Shown here in pieces: positions 1 through 64,000 of a stretch of DNA of 64,000 nucleotides. Each line of letters starts with the position of its first letter. The stretch's first letter is position 1. The position numbers and the translations under genes were made by a program. This DNA is from Bilabrum cf. latius (taxonomy: Eukaryota): the NCBI GenBank assembly GCA_965178125.1, contig OZ237744.1:186001-250000 (forward strand). Reading direction: 5' to 3'. The notes under the pieces were generated by a model. That model saw only the letters and a program-made list of their open reading frames with translations, had not been told where the DNA came from and did no database searches.

Positions 1-129
1 ACCAACTGCGACCTTCTATTTCGGGGAGGTTCCGTCGCTTGGCGCGGCGATACCGGATCAGATTGTTTGGTTCAAAGAGCACACTGAAATAACAAGATCT
101 GTTAAGGGCCGGCAATTCAGATTGTACGA

Positions 130-1917
130 ATGTTCTCGCTCCCCGTCGCTCGTGTGTGTGCGTTCAGGCCAGGAGATCAAAAGTGGGGAAGTACCGGATG
201 GCTCGCGGGAGTTTCCAGCGTCGTATGGGCCATGACTTGCCTGCTAGGAATCGCAAACGCATCCTGCACCGGCTCCATCTATTAGTATCGCATGGAACAT
301 GTCACGGTGTGTCCGATCCCTTCACCTTTTGATGCGGTGGGCCAGCCGTGCAACACTGGACATGGATGGACCCATCTGCAACTCGACGGCAAAAATTACT
401 GCACCAAGTCGCACTAGACCTTGAAGATCGGCAAGGATGAAAGCATTGGCGCCATGGTCGAGGATATCGAGTGCATGGTCGACGGGCCCAACGACCAGGC
501 GGCTTTCGCGCCTCGGTACTACACTCGACTTCAGGCCGAACTACAGCGAGAAGCAGAGTTGAAGGCAAGCACACCCGCTGCACGCTCTGGCGCTGCCTCA
601 TCAGGTTCGGGTGAAGGCGGGGAGGGCGGCGCAGCCAAAGCGGGTGGTGCTGCCAGCGCGAACCCGATGTGCGATCGCGGAGATCCGGAGGAGCCCACCT
701 ACAGCGGAGACGAGGCACTCGTGTACTCGTGGAAAGAGATCGAGGGCAGCCCTAGAAACCGCCAGGCAGTGGACCAGCTGGCGATTGGAGGCATGTCGCA
801 GCGGGCCCTGTCCATCGGCACGTACTCTGTGAACTCGCTCAACCGAGCCCTGCCGGGAACACCGGTACCTCACGTGTTTGACGTGTCCAAGTTGCCGCGA
901 GACGGTCCTGGAGACGAAGGAAGTGGAGATGATGGCAGTCATGCTGCTAGAGACTGCTTCGTGGCAGCTGCGGCCATCTACCCTCTGTCCGTGCGTGTGT
1001 TCCTGCCTCGCGAGGGCAAGTGCTCGCGAGGGGCCAAGGACATGAGGCACGTGGAATCGACGTACCATGCTGTAGCTCTTTGGGGGCAAGATGGAGAAGC
1101 GTCGGGCGGGGCATCGGGTGGCGCTGCATCTGGCAGAGAGAAGGTGCGGCTCAGCCTGGGACATGCTGCGCGCATAAAGGATTGCATGGAGACAGATGTC
1201 GACTGGCAGGATCTCGGCTCTGCGCTCATCAAGATGGGCCGCAAACCGGATCGCGCGAGAGCTGGGATCCCGTTCAGTGCAGTGGATGTAGGCGCTTCGC
1301 AAGCAGGCATGCACGAGCAGTTCGGGCTTGACCCAGCAGTCGATGAAAACCCGGCCCTGCTCAATGAAGCGGCAGTGGCCATCTAGACGGTAGTGGCGTA
1401 GTGCTTGAAGATCTCGGGGTGCTCAGGGTCCGGCGATGCAGATGGTGAAGGCAAACACAAGTCATCCATGTGCTTCTTCGATGTGGATCTAAAGGGGCTG
1501 CTTGAGTAGCCCGTGTGCACCTCCCCCGTGGCGATGTTCCCCATTGCTCGGGACAAGGGAGGGGCTAGTCAGTGCTTGGCGGCAACCAGGCCTGCAGCAG
1601 ATGCAGATGCAGATGCAGGTACAGGTGCAGGTGCAGGTGCAGGTGCAGGTGCAGGTGCAGGTGCAGGTGCAGGTGCAGGTGCAGGTGCAGGTGCAGGTGC
1701 AGGTGCAGGTGCAGGTGCAGGTGCAGGGATGTCCGAATCGAAGGTGGGGGGTCTGGGAGACTCGTCAGAACAAGCGGGGCATGGTGCTGCTACTGGTGGT
1801 GATGGCACACCTGCAAGCAGCGCGTTTCGGGGGCAGCAGTAGCCAGGGCGCCGCAACCCATTGCGGAGGAATCGCCGCCGAGACGGTGGATCAAGTGGCT
1901 CTAAGGCTGGGAAATGA
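130..1917 (+). CDS. Hypothetical protein, possibly secreted, with a (Gly-Ala)n tract
   Basis: One frame from ATG 130 (alternative ATG 232) to TGA 1915-1917 joins ORFs 421..1386 and 1513..1842. Its only interruptions are TAGs at 283, 415, 1384, 1399, 1507 and 1840. Hydrophobic N-terminal stretch; no recognisable domain. Confidence 0.6.
1615..1727 (+). repeat. (GCAGGT)n hexanucleotide microsatellite, about 18 units, encoding (AG)n
   Basis: Directly visible tandem repeat inside the first CDS. Confidence 0.95.
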
Positions 1918-2103
1918 TGAGACCAACAGACTGTGCCTTGCTTCCAACTTGTGCCAACGTATTCCGACTGTGCATGAAGGACCCGGAGACAAACGGCCAA
2001 ACTTGCATCGAGGGCCTGATTGGGGCACCACAATTAAAGTTTGAAAAGTGCACCGAGCCGATCCCCGGATCTGTATAGAAAACTATTCTGAGCAGTGTCT
2101 CCT

Positions 2104-4449
2104 ATGGCCAGTGGAATGATACCAACTAGGTTTGTGAAACTAGAGGACCAGAGTTGCATCGGCCGGTTCATTGAGGAATGTACGCGGATTGAGGGGCCTT
2201 GGAAGCTTGGATTCAGAGACCAAATCCCGGCCGACATTATCAAAGATGTCTCTGTCCAGATGATTAAGTCATCAGCATCGCTTGCAGGGCTTCGATATTC
2301 ACACCGGCAACTGTTTGAACCTGCAACTGTCCTTGCTGTTGCCGGAGCCATCTCGACGTGTACTAGCCTAAAGACTATCTATCTCTATGGCAGTGCGAAA
2401 GGAAGCGGCGTGCATGCGATTGCAAGGTCAATCAGACGCGACTGCAGACTGGAGCGCATTGACATGAGGGACGGCTAGAGGCTGCCCTTTCCGGCCGTTT
2501 GCGCCCTCAGTGAGAAGCTCAGCAGTGTACGAGAGTTAAAGTTACACAGCGCAGGACTCGGACCGCGGTGCTGCCGGTTGCTGTCTGGTGCCCTGCAGCG
2601 TGGCTAGTCCGTTCGATACTTGGACGTTCGTGGAAGTGACATCGACGACCGGGATGCAGCCGGTCTGATCGATGCTGGAATCAAATGCAGTGCCTTGGAG
2701 CGAATCTGCATCGACAGCACTGGGGCAGCACTGGAGACCGCCAGAGCCATTGCCAGAGCCGCTGCATCGCCAAGGCCCAGCAAGCTGCGATGGGTGCAAG
2801 CGGAAGACTGCCTCTTTGGATCGGAGGCTTGCAAAATCCTTGCCGGCGCGTTGAAGCAGAGGAACCAGTCGGAAACGCTCAGACTGACGATGAGAGAATC
2901 CATCACTTCCTTTGATGGCCTGCTCGCACTCAAGCCCTGGCTGCGTCCTGACACGCCCATCTGCGTCGAGTGGGAAGGCCATGGTCAGCATGACTACGAA
3001 TTGCATCATCTAGCGGGTGACTTGCTGCCGCCTCCCTTCACGCATGCCGACGACGAGCGCCATGCAGCCCCCCGCTGGCTGGGTGTGCTGCTGTGGCGCA
3101 GGGCACAAGAGGCGCGCAGAGACGCGGGCATGGTGTTCCAGGCAGCAAGCCAGGGCAGGCCCCTGGAGCTGGGCAAGCGGCTGAGGCTGGGGCGACTGGC
3201 AGGGGGCCTGGATCGGGAGGGGCGCGTGTCTTGCGGGCGTGGGAGGTGGTTGGGCGGGCCTGTGTTCGGGGCTCTGGGCGGGGGTCATGGGGAATGCCTG
3301 GGGCTGTTGCTGAAGGAGAGCTCGAGGCTGGGCTGGCTATGGCCGTGCGGGGAGCATGTGGGCGAGTGTGCGGGCGAGGGCGGCAGTATGTGCTGGTTGG
3401 AGGCGTGTGTGAGGCAGTGTGTCGGTGGCAGCGGGTGCAGGGAGGCCATCGGGGAGTGGGCAAGGCGGGCTGCGGATGGGCTTGGCGAGGAGGTGCGGGC
3501 GTGCGAGGTGGCGTGCGAGCGTGTGGGTCATGCTCGGCAGCAGGCTGAGCACTGGAGGGGGCAGGCCTTGGAGTGGCGGGAGAGGGGCGAGGGGGGTCTG
3601 GCTCAGATCGAGGCGAGTCGGGAGTGGTGGCGCGTGCATGCAGAGGGCAGGTGTGACGAGTGGATGGATCGGTACGGGAAGCGGCTTGGGTATGCGGGCT
3701 TGGAGGCTGAGCTGAGTGGGGGTGAAGGCGAGCAGGCAGGCAAGAGTGATGGGGATGGTGATGTGGATGATGATGTGGATTTGGATGAGGCGGCTGTCAT
3801 TCAGGATGGCGCGAAAGATGACGAAGACGGGGCAGCGGATTCGGGCGAAAGGGGCGGTGAGGACGATCATGCTGCAGAGCTGCACGAGGCCGGGATGGAC
3901 ATGTTCTTCTGGCGCGAGGACGAGCCGCCCAAGCTGGGCAACAGGTGGGACTGGCACACGTACAGACGGAATAAGATGCGGGCCGAGGCAGCGGAAGCCA
4001 GGGCGCGTGTGACGAGTGCGCGGGCAGGGGAGCGGGCAGACCGGCTGTTGCGTGGGCTGCGTGGGCTGCGGGATGGGTGCGTGGCTCTGGCGGGGCGGGG
4101 GTCAGGCGCATCGCACGAGAGTGCAGTGGATAGAGCTGGTGCTTCTACAGATGATGGGGGCAGTCGGTCTGGCTCGGCAGGCCGCTGTCTGGTGCCGCTT
4201 GTGTCTTCGGGTGGACTGCAAGGGGCCGCGGAGGGGGTGTTGCGGGCGTTGGGCGAGTGGTGCGGCGGGGCATGGGAGCTTGATGATGGTGGGGCGGATG
4301 GCGTGGATGTGTTTTGGGGTCGTGTGTGTGACGAGTGTGATGTGATGGGGTGGGTGCTGCCTGGTGACGGTGCCTCGCTGGTGGAAGCCCAGGTGGTGAT
4401 GTGCAAGAGTGAGGGAACTAATGAGTCCATGGTAGGAGGGGTCGTGTAA
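2104..4449 (+). CDS. RNI-like leucine-rich repeat protein with a low-complexity C-terminal half
   Basis: ORFs 2095..2478 and 2620..4449 share a frame and are joined through TAGs at 2476 and 2605. LRR-like motifs: SLKTIYLYG, RLERIDMRD, SVRELKLHS, SVRYLDVRG, ALERICIDS. Ends in TAA. Confidence 0.7.
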
Positions 4450-4612
4450 GTATGTATTAGTGCTGCATAAACAGTGGATTCCGGGAGCGCAACCTCAGGA
4501 GAGGAGAATCCCTGACCGCCGCTCGGTGCTTCGGCAGCTTTTCCGGTTTTCTTGAACCAGGTTGATCCGGCTCAGTCGAGCATTTCTCCTTTTGCAGTAG
4601 CACTAGCAACAC

Positions 4613-5521
4613 ATGGCGGCAGTAGCAACGAAAGCAGCTTTGTCTTCAGCTAGTCTGGCACTTCGTGGCTCACGTCCAGCCATTTTGACCAAGCTTATGT
4701 CTGTGATGGGAGAGATCGCGCCGCTCCGATTCGCTGGCTCGTGGGACAATGTTGGTTTACTAGTCGACACTGCGAGGCCCGATATACCAACGCCAGCAAA
4801 GATTTTTGTCACGAACGATCTCACGGAAAAAGTTGTGGGCGAGGCCATCGCAGAGGCTGTAGACATTATTGTCACGTATCATCCGACGCCGTTCCGGAAG
4901 CAAAACAAGTTCACCCGGGCAGATCCGACGTCAAGGATACTACTTGCATGCGCTCACCACGGAATTGCAGTGTATGCGCCTCACACTGCCCTTGACTGCG
5001 CGGAGAACGGGTTGAACGACTGGCTGGCATCTTCGTGCGGGCCGGGTTCCTCTGTTCCTATCAGCCCGGACAAGATCACGCCTGCGGCTGGTGAGGGCAG
5101 GCTCCGAACGCTCGATGAGCCAACAGCTCTGAGCGATGTAATTGAGAGGGTAAAGAAGCACCTGGGCTTGGATAACGTTCGGGTTGCCATCGCGATGGAC
5201 GCGTTGGAATCGTCCAAGGCCTCGAGCGACTCTGTCGCCAAGGCGGCCGAGAGCGTGCTGGTGCGCACCGTCGCGGTCTGCGCTGGTAGCGGCGCGTCAG
5301 TGGTGGGTGGTGTCAATGCCGACGTCTACCTGACTGGGGAGCTGTCCCACCACGACTGCTTGGCTGCCAACCACGCGGGACGCACCGTGATTCTGACGGA
5401 CCATTCGAACACCGAGAGAGGTTACCTGCCCACGCTGGCCTCCCGGATCAAGGAGGGCATGGGAGAAGACGCGGAGGTTGTGGTGACCAAGCTGGATGCG
5501 GATCCGCTCGTCATTGTGTGA
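4613..5521 (+). CDS. NIF3: NIF3-like protein (NIF3L1/YbgI, DUF34)
   Basis: Motifs WDNVGLLV, YHPTPF, PHTALD, VAVCAGSG, YLTGELSHH and HSNTERGYL. No internal TAG; ends in TGA. Confidence 0.95.
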   Translation: MAAVATKAALSSASLALRGSRPAILTKLMSVMGEIAPLRFAGSWDNVGLLVDTARPDIPTPAKIFVTNDLTEKVVGEAIAEAVDIIVTYHPTPFRKQNKFTRADPTSRILLACAHHGIAVYAPHTALDCAENGLNDWLASSCGPGSSVPISPDKITPAAGEGRLRTLDEPTALSDVIERVKKHLGLDNVRVAIAMDALESSKASSDSVAKAAESVLVRTVAVCAGSGASVVGGVNADVYLTGELSHHDCLAANHAGRTVILTDHSNTERGYLPTLASRIKEGMGEDAEVVVTKLDADPLVIV

Positions 5522-5759
5522 TGGTGATTGTGGCGGTGGCGATATGGATGAGGAGGACGAGTAGAAGTAACCACACACGAAGGAACCGCGAATGCTGCCG
5601 CGAGCGTCGAAATAGAAGTAGAACCGCTTGCAACCTTGCAGACGATTTGCAATGCAATTGAGACGTCTAGTCATATGTCGTTCACAAGCATGAATCGTAC
5701 ACTTTCGAACTCCTGCATCCATCACGACCTGTAGATCCAGATGCGTGCCCCGTCGGCTG

Positions 5760-8700
5760 TCACGCCCTTGTCCGCCTGCCCCCCCTTGCCCCTGCACCGA
5801 CCCTGCTCTTGCCCTTGCCCTTAGAACGCGATCTTCCAGACGAAGGAGACTTCGTAGACTTGGAAGGGGAGGAGGCCTGCGTCCTCCTGCGCTTCGCCGG
5901 GGCAGCTTCCTCCTCATCTTCCTCCTCTTCTTCCTGCCCCTCGTCGCTGTCGCTGCCGCTGCCGCCCGCATCGTCGTCCTCATCCACAGCACCGAGCCCA
6001 CCAGCGATCCGAAGCCCAGCCTCCTCGTCTTCGTCCTCCTCGTTTCTTTCTTTCCCTCCCGCCCCATCGAAAGCCTCCCCCTCGATTGCCAGCTGTGCCT
6101 CCGTGGCGCGAGACCGCTGCCGCGCCCGGGCCACCGACCCCGCGCTCAGGGCGCCAGCGTTCACACCGGCCTACCTGGCGCGTGCAGTGCTGGGGGGTCG
6201 CACCGACGGCGACATTCGTCCCGTAGAAGGAGGCAGGGCCTTGCGAAGGCCGCTCATGCCGTGCCCCTTAGCGGGGGTCTGCGGCACAGTGGCCTCTGCG
6301 GCTGCCGCCCGTGCGACGCTTGCCGAGCCCTGGCTTGCTGCTGCTGCGGCTGCAGCCGGTAGCCTGGGCTTGCCCCTGAACGTGCCAGGCGCCGGCCCGA
6401 ACTTGTCGAGGTCCAGCGTGGCGGATCCAGATGACTGCCTCTGCGAGTCGTGGTAGATGCCCACCAGCCCGTCTGCCTTCCCGTAGAAGCTGTCCTTGAG
6501 CGAAATGACGATGCACTGCAGCGGGACGCCCCTTCGAGGGTGCGACCTCTGCTGGATGTAGTGGCACACCTTGTGCACGTTCACGTTGTCCAGTGCCGCA
6601 TCCACCTCGTCCAGCACGAAGAAAGGGGAGGGGTGGTAGTGGTGGATGGCGAACAGGAGGGCAAGGGCTGCCACGGTCTTCTCTCCACCGGACAGCTGCT
6701 CCATGTCGCGGAAGTGCTTCCCGGGCGGAGACACGTTGTACCGGATGCCACCTCCTGCGAAGGGGTCCTCTTCGTTCCAGAGGTGCAGGCTCGCCTGCCC
6801 GCCGTGCACGTGCTTGGATGACCGCGTCAGCGCCTTGTACACCGAGTCGATCTTGCTGCGGACCGCGCTGTACGCGTCCATGAAGAGCTTCAGCCTGCGC
6901 TTGCGCACGCGCTCGAATGCCTTGGCCACCTGCTCCGCCTGCCCTTGCTTGGTCCTCGTTTCTGCCCTCTGCGTGCTGAGGCGCTTGGTCACGTCCTCGA
7001 GCTGATCGCCGGCCTTCATGTTGGGCGCAGAGGCCTGGATCTTGAGCCGCAGGACGCGGACCTGCTCCTGCAGCGACCTTGCCATGCTGTCTACCGCTCG
7101 CGAGTTCAGGTCAGACGCACGAGCCTTGGCGAGGAGCTCCGGCATCATCTTGTCGAAGTCGATCCGGGACGCGCGGTCCGCGTCCCGTCGCACGACAGAG
7201 GTGCTTCCCCTCGCGAATCGAGCAGAGGACAGCCGGGAGCTGCTGGCGCGCGTGCCGCTTGTGCCCGTCTCAATGCCCTCGTCGTCCATGGAAGCAGAGG
7301 CGGCCTGGCTCCCGCCCCGGCCCTTGGAGCCCTTCCGGCTCCTGCCCTCGTCCTCGTCCTCGTCCGCCTCATCGTCATCATCATCGTCCTCATCGCCCTC
7401 ATCGTCCTCTTTGAGAGGCACGACCACCTGGTCCAGCTCGAGCTGCGTGAGCAGGTCGTGCCTCTGAGCCCGCCCCTTCTGGAGCTGTGCCTCGGCGCCG
7501 TGGTGCGCCTTGGCAGCTTCCGCGCGCCTGCGGCCGGCCAGTGCCCTCCTCTCCCTGGTGCGGCGGACCTTGTCCTCCTGCCCCTGCACCTCCTCGCGGG
7601 CGGTGTCCACGGCCTGGCGGCGCTTAAGGAGCAGCTCTTCGGCGGCGTCCGCGGCTGCCTTGGCCTTGTCTGCGGCTGTGCCTGCTTTGCTCGCGGCCTT
7701 GTCGGCCTGCTCAGCTGCCTGAAGAGCTGCATCCCTGCGCTTCTCCAGGTCAGTGCACCTGTCAGCATCGCACTCCTCCTTCTCCTACAGCCTCTGCACG
7801 TGCTCCTGCCTCTCCTTGCTCCTCTTCTCGCTCGCCTCGTGTCTCTTGAGGACCGTGTCCTCGTAGTCGCGGATGCTGCCCAGCCCCAGTCGCTTGCATA
7901 GCGGCTCAAACACGCCAGATTCCATGCCCTCCACTTCCTCGGCCAGAGCGTCGATCTGCTCCTGCTGCTCCTGGGACTCTGCCTGGGCGGCTGCCAGCTT
8001 GGGCCGCACGTCGGCGAGCATCTTACGGACCTCACCAGCCTCGGCCTGCTTGGCGGCCCGCTGTGACGTCACTCGCTCCGCGTCGGCCTTGATGGTAGTG
8101 CGGCGGGCTTCGAGCGTCTGCAGCTGCGCGCGGATGCGAGCGGCCTCCCGCAGCGCCGTGCCGTCCATCGCGCCGGCGCCCGCATCGTCTCCACCGGCGG
8201 CGGCAGCGCCACCCTCGCCGCCCTCGTCCCCCGCTGCAGCAGACCCGCTGCCCAGCCCGAGGCGCCTCCTCAGCACGGCCTCCTCGCGCAGCAGCTCGTC
8301 CCTCCTCTTGCGCAGCCCCGCCAGCTCTTTCTCACTCACCCTCCTGCGCGAGCCAGCCCTGTCCAGCGCGCTGGCGCCGCCCGTCATGTTCCCGTTCTTG
8401 GCGATGACGACTCCGTCGAGGGTCACGAACTTGGTCTCCTTGCCCTTCTTGAAGCGCTGCTCCGCGGCGTCTTCCAGCGTGTTGGCCACGATGATGTTGC
8501 CGCAGACATAGTCCAGCGCGGGCGCGAAGCGGCTGTCGGCGCGCATGACGTCCCGAAGCCGCCTGAAGGCAGACCCGAGGTGGTCGAATGCAGAGTCTCT
8601 TGGCTTGGGGCGGAGGTCTGCCATGGGCAAAAAGAGGCAGGGCTTCACCCTCCTCTCTCGCAGGAACTCGATGCAGCGAGCCGCTGCCCCCGAGGTCTCC

Positions 8701-10968
8701 ACCACGATGGCGTCGCCGTACCGGCCCATGCCCACGTCCATGGCAGTCGTGTACCTCCCGTTGGTAGGCTCCACGAGGTCCACCAGCCTCCCGTGCACGT
8801 CAGGGAACAGCCTCTGCAGCTCGGCGATGGCCTCGGCCACTCTGCGGCCCGCCTCGCTCTCCTGCCGGTGGCTGGAAGCCTCCTCCAGCCTCTCCCGCAC
8901 GGTCAGCAGCTCGCCCGCCATGGCAGACTGCCGCGCCCTCCCCTCGTCCACCTCGCCCTGCACCTCGACCAGCTTGGCGGTCGAGCGCGCGGCCTCCTCC
9001 CCCAGCTTCTTCTCGGCAGCGAGGAGCTTCTCCAGCGTGGCACCATGCTTGCCTGCCTCCGCCTCGAGCACTTCCAGCTTCTGCGCGAGCGTCTGCTCCT
9101 CCTGCTTTAGGTCCTCCAGCCGGCGGGTCGACTGCTCCTGCTGCCTCCTGAGGCTGTCCAGCTCTGTTCTCTGCGTGCCGGTGAGCTGCCTTGCCTCTGC
9201 CTTCCTCTCCCTGTACTCGGCCAGGTCCTTCTTTCCCAGCTTCATCACTTTCTTGCCGGGGGACCCAGCGGCGCCAGATCCCTTGCTCTTGCGACGGGCG
9301 CCAGCCGCCTCCTCCTCCTCCTCGTCCTCCTCCTTCTGGGCCTGCTGCAGCTCCTCGATGTCGGATCGCAGCTTCTCCAGCGCTTGGGTCAGCTCCTTGA
9401 GCTCCTTGTCGGCCTTGGCAGCCGCCTCTCGCTCCCTCTTTGCCTTGGCTAGGGCAGAGCGCTGCGCCGCAGACCTCTCTTCCCGGATGCCCTCGGCCGT
9501 GCGGTAGGCCTTCTCCTACTTTGCGAGTGCCTGCTGCTGCTTGCTCATTGCCTGCTTGGCCAGCTTGTGCTCTTGGTTGGCCTGCTTGAGTGCAGTGCCC
9601 GCTTCTTCTTCCTCCTCCTGGCAGCCCTGGAGCTTCTCCGCCTCTCCCGTGGCAACCTACCTCTGCGCCTCGATGGTCTGCTCCACGTGGTGCAGCCGCC
9701 AGAGGGCCAGCTGTGTCTTGAGCTCCGACTGCGGCGGGTAGGGGGAGCAAATGAACGGGAAGCGGGGCATGGGGTGCGTATGAGGGTGCGGGGGGGGGGA
9801 GGTGGCGGTAATGCACGTCGAAAGCAGCACAGACCCGGGGGCAGGGAGCGTGGGCGTGGGTGGCTCGCAAGGGGAGCTGGGAGGCAGCTGGCGGCGGGGG
9901 TCGGACGGAATTGCCGGCCCCGTCAGCGTTAAGTGTCCGATTATTTGGTGCTATGGATCGATGGATCGCATGCCCCCCCCTCCCTCCCGGTGCTCGCTCG
10001 CGATCGCTTGCTGTCAGGCCTCACCTCGTCGTCCACGAGCTTCTGGTAGGCGTCTGCCTCGGCCTTCTGGTCCTGCACCGTCTTCTGCTCGGCGCGAAGA
10101 CTTCTTGCGCGCTAATTGGCGTACATAGCCTCGTCTCTCTTGCGCTGGAGCTCCTGCTCGAGCCGGTCGTAGCGGTCAGCAAGCGAGTGCGATCCGCTGA
10201 CCTGTTCGAAATGCGCCATCAGGCGCTCCGGAGACTGGCTCGCAATGCTCTCCACGTCTCCCTGAAAGACAAGGAAGTTTTTTGCCCGGGCGATGAGACC
10301 AATCTTCCTGAGGCGGGTGTGGTACTCCTTCTCGGAGACAGCCGTGCCGCCAAACCTGTACTGGGATGCTCCCGCCACTACCGATCGCCGCAACTCCAAT
10401 TCATCTCCGGCATCATATCCTTCAATTTCATCGTGAGGTCCTACGGTGTACATCAGGCGGACATCGGCTCTTCGCTGCGGTGGAGCTGGGCCGTCGCCGG
10501 CGTATACCAGGTCCTGCAGACGAGTTCCTCTCAAATCCCTGGTTGCCACTCCAAGCACGAAGCAAATCGCATCCATTAGATTACTCTTGCCTGCGATAAA
10601 CGATTGGTACCATATTCAGAGCAGTTCGTGGCCTTGCGCGGTGGTCAGTGGGTATCGCCCACGGAGCTGCCATCGGTGGGCGATGAGATACAAAGTGCTC
10701 TGCTCGCGATATTGCACTCCTTGCCTCCCACCAGACCACAGTTCAAGTATATTTCTCTAGGAATCAAGACAATGCGGCCTAAACGGATCGGTTGAGACGA
10801 AAATGACGACCGCCGGCGTTCCTGAGGCAGATGCTCACCAGATCCATTGGGCCCAATCACTGCCGTAAAGTCCTTGAAAGGACCAATTGTCATCCTTCCC
10901 CCATAGCTTTTGAAATTTTCTAGGATGATACGGTCAATACGCCCAGCGACGGGCGCAGAGGCTGCCAT
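5760..10968 (-). CDS. SMC1: Structural maintenance of chromosomes protein 1 (cohesin subunit)
   Basis: N-terminal LENFKSY and Walker [21 protein letters not shown], split by intron 10591..10838. Second intron 9729..10024. Hinge VHGRLVDL...VTLDG...GNMTGG. C-terminal [18 protein letters not shown] and [12 protein letters not shown]. In-frame TAGs at 10112, 9657, 9516, 7785 and 6171; TGA at 5760. Confidence 0.95.
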
Positions 10969-11142
10969 GGTAGCTGTCGAAACTCTGCTCCCAATTCGAA
11001 CCGGCCGAGAATCGCAAAGTAGCGTGCATAAATAATCCGATTTAGCTCTGCTGCCGTTTCGAAAAACGGATCTACTGCAGTAGAACAAAAGGACTTACAC
11101 GCTAGAAAACGTCAAAATCGTTAGTCCTTTGGGTTGTTCCCT
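10969..11142. promoter_or_regulatory. Probable bidirectional promoter between SMC1 and the DNAAF5-like gene
   Basis: 174-bp, lower-GC gap between two divergent start codons. Inferred from the arrangement only. Confidence 0.5.
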
Positions 11143-14100
11143 ATGTCGTCGCATGATGATGCTGCAGCTTTGCTTGCATCACTCGCAGCAGCTGATGCAT
11201 CCAACGTACGATCGAAATTGGAAGATGCTTCGTCCATGCGAAAGGTATTGCAAATGTCGTCTTCGACTGCGGGTAAAAAGAAGGCCAAGACGGGAACGAG
11301 GGGGGGCAAAGGCGCATCAAAGCGCAGAGGAAACCCAAGCGGGCTAGAAATGGCATTCGGGTCGGTTGCAGCAACTCGTGCCAGGAAAAAGACGAGTAAA
11401 GCGGGTAAAAGCACCAAATCTGAGCGAGTAGAATCATATGCGAGTAACTAGGCACTAGGTGCGATGGTGAAGGCTGTCCCAACAAGAGACTTTGGGACGG
11501 ATCACTCTCGAACGGGTGCACCAATGGCTGCCCCGCTGGAGCCCAGAGCCCCGCCATCGACCGTTCGCTCCTTGGAGCGGGCCAACCAGCGGGCAATTGA
11601 GGCTGGCTTGCCATCGCTTCCTCCTGCCTGGGTCTTCGGTCACGCTGCCAAGCGGGAAACCGGGAGCGGCCGCCGACGCCGCACCTGCTTGCTGCGGGCC
11701 ACCGCAGAGGCCCTCTGGTGGCCCCCCTTGAGGCGGCACTGCGACGCTCTGGCACGGGGTAGTACCGGCGGGGGGGCGGTCAGGGCCGCCGCGGAGGCGG
11801 TGCTTGCCTGCCTCACGGATAACAACGCCAAGTGCCCGGCCCACGTGGCTGCTGCGGCGAACCGGGAGGCTGGGGTGCTCGTGTCGGTCGGGGAGGCTGC
11901 GCCGCGCAGTTCCGGTTCCGCTGCAGGGGCTAGCTCAACGGCGCTCATCCCAGCGGCCCCGCGCAGAGCAAGTGCTTCGTCTTCCTTTGGAGGGGGAGGG
12001 GCGGGGGTCGTGCCTGGCGTGGGTGCCGCTGCTGACAGCGATGACGAAGATGAGGATGAAGATAGGGATGGATCGGACCACCCGGGTAGGGGCACGGCCG
12101 CCCCTGAGCCTGGCACGCTGGCAGAGCCGATGGCTCTCATTGAGGAGGAGAGCAAATTGGGAGACCACGCAGCGGCAGCGGCAGTGGCAGCGGCAGCGGC
12201 TGCGGAGTCACAGGAACAGCCGGTGGATCCGCCGGAAGACGCCGAGGAGACAGCGGTGCGAGCTGCAGCGGCCGCCGCGGGGGCGTTCCAGGGCCTGCTT
12301 TTGCGACCAATCCTGCGCTGCATGACGTCAGTGGGTGGCGCTCCCGGCGCGGCTCGACTCGCCGCCGCGGAATGCCTGCTTGCCTGCATCAAGGGCACCG
12401 AGGACTTCGGGCAGGCGACGCCGCTGATGCTGCCCGCGCTGCTGGACAGGGCTGGCACGGGCCTTTGGAACTACGACGTGCAGGGGCACAAGCTCTCCTA
12501 GGACGCTTCCGGTGAGGCATGCACTACAATGTGCATATCATGCATGGCGCCTTCCTTGGTGCCGAGATCCTCGCAGCTGTGCACGGAAGAATTTGCTGAT
12601 ATCGCGCGCATTTGCTGCTCCCTGTTCTTGTTCCCTGTCCGCAGCCCTAGAGGCCCACCTGAGAGGCCGTGTGACGAGTGAGGACATGGCCGCCCCCTCG
12701 GAGGCGCTGCGAGGCATCAAGCTGCAGGAAGCCGACGAGGAGGTGCGCGGGGCCGTCGCGCGCTGCCTGCTGGCCCTCCTGGCGCGGTGCACCGAGACCA
12801 AGAGCACAGTGTTGCTCAGGCGGAACGCGCCCGGGCTGGTGGTCGGTGCCGTGGCCCTGGCCAGAGACCCTGCCCCGGCGATTTGCGAGGCCGGTTGCAA
12901 TCTCCTGATCGCCCTGAGCAGGTGTCCGCTGCAGGACCAGGTGGTCGCGTTCGCGCCCGGGGTCGCAAAGGCGCTGTGTCCGCCCCTGCTTGGTCGCAAG
13001 GCCACGGTGGTGCGCGCGTGCCTGCGGGCCATGTCCGCCGTGGTCATGCTTGAGGACCCTTACAAGCGAAAAGGGGCGGGGACCGAGGCAATCGGGGACA
13101 TGGTGGGATACAGGGACGAGAACGTCGTACCGATACGGGCCTTTTACGGAAACGACAGAGAGGTGAACTACTTCGGGTCTTTGATCAGCAACGACAGCGC
13201 GCAGGTGAGATACGCCTTTGTTAGGGTCATCGCCAGCTGGATGTGGGGGCTGCCAGACCGCTGGGACCACGTCGGTCGGCTGCTTCCATTCCTTCTTGCG
13301 GGGCTGTGCGATGACGACGCGGCCGTGAGGCGAGTCGCGGGCGACACCTGGCGCGCCCTGGGGCGCAGGCACGAGATAGAGGAGCAGGGAAGGCTGATCG
13401 AGAGCGTGCAGTACGGTGTCGATGATGGGATCGATCCGGAGGAGGCCAAGGAGGACGGTCTCTCCGACTCGGGCGCGCCTGTCGACTCCCACGTTGCAGG
13501 CGATTCGGCGGCGGACGGGGACGGCGGTTTGGACGAGCTGGATGTTATCAGCGCGTCTGGCGCTGGCACTGGGGCTGATGCCGGTGCCGATGCTCGGGCT
13601 GGGTCAAGGTCTAGCCTGACTTTGCCCGCACGATCTTGGCTTGGGGCTGGTGGGCCGCAGCCGTTCCCGCTGGACGGAAGCGCGGCGTCTGGAGCCGAGC
13701 AGCTCCCCGGTTCGACACCGGGAGAGGGGACCGACCTCAAGTTCGATCGACCCCGCGGCATCACCAAGGAGGACGACAGGGCGGCTGTGGCGAATGCGCG
13801 CGGGGTTAGCGGGCGGCCGTCCATCGGGTGCAGGCTGCTAGTGAAGGCGCACGCCCCTCGCTTCTCAAAGCCATTGCTGGCAGAGCTCGGAGAGTGGACG
13901 GGCAAGGCACGGCCGCAGGCAGCCCGCATGCTAGTGCTGCTCGCCTCCCATTGGGAGAGGCTGCTGACCGAGCGCGCCCACAGCATGATCCGAGTGTGCC
14001 TCGCGCTCATGGACGGGGCACCGGCCTCCAGCCCGCCTCTCCCGTGGCCCCTGGACCCAATGCCGCGCGAATACAACTCCAAGTCCAAATTGCAGAGTGT

Positions 14101-16501
14101 AGGAACTACATCGGCCGTTGCGGCTGCTCTGCCCACAGCAGCTTCGGCAGCTGCAGAGGCCGCGAGAGCCGCGATGGCCGCAGCCAGGCAAACCGGCGCG
14201 CCCGACGGCTAGCAGGACAGGGCCCAGGGAACAGCAGAGTCACTGGCTGCGGCATCGGCACCTCCAGGTGCCCTCGCCATGCGTGCATCCGGCGCTGCAG
14301 GCGTGCCAGGTTCCGCAGACGCACTGGCGCTGTTGCTCGGTCGCAGCGTATCCTTCGAGGCCTTGCTTGGCCTGCTGGGCCCGTGGCTGCGGGGCGACGG
14401 AGAGGAAGATGCTGATTAGACGGTAGCAAAGACTCACACAGAGCAGACAGAATCAGACGTAACCTCTGCTGCTGGTGCTGCGCATCCAGCTGCATCGCAC
14501 GGCGGTGCCGAGGAGATGCCGACAGGCGCCCTCGTTCGGATGGGCGATCCGATTGAAGTGAAAGGAGCAGCGGGGGCAGCAGCACCAGACTTTGAGGCCC
14601 CAGCTCCGCCATCCAGCGCCCAGGGAAAGAAGGCATCCGCATTGAGCACTGCGGCGCAAAGGGTTTTGCTGCCTTCAGGCTCCACTGCGGGCAGATCGCT
14701 GGGTCGCATGCTTCGAGTGCTCGCCATGATGTGCGCCCAGGCGCGCCCAAGGGCGCTCAGAATGCATGCGGGCCTCCTTGCGGAGTGCCTGGGAAGCGAG
14801 AACTTGATCGAGACGTGCCTCGGTTCCGCACCGCACATGCCGCTAGCACTTCTCATGGTAGGTGCGGGTGCTTCACTGCATGCAGTTGCAGGCCATGCGT
14901 GTGGCGAGGCCGCAGCGAGCCCAGGTGCAGGCAGGCCCTCCGGCACAGACGTCAGGCAGGAGAAGCGCGCTGCCGCTGCCTCGGCGGCCGGCTTTCTGCT
15001 TTTAGTGCCCCATCCGCTCCGATCATTATCGACACCGGGTCCGGTGCCGGGCAAGGAGTCGGCGGCTGGGAATGGGACGAGCCTGGCGGCAGGGTCATCC
15101 ACCTCGGCCCCGCTGCTGCTTCCCAGCACCCGCCCCGGCGCCGCGCTTTCGGTTCCGCTGGCGGGTGATCAGTCTGCCCGCGTGCCTCTCCTGGCCCTGG
15201 CTGTGCCTCGCCGACCCTTCGCGTTCTCTGGTTCCGCCGATGGCGCCGCGCAAAAGTCTAGGTGGCTGCAGGCGGCAGCCGCGTTTGTGGGGAGGGCTTC
15301 GGCACGGGTGGTCAAAGGTGGACACGGTGGTGAAACCGGCGCCGATAGGTCTGCGGAACAGGCGCCGCGCGATACCACTGTGCAAGCCCGCAGCCTGCCG
15401 CAATCTGTCGCGGCGCCGGTCCTGCGGAACCTGGTCCCAGTTCTTCTGGCACTCGGGGAGCAAGGCAGGGCGGCAGCGCAGGCCGATTTCGCGAGCAAGG
15501 ACTTGCGGCCGGATGTTGCCGGCGGCTGGGGCAGCCTTGAAAGGATCGGCGCTGCGCCAGGTAGCCGTAGCGCCGACGCATCTTCCGTCACAGCAGGGTC
15601 AGGGTTGGACGAATCCGGTGGCGGTGTAACGAGCGCATGCCGCGCGCGGCTGGTCGCTGGAGAAGCCCACTGGTAGGCTCGGCTCGGACAAGGATCGGAT
15701 CAAGGATCGGATCAAGGATCGGATCAAGGTATTGGGGTACTGGTTGTTACAACCGCGAGGGTGGCCCAAGACGCTGGTGCTGTGGCGGTCCAGGTGCGTA
15801 CCGGTGCCTCAGACGGCTCTGAGGTTGCAACCGGTTGCGAGGTTGCGACCACCATGTCGGTCGCCGCAGATGCCGTCCTATCGGGGCTGGGCCTGGCTTG
15901 CGGCCCTCCGCTCGCGGAGAGTGTTGGTCGCTCCACTCTGGCTGCGGCCCGCGCGGTGCTGGCCGTGCCTGCGGGCGACGTCGTCGAGCTGTTCCGATCT
16001 GCGACCGAGGAGCAGCGCCGGGCGGTCGCAACCGGATCCGATCCGGTGTTCGGGTTCCGTTCTAGTGCTGCTACGGGGATGGTGCGGTGGGTTGCAAGCG
16101 CAGTAGAGGCCACTGCTGGCGGCTCCAACGGTGTGAGCCGGGAGACCGCAGGGAGCTAGCTGGTTGCGTGCATGCAGGGTACAGCGGAGGGGATCCGTGG
16201 ATCTGCGGAAACGTTCGCGCAGTTCCGATCTTCGAGAGGTGTGACGAGTGAGTCAACGGGTCGGGCGGCCGTGGCGGTGGGCAGCCAGTCCGGTCGGGCG
16301 CTCGTGCTACTCCGCGCTGCTAAGCACCTGCTTGAGGCAAGCACCGCAGCAGCCAGTGGATCTGGGCTTGAGTCTTCAGGACTGTCTGCTGCCTTGGCGA
16401 AGCTGGAAGGGGTTGTGACAGGCCTCCGATTTCTAGAGGGGATCGAGGCCTGGCCCTCAGCGGCTGCGGTCGTGGCGCAGGCGCTGTCATTATGCGCTTG
16501 A
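11143..16501 (+). CDS. DNAAF5: Dynein axonemal assembly factor 5-like (HEATR2) HEAT-repeat protein with long low-complexity insertions
   Basis: Segments WMWGLPDRWDHVGRLLPFLLAGLCDD...WRALG and RPSIGCRLLV...ELGEW...AARML resemble DNAAF5. Intron 12512..12644 (GTGAG...GCAG). TAGs at 11449, 12499, 14210, 14417, 15674 and 16157; ends in TGA. Confidence 0.75.
15689..15729 (+). repeat. 12-bp tandem repeat (CAAGGATCGGAT)x3 encoding QGSD
   Basis: Directly visible. The unit length is a multiple of 3 and it lies just after an in-frame TAG, consistent with continued coding. Confidence 0.85.
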
Positions 16502-16627
16502 CCGAGACACACAACATGAGTAGAAGTAGACAACAGTTGGTTACCTTGAAGCCTCAAAGCCCTCCTTACACACAATCGGATTCGCACGGGTCTACGTATT
16601 TAGCTTTTGCTTCTTCGCAATCTGCCT

Positions 16628-19600
16628 TCAAACCTCCCTCCACAACCGGCACCTGGCCTCGTACAGGCTGCACCGCGCCTCCCTATCCCATCGCAGGCTG
16701 CTGCGCACCAAGTCAGTGAACCAACCAGGGTAAGACTCATCGCCGCCACCGCTGCCTGTCGCGGCCCCAGCACCAGAAGCTGCACCCGCTCCAGCCGCCG
16801 AGCCGCTCCACGCGAGAGCTATCCCATCATCGCCGTAGTCTGGCACGTCCACCTGTGATGTGCGGCCTGGCAGGCTCTCGTACGTCCCCAGCGGGTGCTT
16901 GCCCCCTGTCGCGAGCTCATGCAGCAGCACGCCCAGCGCGAACACCGCCTGCTTTCCGAACGGAATCGTGTGCGTGGTCAGCGCGCGACGCCGGGCTGCG
17001 GCAGACGTCCCTGCCCTCGTCATGTGCGTGCCCTCTGCCCAGCTGTTCCTGACTTCGGGCGCCAGGTGCATCATGTTGCCCCCCGGCACCTTCAGCTCCA
17101 TCCACATGGTGCCATCGAGAGCTTCCCTGACCTCCACCGAGCGGGCCGGCTCAGATGTGGGAGCAGCAGCTCCACTGGCTGCCGCTGATGCTTTGGCTGC
17201 TTCGGCCAGAGGATGGTCGCATGTCTCAGTGGTGGGATCCACCGCGCCAGTGAACGAACATCCCAGGTCGATCAGCACAAAGCGAAGCATCTCAATGTTT
17301 CCATCGCGTGTCTCGGCGCTGGAGGATGCATCGCCTGCTCCTGCCAGCGCCTAATCCGCGGCTTGAAGCACCTTGCTGTCTTCCACCATTACATTGTCCA
17401 TCTTGATGTCCCGGTGCACCACGCCGTGCCAGTGCAGGTGCCACAGGCCCTCCGCGATCTGCCTCGCCGCCTGCAGCATCAGTGGCCACGGCAGCAGCCT
17501 CTGCGGAAAGCACGCGCGCCACTGCTCGAGCGTCTGCGGGAGCCACTCCACGGCCATGAAGAGAGCTGGCAGCCGACGCGTGCCCGCCCCAGCACCAGCA
17601 GGCACCTCGCCGGCTGCCCCGCCAGAAGCTGACCCAGAGCTCCGGCCCGCCTCGCGCTCGAAGTCGAGATAGCACTGCTCCCACACCCAGTCTGGTGGAG
17701 TGGCCTGCACCATGCCGATGAGCTTGACCAGGTTCTCATGCTCGGGCACGGCTCGCAGGGCGGCGTGCTCCGACTCGTACCTTGCCCTGTTCGAGTTGGA
17801 CGACTGGCCCCAGTTGGACAGCAGCTTCACAGCCACGCACGCGCGCAGTGATGCATCGGGGGAGGAGTCTGGAACTGGTGCACCTGTCATCGTGCACATG
17901 CACACGCTGCCGAACTGCCCTCGACCCATGAGCCAGTCGGGGCGTGCAGCAGCAGGTGCTGCATCTGCTGTAGGCGCTGGTGTAGTTGCCGTGGCATCAT
18001 CACGAGCGCAAGAGCCGTACAAGTAATTGATAACATCTCGGAGCGCTTTGGCTTCCTTTTCGGCAGGACTCAAGCCGCGGAGAATGGCGGCTCCTGCGTC
18101 GCCTCTCACGACCTATAGGCCGCTGTCTGCCTCGCCTATGGCCTCCTTCAGCTGCGCCTGCATGGCACGCAATTTCGGGTGGAGTTGGGCTGGACTGACC
18201 ATGCCTCGCACCAAACCATGCCGCGTTCGGGCAGCTGTGACAAGCACAGCTGTATGTTCTGCTTTGGCGTCTTGTTCACGCGCTTGCTTGAGAGCTGCTT
18301 GGGACTCCTCTAGCTGCTTCGTGGCATCATCCAATCGCTCCTGTAACGATTGAAGCTGCGCTGCTTGCTGTCTCGAATCTAAGGAGTGCTGCAATTCAAG
18401 GCTTGCGACCTGACCCCTAAGCACCTCACTCTGCTCCTGAATCTCGAGACCCTTGGCTACTGCAACGCCCTTTTTCTTAGTCTCTGCAGCAAGCTTGGCA
18501 CTGGTACTCTAGAGCTCTGACTTGGTGGCATCAAGCTCCTCTTTACTGCTGCTGAGCTCTTTTTTGGTTTTCTCCAGCTGTTCCTCCAGCGACTGCGATA
18601 CGGCCTTCTGCAGATCAAGCTCCTGGCGCAGCCGGTCAATCTCACCAGAGTTCACAGCTACGGGGGCCGGTGGTTGCGGCGGAGAGACTGGCAGCGGTAC
18701 ACCTGCTGATGCGCCACCACTGGCTGCGTCCTTCATCACACCAGGAACGCATTCGCACAATGGTCGGAACCCAGCCGGCGGCCTGTGCTTGAACTGTGCA
18801 GTTGAGGAACCTGTCAGGAAGCGCCCGCTGCCCCGTGCTCCCGAAAACATCGCAAACAGGGGCGACCCACCGCCTCTGGCCACCTGCTTGATGCGCTCCT
18901 CGTCGCTGAAGGCAGTCCCGTTCGGCGAGGAAAAATCACCGTTCCAGCCCGCTCTGATCTCGCCCTTCTCCATGTCCACGCACAGGCAGATCACGCCGCT
19001 TGCTTTGTTGAGGCCAAACCCTCCTTGGCTTCCGCGGTGCCACTTGAGCTGTCTATCGTAGTCCACAGCCCAGCTGTTGCCATCATCACCGATACCATTA
19101 CCACCGGTGCAATTAACTGGTAGAACGCCGAAGCCCACCTGGCCTGCACGCAGGTACACTTCCATGTCAAGCTCGTAGTACCACTTGCCTCTGAGCATCG
19201 GGTGCTGCGGCAGGAAGGCAGAGCACCAAGATGATACCTTCACTGTGCCATCAGATGACGCCGACATCGGCTGGGCGCTACCCGGTAGCGCAATCGGCTT
19301 GTCGACCTTGCACACTCGGAGGTCCTTCATTGCCCCTGTGCGGTACGTGTTGGAGCTGCCGTCCAGCCAGATGACCGACACAGTGCCGCTTCGAATTTCC
19401 TTTTCAATGTACCCGATCCCTCCCTTGTCCTGCATCTCCCATTTCCAGTCAGGCCCGCGGGAGACGGGCAGGCCAAGACGCACGAGCTCTGCTGTGACTG
19501 GCTCGCCCGTCGCCTTCGAGGTGGCCTTGCCGCCTGCAGCTGCAACTCCGGTCTCGCCGGCGATGTATAGATCGTAGCAATCGTCTGCCCCGATTCTGTA

Positions 19601-22370
19601 TCCAAATGAACCACCTGCATCCCAGTCTACGCCAGTCCATCCAACTGACGGATGATCTGCAGTCAAAGTCCCGAGCCCGTTGCCGTCCTGGTCCCCCCAC
19701 TTCCTGCGATACAGAACGCAATAAGAGGCTTGTACATACTATCGTGAGCGTATTGGCAAGGTGATAATGAGCACTGCACTCGATCTACAGCAGAACAGCA
19801 GCAGGCATGATCAAGTTTCCTTCTCACCAGTCTTTCCCCCTGCATACCCTGAGTCCCGCCCTCTAGTTGGATCGATCCACACGTACTGGCTCTGAGCCTG
19901 CTGCAGGTGTACTAGCTGCAGCCTCATCAGCAGATCCGGGGACGCATTCGCACAATGGTCGGAACCCAGCCGGTGGCCTGTGCTTCAACGGTGCAGTTGA
20001 GGAACCTGTCAGGAAGTGAGCACGCCCTGACTTGCCCGAAACCATCGCAAACAGGGGCGACCCACCGCCTCTGGCCACCTGCTTGATGCGCTCCTCGTCG
20101 CTAAAGGCAGTCCCGTTCGGCGAGGAAAAATCTCCGTTCCAGCCCGCCCTGATCTCGCCCTTCTCCATGTCCACGCACAGGCAGATCACGCCATTGGCAA
20201 CGTTTTGCCCGAACGTAGTGCTTTTGCCCTCGTGCCACCTCTTGCGGTTATCATAGTCCACAGCCCAGCTGTTGCCATCGTCACCGACTCCATTCGCGGA
20301 GGTGCACAAGACTGGCAGCACGCCGAAGCCCACCTGGCCATTCATGAGGTAGTCCACCATGTGTACCTCGTAGTACCACTTGCCTCTGAGCATCGGGTGC
20401 TGCGGCAGGAAGACAGAGCACCAAGATGATACCTTCACTGTGCCATCAGATGACGCCGACATCGGCTGGGCGCTACCCGGTAGCGCAATCGGCTTGTCGA
20501 CCTTGCACACTCGGAGGTCCTTCATTGCCCCTGTGCGGTACGTGTTGGAGCTGCCGTCCAGCCAGATGACCGACACAGTGCCGCTTCGAATTTCCTTTTC
20601 AATGTACCCGATCCCTCCCTTGTCCTGCATCTCCCATTTCCAGTCAGGCCCGCGGGAGACGGGCAGGCCAAGACGCACGAGCTCTGCTGTGACTGGCTCA
20701 CCCGTCGCCTTCGAGGTGGCCTTGCCGCCTGCAGCTGCAACTCCGGTCTCGTCGGCGATGTATAGATCGTAGCAATCGTCTGCCCCGATTCTGTATCCAA
20801 ATGAACCACCTGCATCCCAGTCTACGCCAGTCCATCCAACTGACGGATGATCTGCAGTCAAAGTCCCGAGCCCGTTGCCGTCCTGGTCCCCCCACTTCCT
20901 GCGATACAGAACGCAATAAGAGGCTTGTACATACTATCGTGAGCGTATTGGCAAGGTGATAATGAGCACTGCACTCGATCTACAGCAGAACAGCAGCAGG
21001 CATGATCAAGTTTCCTTCTCACCAGTCTTTCCCCCTGCATACCCTGAGTCCCGCCCTCTAGTTGGATCGATCCACACGTACTGGCTCTGAGCCTGCTGCA
21101 GGTGTACTAGCTGCAGCCTCATCAGCAGATCCGGGGACGCATTCGCACAATGGACGGAACCCAGCCGGTGGCCTGTGCTTGAACGGTGCAGATGAGGAAC
21201 CTGTCAGGAAGCGCCCGCTGCCCCGTGCTCCCGAAAACATCGCAAACAGGGGCGACCCACCGCCTCTGGCCACCTGCTTGATGCGCTCCTCGTCGCTGAA
21301 GGCAGTCCCGTTCGGCGAGGAGAAATCTCCGTTCCAGCCCGCTCTGATCTCGCCCTTCTCCATGTCCACGCACAGGCAGATCACGCCGCTTGCTTTGTTG
21401 AGGCCAAAGGATCCGCAGTGCCCACGATGGTATTTGCGCTGCCTATCGTAGTCCACAGCCCAGCTGTTGCCATCATCACCCACCCCATAAGCTAAAGAAT
21501 CACCCCGTTTGCAGTCAATCGGCAGCACGCCGAAGCCCACCTGGCCTGCACACAGGTAGTCCACCATGTCAAGCTCGTAATACCACTTGCCTCTGAGCAT
21601 CGGGTACTGCGGCAGGAAGACAGAGCACCAAGATGATACCTTCACCGTGCCATCAGATGACGCGGACGTCGGCTGGGGGCTGCCCGGTAGCACGATCGGC
21701 TTGTCGACCTTGCACACTCGGAGATCCTTTCTGGAGCCTGCGTAGTACGTGTTGGAGCTGCCATCGAGCCAAACGACCGACACAACTCCGCTTCGTACTT
21801 CCTTTACAATGTACCCGATCCCTCCCTTGTCCTGCACCCCCCACTTCCAATCAGGGCCTCTTGCCACGGCAGTCCCTGGAGCTGCTGCAGAAGATGAAAT
21901 CGGCTCGCCTTGTGCGCCAAGAGAGGCTGCGGGGCTTGCTGTAGCAAGATCTACACTATCTATCAGGTAAAGATCATAACAGCCCTGGGCTCCGACCCTG
22001 TAAACGTGACTAGAGTCTCCGTTGTCCCACGAGACCGCAATCCAACCATCACGTGAACACGGCTTCGTAGTCCCGCTTGATCCTCCTCCTTGGTCTCCCC
22101 ATTTCCTGCATCGGAATACACTGTGTAATATAACGCACAATAGCTAATGCATGTGCTTGCACTTCGATACGAAGCGCAAACTGATAAAGGCTTACCAGTC
22201 CTTGCCACGGCGAACGCGAAGCCCTACTTTGACATTGCTCTCGTCCACGCGAACTTCTGACTGCGCGTCGCATACTTTTACCCGATTCCTTGAAAGTGTT
22301 GAGTCGATTTACCAAAAGAAAGAGTCATTCCTGTGAATAATGCATGCGAATGCTGGCCAATCCTTACCAT
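16628..22370 (-). CDS. Multidomain protein: 3x(MIB/HERC2-MIB/HERC2-SPRY) + coiled coil + C-terminal protein kinase
   Basis: ATG 22370; introns 22261..22367, 22106..22195, 20899..21022 and 19704..19827. MIB/HERC2 motifs GLRVxRGKDW|KWGDQ...WD.G...YR.G...YDL and RGPDWKW. SPRY motifs GKWYYE, QVGF, GDDGNSWAVD, GVICLCVDM. Kinase motifs GRGQFGSV, VAVK, HENLV, HRDIKMDN, DLG, GGNMMHLAPE. TAGs at 21058, 19863, 18509, 18113 and 17351; ends in TGA. Confidence 0.85.
18740..22105. repeat. Intragenic tandem triplication, period about 1195 bp, including an intron
   Basis: ORF pairs are offset by exactly 1195 bp (19185/20380, 19663/20858, 19863/21058). Introns 19704..19827 and 20899..21022 are identical. Confidence 0.95.
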
Positions 22371-22716
22371 TGCAGATGGCTTGAGCTTGCTACGCAGCGA
22401 GTTTCACTTTGAACCTTGCCAAAAAAATTACCTATTACAGAAGCCAATCTATGCTCCCGGGAGCGAGCCGCAATAGCCAAAGTGGGGATGGCGTTCATAG
22501 GATCGCAAGGGGATCAAAAGCGCACGCTATCACGAAACCACATCTGGAACGAAGGCCCAGGGACACACCGAACTTCACACCTCAGCTGCAATGGCCTAAG
22601 CCACCTGAGCTCCACCCTGAGGACCCATTTCCCCCTGGGGAGCGTCAGCGGATCGCAAGGGCCTATAGCGCTGCGACTGATGAGCCGTTCCTGGCAGGGG
22701 GGATGGGCCATCTGAC

Positions 22717-23301
22717 GGACCCGATTGCGATGCTTCTATCGATTTCAAGCGGCGGCGGGAACTGGCAGTCCGCACAAACGATTGGAACCCCTTCGGAGCT
22801 TTCGGAATCGAACGCCTTGGCATCTCCCTGCCTGGGGCAGCCCTTGGGCCATGGCGTGCAACCCTCCCCCCCTCAACCCCCCAGTGGCCCCACCCCTGCA
22901 GAATGATCGTGAAGAAACTGGGGCTCCCCACGAAACCCCCACCCTGTCGTATGTGCAGTGTGTGCTGTGCTGTGTGCGGTGCACTCCTCGGGCTCTCGTC
23001 AGTGACTCGTCAGTGACTCGTCACACCTGTCCTGCTCCAGTTGCAGTTTGAGGCGCGTCAGCTCCCATTCATCGGACCTGTGCGGCATGTTGACACTATC
23101 GAACGTACTCTTTGGGGTAGCTGCAGCATCATTAGCTAGATCTAGCCCGCAGTACGAGATTGAGGTCACCAGCATGTCCCAGAAGCCCGTCATGTCAGTC
23201 GTGAACCCGGCAGGCAGTGGGCACTCTCCGTGCAAGTTCACGTTCAACCCTAGTTTTGTGCCAGCAAAAGAAGGATCAGGGATGAAAGAAGACATCATGT
23301 T
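22717..23301 (+). repeat. Direct repeat copy 1 (about 590 bp) of 25904..26497
   Basis: Shared sequence from GGACCC.ATTGCGATGC to GACATCATGTT. The 5' half has several substitutions and indels; the 3' half is nearly identical. Confidence 0.95.
23087..23301 (+). pseudogene. 5' fragment (about 72 codons) of the GH130-like gene
   Basis: Near-identical to 26283..26497. Homology ends abruptly at 23301. Confidence 0.8.
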
Positions 23302-23755
23302 GTAGAATTCGGTTCAGCCAGCGAGCACTCAGGACTGGCCATCACGCCATGCCAATTGCCCCTACCATTTTTCGCTAAACATAAAAATCAATGCCACCAA
23401 TTTTTATATAGAAACATTTCTTTTTAACCTCAAATCGGTAGTATTTGCAAGATTACCTCCATCTCGAGAAAATCGCGATCGAGTGCAAGCGAGCAGCGCC
23501 TCACCTTGTCGGACGGACCAGTAGAGCTATTTGCGGGATCCATAACCTCAGATCCAGCGCACCAATCGAATTGAATAATCAATTTAATCGTACCAGCAGA
23601 GCCTCAACTGAATTCATGCTGAGAAAGCTGAGGGAAGTGGCTCGCCCGTCGCCGATCATCAATCATCGCGCGCGGTGGACTGGGGCATATTTGATAATTT
23701 CTGCGCTCTAGCAGTCACAGAACGCCATCAAGAGCCTCCAACTACTATTGCAGCC

Positions 23756-25893
23756 ATGGAACAGTCCAATGTAAGGCGTTTATCAATCGAGTGATACCGT
23801 GCAGGCAATCCCGTTCCCACACAGAGCATTTCTGTCGCCGATGGTTTTTTTCGAAGTACACCCGTGCGCAGGGTCAGGAGCGGATTCCTTATAGTGAATA
23901 CAGGTTGTGGGACACAGACGAATCAAACCTTGATTCGTGCGAGGAGGTGAGCATGCCCGCGGCGTTTCTGTCGTCCCGTTTGCGACTGTTTCAACTTTGC
24001 GGCATCCCGTTTCAGCTGGCACGACGCTTATTTGCGCAGTACATTTCCGCGTCGGATGATGACAGCGATGATCAGGCGGGTGCCAGTCAATCGCCCATGG
24101 AGGACGCGATTGGCCCCCACTTGCGGCCTGTGCTTGAGATTGAGCGCCCTCCTGGTCATCCATCTGCAGTGCAACGACCAATGAGCAACGAAGAGCAGCA
24201 CGATTCGTCCATGCCGGCTTGGCAGATAGAGTTTCTCGAGCTGTCACGCCACTTGGAACTCGTGGCTCAGCATCAGAGGCGCTCCACGGCGCAGGAGGGC
24301 GCTGCCCCGGCACGCGCGCCGGGAGAGGGGAGCTCTTCGTCTACGACCGCGTCGGCTGCTGGTGCAGCCGGGCAGATATCCCGCCCGGCGTTTGGTGGCG
24401 AACATCTTGGCGCTGCCGGTGTGCCTTCCATGGGCCAGCTGGCCGGGGGGGCACCGCGACCGATGACCATCGCTGAATAGGAAGAGTTGTCCAGCCCACC
24501 GGCGAACAATAGAGATCTCGGGCCATCGCAGGGTCTGGCGCTCGCGTCGATCCAGCCCCAGATCAACTCGTCGTCATCCGCGGTGCAGGTCGCTGCAGCC
24601 CCGCAGTCGTCTTCCTCGCAGGCTTCCTCGGCAACACAGCAAGGCCAAGACATTACCGGCGCTGCAGGTATGTCGTGCCAGCTGGGGCAGCAACCTGCAG
24701 CCAGCGGTGCAGGTGCAAGCAACCCTGGAACCCGGCTGCTGGCTGGCGTGGTGGGCGAGCCGCAGCGATACCTGCAGGCAGTGCTGGCCGACTGGGGGGA
24801 GCAAGGATCCTAGAAGGCGTGGGTCCGGCTGAGCAGAGCCATGGGCGATGCCTCGGAAGGGCAGCGCCGTGGACACGCCTGGGCCCGCGTCCTGGGGGAC
24901 GAGCCGACGATGGATAGCCTGCGGGTGCTGGGAGGGTACGACACCACGATCACACTCCAAGACGCGAGACCCATTGTGAAGGCACTCGTCGAGCTGGGCA
25001 AGCAGTACAAGTTGGCGGGGGAGCTGGGCCACTAGAGCGAACAGGCCGACCTGTTTGGGGTCTTCTGCAGCGTGGCAAAGGTATCTCCCGACGCGCACAT
25101 GATGGAACCGTGGCTTCAGCTCTTTCAGACCGACCCCATGGCATCTAGCCTCTTGGTACGATGGGGGGGGCATGTGCTGGCGACCATCGACCGGCTGTCA
25201 AGCGCCGGTGATGGCGAGGGGGGCACCGATGGGACCTGGCTGGGTGGCGCAGCCGGCGATGATCGCGACGGCAGAGCGGCGTCGTCTCGACCCGGGCAAG
25301 GAGTCGGCGGCGGGGCACGGGAGGCAAGTGGGGGCGTGGAGGAGCACACAGAAGAGGGCGAGTAGACGCTAGAGGAGCTCGGCTTGGTGGCTGCTCTGCA
25401 GAAGTGGCTGAGGCTGGTCGAGCTATGCGCCGCGGAGCGCGGGCCCAACTGTGAGATCGACGATGCGGAGTGGTTCCTCAGGCGCGAGGCCAGCGTGGCA
25501 GCCCGTGCGCTTTCGCTGTACAGGCTGAGGCACAGCTCGGAGGCTGGAGCCTACCTGGCGGACCGGCTGCAGAGGGATATCGTGGAAGAGAGGGAGGGGG
25601 GGCAACAGAAGCCCATGGATCCGGGAGCGATGTCCGGCGCCGCGGCTGGTGGCGATGACGAACGGGACGGGAGCGACAGCGATGAGGGGGGGCTTGACGA
25701 TGCCATGCTGGGATCTTCTGCGAGCCTGGATGCTGGTGACTCGTCGGCGGCTTCGTCATCCTCTGCAGGCAAAAAGAGGCGCGACGACGTCCCGGGCGCG
25801 TATGCCAAGGATATTAGATCGTCGTTGATGATCCTTGCGTGTGCAGCATAGGCACACGACAATGGAGCGTCTGAAGAGAGTTTGGGACGATGA
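23756..25893 (+). CDS. Hypothetical low-complexity protein (orphan)
   Basis: ATG 23756; probable introns 23771..23871 and 23947..24039. Five collinear ORFs in one frame are joined by TAGs at 24478, 24811, 25033, 25363 and 25849. TGA at 25891. Confidence 0.6.
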
Positions 25894-25903
25894 TATCAAC
25901 GAA

Positions 25904-26497
25904 GGACCCAATTGCGATGCTTCTATCGATTTCAAGCGGCGGCGGGAACTGGCAGCCTGGTCTCCACACAGCCAATTGGAACCCCTTCGGTGCTTTCGGA
26001 ATCGAACGCCTTGGCATCTCCCTGCCTGGGGCAGCCTCGGGCCATGGCGTGCAACCCTCCCCCCCTCAACTCCCCGGTGGCCCCACCCCTGCAGAATGAT
26101 CGTGAAGAAACTGGGGCTCCCCACGAAACCCCCACCCTGTCGTATGTGCAGTGTGTGCTGTGCTGTGTGCGGTGCTCCTCGGCCTTGTCGCCTCTCTTCG
26201 AGTCATCAGTGACTCGTCACACCTGTCCTGCTCCAGTTGCAGTTTGAGGCGCGTCAGCTCCCATTCATCGGACCTGTGCGGCATGTTGACACTATCGAAC
26301 GTACTCTTTGGGGTAGCTGCAGCATCATTAGCTAGATCTAGCCCGCAGTACGAGATTGAGGTCACCAGCATGTCCCAGAAGCCCGTCATGTCAGTCGTGA
26401 ACCCGGCAGGCAGTGGGCACTCTCCGTGCAAGTTCACGTTCAACCCTAGTTTTGTGCCAGCAAAAGAAGGATCAGGGATGAATGAAGACATCATGTT
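25904..26497 (+). repeat. Direct repeat copy 2: upstream region plus 5' end of the intact GH130-like gene
   Basis: Matches 22717..23301. Confidence 0.95.
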
Positions 26498-27320
26498 CGT
26501 CCGTGCCGCTGAATGCCCGGACAGCTTCGGTGGTAGCAACGATCACGTGATGATGGCGACTGCGGATCTTTCGACTGGAGCTCTCGGCGACCTCCAGAAA
26601 GGCTTCCAATTCGCATCTGGGAGTGAAGACCCCAGAGTGTACTACAATGAGTATACTTCAACGTACTACAACTTTATGTACATGCCGGGCACCGACTCAA
26701 AGTGCACGAACTCTCAGTGCACCGTGCAGGTGCTGAGCACAAAGACGCCGCTGAACCAGTCCTCATGGCAAAACGAGCACCGCTTCGCGTGGCATCGCAA
26801 CGGGTGTGTGTTCCGTCCTGGACCGAGCACTCCTTACTACGCGCTGTGGGGCGAGGGCAACATCGGGATCAGCTCGACCACGGACTTTGCGACCTTCTCG
26901 CAGATCAGCGACGATTTCCTCAAGCCGCTCGGGCCCCAGTACTCGGAATCGAAACTAGAGGCGGGGGCGCCCCCAGTGCAGCTCTCCGACGGCAACTGGC
27001 TGCACCTCTACGCCGACGCCACGCCCGGGTGGGACCCCCCCAACCACGGGAACTACACGGCAGGGGCCGCAATCATCAGCGCGCCGGCCGATGGCTCTGC
27101 CGCCCCTTCGGTTGTGTGGCGGTCCAAGACGCACCCGTTCGTTCCCTTGCTCCCCTACCAGCAGGGCCTGCCGCCCTACCCCCGGAACCGAGCTGACGTG
27201 ATCTTCCTGCCGACGGTGGTGCCGATGCCTGGTGAAACGGACCTGTTCCGGGTGTGGTTTGGGGCTGCTGATGCTAGCATAGGCACTGCGCTAATGAGGG
27301 TGAAGAAAATCTCGCGCTGA
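26283..27320 (+). CDS. Secreted five-bladed beta-propeller glycosidase, GH130/DUF377-like
   Basis: Signal-peptide-like MLTLSNVLFGVAAASLA. Motifs FNPS, EDPRV and ESKLEAGAPPVQLSDGNWLHLY, plus WFGAAD. No TAG; ends in TGA. Confidence 0.7.
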   Translation: MLTLSNVLFGVAAASLARSSPQYEIEVTSMSQKPVMSVVNPAGSGHSPCKFTFNPSFVPAKEGSGMNEDIMFVRAAECPDSFGGSNDHVMMATADLSTGALGDLQKGFQFASGSEDPRVYYNEYTSTYYNFMYMPGTDSKCTNSQCTVQVLSTKTPLNQSSWQNEHRFAWHRNGCVFRPGPSTPYYALWGEGNIGISSTTDFATFSQISDDFLKPLGPQYSESKLEAGAPPVQLSDGNWLHLYADATPGWDPPNHGNYTAGAAIISAPADGSAAPSVVWRSKTHPFVPLLPYQQGLPPYPRNRADVIFLPTVVPMPGETDLFRVWFGAADASIGTALMRVKKISR

Positions 27321-27495
27321 TGGAAGTTTTTGTGCGCCATTGTACGGCGGCCTGGGGGCAGCTCGAGCTACTATCTAGCTAGCAGTACCGTCGCTGATAT
27401 TTTCGTATTGCTTCTGCTTCTCTTTTTGAATCTTGAATGTATCGCTTCTACCAAAAACTTCGCCGATACATCCTTTACATTTTGGCAGCGAATCA

Positions 27496-28785
27496 ATGAA
27501 CATGCAAAGAATCACGAACTGCGCAGCGCTACGCGGCGGCTTCAGGCGTATGAAGCATCGAGCGTCAAGATGCGGGGCTGGTGCTCTGCGGATCCTGTCG
27601 ACTACACCTGGCGAGGAGCCGCTTCTATTCACGCCCGGTCCGCTGACTACATCAATGAAGACAAAAGAAGCCATGCTTGTGGATTTGGGCAGCAGAGACC
27701 CCCGATTTCTGTCTGTAGTGAAAGACATCCGTTCAGGCCTTTTGGAGCTGGGTGGCGTCTCGCAGCAGGAGGGCTATGAATGCGTACTCATGCAAGGCTC
27801 TGGGACGTTCGGAGTGGAATCTGTTCTTTCAAGTTCGGTCCCGCGAGATGATGGCGGCTTGCTGATAGTGTCTAACGGGGCGTACGGCTAGCGGATGGCA
27901 AAGATCGCCTCTGCGAACCGGGCCACGAGCGCGATGATCTCAAAGCCAGAGACGAGCACGTTCACCCTGGATGACGTCAGGAACGGCATGAAGCAGCTAT
28001 CGGCTGACATCAAGAGGCCAGTGAGCCACGTGGCGGTCGTCCACCACGAGACCACGACGGGCTGCCTCAACCGCCTGGAGGGGCTGCGACAAGCTATCGA
28101 CGAGACAGCCGATGAGATCGGAGCGACCAAGCCCGTGAGGCTCATCGTGGACAGCATGAGCGCATTCGGCGCGCAGCCTGTGGACATGAAAGAGCTGGGC
28201 ATCGATTTCCTGGTCTCTTCCAGCAACAAGTGCATCGAGGGCGTGCCGGGGTTCTCCTTTGTGCTCGCAAACAAGGAGGCTCTTCTGGAGCAGGGAGATG
28301 ATAACGCGCGGTCCCTGGCACTCGATCTCAGGGCACAGTGGGAGGGCCTGGAGAACAACGGACAGTTCCGGTTTACCCCGCCCACGCACGCCCTGCTTGC
28401 GTTCTCGAGCGCGCTGGAGCAGCTCAGGGCCGAAGGGGGGCCCGAGGCCAGGCTAGCCAGATACCAGTCGAATTTCGACGTGCTTGTGGATGGGCTTGGA
28501 CGGCTTGGTTTCAACCCCTTGCTGGAAAAGAGCATCCAAGGCCCGTTCATCGCCACGTTCCTGGTGCCGGATGACCCCAGCTGGGACTTTTCCACGTTTT
28601 ACGAGGAGCTCGCTGCGCGTGGCCTGGTGATCTACCCAGGCAAGCTGACGCAGTCGGACTGCTTCCGCATCGGATGCATCGGATAGCTTCAGAACGATGA
28701 CATGCGGACGCTCGTGGGAGCCGTAGAGGAGGTGTTGAAGGGGATGGGCGTGGCCACGCCCGTCAACCAAGTGGCCCTCGCTTGA
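27496..28785 (+). CDS. phnW: 2-aminoethylphosphonate--pyruvate aminotransferase (class V PLP enzyme) with a probable mitochondrial presequence
   Basis: Motifs LLFTPGPLTTS, QGSGTFGVE, NGAYG*RM, VHHETTTG, VDSMSAFG, SSNKCIEGVPG, RFTPPTH, IYPGKL and FRIGCIG. TAGs at 27889 and 28684; TGA at 28783, followed by AATAAA. Confidence 0.93.
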
Positions 28786-28869
28786 AAAGAGCAATAAATG
28801 GTAGCAATACACTCGCTTCATTGGGTTCCAAATACAGATAAATACTCGGTTGAAAACCATTCGCAAGGG

Positions 28870-31800
28870 TCACACCGCCACGCCTGGCATGGATGGCCTA
28901 CCGGTCACCCCTCCGAGCACCGATGCAGACTAGGTATCTGCCTTGGACGATGGCCACAGCCTCACTTCATGACCACCGACGTCGGCCGACCCGTCTGCCA
29001 CTGCTGCAGCGACGTGCACACTCCCCATTCTCACGGGATCCGCTGAGCTGCTCTCCAGCAAAGAGCTCGTGTCGCTGTCGGCCTCCTGCCTCACACTAGA
29101 TGCGCTCGGTCTCCTGTGCAGCCCAGAGCCTGAGCCGGTCACCCTCGAGAGCTCCTAATGCGACCGAAGAGCCGCCCTTGCGCCCTAAGGCAACTGGACG
29201 GAAATCAATCCGTCTTCAGGCCCGTGTGCTGACGCCCCACCGCCACTGTGGCCCCTGGCAGCACGTCCTCGTTCCACCTGAGTCTTTCGACCGTTTCTAC
29301 TCCATCCACACCCGTCCCGCTGATACACAACAGCGGCAAGCACAGCTGCACCTGCGATTGCAAGGCTTCCTGCTACCAGTGCACCGATCACGCCCGGCGC
29401 CATTGACCCACGGCTCGATTTCCCGTCCTCGGTGCTGCTGTCGTCCACGTCTTCTTTAGCCAAAGGGGTTGGAGAGGCGGTCGGCAGGGCGAGAAATCCG
29501 GGGCTCGGCTGCGGGTCTGCGCGAGGGAACGGCGACTCGAGCGGCTGGAACGAAAAAGGGGCGGCCGGGCTTGAACCTGGGATGTGCAGGTTCCACACGA
29601 CTGTGCTCGCGTAGACCAATCTTCCATGCATGCGCGATGATATCGCACGGTACCAGAAGCCCAGGTGCAGACCCTCCGAGGAGTTTGCCGCCTCCCAGAG
29701 GGTGCGAGGAATGGCAGCGGCTTGCTCGGCGGACATGTCTAGTCCAGGCCCCGCTTTCCTGTACAATAACGGAACCACTTTCGCGTCTCCGGGCCCGATG
29801 ATCGACCGGACGAAGCCCACCTTCTGATTCCGGATAACCTAACCGGTTAGAAGGTCCCGCACCAGGACGTGCACGGTGGAGTTGCCAGTCGGCAGGAACT
29901 CGCCGAAATTGATTGCCACGTACAGCTGCACGGTGGCCCAACGGTGCCCTGCAGCCGCCTCGTCGTGCTCGCTTATTGCTTCCCTAGGGGCCAAACTCGG
30001 TTCGGGTGAATCAGGTTCGGCTTCCTGTGGATTGGGTTCCTCTGATTGCGATCCCCTTTCTCCCGATACGATGGATTTATGAACCAGATCGGCTGGCACT
30101 GGCAGGAGTGCTGCAGCGGTCGGCGTGCGCAAAGGGAAGAATCCCGTGCCGAGAGTGCTGCCATCCGTCACCAAGCAAGCGGACGCGTCCTCCCACAAAA
30201 TCTCGTTAGAGTCAAGCGCGATTAGGACTTGCAAGCAGCTGTACTCGCCCGCCTCGTAATTGGCTCTGCCAGGCAAGTCATCATCGAAGCTACCGCCCTG
30301 CGCACTGCTTCGCAGCAGCAACCCGCCGTCCTGCCGAACCAAGCTGCTCGGAATGAGCTGGAACAAAGGCCGCTAGCTCGATGGCACTAGCATCGCCATT
30401 GTAAGACTAATACCAGCCGCATCCTCTTCCTAGCCTGAATCCTCGTCCTGGGATATACTTCTTTGAGCCGTAGCAACCATGCTGCCCTCGCTACTACCAT
30501 TGATCGCACAGGTGTCGATGGGCAGCCTGAACGCCAGCGCAGCCGAAGAGCACACGGGGAATGCATTGCTGCCTATGTCTTCCAAGAAGGAGCACGACTG
30601 CAGCGCAGTGACGAGCCTTCGGTCCCGACGACTCGGAGAATTGCTTCTTTTCGTCGGCGAGGAGGAGGAGGAGGGCTGCCCGAGCACTCGGCGCCTGCGA
30701 GTATCAGTGGCGAGCCCCGCACCATGCCTCGCATCTCCGCTGAACCGCGCGCCAGATAGGACCCTTCCTTGAATCTCGGGGCTGTATTTTTTCGGGCCAC
30801 GGTGGTCCCAAGCCGTCGCGCCCCACCTGCGGGGGTCACCGGTGTCGTTGACTGGCGATTGGGGCGTGTCTGCTGCCGGCGAGCCGATGCTTTCTGAAAC
30901 GTTGTGCACCCATAGGTTAAGCAATGCGGGGAGGTACGCCTAGCTTCTATCGTTCGGTCGCAGCCATTTAACTCCTGCCTCCATAAACTCGAAACTCGCG
31001 GCCTAGGAAAAGCGCACAGGCTCGGACTACCCCACATCTGTGTTCCTGCCGTGCCTGGCGCACACGTCCTCATCATCCTCGCAAGTCAGGGCCCATACGT
31101 GCTCGATGTTTCCGTTGGAGGGGTCAAGTATCATGAGCGCGGCCGCAGCGAACGGAACCCTGAGCTTGTGACGAGTGTGCGCGCCTTGGTCGAGGCCTTG
31201 ACGCACCGCGAGCACGACCCGGGACGTCGAGCCAGTGCGCTCGCACGAAGCCCCTGTGGGCGGGAGCCCGTGGGAGCTCCGCCACGCGCATGAACTTGCG
31301 CTCCGGAAGACGATCATTTGATGAGGCAGTGTGAGGAACTGCAGAGACCAGTCGAGCGTTTCCTCGGGGCTGGTCGCATCGTCCGGAGCATCCCCAATGG
31401 GCAGCAGCTCGCGCGACAAGTGCCTCTCATACAGGAGGGCAGCGTCGCGCACACCGACGCCCACAATGGCAGTTCGTTCGCGATTTAGTTGGTCCACTGC
31501 TCCGCCGAGGGGCAGGTAGTGCCCTGGCACCGTTGCGAAGACATCGTGTGCCATACTGGTCGCAAACTCCTGCACCGTCGCAGTGTCGGTGTCAAGCCCT
31601 GCCCTCGCGAGCTCAGAAGAAGCTGCATGCATGAACTCAACGTGCGATGGCTTCGAAGTAGCTTGGTAGCTCGGCCAGACAAGCGGTAGCAGCAGCGAGA
31701 GAACGGGAGGCCGCCCTGCTGGAAGCGGCTCCACGAACTGGTCAGGCGAGCCAGTGTCCTCCTCTGGTATCAAATCGTCCTGAGCATTCAGATCAGCGAT

Positions 31801-32238
31801 AAACATCAGCACTTGAGCATCAGAAAAAACGGCTACCCTGGCAACGCAGTCGGATCTCGTGCCGTGTGTCAGCTCCTGCCGAACCCCGTTGCACTCAGAG
31901 CGCAGCCATTGCACCGAGGATGATCTCGGGTAGTTTTCTAGCGCGTTGGATCTCCAGACTACTCTAGAATCGTACAACCTGTATGCCCTCAACTCCACAG
32001 TTCGCGCATTGCTATTCTGAAATAGGTTGAAGGCGAAGGCTTCGAGAGCTTCGGCTTGCGAGCCATGGTCAGAAGCAAGTGCCATGGCACTCTCCTGACC
32101 TCCATGAATCTCGGCAATTTCAACCTGATCGGCGCGTATCGAAGCTGCATCGAGCGGGAAGCCGCTGGGAACAGGGTCTGCACAGCAGCACAAACAAACA
32201 ACAAAGCAGGCAGCAAGTAAAGCAACCACGCTCATCAT
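28870..32238 (-). CDS. Hypothetical single-pass (type I) membrane protein
   Basis: Signal peptide MMSVVALLAACFVVCLCCCA and a TM helix GVIGALVAGSLAIAGAAVLAAVVY. One 3.4-kb frame whose only interruptions are 9 TAGs (31027, 31003, 30940, 30430, 30373, 29839, 29185, 29155, 28930). TGA at 28870. Confidence 0.7.
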
Positions 32239-32491
32239 AGTTCAGCGGGCACCGAGAAGAACTAGCAAATGCGTTATTGCTGCGATTTAGCGCAGCATTT
32301 AGTGCCAATGAGAGATATGGGATGGCAAGAATGGTCACGCGACCCCACACCGCAGATGGTCTTCATCATCGATGTTGGCGTCGGGGTGCAGCCAAGTTGG
32401 CCGCGAGTGGCGGTTTGTGGCAGGATGAGATGCCAATGCCACCGCGCGTCTTGCCTGTTTGCATATCGACCCAGAACAGCAACGCATTCCG

Positions 32492-34171
32492 TTAAAGCTC
32501 CCGTGAGGGACTTGGGCTGCCACCCCAGTCCTCGACGCCCGCGGGCCCATCCAATTCCATGGCGAGCTGCCTGAGCGCGTCGAGGTCCAGCCTGAGCACC
32601 CCAATGCAGTGAGCCTGCTGCCAGGCGTGCGGCACTGTGACATTGCCGACCACTGCATCGGGGACACCGCGTGCCTCCCCATGCCCTTGTGACGAGACCC
32701 CGGCACCGGGGCTCGATCCCGCGCTCCCGCCATGGGACAGCCAGTAGAGAGCGTTGAACAGCTGCACGCCGGACAAGCCGCCCCCGCTCCTGTGGAACCA
32801 GTCGCGAAACTCCGGCCACGGTGTGCCCTAGCCACTCGTCACACCCCATTGCCCACTCGTCACACCATTCGCCCCGACCCTATGGGTGGACGCCTCTGGT
32901 TGCATTGGCGTGGGCACAGTCACCGCCGCGCAGCACCCCGGTTCATGCTCCTCAAAGCCCATGCAAGCCGAGGTGATCAGGTCTCGCGGGGCCATGAAAC
33001 CGAGGGGAACTCTGCCATGCCCGCTATACTTCCACACAAAGGGCGCGTCAGCCCACGTGAGGCTCTCGTTGGAGCAGAAACTTGCCGATGGCGAAGATGC
33101 TCCTTCCTTCTCCGGGCCATGGCTGCAATTTTTCCTTTCGCTCGGCGAGCCGATTGCTCTGCTGCAATTCCTTTTGCCTGGTTCGTCTATCTGCTGCTGA
33201 TCTGCAGGCTGCAGCACTATTGTGCTCGCGTTCACCGGTTCCGCCAAACCCGAGGCCGATTTCTCGTTATCCTCTGCCAGCATGAAAATGATAGAGACTG
33301 CCAGGTTCCTACCCGGGTGTGACACCACCTGGTGGGGGTACCCGGGCGGGACGAACACGCAGTCACCTGCCCGCACCGTGGCTTGGTGAAAGGGGACGTC
33401 GTGCACGCCGGGGAACTCCGTCTCGTTGACGGCCGACGCGTTGAACAGAGCGTAGTCGCTTCGTTGCCTTGCCGCTGCCGTATCGTTTGCCTCTGGCTCT
33501 GTGACCGCCGCCTTGAAGTACAGCTTCTTCTTGTGCTTTGGGCTGACGAACCGCCAGGTCTTAGTGCCTTCTAGCAGGCAGTTGATGATGCTGTCGGCAT
33601 CATTGTGCACCGTTGACACGGTACCACCGGCACTGAGCCACATGTTTGTTTCCTGCAGTCCGTTCATCACGCTGGGACTGCAGCGGATCGCTCGCGGGAG
33701 CCTCAGCTCCGAGGCGAGCGGGGCGGGAATCACCGAAACGACGTACTTGTCCATGGAACGATAAGAACCGATGAAAGTCCCCAGATGCTCCACGGGGGGA
33801 TCAAACTCTCTATTTTCGTGCTTCCGTTCCACCAGCACCGTGACGTTTCCATGCTTCTAGCGCAGTGAATCGTCGTCCCATCCTATTCCATTGGGAAGCA
33901 TACCTCGGCCGAGCTGCCGTAAAACGACAGGCTGCTTGTACTCGTCGTGCTTATCGAATATATTAAATACGTCCTGGTATGTGCGAGAACTATCCAGAAT
34001 CTTGAGCTGCCCGTCCGGCAGTAGTTTGCTGCTAGGGCAACCGAATGGAGCTACGTGCGCCATCCCAGCATTGCATTCAAGAAACTCTCTGACGAAATCA
34101 GTCGAGCCAGCAACTAGCAGCTATAGTAAAACAAATGTAATTGTCTCCCTAAATGGCGCGGATGTGGTCAT
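32492..34171 (-). CDS. JmjC/cupin-like 2-oxoglutarate Fe(II) oxygenase, probably secretory pathway
   Basis: PVVLR, NMWLSAGGTVSTVHND (HxD), KTW and AGDCVFVPPGYPHQV (distal His). Hydrophobic N-terminus and C-terminal SREL. TAGs at 34121, 33857 and 32828; ends in TAA. Start inferred. Confidence 0.8.
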
Positions 34172-34364
34172 CGCATAGCCTGTGCCAATGAGCGGAGCAC
34201 TCCTCCGCCGGCGGGGCCGTGTAGTATCCGGATTGATTCTCATCCTCATTTGAGTCCAGATTAAGAAAAAAGTCCGACACTTCTTGTGGCAACAAGACAG
34301 CTCAGCACGAACCTGCCGATCGTTTTGTTGGGTCATATAGTTAGTGTTGCGTGGCTAGCTCGAG

Positions 34365-37300
34365 ATGTCTTGGTGCCCCGTAGTACCTACGCCGAAGGTC
34401 CGACGGGATTACGGCACGATCTCGAAGCAGGAAAGAGCTTGGATCGCCTGCAGATCGCTAAGTCCGCCGGATTTAAAAGCAGTACTCTCTTGCTGCTCAC
34501 CACAAGAGATTGGATCCACAGTCTGCTTTGATCAATCGCTCGTGCAAGCTTTGTTTGCTGCATTTTTTGCTGAGGCACGGTCTGCTGTGTGCATTGAAGA
34601 CGACTAGGGCTTGTCAACGCATGTGATCAGGAGCCTATTCTCGCTTCCAGAAACTGTGGACGATCCTGCTCCGATTCTTTGCGGCAACGAAGCAGACCTC
34701 TCGGTGGTTACAAAACAGTTTAGCGAGCAGGTAGAGACTCTCGGGAAACGCACTGAAGCGGAGCCATCATGCTGTAGTACCAGATGTCCCAGTGTTGACA
34801 GAATGCATGTTGTTGCTCTAGGCGATGGAACTGTGCTGATGACCGTCGAGGAAGCCAAGCGACGCTACGCAGAATGCCTACAGCTGATCGCTGAGGCTTG
34901 CGGTGGGTTTGAATCGGCCCATTTCAAGACTACCATGGACTGTATGAGCCACAATTTTCGACCGGGTGCTGAAATCGTATACGAGCTGCCGCTGCACCCG
35001 ATCGTGCTGGCGGTAGCAAAGGATATGCCGCATGTTGGAGCGATGATTCGAGCTGCTGCTGCAGACACACAATCAGATTGGACGATCGATAATCGTCACC
35101 ATGTCGTGCCTGGTTCTGGGTTTGGTCTATAGTTCCTGCAAAGGGCTGAAGTCCCAGCAGCAGCAGGATCGTAGGCTATTCACCATTTGCCAATCTTGGC
35201 GGCTCGGTCGGGCAGCGTTGCGGCACTGCAGGCCTTGCTGGACGTGGGCGTGTAGTTCAGAAAGGTTGGCCAGACCGTGGTGCATGAGGCATGCAAGTAC
35301 TCACAGATTGACGTGATACGTTTCGGTATCAATGTGCTACGCATCACTTTCAGCAACACGCTCAAGCTGAAGGGTAAGTTCCCAGTCTCGCAAGCTTTGT
35401 GGGCTAAGGGGTACGAGGCATTTGAGTATTTCATAAAGAACAGAGCAGGCAGCATCAATATGGTCTCAAATTGGAATGAGCTGATCAAAACTGCGATGGA
35501 TTCCCGCCCTTATGCCCTGATTACTATGGTCAAGGCAGGTGTCCGGCACTGGGCAACATCCGGTGTGTTCTATTCGGGCACGAGGCTGCTTCTTGGTGCA
35601 ATAGAGCACAAGGCGGGCTTTGATACTGCGCTTGATATGCTTGTGCAGTATCATTGGACTCGCAGGTGCATTGGTGAGGTGCTACACCGGCGCACGAAAG
35701 GTCCATTTTCCCCAACCAAATATCATGCTTGGCCTTTGCCTGGCCGTTTAGATTATTGTCGTTGGCACCAGCATCACTTCAACAGAGCAACCCGGGTTGG
35801 CAGACGCAATATGAGAGCCGTGATTTCACTGCTAGAGCGCGGCTGGGTGGATCCTAGCGCCCTAGGTCCGAAGCAATCCTAGATTCCCAGCCTTGACCTT
35901 GTGCAGGCCGCAGCTCGACATGGCCATGCACCTGACGATCGAGACATATAGTACGTTCTACAATAGCGTTTGAGTAGTTTGTATGAAGCTCGACCATGGA
36001 TTGAGTTTTACCGAGTATTCTGCCAATTTGGTGACGTATAGTCGACCTTGAATGGTCTGCTGGTGCAAGACTGCGGAGACGTGTCTGCACCGCTAGTGCC
36101 CGCTATCCCGTGTCTGATACAAGCTCTGGTGCTGAAGCAGAGGGGGGGCGCGAGCACAATGAGAGCAAGTGTATGCGTGCTCAATGACCTAGTGCACGAG
36201 CATAAGGCCAGCGCACTGTCCTTTCAAGCGACAGGAAATCAAGTGATGAAATGCGCCTAGATCTTCGGCCTCCGATTTTTCGTGACGCGGATGCCATAGC
36301 CTACTAGGAAGGTCTCGGCGCTTGCACTGGCCTTGCTGTGGAACAATCCGCTGGCCGCAGCTTTTTTCTTGGCTCGCGGTGCGACGCTTGACCCGGAGCT
36401 GGACAAATGGACCGGCGCAGAGGTAGCCAGCTATCTCAAGCATCCGGGTGAGGACGGGTACGTTCGCAGCAAGCATCACAAGGTCATGCTCAAACTCCTT
36501 GTCAAAGGAGATAGTAATCGGTTGCGCAAGTATTTGCTGGGTGATCACGGCCTCCTTAACACACTGAAGAGTGTGATGGGGGGCAGCCTCTAGCGGCAAC
36601 TGGCCGTGGCCAACTGGAGACGGGCGGGCCAGATGCAGGTTGCAATGAAGCAGGCATGGGTGTTTGCGAGGAATGGAAACCTGCGTGCATTGCAGAAGTC
36701 TGCTTTGGTTGGTGCAGAAGCGGGCGCGCTGGTGGGCAAGCGGCCCATGTCGGTTGCGAGTGGGGAGGCAGCAGCCCGACAGCAGTCCTCTGCGTCAAGC
36801 TCCGGCTCCTCCTCTGGTGGTGGGGTCAGGGTGGGGACGTACCGGAGCGAGGGCTGCACTGTGCTCATGGCAGGAGCAGCCAGCGGCAACATCGGCGTGC
36901 TGCATCTTCTCCTGTCCATTGGAGTGAATCCGCTCGAGACCAGCGAGGATGGGGCCACAGCTGCGGACTGGGCGGAGCGGGCGGGCGCATCGGACTGCGT
37001 TGCGCTTCTGCGACAAGCTGAAGATATGTACCGCCGTGCGGAAGCAGTGAAGCGTGAGGCACTTGAGCGGAAAGCGCTTGAGGAGGGAGAAATCCATCGG
37101 TTGGAAACGGAACTTGCAAGGCGCAGGGAGGTGGTGCGCATGTCGACCGAAGACGGCGACAGTGCCGAGTGGGCGCCCCGCCGCACGATGTTTGAGACGT
37201 TCGGTGCCAGTGCGGCTGCTGCCATGCACAGCGGGCCGGCGATGGTGGATCTTCCTGGCGGTGCCGCACAGGCGGCTGCCGCTGCTGCCTTGCAGAAGAA

Positions 37301-37619
37301 CGTGGATCGCTTGAGTGAGATACGCATGTACGGTGGGGTTGCGGTGTGTGAGGCTGCCGGGTTGCCGCGGCTGCGAGCATCCCGTGCAGCCATTCTGAAG
37401 CGCACCGCGGCGCAGGCGGAGCAGCGAAAGGCCTAGATTCGGACGCAGGAAGAGCTAGAGGCGAAGAGGCGCAAGATGATCCTCAGCGGGCTGTCACACA
37501 GGGCCGAGAAAGCCGGTATCCCTAAGTCTGCGCTGGCGGTGCCAGCTACACCGCTCGCTGGACCTAGCGAGCCTGACCCGGCGCTCATGCCTAGCGTCGG
37601 TCGGGCAAAGCGAACGTGA
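34365..37619 (+). CDS. Ankyrin-repeat-containing protein
   Basis: One 3.25-kb frame joins six listed ORFs through about 12 TAGs, with no TAA/TGA until TGA 37617. Ankyrin-like segments AARSGSVAALQALLDVG and GCTVLMAGAASGNIGVLHLLLSIG...DGATAADWA. Confidence 0.7.
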
Positions 37620-37766
37620 GGGGCAGCACGGGAGGGTTGCGGTCTCCGAGTCGAAACCCGGAACTCAAGTCCATTGTGTGGATACAAATTATTCTGGTAT
37701 TCTGGTGGATCCAAAATCTGTTTTGGCGGTTCAGTGCAACCATCTTCAAGAATTTCCCGAAATTGC

Positions 37767-38621
37767 ATGCTGCGATCATCGCCATCATATTTTCGCTTAG
37801 GCGCGCGGATTCAGGCGAATAGAACTCGGTTGATTGCGTGCGCCAAAGCGCTTGGGGCTGGCGCCACAATAGCAGGTTCTGCTGCTGTGCACTCATGCGC
37901 TAGCCTTCACAAGTTCGATCCCACCTCGCAAGACAAATAGCGAACAAATCACCCGAACGATGCTCGGGCGGGAGCCGTGTATCGTATCGTACTGACAGGC
38001 GGACCTTGCGCCGGGAAATCTACCAGTCTCGAGCATGTCACGAACGCAATGACTTCCAAAGGATTCGATGTTCTGGCTGCTCCTGAGGTTCCTACTATTA
38101 TGATGAATGGAGGTTGCAAGTATCCCGGACTAAGCGACCCCTTTAAGCTCCTTCATTTCGAGGTCGCGCTGATGAAGTTGCAGCTGAGCATCGAGGACCA
38201 GTTCACCAGGGTGGCCCAGAGCACGGGACGGCCCACCATTGTAGTGCTAGACCGAGGCATCATGGATCCCAAGGCATACATGGGCCCTGATACCTGGTAG
38301 GCCGTGATGGAATACAGCGGGTGGTCAGACGAGCAGCTGCTGCGGCGGTACGACATGGTGCTGCACCTGGTGACGGCCGCAGACGGGGCAGAGGAGTTCT
38401 ACACCACTGCAAATAACGCTGCCAGAACCGAGTCGCCCGAGCAGGCTCGCGCGTTGGACAAGAAAATGATCGGGGTGTGGGGCGAGCACGCTCGTCACAC
38501 GGTGGTGCCGAACCGCGGGTCCTTCGCGACCAAACTGGAAGAGACGGTCGCTGCAGTGGAGCAACTCACCGTGGACGTGCGGCCGCATGAGACGGTGGCA
38601 GCGAGAGACCCCATAGTTTGA
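37767..38621 (+). CDS. P-loop NTPase, AAA_28/TTD14-like, with a probable mitochondrial presequence
   Basis: YRIVLTGGPCAGKST, VLDRGIMD and RYDMVLHLVTAADGAEEFYT..NN.AR.E. TAGs at 37938 and 38298; ends in TGA. Confidence 0.8.
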
Positions 38622-38789
38622 TGCTTGTCGAAGTCATGTGCACTGCGGCATCTGCAGTCGAGCAATATACACATGTATCCGATCCATAGGATCTATCATC
38701 CCCAGCAGCTTGAAACACTAGCCAATGGTTATGCTCCTCCATGTTACGCCGAAAGTACTTCACACACATTTGTGATTGCTCGTCAGGGC

Positions 38790-41700
38790 TCACAGACCTA
38801 GCGCGCCTGACTTGGGCTCAACCGCGCTACTGGGGCTACCACTAGTACTGCCCTCCTGCGATGGCTTGCCCGAACCAGCACCACTACCTGCAGCCGCCGC
38901 AGCAGCTGCGACCGCAGCTGCAGCGGCTGTAGGGCGCGGCCCATTAGCGGCACTTCTGCTCTTTGCCCCCTTTCCATACTACCCTTTGCCTGTTCCCTCA
39001 CCCTGCTCGATGGGCGACCCATGCTGCGAACCGCGCGCAGACGCGGTGCCAAAGGCAGACAAGATGGATCCCTGGTTCGAGGACATGACTGACCCGTGAT
39101 GGGGAGCACCTGAAGGGGAGGAAGACGATTTTTTCCTATTCTTCCTCTTCGGAGCCTTCGAGCTAGAGCTCTTGGCAACGGCAGCACCGCCCGCAGCACC
39201 GCTCCCAGCCGACGATGACGACGAGGAGGATGATGCAGCGCGCTGCCCGCTGCTTGATGTGCTCTTGGAGTCTTGCGAAGCAGCTGCCGACCCTGGCCGA
39301 ATTACCTCGCCAGAAATTCCCTTCGGCTTCAGCCTGCCAATGCTGAAGGCGCCTCCACCGCCGTGCAGCATGGCTACTTCTTTGGCAAGCTGCAGGATCT
39401 TCTCCTGCCCCGCGTGTATGGCCGGCAGTAGCGCCATCCGCCTTGCGTCCCTCTTTCTGCCACCGTCGCCGGCCACGGCGAGGACCTGTCTGAGCGCCCC
39501 CTGCAGCACCCTAAGTATCGTCATTGCATCGTCCAGCACGTCACCCAGCCTACTCGTCAGTACCCCTCGCAGCCTCACTAGGGCGGCCATGACGGGCTTT
39601 GCAGACCTCAGCACGGAAAGCAGAACTGCCTTTGACCTGGCAGCGCCCCTAATCTGCCGCGTAAGCATGACTGACTGCGCCCACAGATCAGCGGCTCGCC
39701 TTGCGCTACCCATGGCGCGCTTGAGGCTATCTCCCGCGCTGCTGTGTGCGGACTTGCCGGCCGCGACGAACTAGCTCGTCAGGGCGTCAATCACAGCCTT
39801 GTACGCGTGATCAAATGTAGAACTATCCAACGACCGCCACTCCAAGCCATGCAACTCGCCATCGTCCTCGTCTTCGCTGGCAGATCCAGGCCGGCGCTTG
39901 ACGTCACCAGCGATGGCAGAGTGCGCCGCAACCGGCGCCAGGCCATGCTGCAGGAGTGATTCACAGGTGGCGAGAGGATCGCTGGACTGTGTGATGCACT
40001 GGGTCACCATGCGTCGTACGGTTTTCCCCTGCCCCGCGGTGGAGCGCAGTGGGGACTGCAAGACAGCCTTGAGGGCCGAAGCCAGCTGTGAGGGCACCTA
40101 TCTGAGAAGCCTCTAGTCTTGCTTGCCTCGCTGTCGCAGCGCTTCCTGCATGACCTGGCTGCTATCCATGGAGGCTTGCACGCCCTCTCCTTGCTGCTAG
40201 TCCAGCCTAGAACCCGCCGTTGCTGCCAACCGCCTTGCGAAATGGATGCAGTCAGACGCGACCGCAGCCGCATCAGCCATATCGGCTAGCCCATGAATCA
40301 GCGGCATGGTGTCACAGACCTGCTCGAATAGCTACAGGACAACGCGGACACAGCCGAGCTGTGCCCTGCTGCTCCACGAAGACATCGGATGCGAGCCAGC
40401 CTGCTTTCCGCTGGGGCTCCCTCTTGCTGCCGCCTCTGCTGCCGCCATTGCTGCTGCAGCCCGGCGGAAGCTGTTGCTCTGTCTCTTCGGCGACGTAGCG
40501 CTGCCAGTGCCCTCTATCGGTTGAGTTGCCTCAACCCACTCCTGCAGGAACGCCACAGCGGCTGCGGCCCTGACTGCGTCATTGCTTCGAATCGCGGCTC
40601 GGACAACAACGTGCAGTCCTGACAGGACGTGCCTCCTGAGCGTTTCTCTGGTTTCATCGTCCCTGCACACAGCAGCAGCAGGCCAGGAACTCTTCCTTGG
40701 ATCGCCACCATCTCTTGCTGCTTTCCAAGCGGCAATCGACTCGTTGAAGGATGCCGCGAACACTCGTAGCAGAGGAGCCGCGCAAGAAACTAAAAAGGAC
40801 TCAGGAGTGTGCCCATCATTCAGGATTGGCCTCGCAGTCCACGATTCTGACCCGGAGGATCCACCATCCGGCAACAGAGCGCCTTCAAAGTTGGCTCCAC
40901 CCTTGCCGTGCGTCAGTGGTGCATCGAACGGAGCCGCAGGTACCTGGGCCGTATTGGCAGCCGATCCTAGACGCGCTTCTAGCACCCGCTGCAAGCCCTT
41001 CGCTAGTTGCACGCACAGAGGCAGCGACGGTCGCAATGCCATCGAACTGATGCTGCGAGTCCTCCTGCGACTCCTGTCGCTGTGAAGCTCTGACAGCAGG
41101 CTCTCTTTAGCCCAGTCAGCGACACCGTTTACAACATGGGATGCAAGCGACTGCTATCCAAGACAATTGCTCTTGCTGCTGGCTGGACCGAGTGACGTCT
41201 CCTGGCTGCTCTGGCTATTTGCAGGACTGTCAGCTGGCTCAGACTCTGCCGGCCATCCGTGACCTGCATCGCACTCGTACGTTTTAGGGCCAGAGCCTTC
41301 GCCTGCTTTCGGTTCAGTGCCGTCAGCGGCTTCTTTCTCTGCCTGGTCCCACGCCCATCGCAGCCTAGCGACGTGCCTGTCTAAAGCTGTGCGAGATTGG
41401 TTCGCTCGAAGCAGGGCGGCGGCAGTGTGGGGCTAGAACGGCAGCAGCCTGGACTCGAGGAGCTCCCACTGTCCCACGCATGCCTTCTGCAGCTTTCGTA
41501 TGCTAGCATTTGACAGGGGTCGCGGGGTTGCTTGCGTATGGGTCGAGGAGCCCGCAGCCGCGCCGCTCGCCGTGGATGGGCTGTGCTCTCCCGCGCGGCG
41601 AAGCGCTGCGCCCCTTATCTGCTGCAGGGCTGCTGCGATGGGCCTGTCATCATCTAGGTCCTCACCTTGGATCAGGTGTTCTAGCTTCGCATCTGTTGTA

Positions 41701-44700
41701 GCGCTTGCATTTAGATCGATTGCCGCGTCATCTCCGCCGTCTTCGTCCTCGTCTTCGTCCTCGTCATCCCCGTCACCCGTGCCTTCCTTTTCGTTCATGC
41801 GAGGCTAGTGGTCGCCATCGGTGCCCGACTTATTAGACTTGCCACCGCTCTGCCTCAGAAGATCCTTGATGGAACGGGCCTTCTTCCCCTTGCTTCCCTC
41901 TGCGGCTGATCCTTTGCCGGCAGCCTTCGCACCCCTGGCTCTCTTCTTGCCGGCATCACGAGCCGCTGCACTGCCCGCATGCTCACCCATGCATTTGCTT
42001 ACTACCGGAATCAACCCGACGAGCGACGCGGCTCGAATGCAGACGTCGTGGGGGCGATGACTGGTTGAACTTGGCAGGCTTGAAGTGGCTGCGCCCGGCT
42101 CTCGCAGCGGTCTGAGCACCCGAACGGCAGGTACGGCCGGAATGCGTAGCGACAGATGCAATTCGGGCCCAGCGGCTTTGCTTGCCCCGTGTGGTACTGC
42201 GCCACCAACCTCCTTCTTCGAATCTCTTACGTTGCCGCGGTCAGCACCATCCTCGTCGTCCTCCATCATGGCCTACAAAGCAGCAGGTTTCGACTCGCTG
42301 GACGCGATCTTCACTGCCTGGGCCAGGTTCAGATGGAGCTGCGACCGAGCTGAAGCCAGATCGTAGATGCAGTTGCCCATGCTCTCGGGTGGGGGCAGCG
42401 CGGAATCAACGCGGTGGGCAACAAAATGCGGAGCAGCAGCGTAGGCACCTTGTCCACTGGACCCAAGAGACGATCCAATATGGTGCCACTCGCCGAGAGC
42501 ATGCAGCAGCGGAGCAAAGGCAGCGAGCTGGAGCATGGTCTCGAGCTCTGCGCAATCTACGAACCGCTGCAAGAGCGTGTCGTCTTCACCATCCAGGCCG
42601 ACGGCTCCATCGCTCGGACTGTAGATCCCGGTGAGGTACTGCAGCGTGGATCGAACGAAATTGATCCTGCAAACCAGTCTGGACACAGCATCAACTGCCG
42701 ATGCCTCGCAGCTGCACAGCGCCGCCACGAACTAGCCTCTAGAAAAGCCAGACGGCGTGAAGCATGACTCCATAGCGATTGCAGCCCTTGGAACGTCGTC
42801 CAGACCCTCGCAATAGTTCTGCTGCAGGTGGAGCAAAGTTCGAAGCGTGGGAAGCAGCAGAGTCTGTCTCTGCATGGATGGATGCAATGCTGCCAGGGAT
42901 ATAGAGCTAGGCACGCCATCCTTTGCCATCTCCACCATGGCGTCGCAGTTCGGCAAGATGCTTTGAACCCCGAAGAACGACACGTCTTCGTTGAGGTTTC
43001 GCCACAGCTTTGGCCTGAAAGCATCGCTGCAGCGCTTCGTGAGTCCATTGAACAGCCGGTCGACCCCGCTGCTGGTATCATTCGAGCTTGTGCAGATGAA
43101 ATTCGACACGAAGAATGCGTGGATGACTTGCCTCACCGCTCGTCGAATTCCAGGGCACAGCTGACACGCCCCGACGTCCTCCTGACACAGGCTGGTCCTC
43201 ATCATGCCAGCATCGGCACTGCTCTTCGAAGGGCCCTGCTGTGACATTGGCAGCCTGTCCGGTTCAAGCCGGCTCTGGTATGCTACCCTGGTCTGCAGTT
43301 GGGCCTCCAGGCCGTAGCTGTCAGGCAGCTCGAGCGGTAGCACGGGCGGGCGGAACGGAAGCCTGAAACTTGCGGACTTGCCCCTGGCTGGCGAGCCGGG
43401 GCCCATACTGGCCGACGCTTCAGCGCTTGGAGACTCCGTTTCGCGAGCTGCCGACTGCGACCCAGGCTGGGCTTGCGGAAGGAGCTCTTTGTCCCAGCCG
43501 CTAGCAGCCTCGAGCATTTTCTGCCGGATGCTCGTCAGGTCGCTGGCCGCGGAGCCTCTCTGCGCCAGGCATTCACCACCGAGGCACAGCCGAATCTCTT
43601 CCAGCAGCAGAGACAGCGCTGCAGTGTCACGCTTGAGGGCGTCCATGGCGTGTAGCAGTAGCTCGGTGCACCGGCGGACTGCACCGGAGGGAATGGGGTG
43701 TGCCATCCAGCCTCTCAACCTGCCCGCTGCAAACGATTCAGAGCTTCCATTCGATCCGGCAGATTGCGACAACGAAGAAGCAGTGCTTGGCAGGCTGCCC
43801 CCTTGTCCAGATGCGCAGGCGGCAATGGAGCCAGTGGCACCGCCTGTGGCCACCGGCATGAAAGCTGCAGACCACCAGCGCAGCGCAGCAACGACGCCAA
43901 TGGCGGCGACTCGCCTGTAGTGCTCGGTTGGGTTGGCCAGCTGTTTCTTGATGAGGATGAAGAGTTCGTCAGACTGTTCCTCTGCCCTGACGCAGTCCTC
44001 ATCGGATGGTCCACCTGTGGATTGCTCGTCGGGATCTCCGGCTGCAGAAGCAGCACCTGCTCCGCCAGTGGAGCTCGATCGGATTGGATTGCAGCCGAAC
44101 GCTGCGTCGTAGAGCGCACGCACCTGCCCCACCCCGAGTGGTGCCGTGTAGTCGAAGGCGCCGATCAGCTGATCCCTATGTCTGGCCACCCTGGCTCTCA
44201 TCGCATCGACAAGGGCCTGACCGCCTTGACCAAACCTTGCGTTGGCACCGCTTGTCGCCGTGCCGATCGTGGACCACGCTAGCGTCCGCACGGCTGACTC
44301 GCGCACAGCCTCGTGATCGTCTGCCAAGTGGCACACGGCCGAGTCGATCACGCTGCTGGTGACCGAAACGTCCTGGCACGCAAGCAGCAGGTGCTAGCGA
44401 AGCGCGGTTCCAGTTCTGACCGCAGTCTGGCTCTTCATTTGCAGCAGCGACCCACCCAGCTCCTGCAGCACTCCCTGCACCTCCGCCACCGCGACCGGAA
44501 ACCCTGCCAAGCAGCCGGGTCCAGCTAGCCCTCCCGCCAGACAGCGCTTACCATGCGTAGACAGAAGCTGATCGAAGACAGGATCGCGTCCCTTGGACCC
44601 AATGCTGCTAACGCCCTGCGTAGGCAATGCGGCAGACAGCGCCAGCCACACTGCAGCCTGACAGTGCGGACTGCCTCTCGGCGATGCTGGCAGGCGACTC

Positions 44701-45983
44701 CCTTGCTGGGCATGCTGCAACGGCAAGCACAACACGTTTGCAATGGCTGAAGACTCCGCAACAGCGGCGCGCATGCTGCGCACGAACGAAGCTAGCTGTG
44801 CGTCAAGCTGGTGCCGAACGTAGAGCAGGGGTTCGGCGTCCTGCTACTGCTCACCACTGTCTGCCATGCGGGAATCTTCCGGTGCCGGGCTGCCTGCTGC
44901 TTGAGATGATGATCTAGAGCTGACGCCGCCCCCTTGCTCGTCGTGATGCCCTTTATTGGCTCTATTCGCGCCAGCCTAGGCTTGCTGCATGCCGCTCACC
45001 ATGTCTGCAAGGGCGCCCGCAACTGCCGAGATGGCCTACTCGGCAGTTGGCATTCGCCTGCGTCCAGCGGCCTTTCCCCGCCCGTGCCTTGCGATCCTAG
45101 TCCTTCTCTTGAAAACCTATCCTCCCTCTTGTTCACTGTCTTCCTCCTCGTCTTCGTCTTCATCGTCCTCAGCTCCGCGCGCTGCTGCAGACTAGGCACC
45201 GCCAATTCCGTCGTCACTGTCCTCGTCAGAGTACACTTCCACGTCTGAATCGTCGCGCATTCCAGCACTAGAGTGCGCTTCGCCACAGTGGGCAAGCAGG
45301 AAGTGCGTGGCCGGGCCTAACGTACCCAAAGAAAGGGAGCTGAGGCGGGCTAGCACTTCCGAGACGAAGCCCCGCATGTGGGGCGATTCTGGACCGCCAA
45401 ACCGAGATGCAGCCTCTAGGACCAACTTTACCTGGACTGCATCACCCGTGCTACTTGAAAACTACGTCTAAAGCTCCTCAAGTACGGTATCCTCCTCGTC
45501 TGACATGCGAGCTACGAAACCGAGCAAGTCTGGAAGATTCTCGAGCACAGCTTCTCGCAAGGCGAGGCTCTACTCTGTTTTCGACAAAGATAGTACCTAC
45601 CGTACCATCAGTGATTTCTGTGCGACAAATGGTATCCACCTGATGCCTTGGAGCAGGTGGGCAGCTCTCGAAGCCTCGCCAATCCTGTCGAGAGACTTAC
45701 ATGCTTGCACGACGGCCTCAATAACGACAGAGTTCGAAGAGGGGCACGATAACAGCAGGCGAATCGTTGGATGCAATGATCCGCTAGCTGAGGTGAAGGC
45801 TTGTATGGCCTCGGCGCGGACAAGAGCTTGCTGCAGCAGTTGCTTTAGTCGAGCAAGCTACGCTGGGTGTCGAATGCTGGCCGATAGCATGGATGCAGCC
45901 TTTTGAACCTGGCGAGGGTCGACCTGAATACTATCTAGAAATGCATGGAGCTGCCCAAACGGGCTGCCTGGACTTGTATCCAT
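38790..45983 (-). CDS. FANCD2: Fanconi anemia group D2 protein homolog, about 2400 aa
   Basis: One 7.2-kb frame with about 22 TAGs and no TAA/TGA. FILIKKQLANPTEHYRRVAAIG matches the FANCD2 monoubiquitination region (human VIRKQLSS). Also FDYTAPLGVGQVRALY and C-terminal AFSIGRLKPKGISGEVI. TGA at 38790. Confidence 0.8.
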
Positions 45984-46149
45984 CGCAATTTGTGCAATTG
46001 TTCAGAAGCATTTTCAAACGGTTTGTTGCGTGCGGTTCGGACCTGCCTTGCGAGGCTGCCTCTACCGTTTGCCTGGGGCCCACCACGGGGGCCCGGGCCA
46101 ATCAGACTCTCTTTGTATTCTTCCGGTATCCCGCCTGCTGAGGATCACG

Positions 46150-49100
46150 TCAAGCCGGCGAGCCAGGTCGAGGAGTCGATACGCGAGCCACGTTGCCGCC
46201 ATCCTCCGGCGGAAGCGACCCGTGCTCACTCACGAACCGCAGGGCAGACTGCGGCGGCCTCTCTCCCGGTTCCAGGGCCCTAACCTCGATGTCTTTCCGT
46301 TGCGGGTCACCATCGCGCCCTGCACTGCTGCTGGCTCCCACTGGCGGGCTAATGGCGGCCCCGTCACGGCCGGGAAGCTGGCCCTCCTCTGCGATCGAGG
46401 CCGTCGGAGCAAGTGCCCAGCGCTCGTCCCTGACCCCTCCATACGGCTTGCGAGCATCAAACGTCTGCAGCTCGGATGAACGCGGCAGACGGATCCCCGC
46501 GCCGCCGCCGCTGCTGCTGCTGCCACCGCCAAGACCCACACCCGCCCGCGACGCACCCCCGGCGCCCACTCGTCCGAAGGCCCCGCCCTCGCCCTTCCTC
46601 CCTGGAGCGGTCGCTCCGCCGCCCCGTCGCAGGGACCGGAGGCGAGCAGCTAAGGCGTCAGCTCCCGGAGCACCTGCCCCCGGGCCTGCGCTCGCCGGCG
46701 CCGCGCCGCTGGTTCCGCTGCCCTCCCCTGCGCCGATGGCACCGACGGGCGATCGGACGACCCGGATTCCCGGCGATCCACTCGTCACACCGCCACCGTC
46801 CCCACCCAACCATCCCAGTCGCGTCGCTTGCTCCCTGAGCTCCTCCCCGAGACGCCCTATGGTGACCCGCGGGCCGATGATCCGTTGCAGGCCACGCAGG
46901 CACTCGCGACCGGCAACGCGGGCGGCAGCCGTATCTGGGTCCAGCGGATCCCCGGAAGCCTCTCTTACCAGTGTGACGAGTGCGTTCTCGGCCCTGGCGA
47001 GGATTCTCTTGGTCGCAGACTTGCCCAGCTTCTCGCACGGAGGAGCCAGTTCCTCTAGCACCGCCCTCCGCGCCCGCGCTATGCTAGGGTGCCCTTCCGA
47101 AGCACTTGCTCGGAGCAGCTGGGCAAGCACACTCTCGGCGGGGCCCCTGGGCGCCTCTTCGTCGGCATCACCCATGGGCTTGCGCACCGCGCCCGATCGC
47201 GCGGCACCGGTTCCGCTGCCCCCGCCGCCGAACCGTGATTTCTTGGCGGCCGGTGGCATGGCCCCAGGAGAGCCCTCCGCTGCAGCGAGCTCGTCACACG
47301 CCGCGATGCCTGCGAGCAGGGACCAGCAGGGATCTGTCCTCCGCTGGATGGCGGGAGTCGCGGGCGATTCCGATTCCGATTCCGATGCCGCTGACGTGGC
47401 GGCTGACGTGGCGGCTGGGTCGGTGCCCTGCACGCCGGAGGGACCGCAGCTCGCCACGGAGGGGGCGCGGACGGCATCCAGCCTCACCCGGGGCAGCCGC
47501 AGGAGCTGAGCCTTGGAAACTCCACCGCTGGACTGCTGATCCGATCCTCCGGCACGCAGCTCGGGGGGCAGCGCGTGCGAGTGCAGGTTGTCGGCCCCGT
47601 CAGAGTCGTAGTCCACGCCTGCCTCCGCCAAGGAACCCGCTGCAGAAGACGAAGGGTCATTTCCAGCCCCGGACGAGGCGGCGATTCCGGTCCCGCTTTG
47701 GACCTGCCGCCTGGTCGCGTCGATTTCCCGCTCCAGCCAGGCGGCCAGCTGTTCCCTGGCCTCCCATCCGAGCATCCTGCAGGCGATCCCAAGTGCCCTG
47801 CCTGACTCAGTGGCCACGTCAGCCACGTGGTCGGTACACGCGACTGCCAGCGTGCGGATGGCGGTGTTTCGGATGCCAGATAGATCTTTCTTGTCTTCTT
47901 CTTTGCCGCCATCGATGGCACTCGCTCCATCGCCACCGCCATGTTCAGCTCCAGCAGACCCGCCTTCCTCTTCCTCTTCCTCGCTGCAGCCGGACAGAGC
48001 GAACGGACTCCCGACGAGCAGCCGCTGCACCGCAACGGCAGCGGACCTCCTCACGGTTGCAACCGTGTCATCGAGCAGGTGCAGGAGCACCTTGAGACCC
48101 GCGGGAGCCACGGCGAGCCGCGTAGCCTCGGACAGCTTGCTGCCTAGTTCCGCAAGGACCAGGGCCGCGGCGCCGCGCACGGCGTGGTTGGGGCTGCTCT
48201 GCGCCTCGGCCACCAAGAACTCACCGGTTGCGACCGCCCGTGCCTCCACCTCCTGTATGCTCTCCAGCCCCAGCTCGTGCATGCTCCTCCACCGCTAGTT
48301 GGCCGCGGCGCTCACACCGGAAGCGGAAAAGTATCGGTTGAGTATTAAGGGAGGTAGCACGATGTCGAGAACACCCTTTAGCGGTTCCCCGCATAGGCCT
48401 CCCGGGGCTGCGGAACCTGCGTGCGCGGCGCCGAAGGCGAGCTGCATGAAGGCCCCGCACGCCTCGACTGCCGCAAACCGAACTTGCGACCAATTGTCCC
48501 GCATCAGGTGCCCAAGCACTTGCGCGACAGCGCGCCAGCCATTGATTGCATGCTCCTGCTTGTCTGTTGGAGCAGTTGCCCCGGATGATGGCACAGCCAG
48601 TGCTGCGCACGCCACGTGCTGCAGGCTCGGGCCCGGGCCCGAAGCGGGCGAAGCTGCGACCGGTGGGCTGCCAGGCCTGCTGCCCCTACCTTCTCCAGAG
48701 AGGGTGCCATCGGTTGCCGCTCCAATAGGCGGGCTTGCAGGCCGACCGGCTGCTGCTGCTGCCGGGGGGCTGCTTGGTGCGGCCAAGGAAGCGATCAGTC
48801 CGGCCGCGGCTTCTCTCACGAATCGATTCGTGTGGCACGACGCAAGCACCAGTAGGGAGTCATCAGATCCACCAGATGCGTCTGCATTGCTCCAAAGGTT
48901 GCACAAGAGGGAATACTCCTTGCGGTCAGCTGCATGAAGCTGATCTGCCGGCGCGGAGCCGAGAATTGTTCGGATCATCGCAAGATTCGATTCGATGGCC
49001 GGAGACACTTCGGATTCTGGGCATGTTATTGATGTATCTGGGCTGTCTTGCAAAAGGCTCAACGAATGGGCAATTGCTGCCCTACCGACAGCGTGGATCC

Positions 49101-49368
49101 ACGTCCAGTGACTGCTTCCTGGCACTTGACCACACCTAGCTGCGACAGCTGCGAGATCTTGCTGGCGCTATTGCCTGCTTGCATGACTATAGCTTACTTT
49201 TGCGCCCGCTAAGGCCTAAAAAATTATAGCCTGAGTCTCTGGTGCTCCTAATGCGTCGACATTCAACAGAGTCTTCAGATCTGGCTTGCTGCTACTCGTT
49301 GTTGATGTAGCGCTTGTTGCAGCACCAGTAGCTAGCTGTGATGTATCGTATTCTTCGAGCGGGTCCAT
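46150..49368 (-). CDS. HEAT/armadillo-repeat protein
   Basis: HEAT motifs HTNRFVREAA, DNWSQVRFAA, NHAVRGAAA and LLDDTVATVRRSAA. TAGs at 49216, 49168 and 48295; ends in TGA. Confidence 0.75.
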
Positions 49369-49711
49369 GTGCACAAAACAAACAAAATTGCTCTGTTCAA
49401 AGTTGATTGAAGGCGAAATCTGCGATGCCGACTTCGGAATGTTCGGTCGGTGAGGTTCCAGGTTCGGTCAAGGACTGCTGGCCAGTGCCTGGTGCTCCGA
49501 CAGGAACCCTAGGGACATTGAACTGAATGCACAGAGGTATGGCCCGCAATCGATGCCCTAGAGACGACTGCGCGGGCGGAAAGCTGCTGCATTGCAGCCT
49601 GCAGTGCTTGATCTGCCTAGCTGCTGGTCATGCACTGCCAGTACACCCGTCTGTCAGGACGATCCAAATGGTAACTTCACAAGCAAGATCATCCCATGGT
49701 TTTGCATCATA

Positions 49712-50686
49712 TCAAGGACGCGGCAGCGCACCAACAGCGCTGCAGTCGATCAGCTCGTCTGGCACCCCGTACGCAGCCGCAGCCGAGCGGCAGAGCAACT
49801 GCTCCCTCTGCTCCTTCGTGGCCCCACGCAAGAGCAACTGCTCCACCGCGGCGCTCCATTGTACGTACGTGCCCGCAAGGTCGAGGAAGAACCAGTTGCC
49901 CGCGAAAAAGGACCTATCGTACCCGAAGATGTCAACGGTTTCCCGAACGAACGGTGCGACTTGCTCCACGGTCCAGTTGCCGTACACTCCGCCAGCAGCT
50001 TCTCCGGGTGCCCCAGATATCTTCACGTATGTGTTGTGTCGCTTCGCGAGCAGCTCCATTCCGGCCTTCCATTCGGCGTATTCCGGCGAAGCTGTGCCAA
50101 GATGGATCGCTGGGCCGCCGAGGTGGTCGAGTATCATTGTCGTGTCCGGGCATTTCTAGCCCAGTGCAGCGACTTCTTTTAGAACCGAAGGATTTGACAG
50201 CATGTCAAAGGACAAATTACGTGCACCCAGCTCGCAGAATCCGCGAACAAAGTCACCGTTGCCTAGCATTGAGCTTGCGCTGCCTTCCCGGATGCCACGG
50301 AAAAGAGGAGACGCTGCTTGCATCAAGTCTAGCTGGCGAGAAAGATTCTTATATTCCAGTGCAGCGTGCCCAACGATGGCACCAATCTGGGTTTTGGCTG
50401 GATCTTTGTGCTGCGTCTCAGAGACCTGTTGAACCCACCGCACCTCGTCAAGCCAAAAAGAGGGCTTTGCCGACACCTCAATGAATATGGCAACGGATGG
50501 GTGAATAGCAGCTTTCGACGACACATCCGTCAAATTGCCCAGCGAGTACGAATGGTTCAGTTGCGGAAGCTTGGCTTGCCAAGTGTACTGCAACTGCTAC
50601 AAATTCGTGATATGGACATGCCCATCAATGACGCTGCTCCGTGCTAGGGGGACCAGAAGCGAAATCAGTGCTACTAGGCAGTGCAT
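49712..50686 (-). CDS. Amidohydrolase-2 family protein (L-fuconolactonase-like) with a signal peptide
   Basis: VIDGHVH metal motif, FRGIR, LSFD, ILDHLGGP, NTYVKISG and FGYDRSFFAGNW. TAGs at 50597 and 50156; ends in TGA. Confidence 0.85.
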
Positions 50687-50747
50687 CAGTCTTAGAATTT
50701 GCTTAATGCCAAACAGGACGCACAGCTACTCGATCCGGGATCCGGAT

Positions 50748-53299
50748 CCGTCTATCCGGAATCTGTCCACACCGGGACATCTGTCCACACATTTCTCTCG
50801 GCCCTTCCTGCCCCCATGTCGGGGGCAGCGGCAAGTGGAAGCAGCGAATCTGATAGTAAAACTTCACATCTATCAGAATCTCTGTACTAGCGGCTTAAGG
50901 ACGATGTTCGTGCCGTCGGTTTTCTGCTTGCAAAAGGGGACGGCAGGGTCCCGGAGGAAAGCGCCCACACACGCTGGCTGCTAACACCTGTGAAGGTGTG
51001 GCAGCTTCACCTATACCTTGAAAAACATAAAGCAAGGTTCAGGCCGCGGAAGAAGAAGCAAGCATGGTCACAAGCCGCTGCAATGACCGAGGGCGTCGCA
51101 TCTGGGAACATCGGGTACAAGACGGTTGCGGCCGCCTAGAAGGCGTGGCGGCGCGAGATGATGCTACAGGAGCAGCCCTAGAAGCGGAAACTGAAGTCGT
51201 GTCTACCTGAGCGCCTTGAATTAGCGCTGGCGGAGCTAGTTCGGAGCAGAGCGAGGGAAAACATGCCGATGACCGATGACCAGGTGTTGCACTTTGCTAC
51301 CTGTCTCCGTCGAACGTACTTGCCCAAGCGCCTGAGGAAGGGCAGGCGCCCCAACAAAGAGTGGGTAAATGACTACATGAAGCGTAGAGAGCTGCATTCG
51401 TTGACTCCGGAGGACAAATCCATCGATAGGAGCGCAGCGGAGTCCGCCCACGTCCTGATCAACTGGTTCATCGCCTTCGCTTCCATCCTCGGTATGTCGA
51501 TTGACAAGTCCACCGGGAAGGCCATTGGTGAGCTGAAGAAGTATCATCCTAGTATGATTGCCAATGCGGATGAGACTGTCGTTTTAGTCGAATCCCCGCC
51601 TGGCTAGAACAAGTTTCGTGACCTCAAGGTGGTCGTCGACTCGAGCGACGACAGGGCCACCCTTCGCCGTTCGCGGTTCGCCAAGACCAACGTGGCCTAC
51701 ATCCCTTTCGTCACTGTAGACGGATTGGTAGCTGATGTAGTTATCTTCAAGTATGACGGCAAGGGAACGCACGATGAAGGATTTCGCTTGGAGAACGACC
51801 GGTTGAAGTAGATGCTCAAGGACCTGCCGAAGGAGCCCACCGACGAGCAGGTGCAGAAGGTGCTTGACTGCCAGGCCGTGGCACAGCGGGTGGCTTACCC
51901 GAGCCCCACGCAGCTTCTATTCGTGACAGACGTCCCTGAGGAGTTCAAGGAGGTCGTAACGACCAAGCGCACGAGCCTTGTCGCCACTCCCACGGGGTAC
52001 AGCAACGCCACCACCTTCGGCGGGGGGGTGCGCCTGCTGGCCGACCACTTCGATACCGTGCGCACAAAGGAGAAACTAGGCAAGGATGCAAGGGGTCTAC
52101 TGATCGTAGACGGGCATACAACCCACCATACGGCAGCACTGAAGGCGCTGTGTGCGTAGAGGAACATCGACCTGGTCTTCCTCCCCCCCAACACCACCCA
52201 CTTCATGCAGCCCCTGGACGTCGCATGCATGGCGTCCTTCAAGCGCGTGTTCGCCGCCGACAAGCCGTACTTTGGCGAGTTTATTGCAAGCCGGTACCGT
52301 ATTGAGGAGTAGAAGGCCAAGACCATATCGACGAAGGAGCACTTGAAAGCAGCCGGGCTGGCGAAGAACTACGGGGAGGAGTACATCCTGCCGATGCTGA
52401 TGTCGGCGTCCAGGCAGGCGTTCACAGCCAAGAACGCAACCAGTGGGTTCAGGAAGTGCGGCTTGCTTCCACTTGACCCGGTCTCGGTGATGAAGGGGCT
52501 CAAGATGAAGGATGAAGTGATCAAGGCGGCGCTAGCTGGGTTGGTGGAGGAGGGGGGGGAGGGGGCTGCCAGTGGGGCGGGTGCTGACGACCTCGAGCCC
52601 GGGGGTGCCATCGCTCTGGTGTGCATCATGTTGGGGATTGACAAGCCCCCTCCTTTGTGGCGAGATGCGCCAGCGCATGCAACGTGCACCCTTGAGTAGG
52701 TTACGGATGCTTTGGTGAAGTATGGGGAGAGGCTGAATGCGGACCAGGCCCGTGACATGCTTGTGGATCGGCGGCCTGGCATGGCCGGTACTGTTGATAT
52801 GATCGCCTTGCACATCGCCAAGGTGAGAGAGAGTGGTGACAGGGCCGAGCTAGCTGAGAAGGGTACTAGGAAGCCTCGGACAAAGACGCAGCTCTCGCGC
52901 AGGCTGGCTGGTGTGGGAGGGACGGCAGAAGAGGCTCGGGCGGCGACGCTTGAGGCTGCTTCGAACAAGCGGAAGAGGGCGGAGGAGGGGGGAGCTGGGG
53001 GGAGGAAGAAGCGGCCCAAGTCGCCCAAGAAGAAACGTAGGGTGGAGAAAGGCAAGAAGGGTCAAGAACGTGCGGGTGGAGGAGGAGAGCGTGCGAAGGC
53101 GGAAGCCATGCCCTCGGCAGCTCCTGGGGGGCGGACGCGATCACGAAAGAATGTGAAGAAGCCAAGCAGATATAATTAAGCCTATTTACTTTTCACTAGT
53201 GAAATATCAGCCTGTACGGTGCCATAGAGACGAAGATATCACCTGTCCAAAAAGTGTGGACACATTGCCGGAGTTGGACAGATTTCTAGGAATCCGCTG
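50748..53299 (+). mobile_element. pogo/Tc1-mariner superfamily DNA transposon with imperfect terminal inverted repeats
   Basis: Left end AATCTGTCCACACCGGGACATCTGTCCACAC (about 50760-50790) is an imperfect inverted copy of right-end GTGTGGACACATTGCCGGAGTTGGACAGATT (about 53254-53284). The right end is ...CTG|TA. No clean TA on the left, so the boundaries are approximate. Confidence 0.75.
50816..53179 (+). CDS. DDE_1 (pogo/CENP-B-like) transposase
   Basis: Catalytic motifs IANADET, LIVDGHTTH and FLPPNTTHFMQPLDV; SGFRKCGLLP; CENP-B-like HTH region (PNKEWVNDYMKR); basic C-terminus. TAGs at 50888, 51137, 51179, 51605, 51809, 52157, 52310 and 52697; ends in TAA. Confidence 0.9.
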
Positions 53300-53645
53300 T
53301 ACCCCGAACTCCCGCCGTCCATAGCTTATGAGCTAATCGTCACCATCGAGATGCAAAAGTATCGCTGGAAAGCGCTTCCGGAGCTCTATCGGCTGAAAAA
53401 GGATTCGCCAGCTGCGGGCGGTTCTGTGAGAAGGTTCGGCGGCTTGTAGTCCCGGTTTGGGGCGGATTTTCTGTGGACATTTCCCCGATCAACGGATCCG
53501 ATCTGCAGTAGGTGCAGCTTGAGATATCGAGGGAAGGCAACCAAAATACACGCGTGGTCGTTGCGATTCTGCAATTCATCATCACTTAGAGACTGCTGAC
53601 TCCGTATCGCATCGCATCAAGCCGACACCTGACACAGGCCGCTGA

Positions 53646-54578
53646 TCACCCATGACCATACCTGAGACTACCTTTAGCACCACCACCACCACCACCACCA
53701 CCACCACCACCGACAGGGACGTAGTGTCTCACCCAATCACACACCATGTACTGGGGAAACACCGTGTCATTGGCCGGCTTGCCCGGGAACCCTCCCCCCA
53801 CGGCCAGGTTCAGTATGAAGAACCAGTCGTGCTCCTCGTTCACCTTCTGGCTCCAGCCGTTCACGACCGCAACCTGATCGTCGTTCAAGTAGTAAATCAA
53901 CTGATCATGTTCCCTGTCAATATTCGCTCCGAACACGTGGTACGTCTCGTTGTACAGGTGCGTGGAGTTGGCGGGCAGCGGGGTCGAGTAGTTGCCCAGG
54001 GAAGCCTCCTGGGCATGCCCGCACGTCTTGCTGTCGTTCGCCCAATGTGCAGCCCAGTGCTACGTTTGTTCCCCATGCGCGCCGTGCACCTGGCCGTGGC
54101 GCTTTCCGCCGACGCTTTCCATGATGTCGATCTCGCCAGAAACCGGCCAGCAACTCCCGTTCTGCGGCATGAGCCAGATTGCCGGCCATAGACCTTGGGA
54201 AAGGCCGTGCGCTCCGACGTAGTACATGCAGCTGGCCTCGAATCGCCCTTCTCTGGCCCACCGTTTTGAGTTGCCGTCGATCCAGCCGCTCACGTACGGA
54301 TGGTTGCTGGACGTGTTTAGGTCTTTGGAGCGATCGGCCGTCAGTACTAGCGTTCCATCTTTGACGGACACCTGCTCTGGAATGTACCATTCCAGTTCTC
54401 GACTGCCATGCTCCCCTGTCTTGAGGTTCCAATTGCTCTCATTGATTTCGTTGCCGTTGAATTCGTCTTGGAAGTCGAGGTTCCATCTGCTGGGATCAAA
54501 CGGAGGAGCTGGCTAAGCTAGTGCTGCGAATGAGATCAATGTCAGTCCGACGAGCGAGGCCACGGCTTGCAGCTTCAT
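53646..54578 (-). CDS. Secreted GH16 beta-1,3-glucanase (laminarinase-like)
   Basis: Signal peptide MKLQAVASLVGLTLISFAALA. Motifs FQDEFNG, GLWPAIWLMP, catalytic WPVSGEIDIME, FILNLAVGG and FPQYMVCDWVR. Poly-Gly tail. TAGs at 54513 and 54060; ends in TGA. Confidence 0.9.
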
Positions 54579-54733
54579 TGGCTCGCGCCTTGCCTGTGAT
54601 GACGCGCTCTTCGGAACTGCAACGAATCTTTGGCGAACCTTCGATCTCATCAAGTGACCCGGAAAGGCGCCGAGGAAACTTCCTCCACTGTACTTTGCGT
54701 GCCTACACTAGAAATCCGGCTGAAGGCGCTACA

Positions 54734-56875
54734 ATGGGTTACGAACCAAATGGGCGAATCACATACATGCACAACCAGCCGCGGTGAGTTCCGTTTACTG
54801 CCGTTTGTCCGGCCGTATAACGCCAATGGTGCGCAATGGTGCCTTGCTTCGACTGGTGGGGTGGTAGCTCTTCCTTCATTCGTATGGAGCACACGCTTGC
54901 CATGCATCCAGTCCATATGCGCTGTTCTGCATTTGTTTCGGACATCAAGCTTTCCCGCAGCCCTGGCGACGGCCAGATTCCTATCGACGTGGCTCTCAAT
55001 GGAGACGACGAAGCTGTTCAAGCCGCGTGGGAGGAGTACGCTCGTGGCGTTGCAAGCTACGGCATCTCTATCGCTGTCGTTGGTACTATTTTCGCCGTTA
55101 CAGTGGCAATTTTCAGTTGCGTTGCGTGCGCCCAGGCATGCGGTTTCAAAGGCGACTTTTGCAAGAAGCCGAGCTTGATTCCCAGGATGATTAGCATCTG
55201 GGCGTTTGCGGCCATGATTGGTGTCGCAGCGCTCCTGAGCATTATTGCTCCTACTTCGGTGCGAAATATCGGTCAAGCCTACGTGGACGGGTTGGATACG
55301 GGAATCGACTTTTTAGAGATTTCGGTCCGTCTCGGCGATGAGGTCGAAAGCATCGGCGACGGTCTGGACAACATGACCACAGCAGCAAACAACATCAACG
55401 ATGAGCTGGCGGGCAATCCCCAAGCGCAGGATCTGCGCACGGCCATCAACGACTTCATCGGCGCCGTGAGCGATTCCGCCGCCGACGTCAAGTCATCTGG
55501 TGGCGACATTGCCGATTCGACCAAGGACGCCCGGCAGTCGCTCGTGGACCTGCGGGACGCAAACGTGAGGGGACAAATCAGTCGCGGAACCAACTCGAAC
55601 GCCATCCTCAACTTTTTGTTCTTCGTGACCTTCGCGGTGGCCGGCGCCCTGCCCTTCCTGCCTACCTTTATGCCGATCGCGCACAAGTTCCTCACCGGCA
55701 TCACGTGCTGCTGCTGCGTGCTTCCCACCTTTTGGGTAGCCGGCGTGCTCGGCGTGATTGCCATGGTCGGCAGCGACGTGTGCTTCGACATCGAGGACAC
55801 GCTGGTGGCCATCGTGGAGCTGGGGCAGGACGAGGATGACGCGACACCGAGGGCGCTATCCGTGGCTGCACTGGCCGGCAGCCAGATGGAGGAGGAGGAA
55901 TACAGCACCGGCGATCAGTCCGGTTTCGGGTCAATTGCCGCCTCTTTCGCAGCCAAGGGGGCATGGTACGCGGCGGATGCATCGGGGCTGCCAGTATCCC
56001 AGTGGCTGGAGGCAGAGGCAGAAGATGCCAATAGTGCTGCAGTGCGCGTGCTGCAGGTGGACGACGACGACATCGCACCCGCTGGCAATGACGACGACGT
56101 CCCAGGCGACACGGGCGTGGACACTCTCAAGTACTACCTCAAGTGCCACGAGTCGAACCCCCCGCCGCTCCCCAGCGTGCTCGCCACAGCGCGTGACGGC
56201 GCCAACACCTTCTATTCGACGTCCAACGACCTCAACAGAATCGTAGATCAACTCGAGCAGTACTACACGCAGATCCCCGAGCTGGAGGGCCATGTAGTCA
56301 CCATGCGCACCGGCTTCCTGACGATCAACGAGTCGGTGGCTGACACGATGGACCTCTTTTTGTGCGACGGAGTCAACGAGCCCATCTACAACTTCATCTC
56401 GATCGTGTGCAACGACGCCGTGGGCAACGGCATCGTGCTTGCCTTCTAGCTGATGGCAGGCACCGCCTTCATGGCAGTAATCGGCATGGTGCCCAACCTC
56501 TTCATCCTGGCCAGGCACCCCGCTGAGGAATACAAGGAGCCTCAGGTGGTGAGCATCACAGTCAACATGGTGGGAGGCGTGCAGCCGGTGGACGGCGCGC
56601 AGCCGGTGGACGGCGTGCAGCCCAACCCGGTGAATGGGTACGAGGCGCAGGCAGGTGGATACCCAGGTGCGACGGCGGGATCAATCAACGCGCCTCCGGA
56701 GAGCCAGCCGGAGTTCCATGACCCTGTCAAGGCGCCGAGTGCGCCGGTGGCCCCGCCAGTCACGCCTCACGCGGGCCAGTTGACCGTGCCCTCTGGCCAG
56801 TCTCCCTTCCTCGCCCAGCCGCCGTCGGCACCAGAGGCGCCTCCTGCCGGCTTCGTCAAGTAGGAGCCGTTCTGA
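54734..56875 (+). CDS. Tweety-family (TTYH-like) multi-pass membrane protein
   Basis: Exon 1 MGYEPNGRITYMHNQPR; intron 54784..54960. About five hydrophobic helices, SDVCFD, YYLKC, a C-x14-C pair before the last TM helix and a Pro-rich tail. TAGs at 56447 and 56861; TGA at 56873. Confidence 0.7.
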
Positions 56876-57202
56876 TGTGATTGTGCTGACTTTTGCTGGT
56901 TTTTGCTCCGCTGTAAGCTCAGGAAGACGGGCGAGCTGTATTTCCTGTTAAGCGGCGTAGCATCTCAATCTGACCTGATGATGGGTAGCAAGATCCCCCC
57001 CGGATCTAGGTGTGCAGTTGTGTGCATGGTTTGTGCTGTCCAGAGAACCATTGAGAATCAAGTAAACAAGCTAAAGTAATTTATCCAATAGTATTTGCAT
57101 ACCAACATTTGTGCAGACGAGACCGCGAAAAAGTCGCCTGACCCCGTGGGCCGGAAGCAGCCCCCGTTAATTTTCTGTTCCAGTGACTTACATCGGCAGC
57201 GA

Positions 57203-59366
57203 TTAGCCGACCACGGAGAGCTCGGCAGGCGGCGCCACGAACGCCGCGCTGCTGCCCGCGTCTCCTCCCGCCGGCGCCCCAGCCACCTCGCCGGTCTTGC
57301 CTCCTCCGGCTCCGCTGCTCGCGCCCTCCTCGATGGCATCGTGCTCCTCAAGCGGTGCGTCTTGCCTGATCATTTCCACAGCGACGTCCGCCGACACGCC
57401 CATCTCCATGGCCTCCATGCCCAGCGCCGTCCTGCTGGCGACGCGGTTGTCCATGACCTCGTCGAAGAGGACAGAGTCTCCGCACAGCGAGTGGAAGAGC
57501 TGGTAGTTGAACTCCCCCGTGGTCTTGTCCACCAGCCTGATGCACATCTTGTCGATGGCCACCATGCTCAGCACCGTCTGCACGAAGCCGTCGATAAGGT
57601 CGTCCAGACCCAGGCCCAGAGTGTTGAAGTCCTTGCGGTCCATGAGCAGCAGCCTGTCAGTCTCGCTCGTCCACTCGAGGTCTCCCTGCAGCTTGGACAG
57701 GTTGGTACCCAGCATGCTCCAGCTGCTCTTGCCGGTGGCCTCCCCGGTGAGCGGCTCGGCTGCGCGGCGCGCGTACGCGGCGAGCGGCCTGTAGCCCTCC
57801 TTGGTCGATGACACCATCATCCGGAGATCGGCCACGAAGATCCGGTTGTGCCGGTCGGGAATCGTGCCCGTGTGGTAGAAGGTGCCGTCCCTCTGCCTCG
57901 AGCTCCACGCCGAATGCCCGATGAGGCTCTGCACGATGTAGCTCGAATAGTAGTGCGAGTCCTGCATGAACGCGTCCAGCTCCTCCTTGTTCAGGATGGT
58001 GTACACGCCCTGTCCCGCGTTGAGGAAGGGAACCTTCACTACACCGTGGCCGCCGAACTTCTTGATCCAGAGGGGGACCTCGTGCTTGCGCGCAGAGTGG
58101 CACGTCTCCGGGGTCCTGATCCGCAGGCCGATCCCCTTGGTTTCCAGCTCCGAGTTGAGGATGTCGTAGGCCACCGCGCCCATGGCCTTGTTCCTCCCAC
58201 CCGCCAGGCAGGGCAGCAAGGGGTTTAGGATCCTAGTCTTGCACTTGATCGGGAATCGGGTCCACGGCCTCTGGGTCACGTATCGGAACGCAGCGCGGAC
58301 GGGCTTCCACTCCTCCTCAGACTTTGCCTCGGCTGCTCCGGCCGCTGCAGAGCCCTCCCCTGCCTTGGCAACGCCCCCGCCCTTGCCTAGCGCGGTGGCC
58401 TGTGACACGCGCACCTCCATCACACCGTCCGCCGTCCAGCGGACGGGAGGCGTGTCGTCGGTGAGATAGAACTCAACGAGGTAGACGGGCTCCTTGGCCA
58501 GGTCCGAGAGAACAGTGGCGTAGCTCGAGGCCTCCATCCTGTTCTTGTCGTACACGACGGCGAGGACACCGCCGGGGACCAGCTTCTCAGTGGCCTCCTC
58601 GTCGAGCAGGTCTCCAAAGGTGGTCTCGAGGAGCCTCTTGTAGGCGCCTTCCTCCTCTGCATCTCGCAGCAGGGGCATGGACTTGCATCCGGAGGGGCAC
58701 GAGTTCGTCTCGACGATGCACGCGCGGCTGCGGACAGGCAATCAAGAGGCGGAAGCAGCTAAATAGTAAAAAAAGAGTAGTAGCTACAAACAGGCCCATG
58801 TGACCGAAAGCCATGGTGCAGCAGCCAGATACAACATATGTACGTATCAAGCGCTGAATGCAGCGATATTCATGCCGCTATCTCACCGGGTGCCCTCTGC
58901 AGTCACGACAGAAAAGGTGTCGCAGCCTCCCCACCTGAAGTGCCTCGGCTTGTAGCGCAGCATGCCGAGGAGGTCATCCTCCTTGCACTCAGGGTGCAGA
59001 TGGCAGTATCGCCTGGCGATACGCTCGATCTTCATGTTCATGAAGCTCAGGACGAGCGGGTGGATGGTGGCGTTGCTCGCGCGCGGGTAGAACGAGCGGA
59101 GCGGATCGAAGGAATCCGGCTCCACCTGCTCGACGCGCCCGTGCTTCACCTTGATCTGGCTGACAGATGCAGATGCAATCGATTTGGCAGTACCATCACC
59201 CATAGGGGCGGGACGAGCGGCGGCTGCGGGGCGCGTGAAAGGGCACTGTTCCGAATGGTCGACCGATTGGAGATGCGATTCTAGACACGCAAGTCACCAC
59301 AGCTTCTGCCACAAGAGAGCTGTGTTACTTTTGTTTCTCACTAGTTCCTGATCCTGCAGCAGCCAT
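57203..59366 (-). CDS. Conserved uncharacterised protein, probable ATP-grasp-like fold
   Basis: Introns 59224..59341 and 58728..58886. Motifs IVETNSCPSG.KSMP, VVKVPFLNAGQGVY, YIVQSLI and VADLRMMV. No TAG; ends in TAA. Confidence 0.65.
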
Positions 59367-59599
59367 GATATATCTCCTTGATTTGCTGTTTGTTGTGGCG
59401 AGAGCAAAGTTGCAGTTGAAATGTGCTGGATCTTCTGTGGGTTCCTTTTCTGCGGAAGGACCGAACACATGGTTCCTGGCGAACCCGAGCGAACCTGCCG
59501 TTGGATGGCTCACAGAATACGGACAACTGCAACATGGAGATGAAAAGAATCCCATGATAACCATAAACTACACACTGCTTATGAACCATGTATTACATA

Positions 59600-61404
59600 T
59601 CAAGACCGCTAGGCCACCACAATGGCATACGATGCCGCAGGCATGCTGATTTGAGCATCAGCAGGCATTGACTCGCCCATTCCGATGAGGTCTGGGAGCT
59701 CGTGGCGCTCGTTCACCCGTGCAACCGTGCCAGACACGCTAATCAAACTGCTTGCCAGCCCTTCACCGTCGCCGGGGAGCAGCCGGTACACAACCATGGT
59801 GGAGCCGCAGGAGCCGCCTTGCGCACCGCACCTCAGCGACACGCTCACATCATCGCTTTGCCGCAGGTTCAGGAGCAAAATCGCCGTTGCGTTGCTTCCC
59901 CACCGATGGCCAGATTTCGCCTCAAACGCGTACGCGCGCACGTGCTCCGTTTCGTAGTCGCCGAGCAGCTGCCCCAGTGCTCCTCTGCCTCGCACCGCAG
60001 GGCGAGGCAGAGCAGCCCCTCCGATGATCCTCTACAGCAGCGCGGTCGTGAAGTAGTCGGGGTTGGGGGAGAACTAAATGGGCAGCACCGGGTGCTTGCT
60101 CCCGCCGACGTAATCCAGGAGCGGGTAATCCCCCCCGATGAGGTCCTGCCGGATCATGCCCTGGTGACCCTCCGCGAGCCCGACCTCACCGAGCTCACCG
60201 AGGAGCCACAGCCCGCTCGCGTACCTGTTCGAGACGTTGGCCAGGCCGCCGCCCCAGAAAGAAGAGGTCTCGCCGATGAGCACCGGCTTGCTCGGCGCGA
60301 AGCTCCGGATCGCCCTCGTGACGTTCGGCAGGAACATTCGCCGCATGCGGTCCTGGTACTCGTTCGTGAGCACCATCTGTGATCGAAGAAAGAATAAGAA
60401 TAAAATTGAACGGATGCAGAGTCAGAAATGGAGCAAGAACCTGGGGCGGCAAAAGCAACGAGCAGAGCAGGTGCTCCTCTACGGTAAGAGGCTCTACCCA
60501 GGAGCGAGCAGAGCAGGTGCTCCACTCTGCGAGGCCCAGCCGATCTAAGCATGGTAGCGCACTAGATTTGTCTCACTTGGGCAGAAGAAGTGTCATTTCC
60601 CTGATACTGCGAGTAGTAGTGCCAGGTGACCCGGTCCAGCACCTTCCCGGCGCCCTCCAGTACTTCGGCGAAGAATCGCGTCACGTCTGCACCGTAAATG
60701 GACCGGCATTGCCCCCTTGGGTCTCCCGTCAGACTCGGGTCTGGGCCCCATAGCTCAGTGTCGGGGGTGAGCTCGTCCACCAGTTGTCGCATGCGAACAA
60801 ACCCGCTGGCCATCTGGGCGCCCGTCATATTCGTGACCGCCGAGGAGCAGTTGTACACGTTGCTCTCGTTGCCGAGCTCCCATGCGTGCACGTTTTGCTT
60901 GTTCTTCTTGACGTACTCCAATAGCTCCCGTGCATTGCTCGAGTCCCACTCTGGTGCCTTGTTTGCAGGCACTAGCCCCCGTTGCTGCCTGCCGAATACC
61001 GCGTTGACGCCGTAAACCATTCGCAGTCCTGCTCTGTCGCAAAAATCGACCAACGAGTTCCATAACGAGGCATTCATGTACAGATGATGCAAACCGGTGG
61101 GACTTGGAAGGCCGCTAGGTGGTATCCACCCAGACAGATTGAAAGCTACAAAGTCCTGCACGCTGCCGCCGAAGCGAATGTATGCAGGCCCAATATTCTT
61201 GGCAAGCTGTATGAGAGCCTCGTCACGCAGGTCAACCCGTTCCCTCGTGTAGCCAAATAGGGTTGTGGTATCGATACTGAAGCTGCTCGATAGGGCGTCC
61301 ATCTTCTTGCTTGGTCCAAAACTGACATCCACGACAACTTCAGGAGATACAGCAGACGCATACACGCACATGCTACAGGTAGCAAGCAAGCTGCGCAGAG
61401 CCAT
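59600..61404 (-). CDS. Secreted GH79 heparanase/beta-glucuronidase-like glycosidase
   Basis: Signal peptide. Motifs PAYIRFGGS, WELGNE (acid/base), TWHYY, LIGETSSFWGGG (nucleophile), RQDLIGG and PNPDY. Intron 60377..60576. TAGs at 60074, 60032 and 59609; TGA at 59600. Confidence 0.9.
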
Positions 61405-61949
61405 TGCACTACTTCGACGAGACTCTGGGACCCAAAATCGGCGCCAGGGCCTGCTGCCAAGTGCACTTTACAATTGGGCCGCGAATCTGAGAGGACTCCT
61501 CTGGATTCAGGTGATCACTCGAACTCCTTCGGGGGCAACGGTGCATCTGGGTGCTTGTGGAATCTTTACCCAACAATGTATTTCTGTATTTCTGTATTTC
61601 TGTATCTGTCTGCCTTTTTTACGAATGCCCCCCAGTGGTCACCCCACCGAATCATGGGCCTCAATTCCTGCATTTCACGCTCGAAATGTGGGGGTACACG
61701 CGATTCTCTGGTAGGCAGTCTGTTCCAGATAATGCTCATGCCGTGCCGCGAGATCTCAAGCTGGCCCTGGCCCCTCGCGATGGCCTCACGCCTCCGGTGG
61801 GTCGGGCTTGCCACTGGACGGGCGGGGTGCACGACGTACATTTGCCGCAGTGCACCCGAGTGCAATAACCTTGCTGCAGAGGATGTAGTGAGGGGGCGCG
61901 GAAGGAGATGGAAGGGCAGAATTTCGCCAGGTGGTTGGGAGGCGGGCAC

Positions 61950-64000
61950 ATGATTTCGAGCTGCTTGCTGCTCTTCGCACGATGGTGCAAACCTCGTGCT
62001 GGGCTTGGGATGCATCCAACCGTGAGAGTACGGTAGTACACGTCTGGTAGGTGCGGCCACTTTTGTCTGTCGTCAAAATAGTGCGACCGAGGCGGCAAGC
62101 GACGGCGACCATCCCAAGCCGGAACCAGCATTTTTACACCGGACTTGCACAGCTTCCGGGGCTCAGGCATCGAATTCTTGCCAGGCCAAGCACCTTCTAC
62201 TTTACTGATTAGCATATTCAGTCGATTTTATAGTCTTTCGCAAGATTGGGGCAAGCCAATGCTAGCTGACCGCCAGCAAAATGGCTGCCCGTTCACCACG
62301 ACCTACGGCTAGCGGATGCAAATGTCTGTTTGTTGGTCATTTTCGGTGTTCGTTTTCGTCGGTATAATGATCGGGTTTCCATTGACTCCCAGAATACTTC
62401 GAGGCGGCGACGCTCCCCTCGCCAGATCTGCTCGAGAGCCTGAAACGCTTGCCGCAGTTGGTGGAGTCCTGGCGTGCATTCTCTTGGCTGCCCTAGCTTC
62501 AGAGGTATTTACGTTGTGGGCACGAGAAGTTGAGAGTCAGAATAGAATCGTTCTATTTGGTCTCAATATTAATCGAAAAGAGGACGGCGGGATTGATGTA
62601 CGGTGCAGACCCATAGGAAAGAGCGGCGACGCTCTCAGTGGCTTGACCACGGAAACCACGAAGTCTGGAGCGAGTCATGTGCCAAAATCTTTGGGTGATA
62701 CTGAAGAGACTATGTCTTGGCAGCCCTGTGCATGGTGCAGACGTGGCATTGTGTGGGCTTGCCTTCGCTCTGAATCCGCGGAAGACGCCTCCCTTTGGCT
62801 TGCAAGATCAGTACTGCTGGCGTTTTGGCCGTGTTGGTGCGACATCAGAAGTAGTTGTTGCCATCCTAAAGGAAACACTGGCATGAATGAGCCGTACTGG
62901 GCTGAATAGCTGGAGAGAGACCTGAGACTCGATGCGGTCGTGGAGCAGCCATCCAGCGAGACTGACTCCTAGTCGCGTTCAGCGACCACACCAGCCCCAG
63001 CGGCCCCTTCAGGCTCAATCCAGCCAATAGAGTCTTCTTTACAGGAGGGTAGTGGGTTGCTCTCAGGCGATTCCTTGAACTCTCGTGCAGAGCACAGGGG
63101 TAGGGCTGGCAGGCGCCATGCCCGCAGGGGCAGTGGTGCAGGCGTGGAATCGGCCGTAGCAGGAAAGGCGCCTGTTCGATACATTGACACGCAGCATGTG
63201 TCGCAATTGACTCCCCGTGCGGCGACCAGCTCTGCCCCTGGCAAGTCGCGCGTGTCAGAGAACCCTCCGACTACGCCGCATGACTAGGAGCATGTCAGCA
63301 GGAGCCGAGCAGGGCTTGGCCGAGGGCACAAAGTTGCAGCGGCAACTAGATTCTTGGGAACTGTCGCTGTGCCTGTAATTGCAATCTATATTATCACGGT
63401 GTACGCGGCGGTGCTGGATATCTGCAATGGGCCTGGACGGGGGAGCGGCAAGGTCGTGACCATGTGGATCATGTGGCCGATCATCGCAACAATAGACTAC
63501 GATAGAGTTGCCGTACCGTGGCTTGGCGTGCAGTTGGCATATATTGTATGGGTATTAGCGTTGAATGCAACGATAAGTGGATTAGGAGGAGCTTGGCCGT
63601 TCGGGAGGGCAGACCTCGACGTGCTGCCAGAGGAGCACAGGCACAGTTTCACGAGCCCGCTGGGTCTGAATGCGGTCGGTCAAGCTGGGTTCTTGATATC
63701 TCTGTGGTGCTTTGAGACCGTCAATATTTTACCGGCGCTTAGTCTGGATACGACTTACCTGAGGTGGAGGGTCGAGGTGGCAGAACGTGAGCTGGTCGAG
63801 TCTCGCGTCCGGGCAGCTGAGCAGCAGCGCGCCATCGTGAATACAGTAGTGTCGCAAGTGCCAAAATTTGCATAGGATTGCATGAATCAAGGCATCACGG
63901 CATTTGAAACGAAACCCGTTGTGATGGCTGTGAGAATCAGTGGGCGGCCAGACGAACCAACTCCCGTGCCGAATGCCGGTCTCCCGGATCGCCCAAAAAC
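61950..64000 (+). CDS. Multi-pass membrane protein running off the window end; possibly nucleotide cyclase-like
   Basis: One frame links ORFs 62316, 63057 and 63354 through TAGs (62310, 62907, 62970, 63285, 63873). Several TM helices are followed by a helical linker. Start uncertain (ATG 61950, 62259 or 62316). Confidence 0.5.

What the first reader, a model, noticed from the sequence alone, without database searches (positions are those of the whole stretch)
130..64000. Non-standard nuclear genetic code: TAG is a sense codon while TAA and TGA remain stops
Seen in the sequence: about 100 in-frame TAGs in 19 of 22 genes, on both strands, inside conserved domains (SMC1, PhnW, the kinase, GH16, GH79, the transposase). 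Reading continues in the same frame with recognisable motifs. No internal TAA or TGA was found, for example across 7.2 kb of FANCD2 (about 22 TAGs) and 3.25 kb of the ankyrin gene (about 12 TAGs). All 21 complete genes end in TGA (17) or TAA (4). Established knowledge: UAA and UAG are normally reassigned together in eukaryotes. UAG-only reassignment is rare (NCBI table 15, the fornicate Iotanema spirale, a rhizarian, some ciliates). Inference: this GC-rich genome with 90-300-nt introns does not look like a ciliate, so this may be an undescribed independent reassignment.
Basis: partly seen in the sequence, partly recalled or inferred. Interest (0 to 1): 0.97.

Follow-up and report, generated by a model that had tools for sequence, protein, structure and literature searches.

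The report
TAG codon read as glutamine
This stretch of a GC-rich eukaryote's chromosome uses the stop codon TAG as an ordinary glutamine codon while TAA and TGA still end genes, a rare change of the genetic code known from only a few protists.

Summary
In 22 trimmed coding segments (15,971 codons, both strands) there are 91 in-frame TAG, 0 TAA and 0 TGA. Out of frame, the same DNA has 7.2, 2.6 and 19.1 per 1000 codons. Reading TAG as sense raises the longest open frame from 2,145 to 7,212 nt; reading TAA as sense gains nothing. Gene ends are TGA (18) or TAA (4).

The amino acid is glutamine. In fragments of a relative 80-90% identical, 9 window TAG sites are covered: Q at 7, E at 1, K at 1. 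A 71%-identical PhnW gene on a metagenome contig has two in-frame TAGs, both opposite CAG in the window. So at least three lineages share the code.

Contigs from two other studies carry the same TAGs. SMC1 has GT..AG introns, so this is nuclear DNA.

The code itself (UAG=Gln, UAA/UGA stop; NCBI table 15) is known from Iotanema spirale and some ciliates. This organism is GC-rich, intron-poor and uses mostly TGA stops. Its lineage was not resolved. The tRNA(CUA), eRF1 and RNA could not be examined. Verdict: real, probably a new member of a known kind.

The parts
130..1917 (+). Gene of unknown family, 6 in-frame TAG, ends TGA
   Evidence: no Pfam hit. The 24 codons after the last TAG score as non-coding.
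4562..5521 (+). NIF3/DUF34 gene. No TAG after the ATG at 4613; two TAGs (4598, 4604) lie just upstream. Ends TGA.
   Evidence: Pfam PF01784 E=4e-57
5760..11094 (-). SMC1-type cohesin gene in three exons with GT..AG introns. In-frame TAGs at 10112, 9657, 9516, 7785 and 6171. Ends TGA.
   Evidence: Pfam SMC_N and SMC_hinge; intron 1 runs G|GTGAGC...CGCAG|GC, about 256 nt
11134..16501 (+). DNAAF5-like HEAT/TPR gene, 4-6 in-frame TAG, ends TGA
   Evidence: Pfam TPR_DNAAF5 E=3e-12
16628..22179 (-). Three tandem MIB_HERC2-SPRY modules, the last fused to a protein kinase. Probably one gene joined by GTGAG introns. TAGs at 21058, 19863, 18509, 18113 and 17351, plus three in likely introns.
   Evidence: Pfam. 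The single-gene model is an inference.
23791..25893 (+). Gene of unknown family, 5 in-frame TAG, ends TGA
26283..27320 (+). Gene of unknown family without TAG, ends TGA
27430..28785 (+). PhnW (2-aminoethylphosphonate-pyruvate transaminase). TAGs at 27889 and 28684. Ends TGA at the conserved C-terminus.
   Evidence: PDB 9kk8 E=4e-90; relative L001 at 71% identity with its own 2 TAGs opposite window CAG
28870..32238 (-). Membrane protein gene of unknown family, 9 in-frame TAG, ends TGA
32492..34336 (-). JmjC/Cupin_8 gene, 3 in-frame TAG, ends TAA
   Evidence: Pfam PF13621 E=9e-19
34284..37619 (+). Ankyrin-repeat gene, 14 in-frame TAG (12 after the ATG at 34365), ends TGA
   Evidence: Pfam Ank_2. 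Relative fragments P0154 and P0155 show Q, Q, E and K at four TAG sites and end at two further TAG sites.
37674..38621 (+). AAA_28 P-loop gene, 2 in-frame TAG, ends TGA
   Evidence: Pfam PF13521 E=5e-20
38790..45983 (-). 2,397-codon gene (possibly FANCD2-like), 22 in-frame TAG and no other stop, ends TGA
   Evidence: Relative fragments P0001-P0003 show Q at 5 of 5 covered TAG sites.
46150..49374 (-). HEAT-repeat gene, 3 in-frame TAG, ends TGA
   Evidence: Pfam HEAT
50318..53179 (+). pogo-like DDE_1 transposase frame, 12 in-frame TAG (8 after the Met at 50846), no TAA or TGA inside, ends TAA
   Evidence: Pfam DDE_1. The closest fragments P0007 (83%) and P0010 (58%) have Q at the TAG of residue 430.
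53646..54749 (-). GH16 (SKN1/KRE6-type) gene, 2-4 in-frame TAG, ends TGA
   Evidence: Pfam PF03935 E=1e-12
54836..56875 (+). Multi-pass membrane protein gene, 2 in-frame TAG (one four codons before the TGA)
   Evidence: The homologue on L001 has CAG at the same place counted from the stop (weak, because the alignment is ungapped and anchored at the end).
57203..58741 (-). ATP-grasp-like gene with GC3 0.87 and no TAG, ends TAA followed by two more TAAs
59600..61467 (-). GH79 gene in two exons, 3+1 in-frame TAG, ends TGA
   Evidence: Pfam Glyco_hydro_79n; heparanase alignment
61908..63998 (+). Open frame that runs off the window, 7 in-frame TAG

Best explanation
The window is nuclear DNA of a GC-rich (about 60%), gene-dense, intron-poor eukaryote. 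Its translation system reads UAG as glutamine, and UAA and UGA remain the only terminators. This is the code listed as NCBI table 15.

Shown here:
- TAG is used inside almost every gene at the density of a minor sense codon, about 14% of Gln codons.
- TAG interchanges with CAG/Gln in related organisms.
- TAG is in the DNA of independent read sets.
- The code is shared by at least two further lineages.

Inferred from established knowledge of such codes, and not testable here:
- Decoding is by a dedicated tRNA-Gln with anticodon CUA, which pairs with UAG but not UAA.
- eRF1 has lost or weakened its recognition of UAG while still recognising UAA and UGA.
- Decoding must be efficient. A gene with 22 TAGs would yield almost no full-length protein if each TAG were only a leaky stop.
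For: 1. Codon counts: 91 TAG, 0 TAA and 0 TGA in frame in 15,971 codons of 22 segments, against off-frame densities of 7.2, 2.6 and 19.1 per 1000.
2. Only the TAG-sense reading creates long frames (7,212, 4,254, 4,074 nt and so on). TAA-sense gains nothing.
3. Near relative (Logan-derived proteins, 80-90% identical): 9 window TAG sites are covered, with Q at 7, E at 1 and K at 1. Chance of 7 or more Q in 9 at a Q frequency of 4.2%: 8e-9. 4 of 5 fragments stop exactly at a window TAG, so the relative has stops there too.
4. L001, a PhnW gene 71% identical, has in-frame TAGs at nt 496 and 790. Both lie opposite CAG in the window, and the gene ends with TGA at the same place. A third L001 TAG lies in its copy of the 54836-56875 gene.
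5. Transposase residue 430: Q in the two closest fragments (83% and 58% identity).
6. TAA is not sense. If TAA:TAG followed CAA:CAG (145:432), 30.5 TAA would be expected; 0 are seen (P=5e-14). DNA after the four TAA ends looks non-coding and holds further TAAs.
7. Stretches after the last TAG of a gene score as coding: mean 0.17, against 0.20 for gene bodies and -0.05 for 3' flanks, in 16 tails of 10 or more codons.
8. A 22,338-nt contig of run X5 matches 28436-47399 with 0 differences and covers 51 TAG codons. Listed X6 contigs cover 26 more-or-less overlapping TAG codons, with one difference somewhere in one contig.
9. Purifying selection in these frames: 26 of the 40 shown differences from the relative fall at third codon positions (p=4e-5).
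10. Nuclear origin: GT..AG introns in SMC1.
11. tRNA-Gln(CUA) reading UAG but not UAA, and eRF1 changes in Iotanema, are described in PMC5304391 (passages).
Against: - No tRNA gene lies in the window (ARAGORN; Rfam) and no genome is held. The tRNA(CUA) and eRF1 parts are therefore inference only.
- No RNA or peptide evidence was available.
- At variable positions of distant homologues the TAG columns are not Gln:
  - PhnW column 100: A, A, K, A in PDB chains; K, R, E, K, R in loci.
  - PhnW column 365: E, E, H, E in PDB chains; R, R, R, R, A, R in loci.
  - GH79: N and K in heparanase.
  - Transposase: Q is the commonest residue, tied with R, at only 1 of 8 covered TAG sites. Residue 614 (149 homologues) reads E41, D24, A16, K15, Q11.
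  These residues are polar and compatible with Gln but do not single it out.
- The relative's fragments are found where it lacks stops, which biases the sample towards sites where TAG has been replaced.
- The relative's DNA was not seen, so its stops are only presumed to be TAG.
- Frames were chosen as free of TAA and TGA, so the zero counts are partly built in. The frame lengths and the CAA:CAG argument are what carry weight.
- Residues next to TAG resemble those next to R, Q and L equally well.
Confidence: 0.9

Rival explanations
1. UAG is ambiguous. It is read as Gln inside genes but still ends some genes, depending on context, as in Condylostoma or Blastocrithidia for other codons.
For: - Two genes have a TAG within four codons of their TGA (59609 in GH79, 56861 in the 54836-56875 gene).
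- The 24 codons after the last TAG of the 130-1917 gene score as non-coding.
Against: - 16 tails of 10 or more codons after the last TAG score as coding on average (0.17 against -0.05 for 3' flanks).
- The L001 homologue has CAG at the place of the near-terminal TAG of the 54836-56875 gene (weak).
- No gene needs TAG as its end. PhnW ends with TGA at the conserved C-terminus in both the window and L001.
Confidence: 0.05
2. Both UAG and UAA are Gln codons (table 6 type, as reported for Amoeboaphelidium protococcarum). TGA would be the only stop, and TAA would simply be rare because the genome is GC-rich.
For: UAA and UAG usually change together (PMC5304391, passages). The window is a small sample, with only 4 TAA gene ends.
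Against: - 0 in-frame TAA where 30.5 would be expected from the CAA:CAG ratio.
- TAA-sense reading lengthens no frame.
- After the TAA ends, further TAAs follow within 5-12 codons in two genes, and the sequence looks non-coding.
Confidence: 0.02
3. UAG is a sense codon for another amino acid (Glu, Lys or Leu).
For: - One window TAG site reads E and one reads K in the near relative.
- Distant homologues show E, K or R at several TAG columns.
- Residues beside TAG resemble those beside R and L as well as Q.
Against: - Q at 7 of 9 sites in the near relative.
- Both L001 TAGs lie opposite CAG.
- Q in the two closest transposase fragments.
- E and K are each one base from TAG or CAG, and are ordinary replacements at 80-86% identity.
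Confidence: 0.02
4. The DNA really has TAG stops that are not translated as such. Either the genes are pseudogenes or assembly artefacts, or the mRNA is edited (U to C) back to CAG.
For: No RNA data could be examined. TAG and CAG differ by one transition.
Against: - Independent contigs from two other studies carry the same TAGs.
- Decay or general C-to-T error would also produce TAA and TGA, and none is seen. U-to-C editing would equally tolerate TAA and TGA.
- The frames are under purifying selection (26 of 40 differences at third positions) and are kept in relatives.
Confidence: 0.01

Closest known systems
Iotanema spirale (Fornicata): UAG=Gln, UAA and UGA stops (PMC5304391; passages read)
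   Same: Same code table. A non-ciliate nuclear genome in which UAG alone was reassigned to Gln.
   Different: Iotanema mostly uses UAA as terminator (passage). Here TGA ends 18 of 22 frames, in a 60% GC genome. Iotanema's eRF1 has a T32G change in the GTS motif; eRF1 could not be examined here. I did not test whether the two are related.
Ciliates with UAG-only reassignment to Gln: Hartmannula sinica, Trochilia petrani, Protocruzia tuzeti (PMC11687900; passages)
   Same: Same reassignment. It was inferred in the same way, from internal UAG at conserved Gln positions (58-70% of sites in that paper; 7 of 9 here against a close relative).
   Different: Those ciliates end 93.5-100% of aligned C-termini with UAA. 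This window has long genes of up to 7.2 kb on one large chromosome piece, with 250-nt GT..AG introns and GC 60%. From my own knowledge, not from any call, that is unlike ciliate macronuclear DNA.
Amoeboaphelidium protococcarum (aphelid parasite of algae): UAG and UAA both Gln (PMC6299283 passage; PMC5304391 passage)
   Same: A non-ciliate with stop-to-Gln reassignment. It is associated with algal cultures, and a relative of the window organism is present in a run labelled algae metagenome.
   Different: TAA is not a sense codon here. The Amoeboaphelidium genomes have GC of 40% (PMC10608142, Table 1), against 60% here.
Rhizarian exLh (UAG=Leu) and Scotinosphaera (UAG=Ser) (PMC5304391; PMC11687900 passage)
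   Same: UAG is uncoupled from UAA in a non-ciliate nuclear genome.
   Different: A different amino acid. Gln is supported here at 7 of 9 sites, with Leu or Ser at none.
Code 15 in crAss-like and Lak phages (search listing only)
   Same: TAG read as Gln while TAA and TGA stay stops.
   Different: Those are phage genomes in bacterial hosts that use a phage-borne suppressor tRNA. Here it is a cellular nuclear genome with spliceosomal introns.

Membership tests
UAG=Gln, UAA/UGA=stop nuclear code (NCBI table 15 type) | UAG occurs in frame inside conserved, selected genes | tested here: met
   91 TAG in 15,971 codons of 22 segments. They lie inside the PhnW, GH79, SMC1 and DDE_1 alignments. Third-position bias of substitutions: 26 of 40.
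UAG=Gln, UAA/UGA=stop nuclear code (NCBI table 15 type) | UAG corresponds to glutamine in homologues | tested here: met
   Q at 7 of 9 sites in the near relative. 2 of 2 L001 TAGs lie opposite window CAG. Q in the two closest transposase fragments. Distant homologues are uninformative.
UAG=Gln, UAA/UGA=stop nuclear code (NCBI table 15 type) | UAA and UGA are not sense codons and do end genes | tested here: met
   0 in-frame TAA against 30.5 expected, and 0 TGA. 18 TGA and 4 TAA ends with non-coding-looking flanks. This covers the window only, not the whole genome.
UAG=Gln, UAA/UGA=stop nuclear code (NCBI table 15 type) | A tRNA-Gln with anticodon CUA is encoded | not testable with these tools
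   No tRNA in the window. No genome is held.
UAG=Gln, UAA/UGA=stop nuclear code (NCBI table 15 type) | eRF1 N-domain altered so that UAG is not recognised | not testable with these tools
   eRF1 is not in the window, and no genome is held.
UAG=Gln, UAA/UGA=stop nuclear code (NCBI table 15 type) | UAG present in mature mRNA and Gln present in peptides | not tested
UAR=Gln code (NCBI table 6 type) | UAA is also used in frame as Gln | tested here: not met
   0 in-frame TAA in 15,971 codons. The TAA-sense reading does not lengthen frames.
Ambiguous stop/sense codes (Condylostoma, Blastocrithidia type) | The reassigned codon also ends genes near the 3' end | tested here: inconclusive
   No gene needs a TAG end, and tails after the last TAG score as coding. 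But two genes have a TAG within 4 codons of the TGA and one tail scores as non-coding.

The most novel reading that the evidence does not exclude
This is an independent and so far unreported origin of the UAG=Gln / UAA+UGA=stop code. It would lie in a GC-rich, intron-poor eukaryote clade that is neither a ciliate nor a fornicate, has at least three divergent members in public data, and would be the first such lineage in which UGA rather than UAA is the main terminator. Such a clade could also be the kind of host postulated for the TAG=Gln giant virus noted elsewhere in this scan (e1-5483482).
Probability: 0.5. Interest if true: 0.75.

Novelty: new member of a known kind. Interest (0 to 1): 0.62.

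Why it matters
- Gene prediction. Genes of this organism and its relatives are cut into pieces by any annotation that uses the standard code. The relative's proteins in public collections are such pieces. The assembly should be annotated with table 15.
- Evolution of the code. Each new case of UAG changing without UAA tests the idea that the two codons are coupled. This one sits in a GC-rich genome whose main stop is UGA, unlike the known cases that mainly use UAA. That bears on whether rarity of UAG as a stop (codon capture) or a change in eRF1 comes first.
- Material for experiments. Runs from three studies hold the same sequence. The organism may therefore be in culture, which would make tRNA and eRF1 experiments possible.
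- The transposon. An apparently intact transposase with 8-12 TAGs suggests that mobile elements have evolved under the changed code. From general knowledge, such a code can act as a barrier to gene exchange.

Tried and rejected
**Expression**
- No RNA holder is listed for the 7.2-kb gene, so expression and the RNA-level state of TAG could not be looked at.

**Reads**
- Read laying showed that runs X8 and X9 hold a relative 6-12% divergent over the whole 20 kb.
- Only 40 of 2,335 differences were printed, and none falls in a TAG codon.

**Searches that found nothing**
- Near-length homologues of the 2,397-aa protein.
- Metagenome scan with the same protein.
- Viral contig scans with the ATP-grasp protein and PhnW.
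- PDB search with the AAA_28 protein.
- Rfam and ARAGORN on the window.
- Earlier findings of this scan for this genome, look-alike stretches and P0001.
- The genome-contig scan gave only bacterial PhnW at about 50% identity (Verrucomicrobiales and Anaerolineales MAGs).

**Lineage: attempts that were inconclusive**
- Atlas look-alikes of the ATP-grasp protein are bacterial clusters.
- Those of NIF3 are Ascomycota-rich clusters (a lead only).
- The nearest named transposase homologue is from the ascomycete Drechslerella dactyloides at 35% identity.
- Window proteins are not in the protein collection, and the relative's fragments carry no names.

**Candidate organisms rejected**
- Amoeboaphelidium: GC 40% and UAR=Gln.
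- Iotanema is unlikely on stop usage.

**Other analyses**
- Neighbour-residue analysis of TAG could not separate R, Q and L.
- PDB and bacterial alignments of PhnW and GH79 give polar but non-Gln residues at TAG columns.

**Literature**
- The paper 10.1016/j.cub.2022.08.071 is not held.
- Karpov et al. 2013 was seen only as cited by others.
- Supplements were not opened, so tables there on codes of other protists may bear on novelty.
- 'Not in print' rests on searches of the held library only.

Full report
**What the window is**

GC is 56-67% along the 64 kb. Under the standard code the longest open frame is 2,145 nt. With TAG read as sense, frames of 7,212, 4,254, 4,074, 3,372, 3,366 and 3,318 nt appear. 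With TAA as sense nothing is gained (longest 2,145). With TGA as sense the longest is 2,754, although TGA is about twice as common as TAG in the DNA (ORF lists).

The long frames encode recognisable eukaryotic proteins (Pfam):
- NIF3;
- an SMC1-type cohesin subunit in three exons;
- a DNAAF5-like protein;
- MIB_HERC2-SPRY modules fused to a kinase;
- PhnW (PDB E=4e-90);
- a JmjC protein, an ankyrin protein, an AAA_28 protein and a HEAT protein;
- a pogo-like DDE_1 transposase;
- a GH16 of SKN1/KRE6 type and a GH79.

SMC1 intron 1 has a GTGAGC donor inside the Walker A motif and a CAG acceptor about 256 nt away. This is spliceosomal, nuclear DNA.

**The observation**

In 26 stop-to-stop pieces I count 119 in-frame TAGs. 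After trimming to probable coding parts there are 22 segments with 15,971 codons:

| Codon | In frame | Off frame, per 1000 codons |
|---|---|---|
| TAG | 91 (5.7 per 1000) | 7.2 |
| TAA | 0 | 2.6 |
| TGA | 0 | 19.1 |

TAG is therefore not avoided in frame, while TAA and TGA are absent. Because the frames were picked as free of TAA and TGA, the zeros are partly built in. What cannot be built in is their length: for example 2,397 codons with 22 TAGs.

Frames end with TGA (18) or TAA (4). The DNA behind them looks non-coding, with further TAAs within a few codons in two of the four TAA cases.

**TAA is not a second glutamine codon**

CAG:CAA is 432:145. If TAA were used relative to TAG in the same proportion, 30.5 in-frame TAAs would be expected. 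None is seen (P=5e-14).

**The TAGs are real DNA and the frames are selected**

- Run X5, from another study and under another organism label, has a 22,338-nt contig identical to 28436-47399. That stretch holds 51 of the TAG codons.
- Run X6, from a third study, has identical contigs over 26 TAG codons, with one unplaced difference in one contig. These may still be the same strain.
- Runs X8 and X9 hold a relative 6-12% divergent over the whole 20 kb.
- Of the 40 differences printed, 26 fall on third codon positions of my frames (p=4e-5). The other 2,295 were not shown.

**Which amino acid**

*The near relative.* The protein collection holds five pieces of the near relative's genes, cut by a standard-code gene caller: P0001-P0003 (86-89% identical to the 2,397-aa protein) and P0154-P0155 (80-85% identical to the ankyrin protein).
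- Nine window TAG sites lie inside these pieces. Seven read Q: residues 1084, 1237, 1884, 2071 and 2335 of the large protein, and 297 and 324 of the ankyrin protein. One reads E (283) and one reads K (770).
- Four of the five pieces stop exactly where the window has TAG (1393, 1929; 533, 1051). The relative therefore has stops there too, on contigs that carry the next piece of the same gene.
- This sample is biased towards sites where the relative has replaced TAG, and I did not see its DNA.

*A more distant relative.* Metagenome contig L001 encodes a PhnW 71% identical to the window's.
- It has in-frame TAGs at nt 496 and 790. Both lie opposite CAG in the window.
- It ends with TGA at the same position as the window gene.
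- Its copy of the 54836-56875 gene has another TAG, and it has CAG where the window has its near-terminal TAG (weak).

*The transposase.* The two closest fragments (83% and 58% identity) have Q at the TAG of residue 430.

*Results that do not point to Gln.* Distant homologues have A, K, R, E or H at the two PhnW TAG columns and N and K at the GH79 columns. They have mixed residues at the other transposase columns; residue 614 reads E41, D24, A16, K15, Q11 of 149. These are variable polar positions. Residues flanking TAG fit R, Q and L equally well.

**Is TAG ever a stop?**

Stretches between the last TAG and the TGA or TAA score as coding on average: 0.17, against 0.20 for gene bodies and -0.05 for 3' flanks, over 16 tails of 10 or more codons. 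Three tails score negative.
- Two belong to the MIB_HERC2-SPRY modules at 19824-20969 and 21019-22179. There the 'TGA' overlaps a GTGAG donor, and the peptide before it (…RVCRGKDW) continues into the next module's KWGDQDG, as in one MIB_HERC2 domain. These three 'paralogues' are probably one gene (inference).
- The third is the tail of the 130-1917 gene.

Two genes have a TAG within four codons of the TGA. An ambiguous code is therefore not excluded, but nothing requires it.

**Mechanism**

*Shown:* efficient sense use of UAG as a minor Gln codon (13.6% of Gln codons), shared by at least three lineages.

*Inferred:*
- A tRNA-Gln(CUA) does the decoding. By the Tetrahymena experiments cited in PMC5304391 (passage), such a tRNA reads UAG and not UAA.
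- eRF1 no longer recognises UAG efficiently. In Iotanema a T32G change in the GTS motif was proposed (same passage).

Neither could be checked. There is no tRNA in the window and no genome is held.

**Comparison with what is known**

- UAG-only reassignment to Gln is described for Iotanema spirale (PMC5304391) and for Protocruzia tuzeti, Hartmannula sinica and Trochilia petrani (PMC11687900; passages). UAG=Leu is known in a rhizarian and in other ciliates, and UAG=Ser in Scotinosphaera (same passages).
- The described Gln cases end genes mostly with UAA. Here TGA dominates, in a 60% GC genome.
- Amoeboaphelidium, an algal parasite with UAR=Gln, is excluded by TAA use and by GC of 40%.
- None of my searches of the held library turned up a GC-rich non-ciliate with this code. 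Papers of subscription journals and supplements were not seen.

**Lineage**

Not resolved. Hints towards fungi or their relatives are weak and database-biased:
- NIF3 look-alikes sit in Ascomycota-rich clusters;
- the GH16 is of SKN1/KRE6 type;
- the nearest named transposase homologue is from an ascomycete.

The DNAAF5-like gene would fit a flagellated cell (recalled knowledge, not tested here). A relative is abundant in a run labelled algae metagenome.

**Verdict**

The codon means glutamine, and the code variant is already known. The organism is probably a new bearer of it, with an unusual GC-rich, TGA-terminating background. I score interest at 0.62 rather than 0.97.

Noticed in passing
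16628-22179 (-): Three near-identical MIB_HERC2-SPRY modules in tandem, the last fused to a coiled coil and a protein kinase. The 'stop' of the first two overlaps a GTGAG donor, and the split MIB_HERC2 motif continues in the next module. This is probably one repeat-built gene rather than three paralogues.
   Followed up: partly
57203-58741 (-): A 512-aa gene with very high GC3 (0.87), no TAG and a TAA end. It has no Pfam hit. Its Atlas look-alikes are bacterial (Bacteroidota-rich) hypothetical proteins and ATP-grasp families, so it may be a gene of bacterial type in a eukaryote.
   Followed up: partly
50318-53179 (+): A pogo-like DDE_1 transposase frame that is interrupted only by TAG (8-12 times) and ends with TAA. 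It appears intact under the changed code. Fragments of related transposases, 43-83% identical, exist in Logan and ENA assemblies.
   Followed up: partly
27430-28785 (+); L002-L006: Apart from L001, the closest PhnW relatives found by my two collection scans are bacterial, at about 50% identity (Verrucomicrobiales and Anaerolineales MAGs). No other eukaryotic homologue was retrieved with the tools used.
   Followed up: partly
L001:1-1698: In this metagenome contig PhnW lies tail to tail with a homologue of the window's 54836-56875 membrane protein gene. In the window the two genes are 26 kb apart, so gene order differs between the two relatives.
   Followed up: no
38790-45983 (-): The 2,397-aa protein has no homologue of similar length in the 5.8-billion-protein collection and no Pfam domain. 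Only its last roughly 170 residues weakly resemble the FANCD2 C-terminus (E=0.0096).
   Followed up: partly
about 1600-1720 (+): A run of about 20 Ala-Gly dipeptides (a GC-rich microsatellite) inside the 130-1917 frame. Similar low-complexity Ala/Gly/Ser/Asp-Glu runs occur in many genes of the window.
   Followed up: no
another genome (earlier finding e1-5483482): An earlier report of this scan describes a soil giant-virus window that reads TAG as Gln with TAA and TGA as stops, and whose host is unknown. A lineage like the one here would be a candidate kind of host. No sequence link was found: viral contig scans with two window proteins gave nothing.
   Followed up: partly

Follow-up and report, generated by a model that had tools for sequence, protein, structure and literature searches.

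UAG very probably read as glutamine, with UGA and UAA still serving as stop codons, in a GC-rich, gene-dense eukaryotic genome window

The window, i.e. the whole 64-kb stretch of DNA analysed here, has a GC content of about 60%, is gene-dense and uses TGA as its main stop codon (20 of 24 complete open reading frames, ORFs). Of 27 ORFs scanned, 17 matched a Pfam family and 24 carry TAG in frame. The ORFs and single sites treated first are the following (position 1 is the first letter of the window):

130 to 1917: ORF with the triplet series CAG CAG TAG, its TAG at 1840 to 1842, plus strand, as read from the sequence
27496 to 28785, plus strand: PhnW-like aminotransferase ORF, 429 aa, ending in TGA, in-frame TAGs at aa132 and aa397
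28870 to 32238, minus strand: 1122-aa ORF, ending in TGA, no Pfam family, 9 in-frame TAGs
34365 to 37619, plus strand: ankyrin-repeat ORF, 1084 aa, ending in TGA, 12 in-frame TAGs
38790 to 45983, minus strand: 2397-aa ORF, weakly FANCD2-like, ending in TGA, 22 in-frame TAGs
54513 to 54515, minus strand: TAG after a signal-peptide-like ALA (putative cleavage site) in a GH16/SKN1-like ORF (53646 to 54650), from Pfam and sequence

Counterparts of several of these ORFs are available from a close relative, which is represented by 12 ORF fragments (P0001 and others) in a public protein collection. The PhnW-like ORF belongs to Pfam family Aminotran_5, matches 2-aminoethylphosphonate-pyruvate transaminases in the PDB with an E value of 3.6e-90 and shares 97% identity with P0001. 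For the ankyrin-repeat ORF, Pfam domains Ank_2, Ank_3 and Ank_4 were found, and P0121 and P0122 are 80% and 85% identical, respectively. The 2397-aa ORF gave no family in the Pfam scan; its only PDB match is a weak one to the C-terminus of FANCD2 at an E value of 0.0096, making FANCD2 a weak label, and it is 86-89% identical to fragments P0123-P0125. Finally, the 1122-aa ORF shares 77-86% identity with P0126-P0131.

All TAG sites listed in a first-pass annotation of this DNA were found again at their positions. These comprise CAG CAG TAG at 1834-1842, TAG CAG at 14210 and at 50597-50599 and, on the minus strand, CAG TAG CAG with its TAG at 44844-44846 and TAG CAG CAA with its TAG at 40197-40199. 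Likewise, ALA-TAG-PAPP is present at 54513-54515, RL-TAG-EKEE and LAK-TAG-EKA occur in SMC1, NGAYG-TAG-RM in PhnW and L-TAG-RIIG in GH79, and YAN-TAG-RAR lies in a separate ORF for an N-terminal SMC1 exon (9944-10576, minus strand). Some ORF ends, such as aa 1 to about 85 of the SMC1 ORF, are probably intron or 5' read-through. The annotation had additionally seen TAG as sitting in runs of Gln codons, a claim which did not hold up on counting: a CAG or CAA neighbour is found at 8 of 110 TAGs (7.3%), which is not above chance, given a rate of 9.3% for the Gln codons themselves and of 4.6% to 9.4% across the 20 amino acids.

Codon status was assessed by frame counts in 25 long ORFs comprising 18,095 codons, of which 24 are complete. 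In this set, TAG occurs 110 times in frame vs 137 and 129 times in the other two frames, far more than chance would allow when set against the other two stops. In contrast, TGA occurs 0 times in frame vs 337 and 373 times off frame, and TAA 0 times vs 47 and 58 times, the zero for TAA being partly built in, as TAA and TGA served to define the ORF boundaries. Of the 24 complete ORFs, 20 terminate at TGA and the remaining 4 at TAA, and none of them needs TAG as a terminator. The four TAA terminators are located as follows:

57203 to 57205, minus strand: TAA terminator
4449, 32492 and 53179: ends of the other three TAA-closed ORFs

Downstream of each of these TAA codons, 4 to 139 codons of non-coding appearance follow up to the next in-frame TGA or TAA. 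Moreover, fragments P0001 and P0131 of the relative end where TGA-closed ORFs of the window end. Hence, TAG is a sense codon in these genes, and TAA and TGA are stops. If read as Gln, TAG would make up about 15% of all Gln codons (110 TAG, 476 CAG, 169 CAA), and its share of them drops as GC3 rises (Spearman -0.50, p 0.011, 25 ORFs), as is expected of a non-preferred synonymous codon. Six contig pieces of run X6, which originates from another study, show 0 differing letters and cover 15 TAG codons, so that the TAGs are not assembly errors; one of these independent contigs (37113-37660) spans the TAG at aa1024 of the ankyrin-repeat ORF, again with 0 differing letters.

The identity of the inserted amino acid was addressed with the close relative. 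Its 12 fragments are gene-caller proteins, which give residues instead of codons and whose ends may be any stop codon, and it is the single relative compared. Identity to the window amounts to 86% (2,914 of 3,373 aligned non-TAG residues). The TAG sites spanned by its fragments, with the residue found in the relative and the number of identical flanking residues, are:

28684 to 28686, plus strand: TAG, PhnW aa397; Gln in P0001, flanks 12/12
35130 to 35132, plus strand: TAG, ankyrin-repeat ORF aa256; Glu, flanks 11/12
35172 to 35174, plus strand: TAG, ankyrin-repeat ORF aa270; Gln, flanks 8/12
35253 to 35255, plus strand: TAG, ankyrin-repeat ORF aa297; Gln, flanks 11/12
36591 to 36593, plus strand: TAG, ankyrin-repeat ORF aa743; Lys, flanks 11/12
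42732 to 42734, minus strand: TAG, 2397-aa ORF aa1084; Gln in P0123, flanks 12/12
42273 to 42275, minus strand: TAG, 2397-aa ORF aa1237; Gln in P0123, flanks 9/12
40332 to 40334, minus strand: TAG, 2397-aa ORF aa1884; Gln in P0125, flanks 11/12
39771 to 39773, minus strand: TAG, 2397-aa ORF aa2071; Gln in P0124, flanks 12/12
38979 to 38981, minus strand: TAG, 2397-aa ORF aa2335; Gln as last residue of the fragment, flanks 4/6
31027 to 31029, minus strand: TAG, 1122-aa ORF aa404; Gly, locally rearranged (V-G-TAG-S vs V-Q-G-H)
31003 to 31005, minus strand: TAG, 1122-aa ORF aa412; Tyr, flanks 10/12
30430 to 30432, minus strand: TAG, 1122-aa ORF aa603; Gln, gapped and less reliable, flanks 3/8
28930 to 28932, minus strand: TAG, 1122-aa ORF aa1103; Ser, divergent context, flanks 7/12

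Thus, the relative carries Gln at 9 of these 14 sites and Glu, Lys, Gly, Tyr and Ser at one each; under a strict flank criterion, requiring identity at 9 or more of 12 flanking residues, the tally becomes Gln 6, Glu 1, Lys 1, Gly 1 and Tyr 1. Neither Leu nor Arg is found at any of the 14. As controls, sense codons of the window were followed through the first six alignments to the relative. Opposite CAG, the relative has Q 62 times, K 3, R 2 and E 2 times, and opposite CAA, Q 18 and R 3 times, so that Gln is retained at 80 of 90 CAG/CAA sites with K, R or E at the rest. Window GAG codons face Glu at 78 of 91 sites and Gln at 0 of 91, and AAG codons face Lys at 65 of 74 and Gln at 2 of 74. The pattern at TAG therefore matches that of the window's own CAG and CAA codons, which points to Gln, although the five non-Gln sites (E, K, G, Y, S) form a counterpoint to this assignment. 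All likelihood models tried favoured Gln: empirical substitution profiles gave -25.8 for Gln vs -50.3 for His as the next best residue, and in a single-nucleotide-neighbour model allowing for transition bias (kappa 2-3) and for selection from strong to weak (omega 0.1-0.5) Gln was ahead by 3.7 to 13.3 log units. The glutamine reading proposed in the first-pass annotation is thereby borne out by evidence beyond its own. As a further comparison of TAG with sense codons, tandem SPRY copies were considered and proved useless, with all copies carrying the same single TAG.

Where the fragments of the relative end is informative as well. Seven of the 12 terminate exactly before a TAG of the window, and homology picks up in the next fragment:

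35880 to 35882, plus strand: TAG, ankyrin-repeat ORF aa506; standard-code fragment P0121 ends exactly before it
37434 to 37436, plus strand: TAG, ankyrin-repeat ORF aa1024; P0122 ends exactly before it
41805 to 41807, minus strand: TAG, 2397-aa ORF aa1393; P0123 ends exactly before it
40197 to 40199, minus strand: TAG, 2397-aa ORF aa1929 (TAG CAG CAA); P0125 ends exactly before it
30940 to 30942, minus strand: TAG, 1122-aa ORF aa433; P0126 ends exactly before it
30373 to 30375, minus strand: TAG, 1122-aa ORF aa622; P0129 ends exactly before it
29839 to 29841, minus strand: TAG, 1122-aa ORF aa800; P0128 ends exactly before it

One of the 12 fragments ends opposite a window CAG. Judged by the fragments that stop at window TAGs, the relative uses the same code.

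Distant homologues give a broader picture. Over eight distant-homologue columns, Q scores 2.62, R 2.36, K 2.00 and E 1.98, and L (-4.29), Y and W are disfavoured by more than 6 log units, in line with the earlier argument against Leu, Trp and Tyr. With Q first by a narrow margin, the distant columns point only to a polar residue and leave Gln, Arg, Lys and Glu unseparated. At PhnW aa132, 119 homologues have E55/R18/L16/D10/K6/V5/A3/H3/S1/I1 and Q 0, and at aa397 R occurs 103 and Q 12 times. The column at GH16 aa197, located in a gapped stretch, shows I/V/V/L in four bacterial laminarinases. The YAN-TAG-RAR site of SMC1 corresponds to H in human SMC1A and to Q in a fungal SMC1, and the L-TAG-RIIG site of GH79 to K in human heparanase. 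The homologue residues that the first-pass annotation had given for these sites proved right in part.

Taken as a whole, the sequence comparisons make it very probable that UAG is read as Gln and that UGA, as the main stop, and UAA are kept as terminators, which corresponds to NCBI table 15. TAG would then be an ordinary minor Gln codon that exchanges freely with CAG and CAA between close relatives. As in other UAG-only reassignments, a dedicated tRNA-Gln(CUA) would be predicted to pair with UAG and not with UAA, and eRF1 would, by the same analogy, no longer recognise UAG. Within the 64-kb window, ARAGORN found no tRNA gene, Rfam gave no match, and the eRF1 gene does not lie in it.

Several other explanations have to be weighed against reading UAG as Gln. 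Scarcely credible is that the in-frame TAGs remain untranslated, being sequencing errors, pseudogene lesions, introns or sites of mRNA editing to CAG. A few TAGs do lie in probable non-exon sequence (e.g. SMC1 ORF aa7 and the tail of the first GH79 ORF, at 60562-60564), but 110 in-frame TAGs stand against 0 TAA and 0 TGA, the 15 TAGs covered by the other study's contigs are letter-identical there, and the relative reads through 14 sites with high flanking identity and stops at 7 others past which the homology carries on. With regard to editing, we know of no precedent for U-to-C conversion at more than 100 nuclear sites. It is also very improbable that TAG stands for a different polar residue, namely Glu, Lys or Arg, the Gln of the relative having arisen by the easy T-to-C change from TAG to CAG. 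This explanation could draw on the single Glu and single Lys at TAG sites of the relative, on the nearness of R (2.36), K (2.00) and E (1.98) to Q (2.62) in the distant scores, and on PhnW aa132 and aa397 being mostly E and mostly R, respectively. In addition, codes with UAG or UAR as Glu are described from other protists in PMC10553269 and PMC12153298. On the other side, even at kappa 3 and with very weak selection (omega 0.5) Gln keeps a lead of 3.7 log units over Glu and Lys, a lead which becomes 7.7 to 13.3 at omega 0.1-0.2; the relative has Q at 0 of 91 window GAG and 2 of 74 window AAG codons; and Arg, found at 0 of the 14 sites, is no single-step neighbour of TAG. A context-dependent code as in Condylostoma and karyorelicts, with TAG as Gln inside genes and as terminator in some contexts, appears unlikely, even though a TAG is found among the last four codons in 2 of 24 complete ORFs:

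54836 to 56875: ORF with TAG near its end, aa676 of 679
59600 to 60376: ORF with TAG near its end, aa256 of 258

At 6.1 TAG per 1000 codons about 0.6 end-proximal TAGs would be expected, and 2 observed vs 0.6 expected is not significant. Context-dependent termination might further be seen in the fragment of the relative which stops one codon past the TAG at aa2335 of the 2397-aa ORF, opposite TAT in the window, where the last 62 window codons are of low complexity; this stop may, however, itself be a sense TAG, and each of the 24 complete ORFs has TGA or TAA as its terminator. A last explanation retains Gln but dispenses with tRNA(CUA), UAG being read by a near-cognate tRNA-Gln(CUG or UUG) in the presence of an eRF1 blind to UAG. 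Nothing in the window speaks in its favour. Such reading has a parallel in the structurally altered cognate tRNA that reads UGA in trypanosomatids and ciliates (described in PMC13092985), but a share of about 15% of Gln codons for TAG calls for efficient decoding, and UAA being unread fits a CUA anticodon and not a reader of the UUA/UUG type (compare PMC5304391), making near-cognate decoding quite an unlikely mechanism.

Among known codes, UAG-only reassignment to Gln in nuclear genomes is reported for the fornicate Iotanema spirale, the ciliate Protocruzia tuzeti and two phyllopharyngean ciliate lineages, according to PMC11687900 and PMC5304391. In these codes UAG is a sense codon read as Gln and UAA still a stop; the window agrees, with TAG as sense, Gln at 9 of 14 sites in the relative, and TAA found 0 times in frame and as 4 terminators. 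The window differs in being GC-rich (about 60%) and gene-dense with TGA as main stop (20/24); to our knowledge, neither the ciliates nor Iotanema have genomes of this GC-rich, gene-dense, TGA-dominated type. Table 6 codes, in which UAR is Gln, are known from many ciliates, ulvophycean green algae, hexamitin diplomonads, Streblomastix and the aphelid Amoeboaphelidium protococcarum; tRNA-Gln(CUA) is documented for Tetrahymena, Condylostoma and Spironucleus in PMC5304391. Here, too, a stop codon has very probably been reassigned to Gln, but UAA is likewise Gln in these organisms, whereas TAA closes 4 ORFs of the window. If UAA were also Gln, about 39 in-frame TAAs would be expected beside 110 TAGs (CAA:CAG 169:476); with none in 18,095 codons, the window does not fit a UAR code. 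Reassignment of UAG alone to other residues, as described in PMC11687900 (Leu in the rhizarian exLh and some ciliates, Ser in Scotinosphaera, Glu in an uncultured ciliate), shows the same decoupling of UAG from UAA as the window, but the 14 sites of the relative give L 0, S 1 and E 1 against Q 9. Leu of the exLh type was rejected on its absence from these sites and its distant score of -4.29, a single column, that of GH16, being I/V/V/L. The same meaning of TAG is found in crAss-like and other gut phages recoded to 'genetic code 15' (PMC9523058). There, recoding is a late-gene strategy relying on suppressor tRNAs in a standard-code host, whereas the window is from a cellular eukaryote and has TAG throughout its housekeeping genes.

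A code with UAG as Gln is hence already known, if rare, and the window probably represents a further lineage. Somewhat short of an even chance is the more far-reaching proposal of an independent, undescribed UAG-to-Gln reassignment in a GC-rich, gene-dense, non-ciliate eukaryote, common to at least two species-level relatives and with TAG turning over freely with CAG. According to PMC5304391 and PMC11687900, UAG and UAA nearly always have the same meaning, and split nuclear codes are confined to a handful of lineages. If true, the proposal would add one of very few non-ciliate cases with UAG and UAA uncoupled. A further case in a GC-rich, TGA-dominated genome is in itself a data point on how UAG is captured alone, and it would offer a system for studying the predicted tRNA-Gln(CUA) and the changes in glutaminyl-tRNA synthetase and eRF1. 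On the practical side, gene calling with the standard code shatters these genes, and the orthologues of the relative are public only as fragments. As 7 of 12 such standard-code fragments end at a window TAG, table 15 is needed for annotating this genome and its relatives.

Some minor observations complete the description of the locus. Runs X8 and X11 contain a syntenic relative, roughly 10% diverged, X8 with about 1,450 single-letter differences over an 18.9-kb stretch; among the 40 differing sites listed (1,695 further ones exist), none falls at a TAG. In both runs the transposase ORF (50706-52598) is barely covered or not covered at all, which is not evidence of its absence. A metagenome scan with the relative's P0123 returned 107 pattern matches, none of which was confirmed, and PDB searches gave no match for the AAA_28, DDE transposase and JmjC ORFs. 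A 15-base match around a TAG between PhnW (27889) and the ORF at 62310 was attributed to chance, a few such matches being expected in 64 kb. In the Protein Atlas, where the signal is too weak for placing the organism, the protein-cluster matches of ORF 57203-58678 are bacterial hypothetical and ATP-grasp-like proteins, and those of NIF3 are rich in Ascomycota.

Upon reading with the three standard stops, the longest open reading frame (ORF) of the window comprises 714 codons, compared with 2,403 codons when TAG is left open, and long, densely packed ORFs on both strands emerge only on reading through TAG. The GC-rich window (64 kb, GC content of 0.56-0.67 per 4 kb) is tiled by 27 ORFs of 258 to 2,397 codons, 17 of which match Pfam families (among them NIF3, SMC, DNAAF5, protein kinase with SPRY, class-V aminotransferase, JmjC/cupin, ankyrin, AAA_28, HEAT, amidohydrolase, DDE_1 transposase, SKN1/KRE6-type GH16 and GH79). 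The DNA is nuclear and eukaryotic and contains a few introns; SMC1 and GH79 each extend over two ORFs. Weak hints on lineage are given by NIF3, whose nearest Protein Atlas clusters are rich in Ascomycota, and by the SKN1/KRE6-type GH16.

The counts clearly place TAG among the sense codons of this window. Across 25 ORFs (18,095 codons), it occurs 110 times in frame versus 137 and 129 times in the other two frames, a count that includes a few non-coding TAGs, since probable intron sequence or 5' read-through lies at some of the ORF ends. In frame, neither TAA nor TGA occurs (off-frame counts: 47 and 58 for TAA, 337 and 373 for TGA), with the caveat that the ORFs were bounded by these two codons. 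The 24 complete ORFs terminate at TGA (20) or TAA (4), and the sequence 3' of the four TAA terminators is non-coding-looking, with 4 to 139 codons until the next in-frame TGA or TAA. Contigs of X6, a sequencing run of another study, display zero letter differences over six pieces in 34.3-53.2 kb which cover 15 TAG codons; hence, the TAGs are not assembly errors.

The encoded residue was assigned chiefly, and decisively, by comparison with proteins of a close relative, which are ORF fragments from Logan assemblies, called with the standard code and found by protein searches. Two further fragments (P0132 and P0133, 39-40% identical) were excluded as weaker matches.

ORFs compared with the close relative, matching fragments (identity) and window TAGs located at a fragment end
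27496-28785, plus strand: PhnW, 429 aa; P0001 (97%)
34365-37619, plus strand: ankyrin ORF, 1084 aa; P0121 and P0122 (80% and 85%); TAG at aa506 and aa1024
38790-45983, minus strand: 2397-aa ORF, weakly FANCD2-like; P0123 to P0125 (86-89%); TAG at aa1393 and aa1929
28870-32238, minus strand: 1122-aa ORF, no Pfam family; P0126 to P0131 (77-86%); TAG at aa433, aa622 and aa800

Leaving TAG positions aside, the 12 fragments share 2,914 of 3,373 aligned residues with the window. At the 14 window TAGs spanned, the relative's sense residue is Gln in nine cases and Glu, Lys, Gly, Tyr and Ser in one each; where at least 9 of 12 flanking residues are identical, six Gln and one each of Glu, Lys, Gly and Tyr are found. 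As codon control, the first six alignments (2,513 aligned sites) were used, in which window CAG corresponds to Q 62, K 3, R 2 and E 2, CAA to Q 18 and R 3, GAG to E at 78 and Q at 0 of 91 sites, and AAG to K at 65 and Q at 2 of 74 sites. Scored against these empirical profiles, the 14 observations have a log-likelihood of -25.8 under Gln and of -50.3 under His, the next best residue. Since TAG-to-CAG is a transition and thus possibly favoured by mutation alone (transitions versus transversions in the relative: 871 to 578), a second model that admits only single-nucleotide neighbours of TAG was added, applying a kappa of 2 or 3 and non-synonymous selection of 0.1, 0.2 or 0.5. Here, Gln fits best in 6 of 6 settings, with a margin of 3.7 to 13.3 log units. 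Glutamine, already proposed by the first-pass annotation, is therefore very probably the residue encoded by TAG, as judged from sequence evidence independent of that annotation: the relative carries it at 9 of 14 spanned TAGs, and it is the best fit in all models.

All sites quoted in the first-pass annotation were found where it had placed them. Its argument that TAG sits in runs of Gln codons did not hold, as a CAG or CAA neighbour occurs at 8 of 110 TAGs (7.3%), inside the 4.6-9.4% spanned by the amino acids as a whole (9.3% for Gln codons), and this element is not significant. Another of its arguments drew on distant homologues, for which eight TAG columns were usable.

Residues of distant homologues at window TAG columns
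PhnW aa132: E55/R18/L16/D10/K6/V5/A3/H3/S1/I1, Q 0 among 119 homologues
PhnW aa397: R103/Q12/E2/A1/K1
Amidohydrolase aa30: D
Amidohydrolase aa177: Q and R
SMC1 N-terminal exon site: human H, a fungal SMC1 Q
GH79 aa101: N (human heparanase alone)
GH79 aa115: K (human heparanase alone)
GH16 aa197: I/V/V/L (four bacterial laminarinases, gapped stretch)

BLOSUM-based scoring of the eight columns (Q 2.62, R 2.36, K 2.00, E 1.98, N 1.32; L -4.29, Y -3.75, W -7.60) upholds a polar residue against Leu, Tyr and Trp, in line with the first-pass annotation, but the distant columns cannot single out Gln. Given the residues of the close relative, a polar residue other than Gln is very unlikely.

In the decoding scheme, UAG is sense and UAA and UGA are stops, the residue being assigned to Gln by orthologue comparison. 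UAG would be decoded by a tRNA-Gln with anticodon CUA, since CUA is the sole anticodon reading UAG but not UAA, an argument also made for Iotanema and the rhizarian exLh (PMC5304391); near-cognate reading by an ordinary tRNA-Gln is quite unlikely. Alongside, eRF1 would have lost UAG recognition, and glutaminyl-tRNA synthetase would probably have adapted as well. Neither tRNA genes nor matches to Rfam RNAs were found in the 64-kb window. An ambiguous UAG, serving as stop as well as sense, would be in keeping with two ORFs that have TAG among their last four codons and with one relative fragment that stops beside the aa2335 TAG of the 2397-aa ORF; it has an outside chance, next to 24 complete ORFs with TGA or TAA terminators. 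That in-frame TAGs are untranslated, or altered by RNA editing, is extremely improbable.

Seven of the 12 relative fragments break off at the residue that immediately precedes a window TAG, with homology picking up in the following fragment, two terminate at a TGA gene end common to both organisms, and three stop opposite window CAG, TCG and TAT. Judging by these fragment ends, the relative uses the same code. As divergence between the two amounts to about one base in ten, the common code places the reassignment before their split, since when TAG and CAG/CAA have been exchanged repeatedly. TAG accounts for 110 of 755 putative Gln codons and behaves as a minor synonymous codon. Its share per ORF ranges from 0 to about 0.3 (chi-square over ORFs, p 0.044) and drops with rising GC3 (rho -0.50, p 0.011). 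It is lacking from three ORFs, which total 1,138 codons; one possible cause of this uneven use is avoidance of TAG in genes with high expression.

The pattern is of the table-15 type (named 'genetic code 15' in PMC9523058), with only TAG read as Gln, and is a further case of a known kind of code change. The same UAG-only assignment to Gln is reported for nuclear codes of Iotanema spirale, Protocruzia tuzeti and two phyllopharyngean ciliate lineages, whereas UAG alone encodes Leu in a rhizarian and some ciliates and Ser in Scotinosphaera (PMC11687900, PMC5304391). The far commoner UAR-to-Gln codes, reported for ciliates, ulvophytes, hexamitins, Streblomastix and Amoeboaphelidium (PMC11687900, PMC6299283), are ruled out here because TAA is a stop in the window. 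Beyond the cases named, no GC-rich non-ciliate example surfaced in the literature searches. The assignment is important for annotation of this genome and its relatives and will interest specialists in how genetic codes evolve.

Additionally, several individual loci were noted.

Further features of the window
1597-1727, plus strand: 6-bp periodic repeat in ORF 130-1917, encoding about 20 Ala-Gly dipeptides
5760-10576, minus strand: SMC1, consisting of an N-terminal head exon ORF (9944-10576) and a main ORF (5760-9971), whose first 85 or so codons lack SMC homology, so that an intron is implied at about 9.7-10.0 kb
16631-22152, minus strand: a tandem array of three paralogues with a common N-terminal MIB_HERC2/SPRY module (repeat unit about 1.2 kb, 88-90% DNA identity between copies); in the first, the module is fused to a protein-kinase domain and a coiled coil, whereas the two short ones have one TAG in common, at the same codon
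22714-23301 and 25901-26497: two direct copies of a roughly 600-bp sequence (94.7% identity) on either side of ORF 23953-25893
50552-53179, plus strand: intact DDE_1 (pogo/Tigger-like) transposase ORF of 875 codons with 11 in-frame TAGs and a TAA end, hence a mobile element that uses the variant code of its host; the opposite-strand amidohydrolase ORF (49712-50686) is overlapped by it at the 5' end
59600-61404, minus strand: GH79 (heparanase-like), split over overlapping ORFs in different frames (60157-61404, with a non-coding-looking tail, and 59600-60376), pointing to an intron or frameshift near 60.4-60.6 kb
57203-58678, minus strand: 491-aa ORF with the window's highest GC3 (0.87), closed by TAA and lacking both TAG and a Pfam family; in Protein Atlas it lies closest to clusters of hypothetical proteins from bacteria (0.94-0.96) and to families resembling ATP-grasp/TTL (0.92)
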